Of a stretch of DNA of 64,000 nucleotides, positions 1 to 64,000 are shown in pieces. Every line of letters begins with the position of its first letter. Positions within the stretch are counted from its first letter, which is position 1. A program made the position numbers and the translations under genes. The stretch is from an uncultured Candidatus Rokubacteria bacterium (GTDB taxonomy: Bacteria > Methylomirabilota > Methylomirabilia > Rokubacteriales > DASRDR01): NCBI GenBank assembly GCA_963708025.1, contig CAVPSB010000022.1, forward strand, positions 32,001-96,000. Direction: 5' to 3'. Under the pieces are notes generated by a model. The model was given only the letters and a program-made list of their open reading frames with translations, had not been told where the DNA came from and ran no database searches.

Positions 1-473
<473 letters not shown>

Positions 474-534
474 GACGTCCTCCGTTCTGCGTGTGGGTTC
501 CAGCGTGACGCGGGCTGCTGAATCTGAGCATCGG

Positions 535-938
535 TCAGACGGGCGGATCTCGGAGCCGTGGGGAGACGTATCGCTCGCCCCGGATGGCCCGCGGACCGCC
601 GGCATCAGCTCGTCGGCGGCGGTGAGCTTCAACACGCAGGCGAGGGCACCGGCCGCGTACCCGCGCTCCGCCAGCCTGGCGTCGTCGTGCACGGTGACGA
701 GCACGACCCGTGTGCCCGGCCACCGCGCCAGGAGCGCCACCGTCGCGCTGATCCCGTCGAGGCCGGGCATCACGATGTCCGTCACGATCACATCGGGCCG
801 CACCTCGGCGGCCTCGGCCACGAGCGCCCTCCCATCGGCGACCGTGGCGACGACCTCCAGCTCCGGCTCGAGCAGCGTCCGCAGCTCCGCCGCCATCACC
901 GGGTTGTCTTCGGCGAGGAGCACGCGCGGCCGCCCCAT
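535..938 (-). CDS. Single-domain response regulator (receiver); 1-bp frameshift near 590
   Basis: [13 protein letters not shown]...[15 protein letters not shown]...VLVTVH...VLK; the tail [10 protein letters not shown] lies in the adjacent frame. Confidence 0.8.
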
Positions 939-983
939 TGCCCGACTCTAGGCGCCGGGCGGCCCTCGGCGCTATTCGGAGAA

Positions 984-1003
984 CTCCGGGGAGACCCCCG
1001 TAG
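984..1003. promoter_or_regulatory. Imperfect palindrome, candidate response-regulator operator
   Basis: CTCCGGGG-AGAC-CCCCGTAG lies between two response-regulator genes, upstream of a minus-strand TAGAGT -10-like box at 945-950. Confidence 0.35.
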
Positions 1004-1029
1004 AAGTCCGGGGGTGGGAGGGCTAGAGG

Positions 1030-1671
1030 CTACCCACGCTCCGGCGGCGGGGCGAGGCCGTGCTCGATCGCGTACCGGATGAGCTCGGCCGTGGTCTCGA
1101 CCCCCAGCGCCTGCATCATCTGGTACTTGTGGCCCTCGACCGTGCGGGGCGACAGCCCCAGCGCCGCGGCGATCTCCTTCATGGTCCGCCCGGCCGCGAT
1201 GAGCCGCAGCACGTCGCGCTGCCGTGACGTGAGCCGGTCGCCGAGGGCTTCCCGCCTCGCCAGGTTCGCGAGGACATCCGGCGCGAGGCGCGGCGTCAGG
1301 TAGGTCCGGCCCTGGCGCACCTCGTGGATGGCGGCGATCAACTCCTTCCCGGCGGCCTCCTTCAGCACGAACCCGGCCGCCCCCGCGCGCAGCGCCTCGG
1401 CCGCCAGCCGGGTGTCCGCGTGCACGGTCAGGAAGATCACCTTGGCCGTCATGCCTTCTGCGCGGATCCGGCGCAGCGCGTCCAGCCCGGTCAGGCCCGG
1501 CATGGTGACGTCGGTCACGATCACGTCGGGTTGGAGCCGCCGCGCCGCCTCGAGCAGTCCGGCGCCGTCCGCCACGGTCCCGACGAGGCTGAACTCGTCT
1601 CGCAGGAGCGCGGCGAGCCCCGCGGCGACGACGGGATGGTCGTCAGCGAGCAGGACGGTCGCCCGGGGCAT
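1030..1671 (-). CDS. NarL/FixJ-family DNA-binding response regulator
   Basis: VLLADDHPVV receiver domain plus LuxR HTH LTSRQRDVLRLIAAGRTMKEIAAALGLSPRTVEGHK. Confidence 0.95.
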   Translation of the reverse strand: MPRATVLLADDHPVVAAGLAALLRDEFSLVGTVADGAGLLEAARRLQPDVIVTDVTMPGLTGLDALRRIRAEGMTAKVIFLTVHADTRLAAEALRAGAAGFVLKEAAGKELIAAIHEVRQGRTYLTPRLAPDVLANLARREALGDRLTSRQRDVLRLIAAGRTMKEIAAALGLSPRTVEGHKYQMMQALGVETTAELIRYAIEHGLAPPPERG

Positions 1672-4051
1672 CCGGTTCCTTGCGGAGCGGCACCACGATC
1701 CGAACCTCCGTACCGCGCTGCGGGCCGGTGTCGATCGCGATCCGCCCGTCGAACAGGCGGATCCGCTCTTCCAGGCTGACGAGACCCAGGCCGCGCCGGC
1801 GGCGCGGCTCCGTGAGGTCGAACCCGCATCCGTCGTCGGCGATGGCCAGCACCACGTCGCCCCCCTCGCGCGCCACGCTGACCCGGACGTGGCGGGCCTT
1901 CGCATGCTTGGCGACGTTCCCGAGCGCCTCCTGCGTGGCCCGGTACAGGCAGAGGGCGAGATCGACGGGCACCCCGTCCAGGTCCGGGTCCGCCCGGAAG
2001 GTCACGTCCATCCTCCCATGCGTATCCTCGAACTCACGGCAGTACCCCTCGAGAGCGGCCACCACCCCGACGTGCTGGAGCACGCCGGGGTGGAGCTCGT
2101 GCGAGAGCTGCCGGATGTCCTCCACGACGCTCGCGGTGCGCTCCTGCAAGCGGGCCAGCTCGCCCACCAGGTCGACCGGGCTCGCAGGAACCCGGCGCCC
2201 GAGGGTGGTCAGGGCGATCGAGAGCGCCGTGATCTTCTGGTTGACGCCGTCGTGCAGCTCTCGAGCGATCCGGCCGCGCTCCTCCTCCTGGGCGGTGATC
2301 AGCTGCCCGGCCAGGGTCTGGATCTGCGTGGTGCGCTCGTTCGCCGTGCGGTCGGCCCGCTGCCGGGCCAGCGCGTGGGCGAACACGTCGGCGAGCAGCC
2401 GGAGCCGTGTGACCAGCTCGTCGGGCCAGCGGCGTACCTCGCGGACAGCTCCGATCGACAGGCCGCCCATGACCGAGCTGCCCGCGAGAAGGGGGGCGAT
2501 GGCGGTCGACCGCACGCCCAACCGCGCGAGGGCCTGGGAGTCGACCAGGGGCTCGTCGAGCGGATCTCCGGGCGACGGCAGGCGAACGACGTGACCCTGG
2601 CGGAGCCGAGAGAAGAGCCCGGGCGCCTCGCTCTCTCGGATGACCGTCGGGAGGGGCGGAACGCCGGCCCGGGTCCACGAATGCGTGAGCCGGACCTCGT
2701 CCGACCCTTCTGGCAGCGCCCAGACCCTGGCCAGGTCCACCCCCAGGTCCTCCACGATCCGCCGCAGCCCGGCCTCGATCTGCTGACCGACCTGCTCGCC
2801 AGGGCAGGCCGCCAGCCTGGCCGAGAGGTCCGAGAGGAGCGTCTCGAACCGCAGCCGCTCGGCGAGGCTCCGCTGGGCGCGGCGACGGCGGAGATGCTGC
2901 ACCAGGAGGGCTCCGATGAGTCCGCTCTGGAGGAGAACCAGACTGATCGCGCCGACGACATACCCTCGATTGCGCTCCCACAGAGACGGCTCGTGGAACA
3001 GCACGACACTTCCCGGAGGCAGTCGCCGGCGATCGATCCGCCAGCGCTCGAGCACACGCGCGTCGAACACGTACGCATTGGTGCCCTCGCTCGTGGCGGC
3101 GGCCGGCCCCAGCCGCTCGCCCCGGAGGACCCGAAGCGCGAGCGCGGCCGCGCGCCTGGCCTGCTGCTCCCACCTCACGACGTAGCCCCCGACGATGCCC
3201 CGCCCGACATGGACGTCGAGGGGAGAGTAGACAGGAACCGATCCGGTCCGCGCGACGTGCTCCGCCACCTCGGCGTTGGTGAACGTGCGGCCGGCGCGGT
3301 CGCGCAGGAAGAGGCCGACGAGGATGACCGTGTGCTCGGGCAGAGCCGCAGCCTCCTTCAGCATCTCCTCGAATGTGCGATCGGTCAGCTCGATCGGCTC
3401 GAAGCGGTCCCGATAGCCCGCCGCCACCCGCTTGAACTCGACCGCCGTGGACGGCGTCGTACCCCCTCCCGAGACGAACGCGATGCGGCGCGTGTCCGGG
3501 TGGAGCAGCAGGATGAGCTCCACGTTGGCGCGCCAGTCGCGATCCAGCCATATCCCCGTGACGTCGGGCGGAAGCGGCACATCGGCGAGCGCGGCCTCAC
3601 GTCCGGCCACGAAGACCAGGGGAACGCCCGGAAAGATGGTGGCGCGATGGAGAAGGGCGAATCGAAGGGCGGGAGGCCCGACCGGAATGACCAGGGCCAG
3701 GTTGCGGCTGGCGTATTTCGCCCGCAGGAGGTCGAGCGTCGCACGCTCCACCTCCTTGTCCGGGAACCACGAGAGGTCGAGCGCCTCGGTGTAGAAGCGG
3801 ACCGGAGAGGCGGCATCGGCACCAAGAGCTGATCGCAACTCGCGGTCGACGATGGCGTTGGCCGGCAGGAGCATCGAGTCTGCGTAGAGTAGCAGGACAT
3901 CCTTCCGGGCTGGCTCCTCGGCGACTGCCGTTGCGGGCAACAGCACGGCGAGCGTGAGCAAGACGCCGACGACGCCGCCGCCGGCACCGGCTGCGAACAC
4001 TCTGGGCCGACGCGACAGTCCGTGACCGAGGGTCGATCGTGGAGGTCTCAC
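1643..4051 (-). CDS. Membrane sensor histidine kinase (periplasmic binding-like domain, TM, GAF, HisKA_3/HATPase)
   Basis: H-box EEERGRIARELHDGVNQ, N-box QEALGNVAKHA, G-boxes DDGCGFD and GLGL. Confidence 0.93.
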   Translation of the reverse strand: MRPPRSTLGHGLSRRPRVFAAGAGGGVVGVLLTLAVLLPATAVAEEPARKDVLLLYADSMLLPANAIVDRELRSALGADAASPVRFYTEALDLSWFPDKEVERATLDLLRAKYASRNLALVIPVGPPALRFALLHRATIFPGVPLVFVAGREAALADVPLPPDVTGIWLDRDWRANVELILLLHPDTRRIAFVSGGGTTPSTAVEFKRVAAGYRDRFEPIELTDRTFEEMLKEAAALPEHTVILVGLFLRDRAGRTFTNAEVAEHVARTGSVPVYSPLDVHVGRGIVGGYVVRWEQQARRAAALALRVLRGERLGPAAATSEGTNAYVFDARVLERWRIDRRRLPPGSVVLFHEPSLWERNRGYVVGAISLVLLQSGLIGALLVQHLRRRRAQRSLAERLRFETLLSDLSARLAACPGEQVGQQIEAGLRRIVEDLGVDLARVWALPEGSDEVRLTHSWTRAGVPPLPTVIRESEAPGLFSRLRQGHVVRLPSPGDPLDEPLVDSQALARLGVRSTAIAPLLAGSSVMGGLSIGAVREVRRWPDELVTRLRLLADVFAHALARQRADRTANERTTQIQTLAGQLITAQEEERGRIARELHDGVNQKITALSIALTTLGRRVPASPVDLVGELARLQERTASVVEDIRQLSHELHPGVLQHVGVVAALEGYCREFEDTHGRMDVTFRADPDLDGVPVDLALCLYRATQEALGNVAKHAKARHVRVSVAREGGDVVLAIADDGCGFDLTEPRRRRGLGLVSLEERIRLFDGRIAIDTGPQRGTEVRIVVPLRKEPDAPGDRPAR

Positions 4052-4809
4052 GTGTCAGCCAGCCATGCCCCGGCGGCCCCCCGGGGCCGGGCCGCAGGTC
4101 ACCTCGCGCCATCCCGTCCCGTGGGTCACGCACCCTCCGCCGGCTGCCATCACGAGGGGCAGGGCCCAGGGGCAGGTCCGCATCGCCCGCTGGGACAGCA
4201 GCTCGTCTTCGAGCAGCCTGCCGGTCGCGGCCGTCGGCCGGTTTCCCGCCATCGAGCTGTTCGCCAGCGCGTCAGGGCGTTCCATCTGGGCATGCGCCCA
4301 TCCGTGTCCACCCGCCAAAGCAGCCTAGCAGTTTCCCCCGGATCGTGGTATTGGACCTTGGTCGTACGCCGTGACGCCAGGCGCCGGGCACTGGCCGGGC
4401 AGGCGCCGCCCGCCGTCAACAGGTGTGTGGGCAGTGGGGGGCTCGGCCGCCATTCCCGGGGCCGCGAGCGGCCGTCCCCGCGCGCGAGGCTCCGTCACCC
4501 CCCCGGGATCCGCCGTGCACCGCTACCGGCGCGCCGCGAGCCGGCGGTCTCCAGGGCCGCCACCATGCGCGGACACGATCCGGCGGCCGATTACCTTTCA
4601 GGTAATTGACCGGTTCGCGCGCCGTGTGGTCGATGCCCACGGGAGGCGGCCGTGAGAACGAGGCGCGCGATCGGGCCGACGAGATGATAGCCCCCACGGG
4701 GGGCCGAAGGAGGAGCCATGGAAGCCAGGCCGCCTCCAGGTGAGGGGTCGGAGGGGCCGCGGCGAGGGGCTTCAGGACGGCGCTGTCACCGTGTCACCGG
4801 ATGGGTCTC

Positions 4810-5268
4810 CTAGCCCAGGCTCACCTCGTCGCTCAGCTCGTTCCGGTCGTCGGGCGCCCGCGGGAAGTGCCGGGCGAGCGTCTCCCCCACTTCCCGGACG
4901 GCGGCGACGAGGCCGTCGCGCGGACGCCCTTCCCGGAAGTGGACGACCAGCGCCGCCCGGAGCCGGTCCCAGTACTCGGCGCCGACCCGCTGATGCACCC
5001 CGGCGTCCCCGATCACCGCGAGCTTCCGGTCCTCGATCGCCACGTAGAGCAGCACGCCGCTCCGGAGGGCGGTGCGCGTCATGCCCAGCCGCTCGAACAG
5101 CTCGACGGCGCGAGCCAGCGGGTCGCCGGGACAGCGGGCGTCGAGGTGCACCCGGATCTCTCCCGACGTCCGGCCCTCGGCCGCCCCCACCGCGCAGGCC
5201 ACCTCGTGGAGGTCGGCCGACGACAGAAACTTGCGAACCCAGCGCGGCGGCCGCCGTCGCATCACCAT
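4810..5268 (-). CDS. TPM-domain (DUF477-like) protein
   Basis: AEGRTSGEIRVH...GVLLYVA...GDAGVH...NELSDEV; third gene of a lemA-TPM-TPM operon. Confidence 0.85.
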   Translation of the reverse strand: MVMRRRPPRWVRKFLSSADLHEVACAVGAAEGRTSGEIRVHLDARCPGDPLARAVELFERLGMTRTALRSGVLLYVAIEDRKLAVIGDAGVHQRVGAEYWDRLRAALVVHFREGRPRDGLVAAVREVGETLARHFPRAPDDRNELSDEVSLG

Positions 5269-6046
5269 TCCCCGCTGGCCCCGCCGCCCCCGAAGGTCCC
5301 GCCGCCCCCGCCGAAGCTGTCCGACGAGGAGCCGGAGCCGCCCCACGAGGAACCGGAGCCGCCCCACGGTCCCGACGACCAGCCGGAGTGACCCCGCGAC
5401 GTCGTCCACCCGCCCGGTCCCCCCGTCAAGCCGTGGGACCGCCGACGGGCCTCGTTCAGCGCGACGAGCAGCAGGGGCACCCCGACCAGCAGCATGACCC
5501 CGAGGCCGATCAGCAGGAGCGGATCGGGCCGGCCGGCCCGCTTCCCGGCCGGCGCCGCGTACGTCCCCGCGATCGCGGCCGTGATGGCGTCGACGCCCGC
5601 CGCGATGCCGTCGGCCACCTTGCCCTCGCGAAAGCGCGGCGCCACCACGTCCCGGATGATCGAGCCGGCCTGCGCGTCGGTCAGCCGGTCCTCCAGGCCG
5701 TAGCCCACCTCGAGCCGCATCCGGCGGTCGTCCAGGAAGACGAGGAAGATGACGCCGTTGTCGAGGCCCTTCTGGCCGACGCGCCAGGCCTGGGCCAGCC
5801 GGACGGAGTAGTCCTCGAGGCTCTCGCCGCGAAGGGACCGGAAGATCCCGACGACGACCTGGTTACTGGTGCCGCGCTCCCGCTCGATCAGGGTTCGCTC
5901 GAGCCGGTCACGGTCGGCGGGGGGCAGCGCCTCCGCGTAGTCGTTGACGCGGCGGGTGGGCGGCGGGGGAATCGCGAGCTGGGCCCCGGCCGCGCTCGCG
6001 AGGACCAGCAGGGTGACCGCGGCGAGCCACGGTCGGAGCGGCGTTA
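5262..6046 (-). CDS. TPM-domain (YgcG-like) membrane protein with Gly-rich tail; start codon uncertain
   Basis: RVNDYAEAL...WRVGQKGLDNGVIFLV...RLEVGYGLE, a TM helix, and the tail FGGGGGTFGGGGASGEW. Confidence 0.88.
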
Positions 6047-6634
6047 GAAGCTCACCTTGGGCGGGGCCTGGCTGCCGGGCGCCGCCTCGAAGTACGCCTT
6101 CTCCGTGAAGCCGCGGAAGGACGCCACCATGCTGCCGGGGAACATCCGGATCCGGGTGTTGTAGTCGCGGACCGCCTCGTTGAAGCGCATCCGCTCGACC
6201 GCGATCCGGTTCTCGGTGCCCTCGAGCTGGGTCTGGAGAGCAAGGAAGTTCTGGTTCGACTTCAGCTCGGGGTAGCGCTCGACGGTGACCAGCAGCCGGC
6301 TGAGGGCGCCGCCGAGCTGGTTCTGGGCCTCCTGGAACTTCTTCATCGCCTGCGGGTCGTTCAGCATCTGCGGCGTGAGCTGGATCCCCGAGGCGCTGGC
6401 GCGCGCGCGTGTGACCTCCTCCAGGACGGTCCGCTCCTGGGTCGCGAAGCCCTTGACGGTCTCGACGAGGTTCGGGATGAGGTCGGCCCGGCGCTGGTAG
6501 ACGTTCTGGACCTGGGCCCACTTCTCGTTGACGCCCTGCTCGCTCCGCACCAGGTCGTTGCTGATGCCGACACCCCAGGCGACGACGCCCAGCACCACGA
6601 GCACGATCACGCCGAGAGCGACCAGGCCTTTCAT
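6044..6634 (-). CDS. lemA: LemA family protein
   Basis: WAQVQNVYQRRADLIPNLVETVKG and YPELKSNQNFLALQTQLEGTENRIAVER. Confidence 0.95.
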   Translation of the reverse strand: MKGLVALGVIVLVVLGVVAWGVGISNDLVRSEQGVNEKWAQVQNVYQRRADLIPNLVETVKGFATQERTVLEEVTRARASASGIQLTPQMLNDPQAMKKFQEAQNQLGGALSRLLVTVERYPELKSNQNFLALQTQLEGTENRIAVERMRFNEAVRDYNTRIRMFPGSMVASFRGFTEKAYFEAAPGSQAPPKVSF

Positions 6635-6661
6635 GGCGAATCGAATTATACACTGACTCTT

Positions 6662-6772
6662 CGGGACCTCCCGCCCACCCGATCTTCGACGGCCTTCGGC
6701 CTGTGGCCCCCTCCCCCACCGTTGGACGGCCTTCGGCCTGTGGCCGGGGAGGGGGGGGTCGGAGGAACCGAA
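6662..6772 (-). repeat. Type A palindromic repeat with two hairpin modules
   Basis: Minus strand TCCGACCCCCCCCTCCCC-[CCACAGGCCGAAGGCCGTCCAA]-GGTGGGGGAGGGGG-[CCACAGGCCGAAGGCCGTCGA]-..GGGTGGGCGGGAGGT; matches five other loci. Confidence 0.85.
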
Positions 6773-6787
6773 CACACCCCGAAGCTC

Positions 6788-8017
6788 TCAGCGATGGCGG
6801 GCGAGGACGAGCGCGCCGGCGATCAGGACCAGCCCTCCCCCGCCCACGACCACCTGCTGTCCGGCGAGCTGGGCCAGGCCGCCGAGGAGGACGGGACCCA
6901 GGATCATGCCGGCGTCCAGCGAGATCCGGTACACGGCCAAGGGCGCGGGTGGCAGCGGGGTGCCGGCCCGATCGGACAGGACCATGGCCGGGATCATCCA
7001 CACCGCGAAGCCGCCCCCCACCAGGACGAGCCCGAGGACGAATGCGGTCGGGTGGCTGCCGGCGGCCAGGACGAGCCCCCCGAGGGCGACCGCGAGCGCC
7101 CCGCCCAGGAACAGCGGCTCACGCCGCACCCGGTCGATCACGACCCCGACCACGGACAGGCCGATCAGCTCGGCGACGTAGCCGGCGCCAAGCGCCCAGC
7201 CGATGGCCTGGCTCTCGAGGCCGTACCGGTCGTGACCGAGGAGCGGCGCCAGCGTCGCGAAGAGCCCGGACCAGGTCAGGCTCATGGTGAGGCACGCGGC
7301 GTAGATGGGCGCGAGCGCGCGCAGCTCGCCGCCCGGCACCCATCGCCCGGACGCCGCCTGGCCCGGAGGACGCCGACCGGCGTGCGGCCCGAGGGACGGC
7401 CAGGTCAGTCCGCAGAGGAGCATCACCCCGGCCGCGCCCAGGAAGACCGGGCGCCATCCCGCGTGCTGGGCGATGGTCGCGGCCAGCACGCCGCCCACCC
7501 CAAGGCTCAGGATCGCCATGCCCTCGAACGCGGTGGCCAGCCGCCCGCGCCAGGGCCCCGGCGCGGCCTCCAGCAGCTCGGCGAACACGGCGAGAAACGC
7601 GATCGACGACCCGAGTCCCATGACGAGCCGGCCGGCCAGGAACAGCGGGAAACCCAGGGCCACGCCACAGACCAGCGAGCCCGCCACGAGCCCGACCAGG
7701 CCCAGGAACACGGCCAGCCGGGTCCCCCAGCGGGCGCGGATCCGGCTCGCCGGGTAGCTGCCGGACAGCCGGCCGATCGCGTAGATCGTGTTGACGAGGC
7801 CGGCCTCGACCGTCGAGAGCCCCCAGTCGGCGGCGACGAGCGGCAGGATCGGCGGCAGCATCCCGACGGTGAACGCCGTCAGGACGTCGAGGACGAACAG
7901 CGGGACCAGCGGGCCGAGCACCGCGCGGGCGGAGGGGGCCGCCTCCGGTCCTCCGCGCCGGAAGACGTCCGGGGGGATGACCCCCGGACCCTTGCCGCGC
8001 GGCGACGTCGGCGTCAC
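6788..8017 (-). CDS. MFS transporter
   Basis: About 12 hydrophobic segments; motifs RIRARWGTR, GRLVMGLG, IDRVRRE. Confidence 0.9.
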   Translation of the reverse strand: MTPTSPRGKGPGVIPPDVFRRGGPEAAPSARAVLGPLVPLFVLDVLTAFTVGMLPPILPLVAADWGLSTVEAGLVNTIYAIGRLSGSYPASRIRARWGTRLAVFLGLVGLVAGSLVCGVALGFPLFLAGRLVMGLGSSIAFLAVFAELLEAAPGPWRGRLATAFEGMAILSLGVGGVLAATIAQHAGWRPVFLGAAGVMLLCGLTWPSLGPHAGRRPPGQAASGRWVPGGELRALAPIYAACLTMSLTWSGLFATLAPLLGHDRYGLESQAIGWALGAGYVAELIGLSVVGVVIDRVRREPLFLGGALAVALGGLVLAAGSHPTAFVLGLVLVGGGFAVWMIPAMVLSDRAGTPLPPAPLAVYRISLDAGMILGPVLLGGLAQLAGQQVVVGGGGLVLIAGALVLARHR

Positions 8018-10329
8018 CGGGCTCGGCCGGTCGTCTGCTCCTGCATGGCGCGCCAGAGCCGCTCCGGCGTGATCGGCAGGCGAGTCACCCGGACCCCGAC
8101 GGCGTCGAAGACCGCGTTGGCGATCGCCGGCGCGGTCGGCACCATCGCCGGCTCACCGATCCCGCGGGCGCCCCACGGGCCCATGCCCTCCCCGGACTCG
8201 AGGACGATCGAGGTGACGTCGGGGACGTCCAGCGCGGTCGGGATCAGGTACGTCATCAGGTTCGGCGTCACGGTGACACCGGCCGCCACCTTGTCCTCCT
8301 CGAGGAGGGCGTAGCCGATCCCCATGGCCGCTCCCCCCTCGATCTGCCCCTCGACGGAGTTCCGGTTGATCGCCTTGCCCACGTCGTAGCAGGCGGCGAG
8401 CCGCCGGACCTCGACCTCGCCGGTCGCCTCGTCGACCTCGACCTCCGCGGCCTGGGAGCCGAAGGTGAAGTCGGGGAAGACCTTGCCCTGGCCGGTCTCG
8501 AAGTCCATGACCTGGCCGGCCGGCGCCTGGTAGATGGCGAAGGCCGAGCGCGACCGGTGGGCCCGCGCGCAGGCGGCCGCCAGCTCCAGGAAGGAGACGG
8601 TCTTCGCTGGCGTGCCGTCGCCGCGTGCCCGGGCCAGCCCGTCGGCCAGCTCGATGGCCTCGGCCGGCACGTTGAGCAGCTCCGCCGACTGGGCCACGAG
8701 GGTCGCCCGCAGCTCGCCGGCCGCCTTGTAGACGGCCGAGCCCGACATGTAGAGCTGACGGGTCGCGGTGGTGGTGCCGGCCAGCGGCGTCAGGGCGGAG
8801 TCGCCGATGTGGATGGCGATCGCGTCGGTGGAGACGCCGAGCACCTCGGCCGCGATCTGGACCAGCGAGGCCGCCTGACCGCCGCCGATGTCCGGCACGC
8901 CCGTCCGGATGAGGACCGTGCCGTCCATCTGCAGCTCGACCCACGCGCTCGACCAGTCGTGGAGCCACACGATGCGGCCATAGGACGTCATGGCCGAGGC
9001 GAGGCCCCGCCCGACCCGCTTCCCCGGTCCCGACGGCGCGCCCCGCGGACCGAGCGCCTCCCAGGCGCGCCGCGCGGTCTCGGGCAGAAGCACCGCCGTC
9101 TCCAGCTCCTGACCCGAGGCGATGCGCTCTCCCTTGCGCAGGTAGTTCGTCTCGCGGAACGCGACCGGATCCAGCCCGAGCGTGTGGGCCAGGGCGTCCA
9201 TCTGGCTCTCGTAGGCGAAGGCCGGCTGGGCGGAGCCGAAGCCCCGGAAGGCCGAGGTCGGCGGGTTGTTGGTCAGCACCGAGACGCCGTCCACGGTGAC
9301 GTGAGGGATCCGGTACGGCCCGGCGGCGTGGACCATGGCGTAGAGCAGCGTCAGCGGCGAGAGGTAGGCGTAGCCGCCAGCATCCGAGATCAGCTCGACG
9401 GCGAGGGCGGTGAGGGTCCCGTCCTTCTTCGCCCCGTGCCGGTACTTCATGATGAACGGGTGCCGCTTGGTCGGCGAGAGGATCGACTCCTCCCGCGAGT
9501 AGCAGAGGCGGACGGGGCGGCGCGTCTTCGACACGAGGAGGCCCAGGAACACCTCGACGGTCACGTCCTCCTTGCCGCCGAAGCCGCCCCCGATGTAGGG
9601 CGCGATGATCCGGACCCGCGAGTGGGGGAGGCCGAGGACGTTGGCGACGTCCCGGAAGTGCTCGATCACCTGGGTGGCCACCCGGAGCGTGACCACGCCG
9701 TTCTCGTCGAGCCAGCCCACCCCGGCCTCCGGCTCGATGAAGGCGTGGTCGATGAAGCCGGTCCGGTAGGTGTGCTCGACGACGACGTCCGCGTCGCGGA
9801 AGCCGGCGCCGACGTCGCCCTTCCGGATCTTCCAGCGGGAGATGACGTTACCGGTCGGCTCGATCTGCGGGGCCCCGGGGCGCATCGCCGCCTCGGGGTC
9901 GAACACCCCGGGGAGGTCCTCGTACTCGACCGCGACCCGGCGCGCCGCGTCCTCGGCCGCCTCCTCGGTCTCGGCGGCGACCAGCGCCACCGCCTCGCCG
10001 AGGTAGCGTACGACCTCCTCGGCCAGCACCTGGGTCCGCGCCCGCAGGGGGCCGACGGCCGTCGTCTGGCCCGGCACGTCGCTGAACAGCACGTTGTGCG
10101 GGACGTCGCGGGCGGTGAGCACGCACTTCACGCCGGGCACCGCCTTGGCCGGGCCGGTGTCGATCTTCAGGATGCGAGCCGAGGGGCGGGTCGCCCGCAC
10201 GACGCGGGCGTGCAGCATGCCGGCGAGCGCCAAGTCGTCGGCGTAGCGGAGAAGGCCGTGGACCTTGTCGCGGGCGTCGAAGCGGGGGGCCCGCTCCCCG
10301 ACGGTGCGGAACCCCGGGGTCGCGCTCAT
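8014..10329 (-). CDS. Xanthine dehydrogenase-family molybdopterin-binding large subunit
   Basis: HAFIEPE, YIGGGFGGKED, AFRGFG, GQIEGG and ARGIGEP motifs; ATG overlaps the 2Fe-2S gene stop. Confidence 0.95.
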   Translation of the reverse strand: MSATPGFRTVGERAPRFDARDKVHGLLRYADDLALAGMLHARVVRATRPSARILKIDTGPAKAVPGVKCVLTARDVPHNVLFSDVPGQTTAVGPLRARTQVLAEEVVRYLGEAVALVAAETEEAAEDAARRVAVEYEDLPGVFDPEAAMRPGAPQIEPTGNVISRWKIRKGDVGAGFRDADVVVEHTYRTGFIDHAFIEPEAGVGWLDENGVVTLRVATQVIEHFRDVANVLGLPHSRVRIIAPYIGGGFGGKEDVTVEVFLGLLVSKTRRPVRLCYSREESILSPTKRHPFIMKYRHGAKKDGTLTALAVELISDAGGYAYLSPLTLLYAMVHAAGPYRIPHVTVDGVSVLTNNPPTSAFRGFGSAQPAFAYESQMDALAHTLGLDPVAFRETNYLRKGERIASGQELETAVLLPETARRAWEALGPRGAPSGPGKRVGRGLASAMTSYGRIVWLHDWSSAWVELQMDGTVLIRTGVPDIGGGQAASLVQIAAEVLGVSTDAIAIHIGDSALTPLAGTTTATRQLYMSGSAVYKAAGELRATLVAQSAELLNVPAEAIELADGLARARGDGTPAKTVSFLELAAACARAHRSRSAFAIYQAPAGQVMDFETGQGKVFPDFTFGSQAAEVEVDEATGEVEVRRLAACYDVGKAINRNSVEGQIEGGAAMGIGYALLEEDKVAAGVTVTPNLMTYLIPTALDVPDVTSIVLESGEGMGPWGARGIGEPAMVPTAPAIANAVFDAVGVRVTRLPITPERLWRAMQEQTTGRAR

Positions 10330-10802
10330 CGGTCGCCCACAATCATCCGGCGCGCGGCCGCCTCGGCGGCGTCGACGATCTTGTGGTAGCCGGTGCAGCG
10401 GCAGAGGTTGCCGCCGATCGCCTCGCGGATCTCCAGGCGGCTCGGGCGCGGACGCTCCTGGAGAAAGGCGTAGAGCGAGACGAGCATCCCGGGGATGCAG
10501 ATCCCGCACTGGGCGGCGCCCAGCTCGACGAAGGCCGCCTGGAGCGGATGGGGCGCCTCCGGGCCGCCCAGCCCGCGCACGGTCAGCACCGCCTTCCCCT
10601 CGGCCTGGACGGCCAAGGCCAGGCAGGAGTTGATCGCCTTGCCGTCCAGCACGACGGCGCAGGCGCCGCAGTCCCCGCGCTCGCAGCCCGACTTCACCTC
10701 GGTGGCGGCCAGGCGCTGGCGGAGGACCCAGAGCAGGGTCTCGTGGGGCTCGACCGGCACCCGGGTCCGCTCGCCATTGAGCGTCAGCTCGATCGTGAGG
10801 AT
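10326..10802 (-). CDS. (2Fe-2S)-binding small subunit (CoxS/XdhC-like); no canonical start at the expected position
   Basis: KSGCERGDCGAC...NSCL, QCGICIPG, GNLCRCTGY. Confidence 0.92.
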   Translation of the reverse strand: MLTIELTLNGERTRVPVEPHETLLWVLRQRLAATEVKSGCERGDCGACAVVLDGKAINSCLALAVQAEGKAVLTVRGLGGPEAPHPLQAAFVELGAAQCGICIPGMLVSLYAFLQERPRPSRLEIREAIGGNLCRCTGYHKIVDAAEAAARRMIVGDR

Positions 10803-10805
10803 TTT

Positions 10806-10922
10806 TGGGAACCTCCCTCCTACCCGATCCTTCGACGGCCTTCGGCCTTTGGCCCCCCTCCCCACCCGTTGGACGGCCTTCGGCCTGTGGCGGGGGGGAG
10901 GGGGGAGCCGGAGGAACCCGAG
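10806..10922 (-). repeat. Type A palindromic repeat with two modules, at the FAD/2Fe-2S junction
   Basis: Near-identical to 6662-6772. Confidence 0.85.
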
Positions 10923-10924
10923 TG

Positions 10925-11787
10925 CCGGCGCTCTCTCGAAGGCCGGTTTGTGTGAGCGCTCGGGCCACGAGGGCCCGGACCATCGCGCGCCGGTAGTCGT
11001 CGCCGCCCCGCACGTCGCTGATGGGCTGGGACGCGGCGGCCGCGGCCTCCGCCGCGCGCCCGACGCGCTCGGGCGTCAACGCCTCGCCCGCGAGCTGGGC
11101 CTCCGCCTCGCGGGCGCGAAACGGGCGGGGCGCCACCGCGCCGAGCGCCACGGCGGCGCTCACGCAGCGCCCGGCCCCGTCCAGCTCGACTCGCGTCGCG
11201 ACGCTCACGACCGCGATGGCGCCCCCGCGCTTGAGGCCGAGCTTGTAGAAGAGCTGCCGGCCCGCCGGGCGAGGCACCTCGACGGCCCGGATCAGCTCAC
11301 CGGGCCCCAGGGCCGTCCGCCGGGGTCCGAGCAGGAACGCGTCGAGGGTGATCACCCGCTCGCCCGCCGCCCCGGTCAGCACGAGGCGGGCGTCGAGGGC
11401 CAGGAGCGGCACCACCAGGTCGGCGCCCGGGCTCGCGTTGGCCAGGTTGCCGCCGAGCGTCGCCTTGTTGCGGGTCAGGAAGTCGGCGAAGTCGTGGGCT
11501 GCCCGGTGGAGCGCCGGGACCCACTCGGCGACGAGAGGGGAGGCCAGCAACTCGCCCACGGTCACCCCGCCACCGATGCGGAGGACGCCGTCGGTGGCCT
11601 CGATGCCGCGAAGATCGGCCAGCTCGGCGACGTCCACGAGCAGCGCGGGCGCCTGCCGCCGTTCCCGGAGGTCCACCAGGAGGTCCGTCCCCCCCGCCAG
11701 GGCCCGCGCGTCGGGGTGCTCCGCCAGGAGCGCCACGGCCTCGCGGAGCGCGGTGGCACGCCGGTACTCGAAGCGCGGCAGCAGCAT
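10925..11787 (-). CDS. FAD-binding medium subunit (CoxM/XdhB-like); 3' end unresolved because no stop occurs before the repeat
   Basis: ALAGGTDLL, RNKATLGGNLANASPGAD, PISDVRGGDDYRR. Confidence 0.9.
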
Positions 11788-11807
11788 GCGCGCCCGACGC
11801 CCCGGCG

Positions 11808-12377
11808 CTACTCGGGGATGACGATCAGGGGTGTCTCGATGTCGCCGTTGGAGAGGATCTGGATCTCTTGCCGCGATTCCGTCCTTCCCTGGGCGTTCTC
11901 CTGCTCGACGGTCACGTGCGTCTCCCGGCTGAAGGCCGGCACGCTGCCGAAGCCCCGCGAGGGCCGGGGGCTCGAGGCCCCGGCGCTACCCGGGAGCTGG
12001 TCCACCGTGATCCGGGTCGTGGGGGCCCCGCCGCTCACGTTGGGAGCCAGGCTGGCCGGCGCCCGGCCGCTGACGTTCGGAGGCGGGCTGGTCGTGGACC
12101 GGTTGATGATCCGGACTTCCTGGGTCACGGCCGGCACGCTGGCGCCGGCCGAGGGCGCGCCGGCCGAGGGCGCGGCGGCCCGGCCGCTGCCGGCGACGCT
12201 CGCGCCCGGCTGCACGACGATCCGCGTGTCCGTGACGGCACCGCCCGCCGCCGGGGCGCGGGGGTTGACGATGATCGGCACCACGACCCGGCCCTGCGCC
12301 AGTGCCTCGCCGGCCCCGGCGACGCCGAGGCCGACGCCGATCGCGAGTGAGACGAACACGGTCATTGCCCTCGTCAT
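11808..12377 (-). CDS. Hypothetical exported low-complexity protein
   Basis: Signal peptide ending ALA-Q, GGAGGAG RBS, ATGA overlap with the moaD stop, high GC3. Confidence 0.7.
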   Translation of the reverse strand: MTRAMTVFVSLAIGVGLGVAGAGEALAQGRVVVPIIVNPRAPAAGGAVTDTRIVVQPGASVAGSGRAAAPSAGAPSAGASVPAVTQEVRIINRSTTSPPPNVSGRAPASLAPNVSGGAPTTRITVDQLPGSAGASSPRPSRGFGSVPAFSRETHVTVEQENAQGRTESRQEIQILSNGDIETPLIVIPE

Positions 12378-12616
12378 GGCGTATCTCCTCCCCCACCCTG
12401 GATGGCGGGAATGAATGTCACCTCGTCTCCGTCGCGCAGCACGGTGCCGTCGGGGGCGGAGGCGCCGTTGACGGCCGCGTGAACCTCGAGGCCGGACACC
12501 CCGAGCCGCTGCATCGCCTGGAACACGGTGGCGCCGCCGGGCAGCTCGAGCCGGATCTCGTCGCCGCCGTTGGGTCCGCAGGCGAGGCCGAAGACGTACT
12601 TCACGGTAACGAGCAT
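12374..12616 (-). CDS. MoaD/ThiS-family sulfur carrier
   Basis: AAVNG...LRDGDEVTFIPAIQGG ubiquitin-like motif. Confidence 0.85.
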   Translation of the reverse strand: MLVTVKYVFGLACGPNGGDEIRLELPGGATVFQAMQRLGVSGLEVHAAVNGASAPDGTVLRDGDEVTFIPAIQGGGGDTP

Positions 12617-12629
12617 CGGCCCGGGCGCG

Positions 12630-13124
12630 CTATCGGCGGCGTCCCGCCCGTCGGGCCGGACGCCGGGCCGACTTGGTCGCCGGCCGGCGCACGGCGGGCC
12701 GGGCCGGTGCGGGCCGCCCGGGCTTCACCGCGATCGCCTCGACCTCGAGGAGCATCCCCGGGCGCGCCAGCGCCTGGACGACCACGCCCGTGTTCGGCGG
12801 GTAGACGCCGTCCGGGAACAGCCGGGCGTACTCGCTCTTCCGCCACTCGCCGAACGGCCCGAAGTCCTCGTGGCGGGTCAGGAACGTCGTGAATTTCACC
12901 ACGTCGCGCCAGCCGCAGCCGGCTTCCCGGAGGATCGCCTCGAGGTTCCGGTAGACCTGGGCGGCCTGGGCGGCGATGTCGCCCTCGCCCACCAGGCGGC
13001 CGGTCGCGTCCATCGCGACCTGCCCGGCCACGAAGACCAGCCGGCCGGCGTCCACGTCGAACCCGGCCGAGTACATCCCGATCGGCTTCCCGTCACCCTT
13101 CGGTGTGATCACCCGTCGCGCCAT
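12630..13124 (-). CDS. Rid (YjgF/YER057c/UK114) family protein with basic C-terminal tail
   Basis: YS...VFVAGQV...NLEAIL...VVK...LLEVEAIA. Confidence 0.9.
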   Translation of the reverse strand: MARRVITPKGDGKPIGMYSAGFDVDAGRLVFVAGQVAMDATGRLVGEGDIAAQAAQVYRNLEAILREAGCGWRDVVKFTTFLTRHEDFGPFGEWRKSEYARLFPDGVYPPNTGVVVQALARPGMLLEVEAIAVKPGRPAPARPAVRRPATKSARRPARRAGRRR

Positions 13125-13158
13125 GCTGAGCCTCCCCCGAGCTGGATGAACCACGACC

Positions 13159-13389
13159 TCAAGTATCGGGTGCGGCGCGCCCGGGAGCAAGGGGGCCGGA
13201 CGGGCGGCATCGCCCCCAGGCGAGGCCGGCATCCCGCAACGCGGCCTGGACGCGTAGCCGCCGGGTCACCGCCTCCGGCGACATGTCCACCTTGGCGGCC
13301 AGCCGGCGGGCGGCCGCCAGATCGCTCCGCTCGCTCATCTCGCGCAGACGGCGGGTGACGGCCTCCGGCGACATCCGATCCGGTCTCAT
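13159..13389 (-). CDS. Small protein with an internal duplicated MSPEAVTRRLR motif
   Basis: ATGA overlap with the upstream nucleotidyltransferase stop; an exact 11-aa repeat encoded with synonymous codon differences. Confidence 0.7.
   Translation of the reverse strand: MRPDRMSPEAVTRRLREMSERSDLAAARRLAAKVDMSPEAVTRRLRVQAALRDAGLAWGRCRPSGPLAPGRAAPDT
13162..13190 (-). promoter_or_regulatory. Sigma70-like promoter for the rid-moaD-hydroxylase operon
   Basis: TTGCTC-N17-GATACT on the minus strand. Confidence 0.45.
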
Positions 13390-13841
13390 CCATCGAGCTC
13401 CTGCAGCCGCCGGATGTCCGCCAGGTCCTGCTCGCGACCCGCCCAGGCCTTCATCTGGATGAGCCCCTCGCGGGACACCACCGAGAACTCGCCGCGCTCG
13501 GTGCGAACGCGCTGCCGGGAGTCCCACACCGGCTCGAGGTTCGGGTTGACCAGGAGCAGATCGAGCGTCACCATGTCGGCCCCGTCGGTCTTCACCACCC
13601 GACGGATCTCCAGGCCGTCGCTGAACGTCATCGGGAGCGCCTCGACGCCGAATCGCTGCGCGCGCGCCACCCCGAGCACCGCGTCGAGGTCCGGCCGGCG
13701 CACCAGCAGATCGATGTCGGTGGTGGCGCGGGTGACGCCGTGGATGGCGAGCGCGATGGCGCCCGCCACCGCGTAGGGGATCTGCCGACGCTCCAGCTCG
13801 CTCAGGAGCCCGGCGGTCTCCTCGAACAGGTCGAGTCCCAC
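13386..13841 (-). CDS. Minimal nucleotidyltransferase (AbiEii/DUF6036-like)
   Basis: YAVAGAIALAIHGVTRATTDIDLL (G...DxD) and C-terminal MKAWAGREQDLADI. Confidence 0.8.
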   Translation of the reverse strand: MGLDLFEETAGLLSELERRQIPYAVAGAIALAIHGVTRATTDIDLLVRRPDLDAVLGVARAQRFGVEALPMTFSDGLEIRRVVKTDGADMVTLDLLLVNPNLEPVWDSRQRVRTERGEFSVVSREGLIQMKAWAGREQDLADIRRLQELDG

Positions 13842-13858
13842 GGCGGCGTCCGTGAAAA

Positions 13859-14641
13859 TCAGACGTCCCAGCCGCCGTCCACCGTGAGGCACTGCCCGGT
13901 CATGTTGCGGGAGTCGTCCGTGCAGAGGAAGCAGACGGCGCCGGCCACGTCCTCGGCCGTCGTGACGCGGCGGAGCGCCATCTCCTGGACGTACTCGGCG
14001 TGGACCTGCTCCGGGGTCCAGCCGCGCTTCCGGGCCTTCTCGCGGCAGAGCCGGTCCATCCGCTCGCCGGCCACGATCCCGGGGGCGACGCAGTTCACGT
14101 TGATCCCGTGGGGCCCGACCTCCAGGGCGACCGTGCGGGTGAAGCCCCGGATCGCCCACTTCGACGACGAGTAGGCCGCCCGGAGCTTGTAGCCGCGGAG
14201 GCCCGAGGTCCCGGCGATGTTGACGATCTTGCCGCGCCGCTGGCGCAGCATCACCGGCACCACGTGCTTGGTCGGCAGGAACGTCCCGCGGAGGTTCACG
14301 GCCAGGACCTCGTCCCAGTCCTCGACCTCGATCTCGTGGACCGGCGTCTCGACCGGCCCGGTGGTCCCCGCGCAGTTCACCAGCACGTCGATCCGCCCGC
14401 CGAGGCCGTCGAGCGCGGCCTCGACCATGGCCCGCACCGAGGCCTCGTCCCGGACGTCGGCCGGCACCACGAGGGCCCGGCGGCCGCCGGCCCGCACCTC
14501 GGCCGCCACCGCCTCCAGCGGCGCCATTTCCCGGGCGGCCAGGACGCAGTCCGCGCCCTCGCCGGCCAGGCGCAGCACGACCGCCCGCCCCATGCCCTTG
14601 GCGGCGCCGGTCACGACCGCGACCTGGTCCCGGAGCTTCAT
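13859..14641 (-). CDS. SDR family oxidoreductase
   Basis: TGAAKGMG, NCAG, YSSSK catalytic motif, VDGG. Confidence 0.95.
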   Translation of the reverse strand: MKLRDQVAVVTGAAKGMGRAVVLRLAGEGADCVLAAREMAPLEAVAAEVRAGGRRALVVPADVRDEASVRAMVEAALDGLGGRIDVLVNCAGTTGPVETPVHEIEVEDWDEVLAVNLRGTFLPTKHVVPVMLRQRRGKIVNIAGTSGLRGYKLRAAYSSSKWAIRGFTRTVALEVGPHGINVNCVAPGIVAGERMDRLCREKARKRGWTPEQVHAEYVQEMALRRVTTAEDVAGAVCFLCTDDSRNMTGQCLTVDGGWDV

Positions 14642-16264
14642 GCCCCCTCTCCCACGTAGCCTTCCAGGCGGTCGCGCGCGGCCAGCTCGGCCGGCCGCTT
14701 CGCCGGATCGCCGTAGCCGCCGCCGCCCGAGGTCTCGATCAGCACCACGTCGCCGGGCTGGAGGGCCACCGTCTCCTTCCCCTTGACGTCGCGCCGGCTC
14801 CCGTCGCGCTCGAGCGTGATCCGGTAGGGCCGGCCGTCGGCCCCGCCGAAGGCGCCCCAGGGCGGGACGACACGGCGCTCCAGCATGGTGGTGAGCGTCG
14901 TCTCGGCCAGGACCCGGTAGGCGCGCGTGAGGCCGCAGCCGCCCCGATACGTCCCGCCGCCACCGCTCCCCGGCCGCAGCGCGTGGTGCAGGATCTCTAT
15001 CGGGTACTCGGTCTCGATCACCTCGGTCGGATGGTTCATGACGTTCGACATGTGGACCCGCATGGCGTGGCCGCCGTCCCGGTGGGCGCCGGCGCCCTCG
15101 CCGCCGCCGTGGACCTCGTAGAGGATGTGCCAGCGGCCCCCGTGCCGGGTGCCGAAGAGGAGAAGACCGGAGGTCGTCGGGCCGCCGGCCGTGATCCGCT
15201 CGGGGATCGCCTGGCCGAGCGCCTTGTAGCAGGCGTCCACCACGCGCTGGGAGGTCTCGTGGTTGCCGCCCACCACGGGCGCCCCGGGCGCCGGGCTCAG
15301 GATGGTGTCCGGCGGGACGGCGATGGCGATCGGACGGTAGCAGCCGTCGTTCCCCGGCACGTCGGGCGCCACCAGCGACTTCAGGCTGTAGTAGACGGCC
15401 GAGGCGGCGACGAACGGCGTCGTGTTGACCGGGCCCTTCACGGTCGCGCCGGTGCCGGCGAAGTCGAACCGCGCGCGTGTCGCCGCGCACCGTCACCGTC
15501 ACCCGGATGGGCACCGGCCGGTCCTCGTGGCCGTCGTCGTCCACCCAGTCCTCGCCCGAGTACACGCCGGACGGGATCGTGCGGATCGCCGCTCGCATCT
15601 GGGCCTCGCCGGCCGCGCGCACGCGGTCGAAGCAGCCGAGCACCGCCGGCGGGCCGTACCGCTCGAACAGCTCCTCGAGTCGCCGGGCTGCCACGTCGAC
15701 GGCCGCGAACTGGGCGTAGCAGTCGCCCTCGCGCTCCTCCCGCCCGCGCACGTTCGACATGATGAGGTCGAAGGCGGGGGTCGGGCCGCGGCGGTCGAAG
15801 ACCTTGATCGGCGCGATGCGGAGCCCCTCCTGAACCGCCTCGGTCGCCCAGGGGACGTAGGAGCCGGGGACGGCGCCGCCGATGTCGGCCCAGTGGGCCA
15901 GGCTGATGGCGAATGCCGCCAGGCGGCCGCCGGCGAAGACCGGGCGGATCGCCTTCACGTCGGGCAGGTGGTTGCCGCCGACCTCGGGCAGGTTCGGTAG
16001 TAGACGTCGCCGGCGCGCAGGTCCCGGCGGCGGATCCGCTGGAGGAACGCCTTGACGGTGAAGGCCATGACGCCGAGGTGGATCGGGATGTCCCGGCCCT
16101 GGGCGATGAGGCGGCCGCGGGAATCGGTCAGCGCGCTGGAGAGGTCGCCGGCCTCCTTGAGGAGCGGCGAGCGCGCCGAGCGCATGACGATCACGCTCAT
16201 CTCCTCGGCGATCGCCAGGACGGCGTGCCGGACGACCTCGAGCGGTGATCGGGCTGATGCTCAT
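14638..16264 (-). CDS. Hydantoinase B/oxoprolinase subunit (frameshifts near 16244, 15996, 15478)
   Basis: ITxEVVRHA..EEM..RSARSP, GGNHLPD, HWADIGGAVPGS, EGLRI, PGSGGGG, GGGGYGDP. Confidence 0.9.
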
Positions 16265-16268
16265 GCCC

Positions 16269-18268
16269 TCACGTCCGCATCTCGATGAGCAGGTTGCCGT
16301 AGCGGTCGAGGGTGCCGGTCTGCCCCGGATAGACGAGGGTCGTGGCCCAGGGATCCTCGACGAGGGCCGGCCCCTTGAGCGGATGCTCGGGCGCCAGGTC
16401 GGCCCGCCGGTACACGGGCAGCGCCACCTCGCCGATCTCGGCGAAGTAGGCGCGCTGCTCGCCCACGGCGGCGACGGGGCCGGTCGACCGGCCACTCGGG
16501 AAAGCGCGCCGCCGCGACGGGCACCGCGGCCCGGACGCGCAGGTTCACGCACTCCATCGCCTCGCCGGTGGCGTAGCCGTAGAGACGCTGGTGCAGGGCC
16601 TGGAAGTCCCGGCGCAGCCCGTCCAGGTCGCCCCGCCACGCGACCTCCAGCTCGTAGTTCTGCCCGAGGTAGCGGACGTCCACGCTCCGGTCGAGCTGGA
16701 TCGCCGGGCCGGCGTGCCCCTCGGCGAGCAGCGGCGCCGTCACCGCGGCGGCCAGCGGGGCGAGGCGGGCCTCCAGGTCGGCCGCCTGGAGCCGCTCGAG
16801 CGGGCAGCGGAAGGTCTGCACGTGGTCGTAGGCCACGTCGGTCACCGCGCAGCCGAGCGCCGAGAAGAGCCCGGCGTGGGCCGGGACGACGACCCGGGGT
16901 ATGCCCAGCTCCTGGGCCAGCCGCCCGCCGTGGAGCGGCCCGGCGCCGCCGTAGGCGATCAGCGTGAACTCCCGGAGGTCGAAGCCGCGCTGCACCGAGA
17001 TCAGCCGGATGGCGCGCCGCATCGCCGCGTTGGCCACCTCCAGCACGCCGGACGCCGCCTCCGCGAGGCCGAGCCCGAGCGCCCGCGCCACCGGGTCCAG
17101 CGCGGCCGCGGCCGGCTCGCGCGCGATGCGGATCGTCTCGCCGAGGAGGGCGTCCGCCCGCAAGGTGCCCGGCGACGACGTGGGCGTCGGTCACGGTCGC
17201 CGCGGTCCCGCCGGCGCCGTAGCAGGCCGGGCCGGGTCGGGCGCCGGCGCTGGCCGGGCCGACGCGAAGGAAGCCGGCGGCGTCCACCTGGGCCAGGGAG
17301 CCGCCGCCGGCCCCGATCGATTCCACCGCCACCGAGGGCAGCCGCATGGGCTGGCCGCCCAGCCGGCGCTGGGGCAGGGTCTGGGCCCGACCGTCGGCGA
17401 TCAGGCACACGTCGGTCGTGGTGCCGCCCATGTCGAAGGCGATCGCGTTGCGGAGGCCGAGGGCGCGCGCCAGGAACCGGGACGCGGCGACGCCGCCGGC
17501 GGGACCGGAGACGGCCATGGCCAGCGGGCGGCGCCGGGCGGCCGCCGTGGACATCATGCCGCCGTTCGACTGCAGGAGGTGCAGCGGGCCGGCGAGGCCG
17601 ATGCCGGCCAGCGAGGTCTCGAGGTCGGCCAGGTAGCGGTCGGCGACCGGCATGACGGCCGCGTTGAGCGCCGTGGTCGAGCTCCGCTCGTACTCGCGGA
17701 ACTCGGCGTTGATCTCGTGGGAGACCGAGACGTAGGGGAGGGCGCCTTCGAGCGCCGCCTTCAGGCGCGCCTCGTGGGCGGGATGGGCGTAGGCGTGGAG
17801 GAGGCAGACCGCCACCGCCTCGACGCCCGCCGCCCGGAGGGCGGCGACGAGCGCGGGCAGCTCGGCCTCGGCCACCGGCACCACGACGCGGCCGTCGCCG
17901 GCCACGCGCTCGGTGACCTCGAAGCTGAGGTGCCGGGGCACCAGCGGCGCCGGTCGCGGCGGGACGTCCAGCCGATAGAGGTCGTCGCGGCTCTGGCGGG
18001 CGATCTCCAGGACGTCGCGGAACCCGCGGGTCGTCACCAGGGCCGTCCGCGCCGTCTTGCCCTCGACGATGGCGTTGGTGACGATGGTCGTCCCGTGGGC
18101 GATCGCGCCCGGCGCCGGGCCCAGGGCCTGCAGCCCGTAGAGGACGGCGCGGGCCGGCGCGTCGGGCGTGGTGAGGACCTTGCGCGACCGGATCACGCCC
18201 GAGTCGGGCTCGATGGCGACGAGGTCGGTGAAGGTGCCCCCGACGTCGACCCCCACGCGGGCCGTCAT
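16269..18268 (-). CDS. Hydantoinase A/oxoprolinase subunit (frameshifts near 17169 and 16488)
   Basis: GVDVGGTFTD, HGTTIVTN, SGPAGG, DMGGTTTD, IGAGGGS, SAGARPGPACYG, YGGAGPLH. Confidence 0.9.
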
Positions 18269-18322
18269 GTGAGATCTCGACGAACGCCGCTCATCGGGGC
18301 CGGGCCCGGATCCCAGCCCCGG

Positions 18323-18420
18323 CCAAAGGCCGAAGGCCATCCGATCGACGCAGGGAGGAGGCGGGCCGAGGCGTATGCCGCATACGTCCATCTGGTCGCG
18401 ACGCCTCGGGCCTGCGGCCC
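18323..18420. repeat. Type B repeat (CGTA..TACG palindrome plus hairpin module)
   Basis: Reverse complement ACGTATGCGGCATACGCCT..CCCTGCGTCGATCGGATGGCCTTCGGCCT aligns with 47047-47117. Confidence 0.65.
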
Positions 18421-18532
18421 TCGGGACGTCGCTCCCTTCTGGGAGGCCCGCCGACGACCCCAGAGGCCGGGACGTCCGCGGCCCGGCCGAGATGAACGGA
18501 CGACCCGGGGCGAAGGGGACTGGCCCGGCCCC

Positions 18533-19802
18533 TCACTTGCGCTCGGACCACTTCGGGATCGGATAGACCACGTCGCGCGTGGCCATCTCGAACGGCCACA
18601 CGGTGTGGTACTTGCCGCCCTGGAGCTGCATGATGATCGCGCGGACACCGGTGTTCTGGCCGGTCTCGTCGAACTTGACGCCCGTCCACGGCACGATGAG
18701 GTCGGCCGGCTTGACGTCGGTGGCGGCCAGCGCCTTCCGGATCGCCTCGGGCTCGGTGGAGCCGGCCCGGTTGATCGCGTCCACCAGGGTCACGATTCCG
18801 GTGAAGGCCTGCGCCGGCAGGTCGTAGAGGTCCTTGCTCGAGCGCGCCTTGTACGGCCCGTTGAGCGCCTTCGCCACCGGGTTCTGGTCGATCCGATCGG
18901 AGGGAAAGGGCGACCGCGACATGTAGCCGTCCGAGTCCTTCCCGGTCTGCTCGACGAACTTCGGGTCGATGTGCCCCGCGTTCTGGGCCAGGATCATCTT
19001 GGGGTTCCAGTCCAGCTCCTTCGCCGTCCGGTTGAAGAGGACGGCGTCCGACTGGTACGAGATCGGAAGCCAGACGTCCGGGTTGGCCGCCTTCAGCTTC
19101 TGCACCTCGGCAGTCAGCGTGGTGCTGTTCGCCCGGTACGGGAAGTCGGCCACGACCTTGTAGCCGTACTTCGCGGCCAGCGTCCGCTGGACCTTGGCCG
19201 AATCGGTCCCGAACAGCGTGTCCTCGTTGGTGATCGCGATGCTCTCCAGCTTCACGCCCTTCTTCTTCTGGAAGTCGGCGATGAAGTCGAACATGGCCTG
19301 GCTGAAGTGCTCGTCGTGGGGCGAGGTGCGGAAGAACCACTTGAAGCCGCGGCGGGTGAGCCCCGGCGCGGCGGACTCGGCGGTCAGGAACGGGACGGCG
19401 AAGCGCTCGGCGACCTGACTGGTCGTTGCGGTCACGCTCGACTGCCAGGAGCCGATCAGGGCGTGGACCTTCTCCTGGGTGATCAGCCGCTCGGCCTCCG
19501 ACTGCCCGAGGTCCGGCTTGCCCTGGTGGTCAACGAAGATCAGCCGCAGCCGGGCGCCGCCCCCCACGCCCTTGAGCCCCTTGAGGCTCTGGTAGAAGGC
19601 GCCGGGCAGCATCGCCTCCTTGCCGTTCACCATGTCGGCGAACAGCTCGAAGACGTGCTTCGCGTCGATCCCGGCCGAGGCGGTCGGGCCCGCTCAGCGG
19701 GTAGAGAAGGCCGACCACGACCTCCTTCGGCTGAGCGGCGGCCGGGACGGCGGTCAGGGCGAGGACGGCGAGCGCCAGGGCGAGCGGCCGGGGCATGCGC
19801 AT
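18533..19802 (-). CDS. Branched-chain amino acid-type ABC substrate-binding protein (frameshift near 19690)
   Basis: Signal peptide, VVVGLLYPLSGP, IGSWQSSVT, WFFRTSP; GGAGGAG RBS. Confidence 0.9.
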
Positions 19803-19951
19803 GGCTCCTCCTCGCACAGTGTGACCTCCGCTCAAAGCGCCCTCGGACGCGGACATACTGACGATCGCCAGGACCGCCAGATCCTATGATGATCGCCATG
19901 GTCAATCGGACGGCTGGATGGTGCGAACCTATCAGTCGAAATGTACCGGGG

Positions 19952-20980
19952 TCAAGGGCCCCCGCACCGGACGGCGGGGATCACCCCGGCCGCGAAGGCG
20001 CGGACGGTGGGCCGCCAGTCTTCGAGGGACGGAGGCCGGATCGCGATCTCGTCGAACCCGAGGTCGCCGACGGCGCGGAGCCCGGCGACGACGTCGGCCG
20101 GGGTGCCGCCGAGCGCGAAGGCGTCCACGTAGTCGTCCGGCAGGAAGTCGGCGTCGCGCACAGCCTGGGCCCACTGGTCGGAATGGACGAGGTCGTAGCG
20201 GGCGTAGTCCGCCTGGAAGCGGCCGAGCACCTCCCGCAGCGACGGATCGAGCGGCAGCCCGGCCATCGAGCAGAGCCCGGGGAAGTGCTGGCAGAACCAC
20301 GAGACGCTGGGCTTGAGCCGCCGCCGGGCCGTCGCCCGATCGCCGGCGATGACGCAGAAGAAGAAGGCGACGACGGCCAGGTCCGAGGTCTTCCGGCCCG
20401 CCGCCCGCGCCCCGGCCTCGAGGCGCTCGCGCGCCGCCTCGAGCACGGCCGGGCGCGCCCCGACGTTCAGGACGACGCCGTCGGCCACGCGGCCGGCCAG
20501 CTCGGCGGCCTTGAGGCCGGTCGCGACCACGTACACGGGCGGCGGCGCCAAGCCGGCGAACCGGATGCCGAAGCGGCCGCCGGCGTAGTCGACGGCCCGG
20601 CCGGCGAGCAGCTCGCGCAGCTCCACGACGGCGCGCTCGAGGTCGGCGAGCCGCGCGGGGCTCGCGCCGACCCGGCGGACGGCGGAATCGCCGGTGGCGA
20701 TCCCGAGCCGCGCGCGGCCACCCGAGACCTCGTGCGTGGTCAGGATCGCGTTGGCGGTGACGGCCGGGTGGCGGGTCAGCGGGTTGGTGGCCAGCGTGCC
20801 GAGGTGGACCCGGCGCGTCTCGCGCGCGAGGAGCGCGAGCGTCGCGTAGGGGTCGCGGTAGAGCATCGGCGAGTCCGGCACCCACAGGGTGTCGAAGCCG
20901 CCCGCCTCCGCCTCGGCCCCGAGCCGCACCTGCTCCTCGACCGGGGCGTAGAGGGCGCCGAACGAGACGCCGAAGCGCAT
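19952..20980 (-). CDS. LLM-class (luciferase-like/Mer-like) flavin-dependent oxidoreductase
   Basis: GFDTLWVPDS, TNPLTRHPAVTA, GRARLGIATGD, AGRVADGV. Confidence 0.9.
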   Translation of the reverse strand: MRFGVSFGALYAPVEEQVRLGAEAEAGGFDTLWVPDSPMLYRDPYATLALLARETRRVHLGTLATNPLTRHPAVTANAILTTHEVSGGRARLGIATGDSAVRRVGASPARLADLERAVVELRELLAGRAVDYAGGRFGIRFAGLAPPPVYVVATGLKAAELAGRVADGVVLNVGARPAVLEAARERLEAGARAAGRKTSDLAVVAFFFCVIAGDRATARRRLKPSVSWFCQHFPGLCSMAGLPLDPSLREVLGRFQADYARYDLVHSDQWAQAVRDADFLPDDYVDAFALGGTPADVVAGLRAVGDLGFDEIAIRPPSLEDWRPTVRAFAAGVIPAVRCGGP

Positions 20981-20987
20981 GGACCTC

Positions 20988-21022
20988 CTCACCCTGACCC
21001 TCTCCCCCGGCGGGGGAGAGGG
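20988..21022 (+). repeat. Type D REP-like palindrome
   Basis: CTCACCCTGACCCTCTCCCCCGGCGGGGGAGAGGG; a related copy occurs at 54378-54416 in the opposite orientation. Confidence 0.7.
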
Positions 21023-21050
21023 AAAGGAAGGTCAGCCGTCACACCGGTCC

Positions 21051-21725
21051 TCAGCGGCCGGGGGCGAGCCAGTCCGCGAGCTCGGCGAGCGTCCGGAACT
21101 CGCGGTCGGGGCGCGCCTCGCCGGTCGGCCGCTCGCCTTTGCGGTTGATCCAGGCGACCGGGATACCGAGCGCGCGGGCCGGGACCACGTCGTGGAAGTA
21201 GCTCTGGGCGGCGTGGAGCCAGCGGCCTCCGCCCACGTGCTCGCGCCCGCGCTCGAAGTGCGGCGCCGCCGGCTTGTAGCTGCCGACCTCCTGGGCGGTC
21301 ACCCAGAAGTCGAAGGGCACCGCAAAGCGCCGCCGGCTGCCGGCGAGCAGGTCGTCGTCCACGTTGGAGAGGATCCCCAGCCGGTAGCCGGCGCCGCGGA
21401 GCCGCTGGAGGGCGGGGTTGGTGTCGGGGAACGGCGGCCAGTCGGGGACGCTGTCGGCCACGAGGGCCGCCCGTCGCTCGTCGAGCGCCCAGCCGAGCCG
21501 GGCCGCCGCCCGCCGGGCGGCCTCGCCGACCACCGCACGGTAGCGGCGGTAGGCCTCGCGCTCGACCACGGGCTCGATCTCGTGGTAGGCGGCGAGGACG
21601 GCGGGGTCGAGCGCGACCCCGTCTGCCCGCGCGGCCTGCTCGAAGGCCGTGCGGAGCCCGCCCTCCCAGTCGATCAGGGTGCCGTAGCAGTCGAAGGTGA
21701 TGACGTCGTAGGGGCGGCTCGCCAT
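21051..21725 (-). CDS. HAD-superfamily hydrolase (haloacid dehalogenase type II-like)
   Basis: FDCYGTLIDWE, LSNVD, YKP, HAAQSYFHDV. Confidence 0.9.
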   Translation of the reverse strand: MASRPYDVITFDCYGTLIDWEGGLRTAFEQAARADGVALDPAVLAAYHEIEPVVEREAYRRYRAVVGEAARRAAARLGWALDERRAALVADSVPDWPPFPDTNPALQRLRGAGYRLGILSNVDDDLLAGSRRRFAVPFDFWVTAQEVGSYKPAAPHFERGREHVGGGRWLHAAQSYFHDVVPARALGIPVAWINRKGERPTGEARPDREFRTLAELADWLAPGR

Positions 21726-21730
21726 TAGTT

Positions 21731-21822
21731 CGGCACCTCCCGCCCACCCGATTCCTCGACGGCCTTCGGCCTTTGGCCCCCTCCCCCACCCACTGGGGGG
21801 AGGGGGGAGCCGGAGCACCGGA
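21731..21822 (-). repeat. Type A repeat with one module
   Basis: TCCGGCTCCCCCCTCCCCCCAGTGGGTGGGGGAGGGGG-[CCAAAGGCCGAAGGCCGTCGA]-..GGGTGGGCGGGAGGT. Confidence 0.85.
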
Positions 21823-21837
21823 TTCTTTCACGCGCGC

Positions 21838-22612
21838 TCAGGGGAGCCAATCGCGCAGCGGCTTCACCTGGATGCCGGCCCGGTCCAGCGCCTCCCGGAC
21901 CGCCCGGACGATGCGCTCGGCCCCCGGCGTGTCGCCGTGGCAGCAGATCGTCTGGACGCTGATGTCGATGTCCACGCCGTCGATCGTCCGGACCTTCCCC
22001 TCGGACGCCATCCGGACCGCCTGGGCGGCCGCCCGCTCGGGATCCGTGATGAGCGCCCCGGCCTTCTTCCGCGAGACGAGCGTGCCCGTCCACCTCGTAG
22101 GCGCGGTCCGCGAAGCCCTCGGAGGCCACGCGGGCGCCCATCTTCCGGCAGTGGGCGTCGAACTTCCCCGAGGCCAGCGTCATCAGGATGAGCCGCTCGC
22201 CCGACTCCCGCGACGCCTCGCCGATGGCCTGGGCGAGCGCCTCCTGCCCTTCGGCCATGGTGTAGAGGATGCCGTGGGGCTTGACGTGCTGCAGCTCGAC
22301 GCCGGCCGCCCGGCAGAACTCCCGGACCGCGCCCACCTGGTAGCAGACGTAGTCCTTCAGCTCGGCCGGCGTCACGTCCATCACCCGGCGTCCGAAGCCC
22401 ATGAGGTCGGGGAGCGAGGGATGGGCGCCGACCGCGACCCGGTGCCGCAACGCCAGGGCCACGGTCTTGCGGATCACGTGGGGGTCCCCGCCGTGGAACC
22501 CGCAGGCGACGTTGGCCGAGGAGATGTGGGGCATGACGGCCTCGTCGGCCCCGAGGGTCCAGCGCCCGTAGGACTCGCCCATGTCGCAGTTGAGGTCGAT
22601 CACCTTCGCCAT
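21838..22612 (-). CDS. pxpA: 5-oxoprolinase subunit PxpA (LamB/YcsF); frameshift near 22086
   Basis: IDLNCDMGES, ANVACGFHGGDP, GAHPS, HVKPHG, EGFADRAY, TICCHGDTPGA. Confidence 0.93.
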
Positions 22613-22623
22613 GTCGCCGCTCC

Positions 22624-23572
22624 TCATCTCGCCGCCACCGCGGCGTCGAGCCGGGTCCGCTCCTCCCGCACCGCGGCGTGGGCCTCGTCGAGCGTCACCC
22701 GGCGGAAGCGCACGCGGTGCCCCGGCCGGCTCTGGCCGAGCCGGGCGATGTCCACGCTGATGACCGTCGCGATCTTCGTGTAGCCGCCGGTCGTCTGCCG
22801 GTCCACCAGCAGGACGATCGGCTGGCCCTCCCCGGGCACCTGGATGCCGCCCAGCGGGATGCCGTCCGAGATGATGTCGTGCCCGCGGGCGTGCGTGATC
22901 AGGGGCCCCTTCAGACGATACCCCATCCGGTCGGCCTGCGGCGTGACCTCGTAGGGGCCGGCCAGGAACGCCGCGATGCCCTCCGGCGTGAAGCGGTCGT
23001 CCTGGGGACCGAGGATGACGCGGCACTCGACCTCGCTGCCGTACGCCGGCCGCCGCGCCTCCGGCACCGTCCGGCCCTCCAGGCCCTCGAGCGGGCCAGC
23101 CGGCGGGCCGAGCGGGCAGCGCGTCCCCCTTCTGGAGGGCCCGGCCCTCCACCCCGCCCAGCCGGCCGCGGAGATACGTCGAGCGCGAGCCGAGGGCGGG
23201 GGGCAGCGCGAGCCCACCGGCCACCGCGAGGTAGGCGCGGCAGCCCGCCGTCACCATGCGGAAGCCGACGACGTCGCCGGGGCGCAGGCGGATCGCGGTC
23301 CACGCGGCCACGGCCTCGCCGTTCACGGCCAGGCCCATGTCGGCGCCCGTGACCGCCACCACGCACTCCCGGCGCACCTCGAGACGCGGGCCCCGGAGCG
23401 TGAGCTCGAGCCCGGCGGCGCCGTCCGGGTTGCCGACCAGCCGGTTGGCCAGGACGAAGGCGCCGCGGTCGAGCGGCCCCGACGGCGGGATGCCGACCCG
23501 CTGGTAGCCGGGCCGCCCGAGGTCCTGGACCGTGGTCAGGAGCCCGGGATCGAGGACGACGAGATCGCTCAT
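22624..23572 (-). CDS. pxpC: 5-oxoprolinase subunit PxpC (KipA-like); frameshift near 23115
   Basis: PGLLTTVQDLGRPG, ANRLVGN, DRMGYRL, QTTGGYTKI. Confidence 0.92.
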
Positions 23573-24304
23573 GCGGAGCCGGCGATCGCGGGCCGATGCG
23601 TCCCGCCCGCCACCGCCTCGGCGATGGCGCGGAACTCGTCGGGGTCGATCGCCCGGAAGCGGACACGGTCGCCGGCGCGGAGGAGGATCGGGTCGGCCGC
23701 GCCCGGGTCGTAGAGGCGGAGCGGGGTGCGTCCCAGCAGCCAGAAGCCGCCCGGGCTCTCCACGGAGTAGATCGAGCACTGCGTCCCGCCGATCCCGACG
23801 CTTCCCGGCGGCGTCTTCGTCCGCGGGCGATCGAGCCGCGGGATCGTCAGCCGCTCCGGCATGCCCGGTCATGTAGGGCAGTCCCGGCGTGAACCCGATG
23901 AAGTAGACGAAGTGCTCGGTGCCGGAGTGGAGGCGCACCACCTCCGCCGGGTCGAGCCCGAGCCGCCGCGCCACCTCCTCGAGGTCGGGACCGTGCTCGC
24001 CCCCGTAGGCGCACGGCAGCTCCACGTGCCGGCCCGCCGGCGGCGCCATCATCGCCAGCTGAGGCGCGAGGGCCCGGACCCGGCTGATGAACTCCTCGGC
24101 GGCGAGCACCAGCGGGTCGTAGTAGACCAGGAGCGACCGGAAGGTCGGCACGGTCTCCACGATGCCGGGGACCCGCCGATCGGCCAGGAGCCGCTCGAGC
24201 GTCAGCACCCGCGCGTTCGCCTCGCGCGAGATCTCGTCGGCCAGCTCGACGGAGACGGCGAGGTCCCCGGCGGGCAGGACGCGGGGCTCGGCGTAGATGG
24301 TCAT
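23569..24304 (-). CDS. pxpB: 5-oxoprolinase subunit PxpB (KipI-like); frameshift near 23865
   Basis: ETVPTFRSLLVYYDP, GPDLEEVA, IGFTPG, GSVGIGG, SPGGFWLLGRTP. Confidence 0.92.
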
Positions 24305-24311
24305 GCCCCGG

Positions 24312-25274
24312 TCACGGCGTGAGGTCGGAGATCTCTCGATAGAGCGGCGGCAGCCGGTCGGCCAGCAGGTTGAGGCCGAAGAACCACTTGGTCCGCGCCT
24401 TGAGCACCTCGCCCTTGATGTCGAGCCCGTGGGCGATGGCCAGGCCCTCCTCCTTCCCGATCTCGACCAGCGGGACCCCGCTGGGGTGGATGATGCGGCT
24501 GTGACCGTAGAAGTCGAAGCAGCCCTTGGGGTCCACCCCCACGTGGTCCGAGGAGACGAACCAGACCTGGTTCTCCATGGCCCGGCACTTCTCGAAGACG
24601 TCGTAGGTGTAGCCGGAGTACTCCTCGGTCAGCACGCTTCCTCCCACCGTCAGCGGCCCGCTCTTGGGATACGCGGTCGGCATCACGAGCAGCTCGACGC
24701 CCTTGAGCGCGTAGACGCGCGACGGCTCCGGAAAGCACTTGTCGTAGCAGATCTGCATGCCGATCCGCCCGAGCGGCGTGTCGAACACGGGGAAACCGCC
24801 TCCCGCGCGGAAGACGTGATGCTCGCCGGCCGGGATGTGGACCTTCCGGTAAGTGCCGATGACTCCACCCGGGCCGAGGAGCACGGCGGTGTTGAACAGG
24901 CAGCCGGTCCCGCCGCCGTACCCCTCGACCCGCTCGGTCATGCCGAAGATCACGTGGAGGTCGTGCCGGCGGGCCACCTCGGTGAGGAGCTGTGTGGTCT
25001 CGCCCGGGACGGGCTCGGCGTTGGCGTACTGGTACTCGAGCTCCTCGGCCGGCAGGGTCCAGTCCGGCGTGAGCTGGTAGAGATAGCCCTGCAGGGACAG
25101 CTCGGGCAACACGACGAGGTCGGCGCCATGGGCGGCCGCCATCTCGATGAACTCGAGGTACTTGGCGCGGTTGGCGCTCTTGTCGTACACGGCGTGCATG
25201 TTGACGGTGGCGATGCTCACGCCCCCGCGGCCCCGCTCCCCCACCTCGACGACCTGATATGCCTGATGACTCAT
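24312..25274 (-). CDS. Carbon-nitrogen hydrolase (nitrilase superfamily)
   Basis: Glu-Lys-Cys triad motifs LPELS, YRKVH, ICYD; also RAMENQ and GHSRIIHP. Confidence 0.93.
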   Translation of the reverse strand: MSHQAYQVVEVGERGRGGVSIATVNMHAVYDKSANRAKYLEFIEMAAAHGADLVVLPELSLQGYLYQLTPDWTLPAEELEYQYANAEPVPGETTQLLTEVARRHDLHVIFGMTERVEGYGGGTGCLFNTAVLLGPGGVIGTYRKVHIPAGEHHVFRAGGGFPVFDTPLGRIGMQICYDKCFPEPSRVYALKGVELLVMPTAYPKSGPLTVGGSVLTEEYSGYTYDVFEKCRAMENQVWFVSSDHVGVDPKGCFDFYGHSRIIHPSGVPLVEIGKEEGLAIAHGLDIKGEVLKARTKWFFGLNLLADRLPPLYREISDLTP

Positions 25275-25365
25275 GGCGTCCCTCCGCTCACTTCCAACAG
25301 CCCATCGGCTTCTCCCGACCCTTCGGCTCAGGCCACGCCGTCATGGCGTTCCGCTTCGAGCCGCG

Positions 25366-25440
25366 GCCCAAAGGCCGAAGGCCGTCCAACAGTCGCGGCC
25401 TCCGCGGGGGGAATCGGGGGGGTCTTCCGAGACCCCCCCG
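25366..25440. repeat. Hairpin module plus type C G-run/C-run palindrome
   Basis: CCCAAAGGCCGAAGGCCGTCCAA followed by CGGGGGGGTCTTCCGAGACCCCCCCG. Confidence 0.7.
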
Positions 25441-25444
25441 AATG

Positions 25445-27100
25445 TCATCCCTCGATGTACGGCGTCGACAGCTGGAACCACTCCTCTGGCGGATTGACGA
25501 ACCCCTTGACCTTCGGGCTCAGCACGACCAGGTTCAGGTCGTTGCAGATCGGCAGGTACGCGGCATCTTCTTCCATGATGATGCGGTCGGCCTGCCGGTA
25601 CAGCCCGGCCCGCTTCGACTCGTTCTGCTCCTCACGCGCCTGGTCGAGCAGCTTGTCGACCTTCGGGTTGGCATACCAGCCGACGTTCACACCCTTGTTG
25701 GGCTGCCGCTCCGAGCGGGCGACGATGTCGATCCAGAAGTTCGTGGTCATGCCCCAGGAGAGCTGGTAGGCTCCGTGGCCCGGCCGCAGCCCCTGGAACA
25801 TCTTCGACAGGTAGGTGATCCAGTCGAACGTCTCGAGCTTCACGCGGATGCCGACCTTGGCCAGGTCCCGCTGGATCCACTCGGCCATCGGCACCGGGAT
25901 CATCTGGCCCGAGCCGGACGTTGAGGTCCAGAAGACCGTCTCGAACCCGTTCGGGTGGCCGGCCTCCTTGAGGAGCTGCTTCGCCTTGTCGGGGTTGTAC
26001 GAGTACGGCTTGTACTTGGGGTCGTAGGCGATGGTGGCCGGCGAGACCATGCTCCCGGCCGGCCGGGCCGTCCCCCGCAGCAGCTCCCTGCACATCCGGT
26101 CCTTGTCCACGGCCATCTGGACGGCCTTCCGGACCCGGACGTCCTTGAAGTACTCGTCCTTCATGTTCAGGTGCCAGTACCAGATGTGGGGCGCGTTGCT
26201 CTGCAGGATGGTGTACTTGTCCTTCCGCAGGGCCTCGACCTCGTCGGGTGGGGGCGCCAGGATGAAGTTAACCTCCCCGGTCCGCAGGGCGGCCACCCGC
26301 GCGGCCGGGTCGTCCAGCCGCCGGAAGACCAGCTTGTCGACGTTCGGGGCCGGCCCCCAGTAGTCCTTGAACCGCTCCAGCACGATCCGGTCGTTGGGGA
26401 CGTTCTCGACGAGCTTGAAGGGGCCGGTGCCGACCGGGCTGTCCGCGAACTTCTCGTTGCCGACCTTCTTGAGCTGGGCGGGACTGACCATCAGCGGCTC
26501 GCCCCAGCTCTGCAGCCCCATGCGCTCCCACTCCGCGTACGGCTTGCTGAAGGTCAGCTTCAGCGTGTAGTCGTTGACCGCCTCGGCCCCGGTGACGTAC
26601 TCGACGACGTAGGAGGTGTAGCTGTTGGCCCGGGCGTAGAAGTGGGGCGCGTCCTTCTTGTACATCCGCTCCCAGCTGAAGACGGCGGCGTGGGCGTCGA
26701 AGGGCGTCCCGTCGTGGAACTTGACGCCCTTCCGGAGCTTGAAGATCCGGGTCAGCCCGTCCTTCGACAGCGTCCAGGACTCGGCGAGCCGGGGCACCAC
26801 CGGCGGCACCACCACGTCGGCTCGGGTCAAATCCTCCGCGAGCAGCCCCTCGAACATCTGGTAGGTGACCCGGTAGGTCAGCCAGCAGCCGGTCGCCTGG
26901 GGATCCAGGATGTCCGACGGGCCTTCCATGCCGTAGACCAGCGTGCCGCCCTTCTTCGGCGCCGCCTTCGCCTGAGCCCGAGCCCCCGCCGGCATCGCCA
27001 GGGAGCCGGCCGCGCCCACCGCGGTGGTGCGGAGAAAGTCCCGGCGGCTCAGCCCGCTCTTCAGCATCCGGAGCATCCGACCAATCTTCTCGGCGTCCAT
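25445..27100 (-). CDS. Peptide/nickel-type (family 5) ABC substrate-binding protein, Tat signal
   Basis: SRRDFL, LRKGVKFHDGTPF, PVGTGPF, VRVRKAV. Confidence 0.95.
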   Translation of the reverse strand: MDAEKIGRMLRMLKSGLSRRDFLRTTAVGAAGSLAMPAGARAQAKAAPKKGGTLVYGMEGPSDILDPQATGCWLTYRVTYQMFEGLLAEDLTRADVVVPPVVPRLAESWTLSKDGLTRIFKLRKGVKFHDGTPFDAHAAVFSWERMYKKDAPHFYARANSYTSYVVEYVTGAEAVNDYTLKLTFSKPYAEWERMGLQSWGEPLMVSPAQLKKVGNEKFADSPVGTGPFKLVENVPNDRIVLERFKDYWGPAPNVDKLVFRRLDDPAARVAALRTGEVNFILAPPPDEVEALRKDKYTILQSNAPHIWYWHLNMKDEYFKDVRVRKAVQMAVDKDRMCRELLRGTARPAGSMVSPATIAYDPKYKPYSYNPDKAKQLLKEAGHPNGFETVFWTSTSGSGQMIPVPMAEWIQRDLAKVGIRVKLETFDWITYLSKMFQGLRPGHGAYQLSWGMTTNFWIDIVARSERQPNKGVNVGWYANPKVDKLLDQAREEQNESKRAGLYRQADRIIMEEDAAYLPICNDLNLVVLSPKVKGFVNPPEEWFQLSTPYIEG

Positions 27101-27136
27101 CGGAGACCTCCCTCTTCTTGGTGATGGGTCACAGTT

Positions 27137-27210
27137 TCGGAACCCCCGCCCACCCCCCCAACCCCCCTCCCCCACCCGCTGGGGGGAGGGGGGAGCCGGA
27201 CAACCCGATT
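27137..27210 (-). repeat. Type A repeat without module
   Basis: TCCGGCTCCCCCCTCCCCCCAGCGGGTGGGGGAGGGGGGTTGGGGGGGTGGGCGGGGGTTCC. Confidence 0.85.
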
Positions 27211-27224
27211 CCTTCAACGCGCGC

Positions 27225-28115
27225 TCAGCGCCGCGAGCGCGGATTCAGCGCCTCCCGCAGCCCCTCGCCGACGAAATTGAAGGCGAGGGCCACGGCCACG
27301 ATGATGACCCCGGGGATGGTGGCCACGTGGGCGGCCCGGTAGAGGACCAGCCGTCCGTTGCCGACCATCACGCCCCAGTCCGGTGTCGGCGGCTGCACCC
27401 CCAGTCCGAGGAAGGAGAGCCCGGCCGACGCGACGATCATCATTCCGATCAGGGTACTCGTGTAGACCAGGAGCGGGGGCAGGACGTTGGGCAGGACGTG
27501 GCGACCCAGGATCCGCGGGTTGGCCGCGCCGGCACCCCGCGCCGCCTCGACGAACTCGAGCTGCTTGACCGACAGGGTCGACGTCCGAACCACTCGCGTG
27601 CTGTACGGGATCAGGACGACCGTCAGGGCGAACATCTGGTTGCCCACCCCGGGCCCGATCACCCCGACGATCGCGATCGCCAGCAGCACCAGCGGGAAGG
27701 CGAAGAAGACGTCGAGCAGCCGCATGATCAGGTGATCGAGAAACCCCTCGTAGTAGCCGGCCACCATCCCCAGCGCGAGGGCGCAGGTCCCCGCCACCAG
27801 GGTCGGCAGCATGCCTACGAGCAGGGAGACCCGGCCGCCCCAGATGAGCCGGCTCAGGATGTCCCGTCCCTGCTCGTCGGTGCCCAGCCAGAACCCCGGG
27901 CTTCCCGGCGGCGCCAGCCGCATCGTCTCCGCCGCCAGCGGATCGTGGGGGCTGACGAGCGGCGCCGCGATCGCGGCGCCCGCCGCGATCAGGATGATCG
28001 CGCTCCCGGTCACCGCCTGCCGGTCGCGGCAGAACAGGCGCGCGAAGGCGGCCAGGGCGGACGACGACCAGGGCCGCGGCGGTCTCGCCCGCTCCAGGGT
28101 CAGCACGGTCGCCAT
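27225..28115 (-). CDS. Peptide ABC permease (OppC/DppC-like)
   Basis: LGTDEQGRDILSRL, EAA loop EFVEAARGAGA, LSFLGLG. Confidence 0.93.
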   Translation of the reverse strand: MATVLTLERARPPRPWSSSALAAFARLFCRDRQAVTGSAIILIAAGAAIAAPLVSPHDPLAAETMRLAPPGSPGFWLGTDEQGRDILSRLIWGGRVSLLVGMLPTLVAGTCALALGMVAGYYEGFLDHLIMRLLDVFFAFPLVLLAIAIVGVIGPGVGNQMFALTVVLIPYSTRVVRTSTLSVKQLEFVEAARGAGAANPRILGRHVLPNVLPPLLVYTSTLIGMMIVASAGLSFLGLGVQPPTPDWGVMVGNGRLVLYRAAHVATIPGVIIVAVALAFNFVGEGLREALNPRSRR

Positions 28116-28129
28116 GGTCGTGACGGGGC

Positions 28130-29080
28130 TCAGGCGGGCTTGGTCCGGGGATCCAGGAAGAGGTTCAGGACGTTGACCGCGAGGTTCACGAGGACGAACG
28201 ACAGGGCGATGAACAGCGCCGCGCCTTGGACCACGAGGACGTCTCGGGCGATGACCGAGCTGACGAGCTGCCGGCCGAGGCCCGGCCAGCCGAACACCTC
28301 TTCGGTGAAGACCGCGCCCCCGAGCAGGTACCCGACCTGCAGCCCCGCGATGGTCACGATCGGGGGCCAGGCCACCCGGAGGGCGTGGGCGGACACCACC
28401 ACCCGCTCGGCAAGGCCCTTGGCGCGCGCGACCCGGATGTAGTCCTGCCCCAGGATCTCCAGGACCGAGGCGCGCGTCATGCGGGCGATGATCGCCGCCG
28501 GCGCGGCCGCCGTGGTCACGGCGGGCAGGATCAGGTGGAGCAGCAGGTCGGCGGCCCCGCCGTCGCCGCGCGAGGCGTACATCCCGAGGCTCGGCAGCCA
28601 CCGGAGGTTGATCGCGAAGAGGGAGATCAGCACGAGCCCGAGCCAGAAGGGCGGCATGTTGCCCACCACCAGGGACGCCCCCATGCTCGCCCGGTCCAGG
28701 GCGGTGCGCTGGCGGGCCGCCGCCAGCACGCCGATCCCGATGCCCAGCGCCGCCGAGAGCGCGAAGCTCGCGCCCGCCAGGATCGCCGTGTTCCCGAACT
28801 TCGGCAGGAGCAGATCGAGGACGGGCTTGTGCACGATGGGCGACAACCCGAGGTCGCCGTGGAGGACGCGCCACAGCCACTTCGCGTACTGGACGTGGAT
28901 CGGCTGGTCGAGCCCCAGGGCCCGCTGCAGCTGGGCCAGCGACGCGTCGGTCGCCATCGGGCCGAGGAGGGCTCGGGCGACGTCGCCCGGGATCAGCTTC
29001 ATCCCCAGGAAGATGATGACGGAGACGCCGAAGAGCACCGGCACCAGCCCCAGGAGGCGCCGGGCGACGTACCGGGTCAC
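28130..29080 (-). CDS. Peptide ABC permease (OppB/DppB-like)
   Basis: LGLDQP..QY, GDLG, DYIRVARAKGL, EVFGWPGLG. Confidence 0.93.
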   Translation of the reverse strand: MTRYVARRLLGLVPVLFGVSVIIFLGMKLIPGDVARALLGPMATDASLAQLQRALGLDQPIHVQYAKWLWRVLHGDLGLSPIVHKPVLDLLLPKFGNTAILAGASFALSAALGIGIGVLAAARQRTALDRASMGASLVVGNMPPFWLGLVLISLFAINLRWLPSLGMYASRGDGGAADLLLHLILPAVTTAAAPAAIIARMTRASVLEILGQDYIRVARAKGLAERVVVSAHALRVAWPPIVTIAGLQVGYLLGGAVFTEEVFGWPGLGRQLVSSVIARDVLVVQGAALFIALSFVLVNLAVNVLNLFLDPRTKPA

Positions 29081-29592
29081 GCCGCGCCCCGTGGCTCGAG
29101 GAGGGCGGCGATGCGGCGCCGGTAGATCGCGGCGTCCTGCTCGAGCTTCTCGTGGAAGAGGTCGTCCACGAGCCGGGTCAGGATCGCGTCGGCGTCCGTC
29201 CGGATCGGCAGCGGGCTCCGGCTCCGGTACGCATCCACCGCCCGGCGCCGCACATCCTCGGCGACCCGACACTCGAGGGCCAGCTCCGCCCGGACCCCCG
29301 CGGCGCCGTTTTCGAGACGCCAGCGGCCCGACACCGACACCAGGGCGCCGGAGGCCGAGAACACGATGCAGGCGGACCCCGGCTCGGCCGGCGCCTCGTC
29401 GACCACCAGCACCACCGCCTGAGCCTGCCGGCCCAGGATGGGGAGGTCCACGTTGTGCTCGAACCACGCAGCCTCCGCGGTCGATGGACGGGAGAGGCCG
29501 GGGAAGCAGAGAAAGGAAGCAGGATCGGCGAGGAGGGCGCGCGCGGCGGCCAGCGAACCTGGAAGGTTCACCCGAGAGGTCAGGCTGGGCAC
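29077..29592 (-). CDS. Hypothetical protein, possibly SRPBCC/CoxG-like fold
   Basis: GGAGG RBS, GTG start, stop overlaps the oppB start; strand-helix-strands-long C-terminal helix pattern (LLADP..FPG, SGRWRL). Confidence 0.6.
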   Translation of the reverse strand: MPSLTSRVNLPGSLAAARALLADPASFLCFPGLSRPSTAEAAWFEHNVDLPILGRQAQAVVLVVDEAPAEPGSACIVFSASGALVSVSGRWRLENGAAGVRAELALECRVAEDVRRRAVDAYRSRSPLPIRTDADAILTRLVDDLFHEKLEQDAAIYRRRIAALLEPRGAA

Positions 29593-29639
29593 CGCGCCTC
29601 CCCAGGCGTCACCGACGATTGGCCGCTGGAGCGCCCCGT

Positions 29640-30425
29640 CTAGAGAACGGCCAGCGCGTGGTCGGGCAGATCGGTGATGAACATGTGCCCGGGCGCGTGG
29701 GTGATGACGAGCGGGGGCCGGGCCTCCAGCGCCACCGCCTGGGGGGTGACGCCGCACGCCCAGAAGACCGGTGCCTCGCCGGGGAGGATCGTCGCCGCCT
29801 CGCCCCAGTCGGGCTTGTGGACGTCGGCGACCCCGATCTGCGCCGGGTCCCCGATGTGGACCGGCGCCCCGTGAGCCATCGGGTAGCGCGCGGTCACCGT
29901 CACCGCCCGCGGAACGAGGGGCGCCGGGATCGGGCGCATGGAGACGACCATCGGGCCGCGGAAGATGCCGGCGGGGCGGCAGGCCAGGCTGGTCCGGAAC
30001 ATCGAGACGATGCGGTTCTCCTCGATGTGCCGGAGGGGGACCCCGGCCTGGAGCAAGGCCGACTCGAAGGTGAACGAGCAGCCGAGGAGAAAGGCGACGA
30101 AGTCCTCGCGCCACTCCTTCGTGATGTCGGTGACCTCGGCCTCCAGCCGGCCCTCCCGGTAGATGCGGTAGCGCGGGACGTCGGTGCGCAGGTCCGCGCC
30201 GGGGGCGGCGCCGACCGGCTCCGGGTTCCCCGGGTCCGTCACCTCGATGAGCGGACACGGCTTCGGGTTCCGCTGGCAGAAGACCAGGAAGTCGTAGGCC
30301 TGGGCCTGCGGCAGGATGACGAGGTTGGCCTGGACGTAGCCGGGCGCGAGGCCGGCCGTACCGCCGGTATAGCGGGCCTGCCGGATCGCCTGGCGGATCT
30401 CCTTCGGGGTCTGGCCGAGCTCCAT
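29640..30425 (-). CDS. DUF1445 putative hydro-lyase (YcsI/D-glutamate cyclase family)
   Basis: GYVQANLVIL, FCQRNPKPCP, DLRTDVPRY, GCSFTFE, MVVSMRP, HGAPVH, FWACGVTPQ, THAPGHM. Confidence 0.93.
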   Translation of the reverse strand: MELGQTPKEIRQAIRQARYTGGTAGLAPGYVQANLVILPQAQAYDFLVFCQRNPKPCPLIEVTDPGNPEPVGAAPGADLRTDVPRYRIYREGRLEAEVTDITKEWREDFVAFLLGCSFTFESALLQAGVPLRHIEENRIVSMFRTSLACRPAGIFRGPMVVSMRPIPAPLVPRAVTVTARYPMAHGAPVHIGDPAQIGVADVHKPDWGEAATILPGEAPVFWACGVTPQAVALEARPPLVITHAPGHMFITDLPDHALAVL

Positions 30426-30449
30426 GGCTGCGCCTCCTAGCGTCAACCC

Positions 30450-30478
30450 ACTATAGTAGGGCGCCCGCCGCCGGGCAA
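30450..30478 (-). promoter_or_regulatory. Sigma70-like promoter of the DUF1445-ABC-pxp operon
   Basis: TTGCCC-N17-TATAGT followed by an AGGAGG RBS. Confidence 0.6.
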
Positions 30479-30485
30479 CCCACCG

Positions 30486-30881
30486 TCATCGGTTGGGCAT
30501 CACCGAGTACCGCGTGGAGTCCAGCAGCCGCTCATCGGCCGTGACCAAAGTCAGCTCGAAGACGGCGGCGGTCGCAGCAAGCAGGGCGTCGGCCGGATCT
30601 CGATGCGGCAAGCCCATCCGCCGGCTCTGGATTGCCACCTCGTGCGTGAGCGGTGCCTCGCGGAACGGAAGTGTCCGGAACGCGGTGCGAATCCACGCGA
30701 CCGGCTCGACGTTCAGCACGATCCGCCCCTTCTCGACGAGAAGAAGAGCCTCCCACGTCGTGATCGGTGAGAGCCAGAGCTCGTTCGACGGCTCTTCCAG
30801 CTCTCGAACGACGCGCTCGCCGAGTCGTGCCGGCTCGAGCAGACTCCAGAGCCAGATGTGAGTATCGAGCAGGAGCTTCAC
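30486..30881 (-). CDS. VapC/PIN-domain toxin
   Basis: MKLLLDTHIWLW, HRDPADALL, TLVTAD. Confidence 0.93.
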   Translation of the reverse strand: MKLLLDTHIWLWSLLEPARLGERVVRELEEPSNELWLSPITTWEALLLVEKGRIVLNVEPVAWIRTAFRTLPFREAPLTHEVAIQSRRMGLPHRDPADALLAATAAVFELTLVTADERLLDSTRYSVMPNR

Positions 30882-31126
30882 GCGCGCGGTCCGAGCGACT
30901 CCCAGTCCGCCTCATCGGAGGCCGGCGCCACGATATCGCCGACGATCCGGCCGGTCGAGGCCAGGGATCCCAACCACCCTCGCTCGAGGGTCGGCGTCGA
31001 GGGCGGAACGACCTCGGCAATCGGCTCCCCCCGACGCGTGACGCGGATGGGCTGGCCGGTGCGCTTCACCTTCTCCAGCAGCGCTAGACACGTGGCTTTG
31101 AACTTCGAGATCGGCACCGTCTCCAT
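30878..31126 (-). CDS. Phd/YefM-family antitoxin
   Basis: ISKFKATCLALLEKV...IRVTRRGEPIAEV; overlaps the toxin start. Confidence 0.92.
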   Translation of the reverse strand: METVPISKFKATCLALLEKVKRTGQPIRVTRRGEPIAEVVPPSTPTLERGWLGSLASTGRIVGDIVAPASDEADWESLGPRA

Positions 31127-31147
31127 GGCTAACACCTCAATGGCTCC

Positions 31148-31178
31148 TACAGTACTATGGTCAACGACCATGGTCAAC
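31148..31178 (-). promoter_or_regulatory. TA promoter with overlapping palindromic operator
   Basis: GTTGACCATGGTCGTTGACCATAGTACTGT contains palindromes GACCATGGTC and ATGGTC-GTT-GACCAT, with a TTGACC -35-like box. Confidence 0.6.
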
Positions 31179-31236
31179 ACGATCTCCGATCAACGGCTGA
31201 CCTCGCAAGCTCTTGTGTCAGCACGGAACGACGGGC

Positions 31237-32331
<1,095 letters not shown>

Positions 32332-32338
32332 CAGTATT

Positions 32339-32402
32339 GGGACCTCCCGCCCACCCCCCCAGCCCCCCTCCCCCACCCACCGGGGGGAGGGGGGGGCCGG
32401 AA
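32339..32402 (-). repeat. Type A repeat without module
   Basis: TTCCGGCCCCCCCCTCCCCCCGGTGGGTGGGGGAGGGGGGCTGGGGGGGTGGGCGGGAGGTCCC. Confidence 0.85.
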
Positions 32403-32421
32403 GCATCGATCCCACGCGTTC

Positions 32422-34113
32422 TCAGACCTGAAGGAACCGCTTCCCCAGGAACCGCTGGCCTACGGCGACGATGACGAGGGTGATCAGGAGGAGCAGCACC
32501 CCCAGGCTGGAGACCGCCTCCCACAGCCCCTCCTCGTAGAGGGTGTAGATGACGACGGAGACCACCCGGGAGCGCGCCGTGAAGAGCAGGATCGAGGAGG
32601 ACAGCTCCCGGAGGCTCGGCAGGAAGACGAGCAGCCAGGCCGAGGCGAGCCCGGCCCCCAGGAGCGGCACCGTCACGTCCTTCACGGCCGTGAGCCGGCC
32701 GGCGCCCAGGATCCGCGCGGCGTCCTCCAGGTCCGGGTGGACCGTCGACATCGCCGCCGCGCAGGCGGTGTAGGCGACCGGCAGGTACTTGGTCAGGTAA
32801 GCGACGAAGATGATCCAGATCGTGCCGTAGAGGAGGAGCGGCGGCCGCGAGTAGGCGGTGAAGAGCCCGATCGACAGCACGATGCCCGGCACCGCCAGCG
32901 GGGCCGTGGCCAGGAAGGCGAGCAGGCGGGCGCCCCGCAGGAGCCGCCGGTGCGCGACGTAGGCGATCCCGGCCATCAGCAGCGCCGCCAGCGTGGCGGT
33001 CACGAACCCCAGCAGCAGCGTGTTGACGATGGCCGAGCGCGTCGGGTCGTACTCGAACAGGACGAAGCGGAAGTTGCGCAGCGTGAGGTTCTCCCAGCTC
33101 CAGCCGAGCCCCCACGCCTTGGCCAGCGCCGCCCGGAGCAGCGCGAAGTACGGAAGGACGATCCCGCAGCCGAGGACCACGGCGCAGCCGCCGAGCGCGG
33201 GCCAGCGCCAGCGGCCCAGGGCCACCGGGCGGGGAGCGGTGCCGCGCCCACCGACCGTGGTGTAGGTACGGCGGCCGACGAGCCGCCGCTGGATCCAGAG
33301 GAGGCCGGCCGCGCAGACGAGGAGCGGCATCGCGTAGGCGGCGGCCACCTCGACCTTCGGCGGGTAGTGAAAGAAGGCCCAGAGCTGGGTGGTCATGACG
33401 TGGAAGCGGGCGGGCAGCGCGAGCATCGCCGGGGCGCCGAAGAGCACCAGCGTCTCCAGGAACGCCAGGATGAACCCACCCGCGATCGCCGGGACGGCCA
33501 GGGGGAACGTCACGTCGCGCAGGACCGACCACCGGCCGGCGCCGGCGATGCGGGCCGCGTCCTCCAGGTCGGCCGGCGTGGCGGTGAGCGCGGCCCCGGT
33601 CAGGATGAAGACGACCGGGAACGTGTAGAGGCTCGTCACGAAGATGAGCCCGGTCATCGAGAAGATGTTGACGAGGGGCGCCTCGGCGCCGGTCAGCGCG
33701 CGCCAGAGCACGTTGACGAGGCCGGCGTTGGGGCCGGCCAGGATGACCCAGGCGGTGGCGCCCAGGAAGGACGGCGTGACGAAGGCCGCGACGGTGAGCG
33801 TGCGGATCGCGTCCTTCCCCGGCAGGTCGGTGCGGCCGACCAGCCAGGCCATCGGGGCGCCGATCAGGACGCTCAGGATGCCGACCGCCGTCGCGTAGAC
33901 GAAGGAGTTCACGATCGGCCCCCGGTAGATCGGCCGCCCGAAGGCGGCCACGAAGTTGGCCAGGCTGGGGCCGCCCGGCGTGCTGAAGCTCGAGGCCACC
34001 AGGATGCCGAGCGGCGCCACGACCAGGACGGCGAGGACGGCGGCGTTGAGGAGCCAGACGAGCGCGCTCGCGTCGACCGCCCTCGCCCCTCTGACGCCGC
34101 CGTCCGGAGCCAT
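32422..34113 (-). CDS. FbpB-like double-domain ABC permease
   Basis: Two EAA loops (DLEDAARIAGA, DLEDAARILGA); about 12 TM segments. Confidence 0.93.
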   Translation of the reverse strand: MAPDGGVRGARAVDASALVWLLNAAVLAVLVVAPLGILVASSFSTPGGPSLANFVAAFGRPIYRGPIVNSFVYATAVGILSVLIGAPMAWLVGRTDLPGKDAIRTLTVAAFVTPSFLGATAWVILAGPNAGLVNVLWRALTGAEAPLVNIFSMTGLIFVTSLYTFPVVFILTGAALTATPADLEDAARIAGAGRWSVLRDVTFPLAVPAIAGGFILAFLETLVLFGAPAMLALPARFHVMTTQLWAFFHYPPKVEVAAAYAMPLLVCAAGLLWIQRRLVGRRTYTTVGGRGTAPRPVALGRWRWPALGGCAVVLGCGIVLPYFALLRAALAKAWGLGWSWENLTLRNFRFVLFEYDPTRSAIVNTLLLGFVTATLAALLMAGIAYVAHRRLLRGARLLAFLATAPLAVPGIVLSIGLFTAYSRPPLLLYGTIWIIFVAYLTKYLPVAYTACAAAMSTVHPDLEDAARILGAGRLTAVKDVTVPLLGAGLASAWLLVFLPSLRELSSSILLFTARSRVVSVVIYTLYEEGLWEAVSSLGVLLLLITLVIVAVGQRFLGKRFLQV

Positions 34114-35126
34114 CACACCCCGAACAGCTCGCGGAACTTCGTCTTGATCTCCTCGTTCCGCTTCAGGATCTCCTCGGGGTCGGCCGGCAGGAGCTTGAGC
34201 TCCTTGAGCGGCCGCTTGTCCTTGGCGTAGGCGACTTCCTCGTTCGGCACGTAGAGGCCGTCGTCCACGAGGATCTGCTGGGCCTCCTTCCCGAAGAGCC
34301 AGTCGGTGAAGACCCGGGCGGCGTTGGGGTGCGGGGCCCGGGCCAGGACCGCGTTGGCCGACGAGACGAACGGCACCCCCTCCTCGGGAAAGATGATCTC
34401 GATCGGGTTCCCCTTCTTGAGCGCCCGGTAGAGGTTGTACTCGGCCGACGCGCCGGCCCACGCCTCGCCGCCGGCGATCTTCATCGGCGGGTCCTCGGCC
34501 GACTGGACGACCAGCGGCTGGTTCTTGGCCAGCGCGGCGAAGTAGTCCCAGCCGAACGCGCCCAGGAGCCCGGTCATGCCGGTCAGCACCACGCCGCTGT
34601 AGCCCGGATGGGCCTGGACCAGCTTCCCCTTCCACCGGGGCTCGAGGAGATCCTTCCAGCGCTTCGGGGCTTCCGCCTTGGGAACCTTCTGGGTGTTGAT
34701 CCCGATGACATAGGGGGAGCCGCGGAGGACGGTGTAGAAGCCGTCCTTGTCCTTGAACTCGGCCCGGAAGCGCTCGGCGCCGGCCGGCGCGTACTTGGCG
34801 AGCATCCCCTTGGTCTTGAAGTCCAGGAAGTGGGAGATGTCCGAGGTGTGGACCACGTCGGCGATCCACAGGTTCGCCCCCGCCTCCTGCATGACCTTCT
34901 GGAAGATCCGCTCCGACCCGTCCCGGTTCAGCTCGCAGGTGACGCCGAGACCCTTCTTGTTGAACGTGTCGCACACCTTCTGGGCCAGCGAGAGGCCGAG
35001 CGAGGAGTACCAGACGACCTTCCCTTCCTTCTTCGCCAGCTCCGCCACGCTCTGCGCCGCCGCCGGCGCCGTCCACAGGGCGAGGGCCAGCCCGATGACC
35101 GTCAGTCCCGTCACGACCCGTCGCAT
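34113..35126 (-). CDS. Extracellular solute-binding protein (Fe3+/AfuA-like family)
   Basis: Signal peptide, AKKEGKVVWYSS, PKRWKDLLEPRWKG, APHPNAARVF. Confidence 0.92.
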   Translation of the reverse strand: MRRVVTGLTVIGLALALWTAPAAAQSVAELAKKEGKVVWYSSLGLSLAQKVCDTFNKKGLGVTCELNRDGSERIFQKVMQEAGANLWIADVVHTSDISHFLDFKTKGMLAKYAPAGAERFRAEFKDKDGFYTVLRGSPYVIGINTQKVPKAEAPKRWKDLLEPRWKGKLVQAHPGYSGVVLTGMTGLLGAFGWDYFAALAKNQPLVVQSAEDPPMKIAGGEAWAGASAEYNLYRALKKGNPIEIIFPEEGVPFVSSANAVLARAPHPNAARVFTDWLFGKEAQQILVDDGLYVPNEEVAYAKDKRPLKELKLLPADPEEILKRNEEIKTKFRELFGV

Positions 35127-35147
35127 GATTGCCTCCTCCTTGTCGCG

Positions 35148-35957
35148 TCAACCGGCGCCGCGAATCGCGACGCCGCGTCCGAGCCCGCCGTCCACGTCCA
35201 CCGACACCCCCGTGATGTATGCCGCCGCCACCGGCGAGGCCAGGAAGACCACCACCGGCGCGACGTCTTCCTGCGTCCCCAGCCGGCCGAGCGGGACGTT
35301 CTCCCGCGCCAGCGCGGCCGCGGCCTCCTCCTCGCTGACACCCCGCGCCCGGGCGATGCCCGCGATGCGCTCCGACCACCGCTCGTTCTTGATCACGCCG
35401 GGACACACCGCGTTGACCCGGATGCCGTCCGGCGCCAGCTCGACCGCCAGGCTCTCGGTCAGGCTGAGCAGCGCGGCCTTCGTCACGTTGGACGCGATCT
35501 GCCCGAGGCGCGGTCGCTTGCCCGAGAGCGCCGCCACGTTGACGATCCGGCCCCCGCCCTGCCGGCGCATGACCGGTGCGACGGCCCGGCAGAGCCGGAC
35601 GGCCGAGAGCAGGTTCAGCTCCACCGATCGCTGCCATGCCGCGTCGTCGACCGCGTCGAAGGCACGGAGCAGGCCGGCGCCCGCGTTGTTCACCAGGACG
35701 TCGATCCGCCCGTGGCGCTCCAGCGTAGCATCGACCAGCCGCCGGACGTCGTCGGCCCGGGTGACGTCCGCCACCACCGGCTGGGCGGCCGCCCCGCGGG
35801 CGGCGACCTCGGCGGCGACCGCCGTCAGGTCGGCCTCCCCGCGCGCGCAGAGCGCCAGCCGGGCGCCCTCGGCGGCGAACGCCAGCGCGCAGGCGTGGCC
35901 CAGGCCGCGAGAGGCGCCAGTGATCAGGACGACCTGATCCCGGAGTCCCAGGTCCAC
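35148..35957 (-). CDS. SDR family oxidoreductase
   Basis: TGASRGLG, NNAG, SNVTK in place of YxxxK, VDGG. Confidence 0.92.
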   Translation of the reverse strand: MDLGLRDQVVLITGASRGLGHACALAFAAEGARLALCARGEADLTAVAAEVAARGAAAQPVVADVTRADDVRRLVDATLERHGRIDVLVNNAGAGLLRAFDAVDDAAWQRSVELNLLSAVRLCRAVAPVMRRQGGGRIVNVAALSGKRPRLGQIASNVTKAALLSLTESLAVELAPDGIRVNAVCPGVIKNERWSERIAGIARARGVSEEEAAAALARENVPLGRLGTQEDVAPVVVFLASPVAAAYITGVSVDVDGGLGRGVAIRGAG

Positions 35958-36110
35958 CAGCGCCGCTCCTGCACCGGCATTCTCATGATGGGCTCTCGCG
36001 CGGTGGGCCGCATTGTAGCTCGGCCGGTGGGGGGCCGGGAAGCCTGCCCGCGGGTGCTTCGATCCGGGCGCACAGGACCCTCCGAGTCCCCCGCGCTCCC
36101 CGAGCGCCCC

Positions 36111-36818
36111 TCAGCCAGTCGCCAGGAGGGCGCGAGCGTAAGCCGGGCCCTTCGCCGCGTCCTCGTGCTTGAAGTAGGCGAAGACGTCGAGGCCGGCGGC
36201 GACCCAGTCGTGGCAGCGGGTCCGCCAGCCGGCGAGGTCGGCGGCGCCGTACTCCTCGCGCCGGAGCCGGACGTAGACGAAGCCGGCGGTCAGCACGATG
36301 GGCGCGGGCGCCTCGTCGGTCTCGGCCAGGCAGAGGGCGACACCGTGCTGCCGGAGCACGGCGTAGGTGTCCTCCGCGTACCACGAGGCATGGCGCACCT
36401 CGAGGGCCAGGCGGAACAGCGGCGGGACCAGACGGAGAAAGCCGTCCAGGCGCGGCGCGTCGGCGCGGAAGTTCGGGGGAAGCTGGACGAGGATCGGCCC
36501 GAGCTGCTGCGAGCCGGTCAGGACCGAAACGGTGGCGAGGAACCGCTGGAGCAGGTCCTCGCAGTCACGGAGCCGCTGGACGTGGGTGAGCTTCTGGTTC
36601 AGCTTGACCGCGAACTGGAACCCGGGGGGAACCGCAGCCGCCCACTCCCGGAGAGTGCGCTCGGCCGGCATCCGGTAAAAGGTGTGGTTGATCTCGACGG
36701 TCGGCAGCTCCCGGCTGTAGAAGGCGAGCATCTCCTTGGCCGGCAGCCGGTCGGGATAGAACCCGCCCCGCCAGGCCGGGTAGGCGTAACCGGAGGTGCC
36801 GACGCGGAGAGCCGCCAC
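36111..36818 (-). CDS. DUF72 family protein
   Basis: VGTSGY, VEINHTFYR, LVQLPP, EVRHASW, YVRLR. Confidence 0.93.
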   Translation of the reverse strand: MAALRVGTSGYAYPAWRGGFYPDRLPAKEMLAFYSRELPTVEINHTFYRMPAERTLREWAAAVPPGFQFAVKLNQKLTHVQRLRDCEDLLQRFLATVSVLTGSQQLGPILVQLPPNFRADAPRLDGFLRLVPPLFRLALEVRHASWYAEDTYAVLRQHGVALCLAETDEAPAPIVLTAGFVYVRLRREEYGAADLAGWRTRCHDWVAAGLDVFAYFKHEDAAKGPAYARALLATG

Positions 36819-36885
36819 GCCGCTTTGCTATCATGGAACCGCTTCGCGCGCCCAGCGTCTTTTCGAGCGCCGACACGGAGGCTCC

Positions 36886-37401
36886 ATGACCGTCCGGGAC
36901 GCGACCGCGGCGGACGCCGCCGCCATCTGCCGGATCTACAACCAGGGGATCCAGGACCGGGTCGCCACGCTGGAGACCGAGGAACGGACCCCCGAGGAGC
37001 GGGCGGCGTGGTTGGCCGCGCGCGGGCCACGGCACCCGGTCGTGGTCGCGGCGGCCCCGGCCGCCGACGGGTCCGAGGTGGTCGGGTGGGCCAGCCTGAA
37101 CGTCTTCAACCCGCGCCGCGCCTACGACCACGTCGCCGACCTCTCGATCTACGTCGAGCGGGGCTGGCGGGGACGGGGCGTCGGACGCCGGCTCCTCGAG
37201 GCGCTGATCGCCCGGGCCCGGGAGCTCGGCTACCACAAGCTGATCCTCTCGGCGTTCCCGTTCAACGAGGCAGGCATGGCGGCCTACCGGCGGGCCGGGT
37301 TCCGGGACGTCGGGATCTACCGCGAGCAGGGGCTGCTGGACGGCAAGTGGGTCGACACGATCGTCATGGAGAAGATCCTCGACGGCCCCCGCGCCCACTG
37401 A
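36886..37401 (+). CDS. GNAT N-acetyltransferase (phosphinothricin/arsinothricin ArsN-like)
   Basis: IYNQGIQDRVATLE, SIYVERGWRGRGVG, G.LDGKWVD; GGAGG RBS. Confidence 0.88.
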   Translation: MTVRDATAADAAAICRIYNQGIQDRVATLETEERTPEERAAWLAARGPRHPVVVAAAPAADGSEVVGWASLNVFNPRRAYDHVADLSIYVERGWRGRGVGRRLLEALIARARELGYHKLILSAFPFNEAGMAAYRRAGFRDVGIYREQGLLDGKWVDTIVMEKILDGPRAH

Positions 37402-37407
37402 GGGCAC

Positions 37408-37483
37408 GGGTCAGGCCTTTCAATCTCGACGCGCAGCCCGCCCGCTCGCTCGAGCGGATTGTTAAGATTGAAAGGCCTGACCC
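37408..37483. repeat. Perfect 19-bp inverted repeat between convergent genes (MITE-like or terminator)
   Basis: GGGTCAGGCCTTTCAATCT-N38-AGATTGAAAGGCCTGACCC. Confidence 0.8.
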
Positions 37484-37489
37484 CCCCTT

Positions 37490-38221
37490 TCAGGGGCGAA
37501 CGAGGCCCTCTCGGATCGCGTAGCGGACCAGCTGGGCCGCGTTGCCCAGCTCGAGCTTCCGGAAGATGTTCTGCCGGTGGGTCTCGATCGTCTTCAGGCT
37601 CGTGCCCAGCTTGTCAGCGATCTCCTTCGAGGTCATGCCTTCCGCGATGTGCCGGATGATCTCCAGCTCCCGGGGCGTGACCCGACTCCCGCGCTCGCGC
37701 CCGACCCGCCCGATCCGCCGGTCCCCGCCCAGCTCGTAGACAGCCAGGACCCGCCAGAACGCGAAGTGCTGGATGCGGAGCAGCGCCAGCAGCGTGTGGG
37801 CGAGGCCCGGGGTCACCCGGAGCGAGTTCATGAGGACCTGGGCCACGGCCTCCTGGTGCGCCTCCAAGAAGGCCAGGAGCCGCTCGGAGCCGAGGCGGTC
37901 GCGGGAGAACTCCAGGGCGATCTCTTCGATGGCGCTGGTGTAGGCCCGGAAGTCGCGGCGAATGAAGGCCCGGTGGATGCGCTCCAGCACCCGGGGAGCG
38001 AGGTCGGCCTCCCGCGGGGTCCAGTCACGGCCCGCCACATCGCGATAACGGGTGCGCCAGTGGCGGATCACCACGTCGCGGTCGCGCTCGAGACGGGCGA
38101 AGGCGGTCGCGACGGCGTGCTGGGCGGGGCCGGCCAGCGAGAAGCCCGGGGGAAGGGCGGAGCCCCGCTCGACGGCGGGGTCCCGCTCCGACGGAGTGCG
38201 CTGGGCGCCTGTCCTGGCCAT
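37490..38221 (-). CDS. LuxR-type HTH regulator with an all-helical N-terminal sensor domain
   Basis: VTPRELEIIRHIAEGMTSKEIADKLGTSLKTIETHRQNIFRKL; no receiver motifs. Confidence 0.88.
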   Translation of the reverse strand: MARTGAQRTPSERDPAVERGSALPPGFSLAGPAQHAVATAFARLERDRDVVIRHWRTRYRDVAGRDWTPREADLAPRVLERIHRAFIRRDFRAYTSAIEEIALEFSRDRLGSERLLAFLEAHQEAVAQVLMNSLRVTPGLAHTLLALLRIQHFAFWRVLAVYELGGDRRIGRVGRERGSRVTPRELEIIRHIAEGMTSKEIADKLGTSLKTIETHRQNIFRKLELGNAAQLVRYAIREGLVRP

Positions 38222-38256
38222 GGCCTCCACGCGTTCCCGACCCGACCTCGCCGGGC

Positions 38257-39519
38257 TCAGAACGGCACCAGGGCGCCGCCCGCGTCGAACGCCAGGGGCG
38301 CCGGCCCGCTGACCTGCGCGAGGTCGTCCCGCTTGGCGACGTCCCCCAGCAACGCCTCCGACACCTCGACCTCGGCCAGGCGCAGGGTGTTCTTGACCCG
38401 CACGACACGCGCCTCCTCGACCCGCTCGAGGCCGAGGCACGACAGCGCCACCGCGATGGCGTCCCGGTCCGTCTCCAGGACCGGGGGCAGCTTGGCGCCG
38501 GCCGGGGAGCAGGCGGTGAGACAGTTGATGTACGTCGCGTTCCAGTCGACCTTGTTGGCCAGCCGCCGGGTGGTGAAGTCGGCGTTGCCGATCCCGGTGG
38601 CGTTCCCGTTGGTGTGCGGCGTCAGGTCGCACACCACGATGAAGGTGATCCGGGGGCTCGGGAACGGCGGCTCGAAGAAGGTGCCGTGCCGGCCGATGAT
38701 GTTCGAGTCCATGCCGGCGCCGGAGACGTCCTTGCCCATCTCGTCGACCACCAGGAGGTCGAGCTGCTCGAACGGGAGCCGGGCCATCCAGGACTTGGCC
38801 TCCTTGAGGAGCGCCCGCTCGCCCGCCTCCAGGTCGGCCGGCAGGAAGGCCTGGACCTTGGCCGTCTCGTCGTAGCCGTTCTCGAGGATCCCGAGCCCGA
38901 AGGCGATCCGCGCCTTCCGCAGCATCTCCCGGCCGACCTCGCCGATGACGGTCTCGTAGCGGTGCCGGACGTTGGCCCGGTGGGCCTGGATCGCGCCCCG
39001 GTGCTTGCCGAGGCCGATCGTCATCATCTTGAACAGGCCCGATTCGATGTCGCCCTTGAAGTCGGTGTGAGGCTTGACCCGGTTGACGACGCCGATCCAG
39101 TCCGCCTCGGCCGCGTAGCGGTCGAGCCAGACCGGCAGCCCCAGGGTCTCGCCGACCTGGACGACGTCCATCGTCGCCCGGACCGGGCACCCCATCGTCG
39201 CCTCGGTGACGCCGTAGTGCTCCAGGACGGACAGCTGGCCCTCGGCGGTGCCCCCCCCGTGGCTCCCCATGGCGGGGAAGATGAACGGCTTCGCCCCCAG
39301 CCCTTTCAGGTAGTCCACCGACGCCCGGGCGACGACGTCGATGTTGACGATGCCGCGGCTGCCGACCGACAGGGCCACGGTCTGGCCCGGCTTGATCGGC
39401 AGGCTCAGCCGGCTCAGGGCCTCGCGGACGGCGCTCGGCACGTCGTGAAGCATGGGACCCGGGAACGTCTGCTTGACGCGGGCCATGCGGGGGAACGTAG
39501 ACACGCGCGGGATGCTCAT
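38257..39519 (-). CDS. LarA-like (DUF2088/DUF362) nickel-pincer-type racemase/epimerase homolog
   Basis: GSRGI, PAMGSHGG, NRVKPHTDF, GLGK, GKDVSGAGMD, GNATGIG. Confidence 0.85.
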   Translation of the reverse strand: MSIPRVSTFPRMARVKQTFPGPMLHDVPSAVREALSRLSLPIKPGQTVALSVGSRGIVNIDVVARASVDYLKGLGAKPFIFPAMGSHGGGTAEGQLSVLEHYGVTEATMGCPVRATMDVVQVGETLGLPVWLDRYAAEADWIGVVNRVKPHTDFKGDIESGLFKMMTIGLGKHRGAIQAHRANVRHRYETVIGEVGREMLRKARIAFGLGILENGYDETAKVQAFLPADLEAGERALLKEAKSWMARLPFEQLDLLVVDEMGKDVSGAGMDSNIIGRHGTFFEPPFPSPRITFIVVCDLTPHTNGNATGIGNADFTTRRLANKVDWNATYINCLTACSPAGAKLPPVLETDRDAIAVALSCLGLERVEEARVVRVKNTLRLAEVEVSEALLGDVAKRDDLAQVSGPAPLAFDAGGALVPF

Positions 39520-39536
39520 GGGGCCCTCCTGCTTCG

Positions 39537-39566
39537 AGTCTATCTGTCCCCGTGCGTGGGTGTCAA
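39537..39566 (-). promoter_or_regulatory. Sigma70-like promoter of the larA-like gene
   Basis: TTGACA-N18-TAGACT followed by AGGAGG. Confidence 0.6.
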
Positions 39567-39681
39567 AGGCTCCTCACACAAGCCGGGGATGTAGCAAGAT
39601 CCGTTCCAGTGTTTCCCTTAAGGCGGCGCCCCGGCAAGGGGCAGGTTCCGGCGGGAGGGGGAAGCCCGCTCCCGTTTGGTC

Positions 39682-40545
39682 TCAGAGACCCTGGACGGCG
39701 CCGGAGACCAGCCCGGTGGTCAGGTAGCGGCGGAAGACGTAGTAGAAGATGACGGGGGGGATCGCGTAGATCGTGGACACCGCCATCAGCAGGTTCCAGG
39801 GGGCGTCGTCGCCGGTGAGGAACGTCCCCATCGAGATCGGCAGCGTGAACATCGTCTCGCTCTGGAGGAACAGCACCGCGTACAGGTACTCGTTCCAGGC
39901 GAAGAAGAACGCGTAGGTCCCGATGGCGATCAGTGGGGGCAGCACCAGCGGCAGGTACATCCGGAAGAAGAGCGTGAGGACCCCGGCGCCATCGATGGCC
40001 GCCGACTCGTCGATCTCGGGCGGGATCGTCTTGGCGTAGTCCCACAGGACCCAGAGCGCGTAGGGGGACGCGAAGGTGATCATGGCCAGGATGAGCGACC
40101 AGTAGCTGTCGAGGAGGTCGTAGTCGCCCATGATCTTGAAGAAGGGGATGGACAGGAACGACGACGGGATGATGTAGGTGAAGAGCGTCATCGCCGAGAT
40201 CGCGCGGCCGAGGCCGAACCGGATGCGGCCGAGCGCGAAGCTCCCGAGCGCGGCGACGACCAGGACCCCGGCCATCGTCACCGCCGCCACCACCACGCTG
40301 TTGGTCATCCACCGCCAGAAGAACTTCACGAACACGCTCTCCTGGAAGGCGATGAAGCGATAACTCTCCAGGGTCGGGTGCTTCACGAAATACTCGGGCC
40401 GGAACAGCTCGGTGGTGGGGGTGAACGAGAGGGTCAGCATGTAGTAGATCGGGAACAGCGTCCACACGACCACGATGGCCAGCACGGCCGCCCGGGCGAT
40501 CTGCAGCCCCACGCGGCGAGCGGTGTCCCGGGTGGGGCCGGTCAC
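39682..40545 (-). CDS. Carbohydrate ABC permease (MalG-like)
   Basis: IPPEIDESAAIDGA, AWNEYL. Confidence 0.93.
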   Translation of the reverse strand: MTGPTRDTARRVGLQIARAAVLAIVVVWTLFPIYYMLTLSFTPTTELFRPEYFVKHPTLESYRFIAFQESVFVKFFWRWMTNSVVVAAVTMAGVLVVAALGSFALGRIRFGLGRAISAMTLFTYIIPSSFLSIPFFKIMGDYDLLDSYWSLILAMITFASPYALWVLWDYAKTIPPEIDESAAIDGAGVLTLFFRMYLPLVLPPLIAIGTYAFFFAWNEYLYAVLFLQSETMFTLPISMGTFLTGDDAPWNLLMAVSTIYAIPPVIFYYVFRRYLTTGLVSGAVQGL

Positions 40546-41435
40546 TTGATCTTCCGGATCAGGATGAAGATGAACAGCAGCGTGACCGGCAGGGCCGTCG
40601 CGAACACCCCCACTCCCCAGTCGATCTTCCCCATCAGGAAGGTGTACCGGTAGGCCAGCGTCGCCAGCACGTGGGTCGAATCGCCAGGGGCGCCGCCGGT
40701 CAGGAGCCAGACGTTGGTGAAGTCGCCGAGCGTGAAGACCGTCGAGAGCAGCGTGCAGATCAGGTAGATGCCGCTCAGCATGGGGAACGTGATGAACCGG
40801 AAGTTCTGGAGCGCGCTCGCCCCGTCGATCGATGCCGCCTCGTACAGCTCGCGGGGGATCCCCCGCCGGGCGGCCAGCAAGATGACCGTCCAGAACGGCA
40901 GGTACTTCCAGATGTGGAAGACGACCAGGGCCCCGATCGCCATCCACCGCGAGGCGAGCCAGTGGACTGTCCCGACGCCGAGGTCCTCCATGATCAGGTT
41001 CATGATCCCCCACTGGGAGGAGAGCATCCAGCGGATGGACAGGATCCCGGGGAGGACCGGGATGGCCCAGGGCAGGAGGAAGATCGCGGAGAGGAACCGC
41101 ACGCTTCGGGTCTCCGACTGGAGCAGGCCGGAGAGGAGCAGGGCGAGGAAGAGCTTCACGTTGACCGCGATGCCGACGTAGACGATGGTGTTGACGATCG
41201 TCTGGACGTAGATCGGGTCGGAGAAGAGGACCTCGTAGGTGTAGGGATCGAGGCCCTGGGTGACCTCGAAGTAGAGCGGGTAGACGACGAAGAAGAGGAA
41301 GAGCAGGATCAGGGGGAGGCAGAAGAGCAGCCCCTGGAGGTTGCGCGACCGGGGCGCGAAGACCCCGGCCGCGACGGAGGCGGAGCGCCCGAGGAGTCCG
41401 TTGACTCCTCGGGCGCGCGCTACCGCATTCGCCAT
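40542..41435 (-). CDS. Carbohydrate ABC permease (MalF-like)
   Basis: ELYEAASIDGA, LTGGAPG. Confidence 0.93.
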   Translation of the reverse strand: MANAVARARGVNGLLGRSASVAAGVFAPRSRNLQGLLFCLPLILLFLFFVVYPLYFEVTQGLDPYTYEVLFSDPIYVQTIVNTIVYVGIAVNVKLFLALLLSGLLQSETRSVRFLSAIFLLPWAIPVLPGILSIRWMLSSQWGIMNLIMEDLGVGTVHWLASRWMAIGALVVFHIWKYLPFWTVILLAARRGIPRELYEAASIDGASALQNFRFITFPMLSGIYLICTLLSTVFTLGDFTNVWLLTGGAPGDSTHVLATLAYRYTFLMGKIDWGVGVFATALPVTLLFIFILIRKIK

Positions 41436-41541
41436 TGGCTAGCGGGCGGGGCCGATGAGCGTCGCATCGCGTCGTCCTCGGTCGGCGCCGATCCTAGCGA
41501 GACCATCCTTGCACCCGTGACGGCGCGCCGAGTGCAGCTCC

Positions 41542-42954
41542 CTAGCGCCACTGCGTGAAGATCGTCTTCATCCGGTTGATGGCCTCGTCGGCCGCCTTGT
41601 CGGCCGGCCACTTGTCCACGTTGGTCCGGGCCATCGCCTTGCCCCAGATGTTCTCGGCGTACACCTGCGAGTTGGCGGGGCTCTTCCAGTGGTCGAAGAC
41701 CTTGACGTTCCGCTCCAGGTAGAGCTTGGTCGCCAGCGGGATGTGGTAGTCCACGGGGCCGCCCTTGCCGGCCTGTCCCTTGGCGAAGAACGGGTCCTTG
41801 GCGACGTCGTTGAACGCCGGGAACCACCGCCCGTTGGCGCCCTTGATGTACTCGGCGAACCGGTTGGGCTCCAGCACGAACCGGATGAACTCCTTGCCCA
41901 TGTCGACGTTCTTGGCGTCCTTGGGGATGAGGATGGTCTTGACCGCGACCATGTAGCCGGCCTTGCCGCCGCCCGGGTTGTCCGGCCACTCCACCGTGGC
42001 CATCTTGTTGAAGTAGCTCTCCGGCCCGTTGAAGAACCAGTGGGCCGGGATGGAGAGCGACGGGTTCGGGGTCATGACGATCGACTTCGAGTGGAAGTTG
42101 GCGTTGTTGTCCCCGTCCGACCAGTTGATCGCGTCCGGGGGCACGTAGCCCGAGTTGTACATGTCGGCGAACCAGCCGAGGGTCTTGACGATCGCCTCGC
42201 GGTTCTTCGGCTGGTCGGCGATCACCTTGCCGTCCTGGTCCAGGAGCTGGCCGCCGTACGACAGGAGCGCCATCTCGAAGTTGTAGATCGTGTCGGAGCC
42301 CCGCGAGGACTCGGTCATGCCGATCCCGTAGAGCTTGCCGTACTTCGCCGGGTCCTTCTTCCGGAGCGCGTCCTGCGCCTTCTTCCAGTAGTCCCAGTAC
42401 TCGTCCCACTTGAGGGGGATCTTCTCCGGCTCGTCGGCCATGCCGACCTCCTTGAGGAGATCCCGCCAGTAGTGGATGTGCATGATCTGGGCTTCGATGG
42501 GCACCCCGTAGTAGGCCCGCTTCTTGGCCACGTTGTTGTAGCAGTACGCCACCTGGAGGAACTTCTCGTTGTACCGCGGCTTCAGCTCGTTGATGACGTC
42601 GGTGGTCTCGGCGAGCTTGTCGTTCCAGGCGTTGTTCGGCATCACTTCCCAGTCGTTGTAGAAGCAGAAGGCGACGTCGGGCACCCGGCGGGCCTGGATC
42701 GCCGCGATGATCTTCTTGAGCAGGTCCTCCTGGATGGTGAACGAGATGTCCACCTTCACGCCCTTGGCCTTCTCGAACTCCTGGGCGATCTTGATCATCG
42801 CCTCGTCTTCTTCCTTGTAGTAGCCGCGGTTCCACCAGACGACGACTGTCCGGGCCTGGGCCCGCGAGACCATGGGGAAGCCCAGCGTCCCGGAGAGCGC
42901 GCCGGCGCCGGCGGCCGCAGTCGTCTTGAGAAAGTCCCGGCGGGTGTGGCCCAT
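41542..42954 (-). CDS. Carbohydrate-type ABC substrate-binding protein, Tat signal
   Basis: TRRDFLK signal; family 1 solute-binding protein features. Confidence 0.92.
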   Translation of the reverse strand: MGHTRRDFLKTTAAAGAGALSGTLGFPMVSRAQARTVVVWWNRGYYKEEDEAMIKIAQEFEKAKGVKVDISFTIQEDLLKKIIAAIQARRVPDVAFCFYNDWEVMPNNAWNDKLAETTDVINELKPRYNEKFLQVAYCYNNVAKKRAYYGVPIEAQIMHIHYWRDLLKEVGMADEPEKIPLKWDEYWDYWKKAQDALRKKDPAKYGKLYGIGMTESSRGSDTIYNFEMALLSYGGQLLDQDGKVIADQPKNREAIVKTLGWFADMYNSGYVPPDAINWSDGDNNANFHSKSIVMTPNPSLSIPAHWFFNGPESYFNKMATVEWPDNPGGGKAGYMVAVKTILIPKDAKNVDMGKEFIRFVLEPNRFAEYIKGANGRWFPAFNDVAKDPFFAKGQAGKGGPVDYHIPLATKLYLERNVKVFDHWKSPANSQVYAENIWGKAMARTNVDKWPADKAADEAINRMKTIFTQWR

Positions 42955-43016
42955 CGTCGTCCTCCTGTAGGGGTTGGCGGAAGCTCCGTCCCGGTGAGCG
43001 AACGGCCTACGGGTGT

Positions 43017-43132
43017 TCTATACTCCAAACCCCCCGGGGGTCGCAATAGCCCTGCCGCTCGGGCGGGCGGCACCGGGGCCCGGAAAAATCGCACTTTGGC
43101 CCTTGACTCGGCCGGCGGAGTGCTCCTAAGAT
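43017..43132. promoter_or_regulatory. Divergent sigma70-like promoters
   Basis: Minus strand TTGCGA-N18-TATAGA (43017-43046); plus strand TTGACT-N18-TAAGAT (43103-43132). Confidence 0.55.
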
Positions 43133-43159
43133 AGCGCCACTCACCGTACCCGGAGGCCC

Positions 43160-43942
43160 GTGGTCATCCATATTCGCCTGCGCCGCCGTTGCGCCCGGCT
43201 GGGCGTCCTCGCCCTCGTCGCTCCCCTTCTCCTCACCGGCTGCTCGCTCTTCGGCAGCAAGCCCTCGACGCTGGCGCCGGCCGGCAAGCTCTACGAGGAC
43301 GGCGAGCGGGACCTCGATCGCCGCCGCTTCGATGCCGCCCGCGACAACCTGCGGAAGATCATCGAGCGCCATCCCGACTCGAACCTGGTCCCCCAGGCCC
43401 GCTTCCTGATCGGCGAGAGCTACTACCGAGATGAGGAGTACGAGAAGGCCGTCCGCGAGTTCGAGGCCTTCATGAGCCTCTATCCCGGCAACCCGATCGC
43501 CGACCTCGCCCAGTACCGCCTGGCCCGGAGTTACTTCGACAACATGCCGTCGGTCGAGCGCGACCAGGCGGTGACGGCGAAGGCGGTCGGCGAGTTCCAG
43601 AAGCTCATCAAGCAGTACCCCGAGAGCCGGTACGCGCCCGACGCGATCGGCAAGATCGAGGTGTGCCGCCTCCGCCTGGCGCAGAAGGAGCTGTGGGTCG
43701 CCGACTACTACGTGCGCCAGAACAACTGGCAGGCCGCCCTCCAGCGCTACGACATGATCCTCAAGGAGTACGGCCGCACGGCGGCCGCCCCCCAGGCGCT
43801 CCTTCAGAAGGCCGACGCGCTGCTCCGCCTCCAGCGCAGGGAGGAGGCCGAGATCACGCTCCGCCGGGTGGTGGAGGAGTTCCCCGACAGCGAGTGGGCG
43901 CGACGGGCCCGGCAGAGGCAAACCTCGCTCATTTCCCAATAG
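43160..43942 (+). CDS. bamD: Outer membrane protein assembly factor BamD
   Basis: Lipobox LTGC, TPR helices, RDQ motif, ELWVADYY, AALQRY. Confidence 0.9.
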   Translation: MVIHIRLRRRCARLGVLALVAPLLLTGCSLFGSKPSTLAPAGKLYEDGERDLDRRRFDAARDNLRKIIERHPDSNLVPQARFLIGESYYRDEEYEKAVREFEAFMSLYPGNPIADLAQYRLARSYFDNMPSVERDQAVTAKAVGEFQKLIKQYPESRYAPDAIGKIEVCRLRLAQKELWVADYYVRQNNWQAALQRYDMILKEYGRTAAAPQALLQKADALLRLQRREEAEITLRRVVEEFPDSEWARRARQRQTSLISQ

Positions 43943-43955
43943 GAGCCGACCTTCC

Positions 43956-44993
43956 ATGCACGACATCGTGGACCTGCGGTCCGACACCCTCACCACCCCG
44001 ACGCCCGAGATGCGGGCGGCCATGGCGTCCGCCGAGGTCGGCGACGACGTCTGGGAGGAAGACCCGACCGTCCAGCGGCTCGAGGCGCGGGCCGCCGAGC
44101 GGTTCGGGAAGGACGCGGGCCTGTTCGTGGCCTCCGGCACCATGGGCAACCAGGTGGCGATCCTTACCCACACCCAGCCCGGCCAGGAGGTCATCTGCGA
44201 CGTCGACGCGCACGTCATGAGCGCCGAGGTGGGCGGGATCGCGCGGCTGGCCCTCTGCCAGACCCGGCCGCTCCAGACCGAGCGGGGCCTGCCGAGCCCC
44301 GACCAGGTCCGGACCGCCATCCGCCCCCGGAACATCCACATCCCGGTCACCGGTCTCCTCGCCCTCGAGAACACCCACAACCGCCACAGCGGCGTCGCCT
44401 TCACCCCCGAGGAGGTCGGAGCCGTGGCCGCCGTCGCCCACCAGCACGGCGTGCCGGTCCACCTCGACGGGGCCCGCATCTTCAACGCCTGCGTCGCCCT
44501 CGGCCGCGACGCCCGCGAGTTCGGCGCGGTCGTGGACTCGGTGCAGTTCTGCCTCTCCAAGGGGCTGGGGGCACCGGTCGGCTCCCTCATCGTCGGCTCC
44601 CGGGAGTTCATCGCCGGGGCCCGGCGGGTGCGCAAGATGCTCGGGGGCGGGATGCGGCAGGTCGGCGTGCTGGCGGCGGCCGGGCTCCTGGCGCTGGACA
44701 AGGGCGTCGACCGGCTCGCCGACGACCACGCGAACGCCCGCCGGCTGGCGGAAGCCCTGGTCGGCCTCCGGCAGATCCGCCTCGACCTCGCGCGGGTCCA
44801 GACCAACATCGTGATCGTCCACGTCGATCGGCCGGGCGGCGTCGCCGAGCTGGTCGAGGGGTGCCGGGCCCGGAAGGTGAAGATCCACGCCATCGGCCCC
44901 ACGTCCATTCGCTTGTGCACGCACCGGGACGTGGACTCGGAGGACGTCGACCGCGCGATTGCCGCGATCCGCGAGATCGCGGCCGGCTGGTGA
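43956..44993 (+). CDS. ltaE: Low-specificity L-threonine aldolase
   Basis: DLRSDT, GDDVWEEDPT, SGTMGN, HLDGAR, CLSKGLGAPVG. Confidence 0.95.
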   Translation: MHDIVDLRSDTLTTPTPEMRAAMASAEVGDDVWEEDPTVQRLEARAAERFGKDAGLFVASGTMGNQVAILTHTQPGQEVICDVDAHVMSAEVGGIARLALCQTRPLQTERGLPSPDQVRTAIRPRNIHIPVTGLLALENTHNRHSGVAFTPEEVGAVAAVAHQHGVPVHLDGARIFNACVALGRDAREFGAVVDSVQFCLSKGLGAPVGSLIVGSREFIAGARRVRKMLGGGMRQVGVLAAAGLLALDKGVDRLADDHANARRLAEALVGLRQIRLDLARVQTNIVIVHVDRPGGVAELVEGCRARKVKIHAIGPTSIRLCTHRDVDSEDVDRAIAAIREIAAGW

Positions 44994-45002
44994 GGGACGG
45001 CC

Positions 45003-45977
<975 letters not shown>

Positions 45978-45998
45978 CGCCACACAAAGGACACTGCC

Positions 45999-46973
<975 letters not shown>

Positions 46974-47046
46974 CCGGCCGTGCCGATAACCGTCGCATCC
47001 CGTCGTCGTTCGGACGGCCTGGTCGACCTTTGGCGGTCGTCGCCGA

Positions 47047-47117
47047 TCCTCGGCGTACTCGGAGTACGCCTGCGAATGTCGGCGAACCCCTGCGTCGGTC
47101 GGACGGCCTTCGGCCTC
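47047..47117. repeat. Type B repeat
   Basis: GGCGTACTCGGAGTACGCCT..CCCTGCGTCGGTCGGACGGCCTTCGGCCT. Confidence 0.65.
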
Positions 47118-47153
47118 GGGGGCTGCTCGGTTCTTGGCCCGGCTCGTCCCCCA

Positions 47154-47963
47154 GTGCCCGATGTGGTCCGCAAGCCCGCGGTCGCCGGTAGCTTCTACCC
47201 GGGCGATGCGCAGGCGATCGACGCCGAGCTGACCCGACTCCTCCCCGCGCGGCCGGCGACCGCGGCCCGCGCCGTCGTCGTCCCCCACGCCGGCTGGATG
47301 TACTCGGGCACCGTCGCCGGCGAGACGTACGCCCACGTGACCGTGCCCCGGCTGGCCGTCCTGCTCGGTCCCAATCACACCGGCCTCGGACTCCCCGGCG
47401 CGTTGATGGGCGAGGGGGCGTGGCGCTATCCGGGCGCGACGGTGCCAGTGGCGCGGGAGCTGGCCGCGGCGCTGCTGGGGGCGACGGACGAGTTGGCCCC
47501 GGACTCGGCCGCCCACCTCCGCGAGCACGCCCTGGAGGTGCAGCTCCCCTTCCTGCATCGCCGACAGCCGGAGCTGGCGGTGGTGCCGATCACCCTCGGC
47601 CGCATCGACCCCCGCTTCTGCCGCGCGGTGGGCGAGGCGGTCGGCCGCGTCGTGGCCGGCTGGCCCGCCCCCGTGCTCGTCGTCGACTCGACCGACCTCA
47701 ACCACTACGAGCCCCAGGCCATCGGCCGCCGTAAGGACCGCCTCGCCATCGACGCCATCCTCGCCCTCGACCCGGAGCGACTGCGGGAGGCCGTCCGGGC
47801 GCACCAGATCTCGATGTGCGGCCTGGCGCCGACCCAGGCGCTCCTGTGGGCGGCGCCGGCCCTCGGGATCCGGTCCGCGCGGCTGGTGCGATACCAGACC
47901 TCCGGCGACGTCTCCGGCGACCTGGCGCGGGTCGTGGGCTACGCCGGCATCATCCTGGAGTAG
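47154..47963 (+). CDS. Memo-like AmmeMemoRadiSam system protein B
   Basis: RKPAVAGSFYP, PHAGWMYSG, GPNH, EHALEVQLPF, STDLNHY, SMCG, VVGY. Confidence 0.92.
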   Translation: MPDVVRKPAVAGSFYPGDAQAIDAELTRLLPARPATAARAVVVPHAGWMYSGTVAGETYAHVTVPRLAVLLGPNHTGLGLPGALMGEGAWRYPGATVPVARELAAALLGATDELAPDSAAHLREHALEVQLPFLHRRQPELAVVPITLGRIDPRFCRAVGEAVGRVVAGWPAPVLVVDSTDLNHYEPQAIGRRKDRLAIDAILALDPERLREAVRAHQISMCGLAPTQALLWAAPALGIRSARLVRYQTSGDVSGDLARVVGYAGIILE

Positions 47964-47967
47964 CCCG

Positions 47968-48066
47968 ATGCCGACGCTGATCGGCAGTCCGATCATCGCG
48001 TGGGTGACCTACCAGGTCCGCCGCGGGAAGCGACCGCAGCTCCCGGAGACGGACCGGCCGCGGTGA
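47968..48066 (+). CDS. Small ORF (32 aa) or gene remnant
   Basis: MPTLIGSPIIAWVTYQVRRGKRPQLPETDRPR; high GC3; TGA overlaps the GTG of the next gene. Confidence 0.4.
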   Translation: MPTLIGSPIIAWVTYQVRRGKRPQLPETDRPR

Positions 48067-48623
48067 GCACGACCATCGAGGCGCTGGCGGCCGAGGACGT
48101 CGCCCGGGACCGGGCGGCGCTGAGCGCGCTCCTGGTGGACGCCGTGGACGGCGGCGCGTCGATCGGGTTTCTCCCACCGCTCGGCGAGGGCGAAGCGGCG
48201 GCCTACTGGGACACGGTGGCCGCCACGCTCCGCGACGGCTCCCGCCTCCTGCTGGCCGCCCGGACGCCCGAGGGTGGCGTGGTCGGCAGCGTCCAGCTCG
48301 ACCTCGCCATGCGCGTCAACGCCCGCCACCGGGCCGAGGTGATGCGGCTCATGGTTCACCGGCGCGCCCGGCGCCACGGTCTCGGGCGCGCCCTGATGCT
48401 CGCGATCGAGGAGCACGCCCGCCGGCTGGGGCGCACCACGCTGGTCCTGGACACCCGGCAGGGCGACCCGTCCGAGCGCCTCTACCAGTCGCTCGGCTGG
48501 ACGCTGGCCGGGACGATCCCCCGCTACGCGCGGAGCGCCGACGGCACCCTCGACGCCACCGCCCTCTACTACCGCCTCCTGGACCCCTGTGAGACCCGTG
48601 AGGCAATCGCCGCGCCCGGGTAG
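48063..48623 (+). CDS. GNAT N-acetyltransferase
   Basis: DAVDGGASIGFLPP, HRAEV, VHRRARRHGLG, LVLDT, LY..LGW. Confidence 0.9.
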   Translation: MSTTIEALAAEDVARDRAALSALLVDAVDGGASIGFLPPLGEGEAAAYWDTVAATLRDGSRLLLAARTPEGGVVGSVQLDLAMRVNARHRAEVMRLMVHRRARRHGLGRALMLAIEEHARRLGRTTLVLDTRQGDPSERLYQSLGWTLAGTIPRYARSADGTLDATALYYRLLDPCETREAIAAPG

Positions 48624-48636
48624 CCTGGGAGTCGCG

Positions 48637-48714
48637 AGGTCCGACCCCCCTCCCCCCAGCCACAGGCCGAAGGCCATCGACGAATCGGGAGGGGACGGGG
48701 GTGGGGGAGGCCTC
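48637..48714 (+). repeat. Type A repeat variant with one module
   Basis: GTCCGACCCCCCTCCCCCCAG-[CCACAGGCCGAAGGCCATCGA]-CGAATCGGGAGGGGACGGGGGTGGGGGAGG. Confidence 0.75.
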
Positions 48715-48716
48715 GA

Positions 48717-50660
<1,944 letters not shown>

Positions 50661-50691
50661 GGGGCCGAAAACCCCGCAAACCCCGCCAAAA

Positions 50692-50721
50692 TTGACACGT
50701 TTGGGGGGGCCGGGCTATCAT
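50692..50721 (+). promoter_or_regulatory. Sigma70 promoter of alaC-hom-thrC
   Basis: TTGACA-N18-TATCAT. Confidence 0.65.
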
Positions 50722-50789
50722 CGGGGCGTTCCCCGCAGCGTGCCCGCACCCCCCGCGCCCCGAGCCAGGAGGAGAGGGAGGCCGGCCTC

Positions 50790-51959
50790 GTGGAAGAATA
50801 CTACCGGATCAAGCGGCTCCCCCCCTACGTCTTCGCCATCGTCACCGACCTCAAAGTCAAGGCGCGGGCCCGGGGCGAGGACATCGTCGATCTCGGGATG
50901 GGCAACCCCGACCTGCCCACGCCGCCCCACATCGTCGAGAAGATGGTGGAGGCGACGCGGAACCCGAAGAACCACCGCTACTCGGCCTCAAAGGGCATCC
51001 GGCGGCTCCGGGTGGCGATCGCCGGCTGGTACCGGAACCGCTTCGGCGTGGAGCTGGACCCCGAGAGCGAGGCGGTGGCGACGATCGGCTCCAAGGAGGG
51101 CCTGGCCCATCTGGTCCTCGCCCTGCTCCAGCCCGGCGACGCGGTGCTGGTGCCGAACCCGGCCTACCCCATCCACGCCTACTCGGTCGTCATCTCGGAC
51201 GGCGACCTCCGCTCGGTGCCACTCGTCCCCGGCGAGGACTTCTTCGCGCGGCTGCAGGAGGCCGTACGACTCGCCTGGCCGAAGCCGAAGGGCCTGCTCA
51301 TCAACTTCCCGCACAACCCGACGACCCAGGTCACCGACCCCGCGTTCTTCGAGCGGGTGGTAGCCTTCGCCCGCGAGCATCACTTGTGGGTCATCCACGA
51401 CTTCACCTACGCGGATCTCACCTTCGACGGCTACCGGCCGCCCTCGTTCCTGGCGACTCCCGGCGCCCGGGACGTCGGCGTCGAGTTCTTCTCGATGACC
51501 AAGTCGTACAACATGGCCGGCTGGCGGCTCGGCTTCGCGTGCGGGAACGCCCGGATGATCCACGCGCTGGCCCGGCTCAAGTCCTATCTCGACTACGGCG
51601 TGTTCCAGCCCATCCAGATCGCCGGCATCGTGGCGCTGGAAGGGCCCCAGGCGTGCGTGGCCGAGACGGTCGAGGCCTACCGCAAGCGGCGTGACGTGCT
51701 GGTGAACGGGCTCGGCCGCATCGGCTGGAAAGTGGAGAAGCCCCGGGCCACCATGTTCGTGTGGGCGCCGATCCCGGACGCCTATCGCGGCATGGGCTCG
51801 CTGGAGTTCGCCAAGCTCCTCCTCGCCGAGGCGAAGGTCGCCGTCTCCCCCGGTATCGGCTTCGGCGAGTACGGTGAGGGGTTCGTGCGCTTCGCCCTCG
51901 TCGAGAACGAGCACCGGATCCGGCAGGCGGTCCGGGGCATCAAGAAAGTCCTGGGCTAG
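50790..51959 (+). CDS. alaC: Class I/II PLP aminotransferase (AlaC-like)
   Basis: [52 protein letters not shown]. Confidence 0.88.
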
Positions 51960-51983
51960 GGCCGCGTGGCGGCAGGTACCCCC

Positions 51984-53285
51984 ATGAACGAGATCGGCAT
52001 CGGGCTGCTCGGCATCGGCACCGTCGGCGGCGGCGTCCTCAAGATCCACCGGCAGAACCAGGCCGGCCTGGAGGCCAAGGCCGGCTGCCGGCTCCGGATC
52101 GCGGCGGTCGCCGACCGCGACGTCACCACGCCCCGCGCCGGCCTCACCCTCGCCGACTGGCCGCTCACGACCGACGTCGAGCGGGTCCTCGGCGATCCGG
52201 CCGTCTCGGTCGTCATCGAGCTGATCGGTGGCCTGGAGCCCGCCCGGACGTTCATCCTGCGCGCCATCGCCGCCGGCAAGCACGTGGTGACCGCCAACAA
52301 GGCGCTGGTCGCGACCCACGGGCTCGAGCTGTTCGAGGCGGCGCGCCGCCGGGGCGTGCTGCTCGGCTTCGAGGCGGCGGTGGCCGGCGGGGTGCCGATC
52401 ATCCGCGCGCTGCGCGACGGGCTGGCCGCCAACCGGATCCTCTCGCTCTACGGCATCGTCAACGGCACCTCGAACTACATCCTCACCCGGATGACCGAGG
52501 AGGGGCGCGAGTTCAAGGACGCCCTGGCCGAGGCCCAGGCCGCCGGCTACGCGGAAGCCGATCCGACCCTCGACATCGAGGGGATCGACTCGGCCCACAA
52601 GCTCCAGATCCTCGCCTCGCTCGCCTTCCGGACGCCCGTCGACCTGAAGGAGATCCACACCGAGGGCATCACCCGGGTCAGCTCGGAGGAGATCGCCAAC
52701 GCGCGCGAACTGGGCTACCGGATCAAGCTCCTCGCCATCGCCAAGGCCGGCGACGATGGGCTGGAGGCCCGGGTACACCCGACGATGATCCCGGCCGCTT
52801 CCCCACTGTCGGCCGTCTCCGGCGTCTTCAACGCGATCTTCGTGTCGGGCGACGCCGTCGGTGACCAGATGTTCTATGGCCGGGGGGCGGGCCAGATGCC
52901 GACGGCCTCCGCCGTTTGGTCCGACGCGATCGAGATCGCGCGCCGGCTGGCCCACGGCCACGGCGCCCTGCCCGAGGATCTGCCGCTCCTGACCGCCGGG
53001 GGCCCCCGGCTCAAGCCGATGGAGGAGATCCGCTCGGCCTACTACCTCCGGGTCATGGCCCGGGACCGCCCCGGGGTCCTCTCCCAGGTGACCGGCGTCC
53101 TCGGACGCCACGACATCTCGATCGCGTCGGTCATCCAGAAGGAACGCCACCACGTGGACGCGGTGCCGGTCGTCTTGATGAGCCACGAGGCGGTGGAGCG
53201 GAACATGCGGGCCGCCCTGGAGGAGATCGATCGCCTGCCGGTCGTGGCCGGGCGCACGGTGATGCTCCGGGTGGAGGCGCAGTAG
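51984..53285 (+). CDS. hom: Homoserine dehydrogenase with ACT domain
   Basis: [39 protein letters not shown]. Confidence 0.96.
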
Positions 53286-53293
53286 GCCCCCCG

Positions 53294-54349
53294 ATGTTCT
53301 GGCCCGGCGTCGTCGAGCAGTATCGCCGCTTCCTGCCCGTCGGCGAGCACACGCCCGTCGTCACGCTCCAGGAGGGGAACACCCCGCTCCTCGAGGCCCC
53401 GCGACTGGCCGAGGCGGCCGGCGGCGGGCTCCGCGTCTACCTCAAGTGCGAGGGGTTCAACCCGACCGGGTCGTTCAAGGACCGGGGCATGACCCTCGCC
53501 GTCTCGAAGGCCGTCGAGGCGGGGACGCGGGCCGTGATCTGTGCCTCCACCGGCAACACCTCGGCCTCCGCCGCCGCCTACGCGGCCCGCGCCGGGCTGC
53601 GGGCCTTCGTCGTCATCCCCAAGGGGGCCGTGGCCCTCGGCAAGCTCTCCCAGGCGCTGATCCACGGCGCCACCGTCATCATGGTGGAGGGCTCGTTCGA
53701 CCAGGCCCTGGCCGTCGTGCGGGAGATCGCGGCCGCGCATCCGGTCACGCTCGTCAACCACCTCAACCCTCACCGCATCGAGGGCCAGAAGACGGGGGCC
53801 TTCGAGGTCGTGGACCAGCTCGGCCGGGCGCCGGACTACCACCTGATCCCCGTCGGCAACGCCGGCAACATCACCGCCTACTGGAAGGGCTACAAGGAGT
53901 ACTGCGGGGCCGGGTTCGCCAAGACGCTCCCCCGCATGGCCGGCTTCCAGGCCGCCGGCGCCGCCCCGCTCGTCGAGAACCGGGTGATCCCCGAGCCCCG
54001 GACCGTCGCCACCGCCATCCGGATCGGCAACCCGGCGTCCTGGCAGGCCGCGGTCCAGGCCATCCGCGAGTCGGAAGGGTGGGTCGAGGCCGTCACCGAC
54101 GAGGAGATCCTCCACGCCTACCGCCTGCTCGCCCGCGAGGAGGGCATCTTCATGGAGCCGGCCTCCGCCGCCGCGGTGGCCGGGCTCCTCAAGTCCGCCA
54201 AGGCGGGCCGCTTCGAGAGCGGCGCCACCTGCGTGCTGACGCTCACCGGCCACGGCCTGAAGGACCCCGAGTCCGCCCTCGGCGCCGCCACCCGGCCCGT
54301 CACCGTGGCCCCCCGTCTCGACGCCGTCCTGGGAGCGATGAGCCTCTAG
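53294..54349 (+). CDS. thrC: Threonine synthase
   Basis: [33 protein letters not shown]. Confidence 0.96.
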
Positions 54350-54377
54350 TTCCGGATCAGGAAACCCGCGCCGGTCT

Positions 54378-54416
54378 CTTACCCTCTCCCCTGGGGGCGA
54401 GGGTAGGGTGAGGGGG
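54378..54416 (-). repeat. Type D REP-like palindrome downstream of thrC
   Basis: Minus strand CCCCCTCACCCTACCCTCGCCCCCAGGGGGAGAGGGTAAG. Confidence 0.7.
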
Positions 54417-54455
54417 CGATCGACTGGCCCCATCCTTGACGTAGCGTCGCAGGGC

Positions 54456-54795
54456 TCAGCGGGCCCCCCTCTGACAGGCCTCCAGGCCGTGAAGCGTCGC
54501 CGCCGACGTCCGTCTAAGCGGACAGGCGGCGGCGGGCCACGCATCAACCAACGCCGGGAGCTCCTCCCTCCCCGGAGTGCGTCGCCCGCCGCCGCCGTCT
54601 GCTGCCCTCCCGCCGGCTCGCCGAACCGACCAGCCATTTCCCGGCAGCAGGACATAGCGCTCCGCGTCGCCGCCGGCATCCGATGGAAATGGGACGGGGA
54701 CGCTTGCCGACAGCACTGCTCAGTGTATGCTCGAAGCTCTTCCTGTCGTCCGAGTTCACCGTCCGTCGCGGAGCGTCTATCACCAAGGTCGTCAC
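54456..54795 (-). pseudogene. Degenerate or hypothetical small gene
   Basis: GAGGTG RBS 8 nt before GTG 54795 (MTTLVIDAP...); two overlapping short frames; no recognisable family. Confidence 0.25.
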
Positions 54796-55284
54796 GGTAT
54801 CGTCACCTCAGGAAACGTGAGCCTTCACAATACGGGATCGCGTTCCGCCAGCGAACGCGCGCCGTCAGCGGCGCGGATCTGCCGCAGTCACTGGAAAGCG
54901 TTGTTCGGCGGTGGAGAGACATTCGCTTATGGCGAGGATGCCAAGCCTCGGAACTGTTTCATCACGCGCGCCAGTTGCACGCCTGATCCCGCGCGTCGGA
55001 GAACGCCAACGGCACGCTGCGGGTCAGCCGCTGCAACATGGGTTCAGGCAGCAACCTCCACGGTTGCGTAATGACCTGTCGTGACGTCTTTCCCGGTACT
55101 ACAGTCCGCTGGCGTGGGCGCGGAGGTCGAACACCGTCCGCTCGCATCCCGCGGAGATGGAGTCGGATTGCCACTTGAATGCGCCGGAGGGTTGAATCGA
55201 GCGTGACAGTGAGACGCCCCTTCCGGGGCGTCCCCGGAGTGCGACGGTCGCCGCCACCGACGCTCACCGGCCCGCCGCGGGCGG

Positions 55285-55313
55285 TTGAACCGGCCGGACC
55301 CGTGGAGTAGCAT
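55285..55313 (+). promoter_or_regulatory. Sigma70-like promoter immediately before lysC
   Basis: TTGAAC-N17-TAGCAT. Confidence 0.5.
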
Positions 55314-55323
55314 GGCCAGCGCC

Positions 55324-56622
55324 ATGGGCCTCTACGTGCAGAAGTACGGCGGCTCGTCGGTCGCCGACGCGGAGAAGATCAGGGGCGTGGCCCGCCGCGT
55401 GGTGGAGACGGCCAAGGCGGGCCGGCACGTCGTGGTGGTTGTCTCGGCGATGGGCAAGACCACCGACGGGCTGATCCGGCTCGCTCACGAGATCACCCCG
55501 AGCCCGAGCGAGCGCGAGATGGACAGGCTGCTGGCCACCGGCGAGCAGGTGTCGAGCGCGCTCCTGGCCATGGCGATCGAGGCGCTCGGCCACCCCGCCC
55601 GCTCCTTCACCGGCGACCAGGCCGGGATCCGGACGGACGACGCCCACACCCGGGCCCGCATCGTGGGGATCGACGCCGACAAGGTCCGGCGCGCGCTCGA
55701 CGACGGTCAGATCGCGATCGTCGCCGGCTTCCAGGGCGTGACGGGCGAGGACGACGTCACCACCCTCGGCCGCGGCGGCTCCGACCTCACCGCGGTGGCC
55801 CTGGCCGCCGCCCTCCGGGCCGACGTCTGCGAGATCTACACCGATGTCGACGGCGTCTACACCGCCGACCCGAACATCGTGCCCGAGGCGCGGAAGCTCG
55901 GCCGGGTCTCCTACGACGAGATGCTGGAGATGGCGAGCCTGGGCGCCAGGGTGCTGCAGTCGCGCTCGGTCGAGTTCGCCAAGAAGTACGGCGTCCCGGT
56001 CCACGTCCGCTCGACGTTCAAGGCCGACCCGGGGACGCTGGTGACCATGGAGGACCGGAACATGGAAGCGGTGGTCGTGACCGGCGTCACGCACGATCGC
56101 GGGCAGGCCAAGGTGTCGATCCTGCGGGTGCCGGACCGCCCGGGCATCGCCGCCCAGGTCTTCGGCGCCGTCGCCGACCACGGGATCGTCGTGGACATGA
56201 TCGTCCAGAACATCAGCCGCGACGGCTATACGGACATCTCCTTCACACTGCCCCGCACCGACCGCGAGAAGGCCGTGGCCGTCCTGTCCGACGTGGCGCG
56301 CCGCATCGGCGCCGAGGGCGTGGCGCACGACGACCGGATCGCCAAGGTCTCGATCGTCGGGGTGGGCATGCGGAGCCACTCCGGGGTCGCCGCCCGGATG
56401 TTCCAGACGCTGTCCGGCGAGGGCATCAACATCCAGATGATCTCGACGTCCGAGATCGCGGTGTCGTGCGTGATCGAGGACAAGTACACCGAGCTGGCCG
56501 TCCGCGCCCTCCACGACGCCTTCGAGCTGGGGACCGACCCGGCGCTCAGTGGCCGGCGGCCCAGGCCATCGGCGCCAGGAACAGGAGCGGCGCGCCGCCG
56601 ACCTGGCCGAGCGCGCGCCTGA
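55324..56622 (+). CDS. lysC: Aspartate kinase
   Basis: [34 protein letters not shown], two ACT domains, ISTSEI. Confidence 0.96.
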
Positions 56623-56625
56623 ATC

Positions 56626-59600
56626 CTAGCGGGTGGCGCCCCTCCGGAGGACCTGCGAAGGATCTTCGCCCGTGATGGGGCCGAGGCGGGTCAGACGGTC
56701 CCGGGCCCACGTGGCGAGCTCCGGCTCCAGGCCGGGACGGCTCAGGAGCTTTCTCAGCAGGATGGAGGCCTCGCGGGGCATCTGGCGCGCCAGGTAGCTC
56801 TGAACGGCTCCCTGCAGGCCCCGCGCGGCCCAGGGAACCGTATCCGGGTAGACGTAGGTGGCGCCCAGGTACGAGGCGATGGCCGCTTCGTACTCGGTGC
56901 GGTCGCGGTACAGCTCGCCCAGATAGAACAGCGCGGAGGCCGCCACCGGCGCGTCCCCGGCGTCGCGGGCCGCCTCGAGCGCCCGCTGGGCGGTGCTCCA
57001 CTGCTTGTTGATCAGCAAGAGGTGGCCGCGGGTGAGCTGCATGTTGGGCGCCAGCGGGTGCGCCGGGAACCGGGTGACGAACGTCTCGGCGGCGGCGAGG
57101 ACCCGGTCGCGCTGGCCCCGTGCCTCGTGGGTCTGGACCAGCAAGGCGAGGGCACGCGGGGCCTGCGGGTCGTCGGCGGGCGCCTCCTTCAGGAAGCCCT
57201 CGAGCGCGCGCTGCGTCTCGGCGGTGTCCGACAGCGCCATGGCGGCCTCGGCCAGGCCCAGCCACGCCTCGCGGCGGATCTCCTCGTTTTGGACCCGGAC
57301 CAGCAGCTCCCCGTAGGCCTGGCGGGCCAGCGCCGGCCGCGAGCGCGCCGCGGCCTGGGCCAGCAGGATCAGGGCGTCCTGGACGTACTCGCTCTTCGGC
57401 GCATCGCGGAGGAGACGCCGCACCCCGCTGTCCAGGCGATCGAGCTCCCGCCGGTCGGCGGCCAGGAGGACGAGCCGGTAGAGCAAGAGCTCGCTGTACG
57501 GATTCGCCGGGTACCGGTTGACGAACGCCGTGGCCCGCTCCCGGAGGCCCTGCTCGTCGCGGCGACGCTCCGCGCTCAGGATGAGCGCGTACGCGGACGG
57601 CACCGCCACCTCGGGGGCCGCGGCGAGCCGCGCGGTGGTGAGGGCCTTCTCGGCCTCGTTGAGGTGATTCTGGGCGAGCGCGGCCAGCCCGAACCCCAGC
57701 CAGTTCGACGGCTCGGCCGGCGCCAGGGACGCGGCCCAGTTGAACTGGCGCTCGGCGGCGTCGAACTGGCCGAGCCGGTACCGGGCGATCCCGAGGGCCC
57801 GGCGCAGCACGGGCTGCTGGGTCCCGTCGGTGATCCGGGGGACCAGCGGCTCCAGCTCCTGCACCGCGGCGGCGTACTCCCGGGCCCGGACCAGCAGGAT
57901 GCCGCGATCCAGGGCGAAGGTGTCGCTGAACGGGTGCGCCGGCGCCAGGGTCGCCAGCCCGCGTAGCGCCGCCAGGCTGTCCGCCTCCTGGCCCTGGCGG
58001 AGCCCGACGTCCGCGATGGCGAGCTGGGCCAGGACCGCGACCTCCACCTCCGTCGCCAGTGCGGCCTCCCGCCACTCGCGGAGCGCCGACTGGGTTTCAC
58101 CGTCGGCGAGGAGCGCCCAGCCCAGCAGGAGCCGCATCCGCCCCGCCTGGGCCGACGTCGAGTAGTCACGGAGCGCGAGCCGGAAGAGGGCGGCCGCGCG
58201 ATTGGCGTCGCCGGCCCGCGCGGCGGCTTCGGCCGTCAGCAGGAGCACCCCCTCCCGCAGCTCGGGCAGCACCCCGGCCCGCAGCAGGGCTTCGCCCTCG
58301 ACGCGCGCCTCCAGCGGCTTCTGGCCCCGGAGGAGCAGGAGCCCGAGCCGGTTCGCCGCCCGCTGGGCGATCGCCTCGATCTTCCCGGTCTCGCGCAGGA
58401 CCCGGTAGTACCGCTCGGCGTCCGCGAGGCTGCCCAGGCGCTCGACGGTCTCGCCGAGGCGGTAGGTGACGTACTCGGCGCGCTCGGGCTCGAGCCGGAG
58501 GGACAGGAGCTCCTTGTAGATGTTGACCGCGTCGCGGCCGGCGTTCCGGCGGAGCGCGTCGTCGGCCAGGAGCAGGAAGACGTCGGGCAGCCGGGGGTCC
58601 CGGGCCGAATCGGCCTTGAGGAGGCGCGCGGCGTCACGCGCCCGGGCGGAGTCGCCGAGCGCCAGGTAGGCCCGGACCAGGCCGGTCCGGAGCTGCGGGA
58701 TCAGCTCCGCCCGGGGGCTCGAGCTCTGCGCCCACAGGAACCGCCGGACCGCCTCGTCGGGCACCCGGCGGGCGAGCGCCGTCCAGCCCGCCTGCGCGAT
58801 CCCGTCCACGCGCAGCGGATGGCTGGCCGGCACGGTGGCCAGGAAGCCGTCGAGGCTCTGCATGGCGGCGTCCAGCTGCCCGACGCCCACCAGCCCGACA
58901 CCCCGCCAGAACGCGAGCTCCTCGGCGATCGCCGGGGGCGGGCCGGTGGCGGCCACCGTGTCCCAGAGGGCCACGGCCTGGTCCGGCCGGCCGGCGTAGA
59001 GCCGGATCACGCCGTCGAGGAAGCGGGCGACCAGCGCCACCGGCTGCGGGGAGGTGGCCGCGAGGGCCGGGGCCAGCGCCCGCTGAGCCTCGGCGACGTC
59101 TCCGCGCCGGAGCGCCAGCCAGCCCAGCCCGAGCGCCACGTGAGGCGCCAGCTCGGCCGGCACGCCCAGGGGGAGGGCCGAGCGATAGCGCCGCTCGGCC
59201 TCGTCGTAGCGGCCCTCCCGGAAGGCCACCTCGCCGAGCCAGACGTAGCCTCCGGCACTGGGCTCCTTGCCGAGGCTGGTCTCCAGCGCCTCGCGGGCAC
59301 CCCGCGGGTCACCCCCGAGAAACCGGTGCACCCCGCAGTCCAGCAGACGGGAGGGTTGCCCGAACGAGAAGGTGCAGCTCGTCCCCCCGGGATCGCGCAC
59401 GGCCGGAAGGGGCTTGACCGCCGCGGTCTGGAAGCGCGGCAGCGGCCCCGCGCCCAGGTCCACCGTGGGCGCCGGCGCCGCGGGCGGCCCGGGCGGCTCG
59501 AACACGGGCCGCGTCACCCCGAGAGGGAGCGGCACGACGGTCAGCATCAGGTCCGGGAAGGGCAGCTCGACGGGCCGGGCCGTGGCCGCGCCCGCCGGGA

Positions 59601-59658
59601 GCGGGAGCAGGGCCAGGAAGCCGACGATGAGGAGGCCGGCGACCGGACGGACGCTCAT
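56626..59658 (-). CDS. Large exported TPR-repeat protein (about 1010 aa)
   Basis: Signal peptide, Pro-rich linker, many A..LG..Y/A helix pairs, CpoB/BamD-like C-terminal repeats (YPANPYS, FPAHPLA). Confidence 0.85.
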   Translation of the reverse strand: MSVRPVAGLLIVGFLALLPLPAGAATARPVELPFPDLMLTVVPLPLGVTRPVFEPPGPPAAPAPTVDLGAGPLPRFQTAAVKPLPAVRDPGGTSCTFSFGQPSRLLDCGVHRFLGGDPRGAREALETSLGKEPSAGGYVWLGEVAFREGRYDEAERRYRSALPLGVPAELAPHVALGLGWLALRRGDVAEAQRALAPALAATSPQPVALVARFLDGVIRLYAGRPDQAVALWDTVAATGPPPAIAEELAFWRGVGLVGVGQLDAAMQSLDGFLATVPASHPLRVDGIAQAGWTALARRVPDEAVRRFLWAQSSSPRAELIPQLRTGLVRAYLALGDSARARDAARLLKADSARDPRLPDVFLLLADDALRRNAGRDAVNIYKELLSLRLEPERAEYVTYRLGETVERLGSLADAERYYRVLRETGKIEAIAQRAANRLGLLLLRGQKPLEARVEGEALLRAGVLPELREGVLLLTAEAAARAGDANRAAALFRLALRDYSTSAQAGRMRLLLGWALLADGETQSALREWREAALATEVEVAVLAQLAIADVGLRQGQEADSLAALRGLATLAPAHPFSDTFALDRGILLVRAREYAAAVQELEPLVPRITDGTQQPVLRRALGIARYRLGQFDAAERQFNWAASLAPAEPSNWLGFGLAALAQNHLNEAEKALTTARLAAAPEVAVPSAYALILSAERRRDEQGLRERATAFVNRYPANPYSELLLYRLVLLAADRRELDRLDSGVRRLLRDAPKSEYVQDALILLAQAAARSRPALARQAYGELLVRVQNEEIRREAWLGLAEAAMALSDTAETQRALEGFLKEAPADDPQAPRALALLVQTHEARGQRDRVLAAAETFVTRFPAHPLAPNMQLTRGHLLLINKQWSTAQRALEAARDAGDAPVAASALFYLGELYRDRTEYEAAIASYLGATYVYPDTVPWAARGLQGAVQSYLARQMPREASILLRKLLSRPGLEPELATWARDRLTRLGPITGEDPSQVLRRGATR

Positions 59659-61310
59659 GAGGTCTTCTTCGCCCCAGCGGCCCCTTTGGGCTTCGGCTTG
59701 GGGGCGGGCCGCTGCCGCGCCTTCTCGCGCGCTTGCCGCTCGCGCTCCTGCTTCTCGCGCTCCAGCTGCTCGCGCGCTTGCCGCTCTAGCGCCTGCCGCT
59801 CGCGCTCGAGCGCCTGCCGCTCGCGCTCCAGCTCCTCGCGCGCTTGCCGCTCCAGCTCCAGCCGCTCGCGCTCCAGCCGCTCGCGCTCCTGCCGCTCCAG
59901 CTCCTGCCGCTCGCGCTCCTGCCGCTCGCGCTCCTGCCGCTCGCGCTCCTGCTCCCGCGCCAGCGCGCGCGCCTCCAGGACCTGGACGCGGTCGCCGGCC
60001 CACCGGACGAGATCCTGGTCCTCGGCCTTGTCGACGATCTCCTGGTACGCCTGCTTGGCCGCGGCCTCGTCCTTCTGCGCTTCGGCCACCAGCCCGACCC
60101 CAGCCAGGGCCCGGAACCGCGGCCCGGACCCCGCCGACGCCTCGGCGGCCGCTGTCGCGTAGGCGGTCTGCGCCTCCGCCGTCTTCCCAGCCTTGAGCGC
60201 GCCATCGCCGAGGAGCAGGAGCGCCTCGAGACGCTGGCTGCCATTGGCGTCCGCGATCTCCCGGGCCAGCGCGATCGCCGGGTCGAACTGCCTCCGCTTG
60301 ACGTACAGGTTCACCAGTTCGAGCCCGGCCAGCTCGGCGAGGGCATCGCGTGGGTGGTCGCGCCGCAGCGCCTTCCAGGCCGCCTCGGCGTCCGGAGCCC
60401 GCCCGAGCTGGCCGGAGAGCTCGCCGATCTGGTAGAGCGCCTGCGGGACCATGGCGTGGGTCGGCGCGTCCCGCACCAGTGCCCGGTACTGGTCGACCGC
60501 CTCCCGGGGCCGGCCGGACTTGGCGTGGGCCTCGGCCAGCAGGACGCGGACCGTGGGCGCCAGCTCCTGGGTCCGGTTGCCCGCGAGCCACGACTCGAGC
60601 GTGCGGACCGCTTCCGGGGTGCGACCGGTCTCGATCTGGGCGACGCCGAGGAGGTACTGCGTCTCCGTCAGGAACCGGCTCCGGGGAAACCGGCTGGCAT
60701 AGCTGGACAGGAGGGCGTAGGCCTCCTCCCAGCGCTTCGCCCGGACGAGCTCCCGGGCCGCGGCGTAGGCGGCCGAGCCGGCCAGCTCGGTGGTCGGGTG
60801 CTGCGCGAGCAGGACGCTGAAGGTGGCGAGCGCCTCGTCCGGGAGGCCCAGCTCCAGCTCGCTGAAGCCTCGGGCGTAGAGCGCGTCGGGCGTGTAGGGC
60901 GAGCCCGGGTAGTCGCGCAGGAGCACGGAGTAGCGCGCGCGGGCCTGGTCGAAGCGGCGCAGCCGGAAGTAGACCTCCGCCTGCCAGAAGATCGGCTCGC
61001 CGGGGGTGAAGGCGCGGAGGGGCAGGCTCTCGCCGGCCTGGAACTCGGCGAGCGCGTCGGCGTACGACTTGAGGGCGAAGGCCGCCTTGCCGCGCAGGAG
61101 CATCGCGTCACCGCGCCGGGGATCGGCCGGGGCCGCCTGGACGAACCGCCCCAGCTCCCGGTAGGTGACGTCGTAGAGGCCGTCCTCGAAGGCCTGCACG
61201 CCCACCGTCCAGAGCCGGTCAGGCTCCGACACGGCGGCGCCGGCCGGGCCGACGGCAGCCCCGGCCACCAGCACCACCAGACACACGAGCCGCATCGCGA
61301 TCGGGGTCAT
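59655..61310 (-). CDS. Exported TPR-repeat protein with charged coiled-coil tail
   Basis: Signal peptide, YPGSPYTPDALY-type repeats, ERQER tail; stop overlaps the next ATG. Confidence 0.85.
   Translation of the reverse strand: MTPIAMRLVCLVVLVAGAAVGPAGAAVSEPDRLWTVGVQAFEDGLYDVTYRELGRFVQAAPADPRRGDAMLLRGKAAFALKSYADALAEFQAGESLPLRAFTPGEPIFWQAEVYFRLRRFDQARARYSVLLRDYPGSPYTPDALYARGFSELELGLPDEALATFSVLLAQHPTTELAGSAAYAAARELVRAKRWEEAYALLSSYASRFPRSRFLTETQYLLGVAQIETGRTPEAVRTLESWLAGNRTQELAPTVRVLLAEAHAKSGRPREAVDQYRALVRDAPTHAMVPQALYQIGELSGQLGRAPDAEAAWKALRRDHPRDALAELAGLELVNLYVKRRQFDPAIALAREIADANGSQRLEALLLLGDGALKAGKTAEAQTAYATAAAEASAGSGPRFRALAGVGLVAEAQKDEAAAKQAYQEIVDKAEDQDLVRWAGDRVQVLEARALAREQERERQERERQERERQELERQERERLERERLELERQAREELERERQALERERQALERQAREQLEREKQERERQAREKARQRPAPKPKPKGAAGAKKTS
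59725..59960 (-). repeat. Coding tandem repeat (about 15-bp units encoding ERERQ/ELERQ)
   Basis: Repeated CGCTCGCGCTCCTGC units on the plus strand. Confidence 0.85.
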
Positions 61311-61384
61311 CGAGTCGAGATCACCCGGAAATGTCTCATTACCCTACCAGATTTTCCCGCGAGAATGGCTATACTCGCAGAGGC

Positions 61385-62029
61385 ATGCGACTGCTGTGCG
61401 CGTTCGATCTGGATCACACGCTGGTCCGCTCGGCCCTCGACCTCGGCGCCATGAAAGCCGAGATCCGCGCGCTGGCGGCGCGCCGGGGCATCGCCCTGCC
61501 GCCCGTCTCGCTGGGCTGGACGATCGCCCAGACGATCGAGGCGATGGCGGCCGCCGCGCCGGCGGTGGAGGCGACGTGCTGGGCCATCGCGCTCGAGCAC
61601 GAGACGGCGGCGCTCGACTCGGCCACGTGCGAGCCGGGCGCCCAGGAAGCGGTGGAGACGCTGGCGACCGCCGAGGTCCCGCTGGCGATCTGGACCAACA
61701 ACGCCCGGCGGGCGACCGAGATCGCGCTGGAGCGCTGCGGGCTCCGCCCCTTCTTCCGGACGCTGGTCACCCGCGACGAGGCCGCGCTCAAGCCGGATCC
61801 CGCCGGCCTGGCGCTCCTGCGCCAGGCGCATCCCGCGCATCCCGTCTGCATGGTCGGCGACTCCTGGGTCGACGGGGTGGCCGCCCAGGCCGGCGGCGCC
61901 ACGTTCATCGCCTACCGGATCGGGCCCGAGGAGCTCGAGCGGCGCGCGGTGGTGCCGCGGGTCGTGATCCAGGACCTGCGCGCGCTCCCCGCGCACCTCG
62001 CCGCGCTCGCCGGCCAGCGCCCCGTATAA
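61385..62029 (+). CDS. HAD-superfamily hydrolase (phosphoglycolate phosphatase-like)
   Basis: [26 protein letters not shown]. Confidence 0.9.
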
Positions 62030-62044
62030 TGTGATCGGCACCGG

Positions 62045-64000
<1,956 letters not shown>

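Follow-up and report, generated by a model that had tools for sequence, protein, structure and literature searches.

Mosaic intergenic repeats are known mainly in Proteobacteria, where their movement is attributed to a RAYT transposase. REPs and BIMEs have been found in Enterobacteria and Pseudomonas, and BIMEs are bound by IHF, DNA gyrase and Pol I. The hairpin MITEs Correia/NEMIS, ERIC and RUP nest in one another. An excerpt of a paper on REPs describes them as GC-rich extragenic palindromes of 21-65 bp that are present in hundreds of copies, singly or in mosaics, with a conserved GTAG-type tetranucleotide foot 5' of the palindrome; it locates REPs and BIMEs at the ends of genes and in intergenic regions that are transcribed (PMC3184786). 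For MIRU elements, an excerpt of another paper describes a -4 coupling at stop/start overlaps (PMC12548453).

Here, we describe repeats in the genome of an uncultured Candidatus Rokubacteria bacterium, starting from a 64-kb stretch that we call the window. A first-pass annotation, made from the letters of the window alone, had noticed a small hairpin nested in different host repeats, and our analysis confirmed that this nested hairpin cassette is real. The REP/BIME-like mosaic is of a known kind, and the 21-nt cassette nested in hairpin loops is a new variation on it. A literature search gave no paper joining Rokubacteria with "repetitive extragenic palindromic". Papers containing the cassette 11-mer or its complement concerned unrelated uses in the excerpts of the matches listed.

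By description, the cassette is a REP, namely a GC-rich extragenic palindrome within the 21-65 bp range in hundreds of copies, and its setting is that of a BIME-type mosaic, in which a palindrome and a limited set of motifs form variable architectures. It is 21 nt long and exists in about 480-570 copies, joined to other blocks in four repeat families, A, A', B and C. In contrast to REPs and BIMEs, neighbouring cassettes (less than 300 nt apart) are direct in 154 of 156 pairs rather than alternating or inverted, the palindrome is nested in the loops of larger hairpins rather than beside other motifs, and there is no RAYT in this genome. The cassette resembles REPIN-RAYT systems in having no target duplication, a small hairpin unit and a lineage-specific distribution, but it is a singlet in direct arrays and not an inverted doublet, and every RAYT link tested for it failed. 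Like nested hairpin MITEs, these repeats are structured, non-coding and located at gene ends, with stems kept by compensatory changes and one element inside another. However, the nested unit here is 21 nt long, and it was rejected as a MITE for want of terminal inverted repeats or a direct target-site duplication of its own.

In a sister genus, the cassette heads an element of about 56 nt at GTGA or ATGA stop/start overlaps, which matches the -4 coupling described for MIRU in the excerpt cited (PMC12548453). This element has a mini-ORF of 19-49 codons in 18 of its 42 junction occurrences, and the TGA that ends the mini-ORF overlaps the start codon (GTG or ATG) of the ORF that follows. The frame outcomes are about equal (18, 10 and 11) and, thus, no particular frame is selected. 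Family A also lies between co-directional genes but, unlike MIRU, keeps no reading frame, since its lengths of 81-85 nt cover all three phases. A coupled mini-cistron was considered for family A and was ruled out by these lengths, which have no phase preference.

Results

The cassette is a discrete unit of 21 nt

The core of the cassette is the 12-mer AGGCCGAAGGCC, with nine exact copies in the window (Table 1) and 569 in the genome (8.17 Mb in 49 contigs, 71% GC, 99.67% complete); the first-pass annotation had proposed this genome-wide enumeration. All nine copies that it named were recovered as exact cores, with an offset of 3-5 nt. When one mismatch was allowed, there were 11 matches in the window compared to 1.08 expected, and none of 100 shuffles reached 11. 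The two one-mismatch matches, at 31572 and 61072, are without cassette flanks and are found within coding-like sequence.

A position matrix of 568 copies has a sharp 5' edge at -4. It reads CC (96%), A (82%) and A/C, then AGGCCGAAGGCC, then G (96%), T (92%), C (92%), C/G, A/G and A (75%), which agrees with the consensus CCA.AGGCCGAAGGCCGTC.A of the first reading. The flanks CCNN...GTC were present in 484 of 566 cassette copies. The invariant part is the 19-mer CCA[A/C]AGGCCGAAGGCCGTC, and one or two linking bases complete 21 nt. We take 21 nt as the unit because host lengths step by 21 and tandem copies repeat with a period of 20-21 nt, with 31 pairs at 19-21 nt spacing. The data support the cassette as a discrete 21-nt unit that is evolutionarily separable from its host repeats.

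All classified cassette copies are inside intergenic repeats. None was seen alone in unique intergenic DNA, and the 15 unclassified full-flank copies were mostly variants of known hosts. Viral contigs had no match to the 19-mer. Rfam gave no matches in the window at the gathering threshold, and none at E up to 1 for the family B loci of seven relatives and window positions 46900-48800.

In a predicted fold, GGCC/GGCC pairing in the core can give a stem of 4 bp that closes a 3-nt loop. Folded alone, a 33-nt stretch does no better than shuffles (z of -0.08 to -1.7). A C(UUCG)G tetraloop had been suggested for the cassettes in families B and C. The antisense reading folds instead as the GGCC/GGCC stem with its 3-nt loop, and the UUCG loop is disfavoured because the stem would fall out of register.

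Table 1. Cassette cores (the nine exact copies of AGGCCGAAGGCC) and host repeats in the window
Feature	Position	Strand	Details
Family A host 1, two cassettes (approximate bounds)	6656..6800	-	C-run/G-run hairpin 6708-6759; tail GGGCGGGAGGT 6666-6676; spans from TGA stop of MFS-transporter gene to upstream of LemA gene
Core, family A copy 1, after G-arm (pos2)	6691..6702	-	
Core, family A copy 1, loop position (pos1)	6728..6739	-	
Family A host 2, two cassettes (approximate bounds)	10800..10945	-	Hairpin 10855-10910; neighbours are FAD-binding and molybdopterin subunit genes of a xanthine-dehydrogenase/CO-dehydrogenase-type enzyme
Core, family A copy 2, pos2	10837..10848	-	
Core, family A copy 2, pos1	10875..10886	-	
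Core in degenerate family B-like copy	18327..18338	+	3' flank ATC, not GTC
Degenerate family B-like copy		+	GACGCAGGGAG 18347-18357; central hairpin 18367-18388; left terminus unrecognisable
Family A host 3, one cassette (approximate bounds)	21727..21845	-	Hairpin 21778-21812; tail 21735-21745; HAD-hydrolase start codon directly after
Core, family A copy 3, pos2 only	21761..21772	-	
Family C host (approximate bounds)	25300..25450	+	G-run/C-run hairpin 25417-25438; directly past stop of opposite-strand solute-binding-protein gene
Core, family C host	25372..25383	+	In loop of CCGCGG/CGCGG stem
Family A host without cassette	27130..27230	-	Hairpin 27164-27198
Family A host without cassette	32335..32425	-	Hairpin 32365-32397; tail 32342-32352
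Family B right-half fragment without cassette	41442..41496	-	nhmmer E 4.6e-11, profile positions 76-130
Family B host	46975..47144	-	nhmmer E 1.2e-17; antisense to + strand neighbours, ABC ATPase gene and Memo-like gene
Core, site S1 of family B host	47105..47116	-	
Family A-type host, one cassette (approximate bounds)	48630..48716	+	Flanked by GNAT gene and ABC-F gene; start codon directly after
Core, family A-type host, loop position	48664..48675	+	3' flank ATC

Cassettes occupy unpaired positions of their hosts

The cassette is found at no fewer than seven sites across the four families. Its hosts are larger hairpins, and each family keeps one direction with respect to transcription. Family A is a C-run/G-run hairpin in sense orientation between co-directional genes and often supplies a Shine-Dalgarno-like GGGAGG. 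Family B is a rod of about 113 nt that adjoins the stop codon of an opposite-strand gene, and in family C a G-run/C-run hairpin comes after a stem-loop. Genes near the repeats were called by local codon-position GC. In A the cassette reads sense to these genes, and in B and C it reads antisense, as the first-pass annotation had inferred; families A and B thus have opposite orientations to genes, and their flanks are different. Its assignments of type A hosts with no cassette (27137, 32339), one (21761, 48664) and two (6691 and 6728, 10837 and 10875) all held, as did the presence of the cassette in other hosts (18327 and 47105 in family B, 25372 in family C).

Among 238 copies of family A, lengths clustered at 81-85, 103-106 and 124-127 nt for zero, one and two cassettes, respectively. 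Among 168 copies of family B, they were 71/92, 112/133/154 and 166/187/208/229 nt. Deletion by recombination between cassettes accounts for the 71-nt form, which is the 154-nt form less 83 nt. Cassettes are missing from roughly half of the parsed B copies and from most A copies.

The covariation-supported fold of family B has 42 pairs from 22 sequences, with 18 compensatory and 96.9% paired; none of 500 shuffles matched it, and slid controls gave 5-9. At sites S1 and S2 of this family, a paired C and a paired G enclose two unpaired bases, and both the pos1 site of family A and the site of family C are terminal loops. The placements show that the cassette occurs only at unpaired host positions, either a terminal loop or a 2-nt bulge. 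The outer stems of family B and the stems around the cassette in family C vary among copies while complementarity is kept. Family B has complementary ends, and its flanks are complementary, not direct. A hairpin like block X of family B was found in the loop of A' variants. On the strand reading GGCC-GAA-GGCC, wobble pairs numbered 275 G-U/G-T compared to 13 in family A, and 28 G-T compared to 5 A-C in family B. This bias in both hosts indicates that the cassette always has the same sense on the best-folding host strand.

The first-pass annotation had also called for comparing host copies with and without the cassette for target duplication or replacement. There is replacement, as 3-4 nt give way to 24-25 nt (the 4-nt CTAG or CGAG to 25 nt), and no target duplication was seen at the sites compared. 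The cassette junctions followed no donor-acceptor microhomology rule that we could find. The alleles of family B without the cassette are uniform: of 145 parsed copies, 59 have GCTAG and 71 have CGAG.

Related genera carry cassette-less family B elements

The public relatives that bear the cassette are deposited under the names Candidatus Rokubacteria/Methylomirabilota. The identical 19-mer is present in the sister genus, but in other hosts: one is the GTGA-junction element, which this genome lacks, and another is an X-like hairpin similar to block X of family B. A 19-mer that is identical in two genera and sits in different hosts calls for either recent transfer or a strong constraint (a recognising protein, for instance), and a passive spread of the cassette with its hosts includes neither.

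Genera g2 and g4-g7 have no cassettes. The B-like elements of g2, g5, g7 and g3 are about 113 nt long, without the cassette, and have CTAG/CAAG and CGAG bulges. Since genera without any cassette carry this 113-nt form, the cassette-less state is ancestral in family B. Of the 15 sister-genus genomes, four have one copy each of cassette-bearing B-S1 (two exact and two with one mismatch) and, therefore, the B-S1 insertion may predate the split from the sister genus. Family A is essentially confined to this genome, with 225 copies compared to one in 20 relatives.

Most copies probably follow their hosts, and two sites show high turnover

Each site was characterized by counting only its full-flank copies. 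The dominant 5' variant was CCCAC at B-S1 (53/93), CCCAA at B-S2 (42/55) and GCCAA at A-pos2 (67/83), and the dominant 3' junction was CGAAC at B-S2 (41/55), CGATC at B-S3 (23/30) and CAACA in family C (19/37). Because the dominant 5' and 3' variants differ from site to site, most copies were probably inherited and amplified with their hosts, or exchanged between homologous host sites. On host-only trees, which are poorly informative at about 100 columns, cassette states were clustered at B-S2 (25 changes vs 43.7 +/- 2.5 shuffled) and A-pos2 (16 vs 32.1 +/- 1.7). The corresponding values were 46 changes vs 48.2 +/- 3.3 for shuffled labels at B-S1 and 44 vs 48.3 +/- 2.7 at A-pos1. The 3' junctions are very heterogeneous at the latter two sites, and in one class divergence was 32% in the S1 junction, 3.3% in the host and 0.3% in the cassette core. 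These two loop sites look like places of high turnover, with repeated events rather than one founder. Their heterogeneity and the tree results fit a cassette that is still being inserted or excised.

Family B is built from termini, S1, a central hairpin, S2, block X and S3. We found 15 of the 16 combinations of host subtype, S1, S2 and block X, and all four pos1/pos2 combinations in family A, suggesting exchange between host copies. The cassette had been proposed as an independently spreading micro-element; it is indeed a discrete and separable unit, but independent spread accounts for only part of the copy number. Contigs from four DNA metagenome runs compared with window positions 6001-26000 gave pieces of about 225-1089 nt, none of which spans this region. 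At the repeats, these pieces had only 1-nt differences in run length and no orthologous 21-nt gain or loss. For window positions 18000-26000, no RNA data set containing the sequence was listed.

No mobilising enzyme was found in the genome

Pfam Y1_Tnp (PF01797) had no matches in this genome, while the control search gave matches in 6 of 14 named genomes. Y1 genes are found in 9 of 15 sister-genus genomes compared to none of five genomes from other genera. No cassette is present within about 1.5 kb of 10 sister-genus Y1 loci, and at the three of these loci that were examined for repeats, the flanking inverted repeat is 28-42 nt long and unrelated to the cassette. The cassette has no GTAG-type foot, its 5' flank being CCA[A/C]A and its 3' flank GTC. 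DUF559 also had no matches in this genome. A small GIY-YIG protein is absent, as the sole GIY-YIG match is a 641-aa frame that looks UvrC-like, a putative name. No gene-bearing copy bounded by family B termini was found. One candidate for an autonomous copy, with family B termini 1.8 kb apart (41450-43256), was rejected as a chance match beside a solute-binding-protein gene and a B right-half fragment. Family A also forms four head-to-tail pairs at distances of 0.5-2.9 kb.

Discussion

The cassette adds exactly 21 nt, can expand in tandem and was added to family B. We propose, with moderate confidence, that it is an optional block in a hierarchical mosaic, with few entries per site and a spread mostly via host amplification and exchange. 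The cassette would have entered each site a few times, through template switching or ectopic gene conversion between repeats, plus slippage. The approximately 480-570 copies would have been reached mostly as hosts amplified and swapped segments. Only insertions in loops would have survived, since these leave the host fold unbroken, and a dedicated enzyme would be unnecessary.

Another possible explanation is that the cassette is an active micro-element, which a structure-specific, non-RAYT enzyme repeatedly inserts into single-stranded hairpin loops without target duplication. Several observations point this way: the many distinct loop or bulge sites occupied in four host families, the S1 and A-pos1 states that are uncorrelated with the host backbone, the heterogeneous 3' junctions at these two sites, as expected from many separate events, and the identical 19-mer in differing hosts of two genera. 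The copy-specific complementary stems of B and C could also mean loop insertion at two levels. Still, we consider an active cassette unlikely. There is no candidate enzyme (Y1_Tnp, DUF559 and small GIY-YIG are absent) and no gene-bearing version, the site-specific variants at S2, S3, A-pos2 and C favour host inheritance, and no copy was seen alone in unique intergenic DNA. We know of no precedent for a 21-nt mobile unit. If such activity were true, this would be the smallest self-propagating DNA module known, with an activity common to two Rokubacteria genera, and loop targeting would explain why family B rods lie inside copy-specific complementary stems at gene ends. The cassette could instead be a selected signal, either a protein binding or processing site or an RNA/ssDNA hairpin that tunes the host, recruited repeatedly because it is functional. 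The near-invariant core, which diverges far less than the host or the S1 junction, the identity of the 19-mer across two genera and the wobble bias that puts the cassette in the same sense on the best-folding host strand would all fit. However, most host positions in the same copies are invariant too, the wobble counts are family-consensus features and not independent events, and the lone hairpin is no more stable than shuffles. The cassette is optional at every site, and its orientation to the genes, sense in A and the reverse in B and C, rules it out as a single mRNA signal. Selection of this kind, therefore, also seems improbable to us.

The first-pass annotation had considered a recognition hairpin for a HUH-type nuclease, and a REP sequence moved by RAYT, a HUH Y1 transposase, would have the properties of the cassette: a short GC-rich extragenic palindrome, hundreds of copies and no target duplication, as in the excerpt on REPs (PMC3184786). 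Moreover, the one further genus with the cassette does contain Y1_Tnp genes. We nevertheless find this explanation scarcely credible, as the genome richest in copies has no Y1_Tnp, the sister-genus Y1 loci are without the cassette and those examined have a different inverted repeat, neighbouring pairs are almost always direct and a GTAG-like foot is absent. It is very unlikely, too, that the families descend from one long ancestral A+B+C element whose cassette-less copies are deletions, the scenario that had been named as fatal to the nested micro-element. Blocks are common to families, such as the X-like hairpin in the A' loop, and recombination between cassettes does delete sequence, as in the step from 154 to 71 nt. 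But cassette-less B elements occur in genera without any cassette, their uniform alleles here are unlike the leftovers of deletion between repeats in the cassette-bearing form, and A and B differ in gene orientation and flanks. For family B the scenario fails, as its cassette-less state is not derivable from the cassette-bearing state by simple deletion.

A little-studied soil phylum, then, has the same kind of mosaic architecture without the RAYT enzyme. The organisation is clean and countable, with 21-nt steps, defined loop sites and, in neighbouring genera, ancestral hosts without cassettes. In such a system one can ask concretely how very short sequences reach new places, whether by recombination, template switching or an unknown enzyme, and also whether cassettes alter the folded repeats found at gene ends and operon junctions. 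In practice, the effect is modest: the repeats break short-read assemblies. They also keep spurious reading frames open past gene boundaries.

The module and its copies

The hairpin module is solidly observed. At all nine places listed for it in the window by the first-pass annotation, the 12-mer AGGCCGAAGGCC is present as an exact match. When one mismatch was allowed, the window gave 11 matches where 1.08 would be expected, and none of 100 shuffles reached 11; the two one-mismatch matches are without module flanks. The genome-wide enumeration suggested by that annotation was carried out on the Rokubacteria genome under study (G000; 8,166,589 bases, 49 contigs, 71.2% GC; window at C22:32001-96000) and gave 569 exact copies. 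A position matrix built from 568 of these has the consensus CCA[A/C]A-GGCCGAAGGCC-GTC[C/G][A/G]A; its 5' edge is sharp and its 3' extension weaker. Among the 566 copies with 150 nt or more to the nearest contig end, 484 have the flanks CCNN...GTC. Module-anchored clustering of flanks was used to find the host families and returned a few large ones. Thirty-eight copies were unclassified; 23 of these, without flanks and mostly in coding-like sequence, look like chance or codon-driven occurrences.

Host repeats

Family A is represented by 238 copies that have both a strict head and a strict tail; module-less hairpin cores of the family number 225. Each copy starts at the TGA that ends the gene before it (TGAGAG...), contains a C-run/G-run hairpin and ends with GGGTGGGCGGGAGGTCCCGAAC, commonly followed by TGAG. 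The family lies in the sense orientation between co-directional genes, and a start codon falls 4-14 nt past GGAGG in 41 of 117 evaluable copies. In the window it separates real operon neighbours, in one case the genes for the FAD-binding and molybdopterin subunits of a xanthine-dehydrogenase-type enzyme. A' variants hold a block-X-like hairpin and two modules inside the loop of the A hairpin. A tandem array on contig C2 has at least six head-to-tail units of ~100 nt, each a module-less family A hairpin plus tail. With 225 copies in G000 vs 1 in 20 relatives, family A is essentially confined to G000.

Family B (168 copies between conserved termini; 229 nhmmer matches) is a rod-like hairpin. Its right end adjoins CTA, the TAG stop of a gene on the other strand, so the element is antisense to its flanking genes. 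Around copies with a module at site S1, both flanking genes were antisense in 45 cases, against 9 cases with convergent, 6 with divergent and 6 with sense flanks. The ~55 nt 5' of the left terminus are moderately conserved in most copies genome-wide; on the gene strand an 8-codon ATG...TAG frame can be read in them, and they begin or end with CTAG, the tetranucleotide also present after the right terminus. Family C (38 module copies) is also antisense. Its module occupies the loop of a stem-loop whose stem varies among copies with complementarity kept, and a G-run/C-run hairpin comes next.

The rod was analyzed with alignment A1, which contains 15 module-less copies from G000 and 7 from relatives (loci L053, L054, L056, L057, L059, L063 and L064). 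Covariation is strong: compensatory changes are seen in 18 of its 42 pairs, and 96.9% of cells are paired. None of 500 shuffles reached the observed value, and slid controls gave 5-9 compensatory pairs. L063 and L064 come from two species, in which they follow the same gene, and the differences between them are compensatory. The host itself is a conserved ~113-nt rod that follows stop codons, and at least five genera of its bacterial family have it. Its internal loops are conserved in sequence, while the outermost 6-7 bp vary from copy to copy with complementarity kept. No match to the rod was found in Rfam.

Coordinates of features in the window and in other contigs of G000
Feature	Contig	Position	Strand	Remark
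Family B right-half fragment	window	41442-41496		after the solute-binding-protein gene
TAT-signal solute-binding-protein gene	window	41542-42954	-	in low-G+C stretch, 40001-44000
Family B host	window	46975-47144	-	window copy
Family A tandem array	C2	about 216080-216620
Gene-less inverted pair	C31	near 133290-133490
Gene-less inverted pair	C31	near 146135-146335

Separability of the module from its hosts

Host lengths change in steps of the module. Family A copies measure 81-85, 103-106 and 124-127 nt with zero, one and two modules, and family B copies fall at 71/92, 112/133/154 and 166/187/208/229 nt. Tandem modules are spaced 19-21 nt apart in 31 pairs, and at one locus on contig C15 about a dozen 21-nt units follow one another. 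Family B sites without a module read CTAG (S1) and CGAG (S2); with a module, 25 nt stand in place of these 4 nt, and comparison of plus and minus copies showed no duplicated flank at either site. A third site, S3, lies within block X, whose hairpin tip itself reads AGGCCG[T/C]AGGCC. In the family B structure, both S1 and S2 consist of two unpaired bases flanked by a paired C and a paired G, one site on either side of the rod; in family A the first site (A-pos1) is a terminal loop, as is the site in family C. The module is thus confined to places where it does not break the host helix. That it is separable from its hosts is well supported.

Relative to the genes, the module is sense in family A and antisense in the other two families, so it does not act as one mRNA signal. 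Wobble pairs in both hosts lie on the strand reading GGCC-GAA-GGCC (275 vs 13 in family A; 28 G-T vs 5 A-C in family B), a hint that folding may involve one particular strand, as single-stranded RNA or DNA. The C(UUCG)G tetraloop previously read in the B and C hosts is not the fold that is predicted.

Distribution and older state

In a sample of 201 genomes across the phylum, the invariant 19-mer of the module occurs in 390 copies in G000, in 10 of 11 genomes from the sister genus (g3) with 6-62 copies each, and once in 1 of 125 genomes of a neighbouring family; none was found in the remaining genomes of the sample. Public contigs carrying it are almost all titled as Candidatus Rokubacteria/Methylomirabilota MAGs. 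Family B-like elements are present at low copy in g3 and three other related genera (g2, g5 and g7). Since the fetched full-architecture copies from relatives (~113 nt) all keep CTAG or CAAG at S1 and CGAG at S2, the module-less rod is the ancestral form. For family B this contradicts the view that module-less copies are deletions from one long ancestor. S1 with a module was found 108 times in G000; in g3 it has a single copy in each of 4 genomes out of 15 (two exact, two with one mismatch), so this insertion may be old.

How the module spreads

The first-pass annotation proposed an independently spreading micro-element or a recognition hairpin for a HUH-type nuclease. The first proposal held in part: the module is a separate 21-nt step found in several hosts, but the dominant variant differs site by site, and the states of S2 and of A-pos2 (after the G-arm in family A) are clustered on host-only trees. 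Both patterns indicate that most copies would have been inherited with their host or exchanged between homologous sites. Exchange between copies is frequent, since 15 of 16 block combinations are present in family B and all four in family A, and the 71-nt B form is the product expected from recombination between two modules. The states of S1 and A-pos1 are scattered on the host trees like shuffled labels, and the 3' junctions at these sites are very diverse around an almost invariant core. These patterns argue against purely passive spread, but the trees come from short, poorly informative alignments, and the argument is suggestive only.

The nuclease proposal, with a RAYT (Y1_Tnp) enzyme as the mover, was rejected. 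G000 has no Y1_Tnp; the domain is present in 9 of 15 g3 genomes, and 0 of 10 g3 Y1_Tnp loci carry the module. The REP/BIME mosaic (PMC3184786) is the closest known kind, and the module shows its descriptive REP and mosaic features; every tested link to membership in the REP-RAYT system was negative. The search for other enzymes was negative as well: G000 has neither DUF559 nor small GIY-YIG genes. In addition, no gene-bearing copy of the repeat was found in that genome, and no viral contig carries the 19-mer.

The g3 Y1_Tnp-domain gene (313 aa) recurs beside the same neighbouring gene (L065-L074), and at the three loci examined it is flanked by its own 28-42 nt inverted repeat. In G000, which lacks the gene, a very similar repeat forms two inverted pairs, both gene-less, ~12.8 kb apart.

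Elements of the sister genus and further observations

In g3 the module also lies within an X-like hairpin, and it heads a different element of ~56 nt at GTGA/ATGA stop/start overlaps, which is absent from G000. This element was seen at L016, L021, L027, L028, L036, L038, L046, L052 and other loci among L001-L052, and is similar to MIRUs (PMC12548453). At its 3' end two frames are stopped (TAG, then TGA overlapping GTG) and the third runs into the next gene; the outcome was a mini-ORF with overlapping TGA in 18 cases, an end at TAG in 10 and an in-frame read-through in 11. Ten-nt half-units flank the loop and are expanded in arrays.

Window positions 40001-44000 have a lower G+C (0.656 vs 0.71-0.75 elsewhere) and also include an ABC permease gene. 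Four metagenome runs differ from the window by single bases in the length of repeat C and G runs (at 6683, 21776 and 25405). Metagenome depth peaks at every repeat-bearing bin of window positions 6001-26000, so the repeat families are multi-copy in the four samples too.
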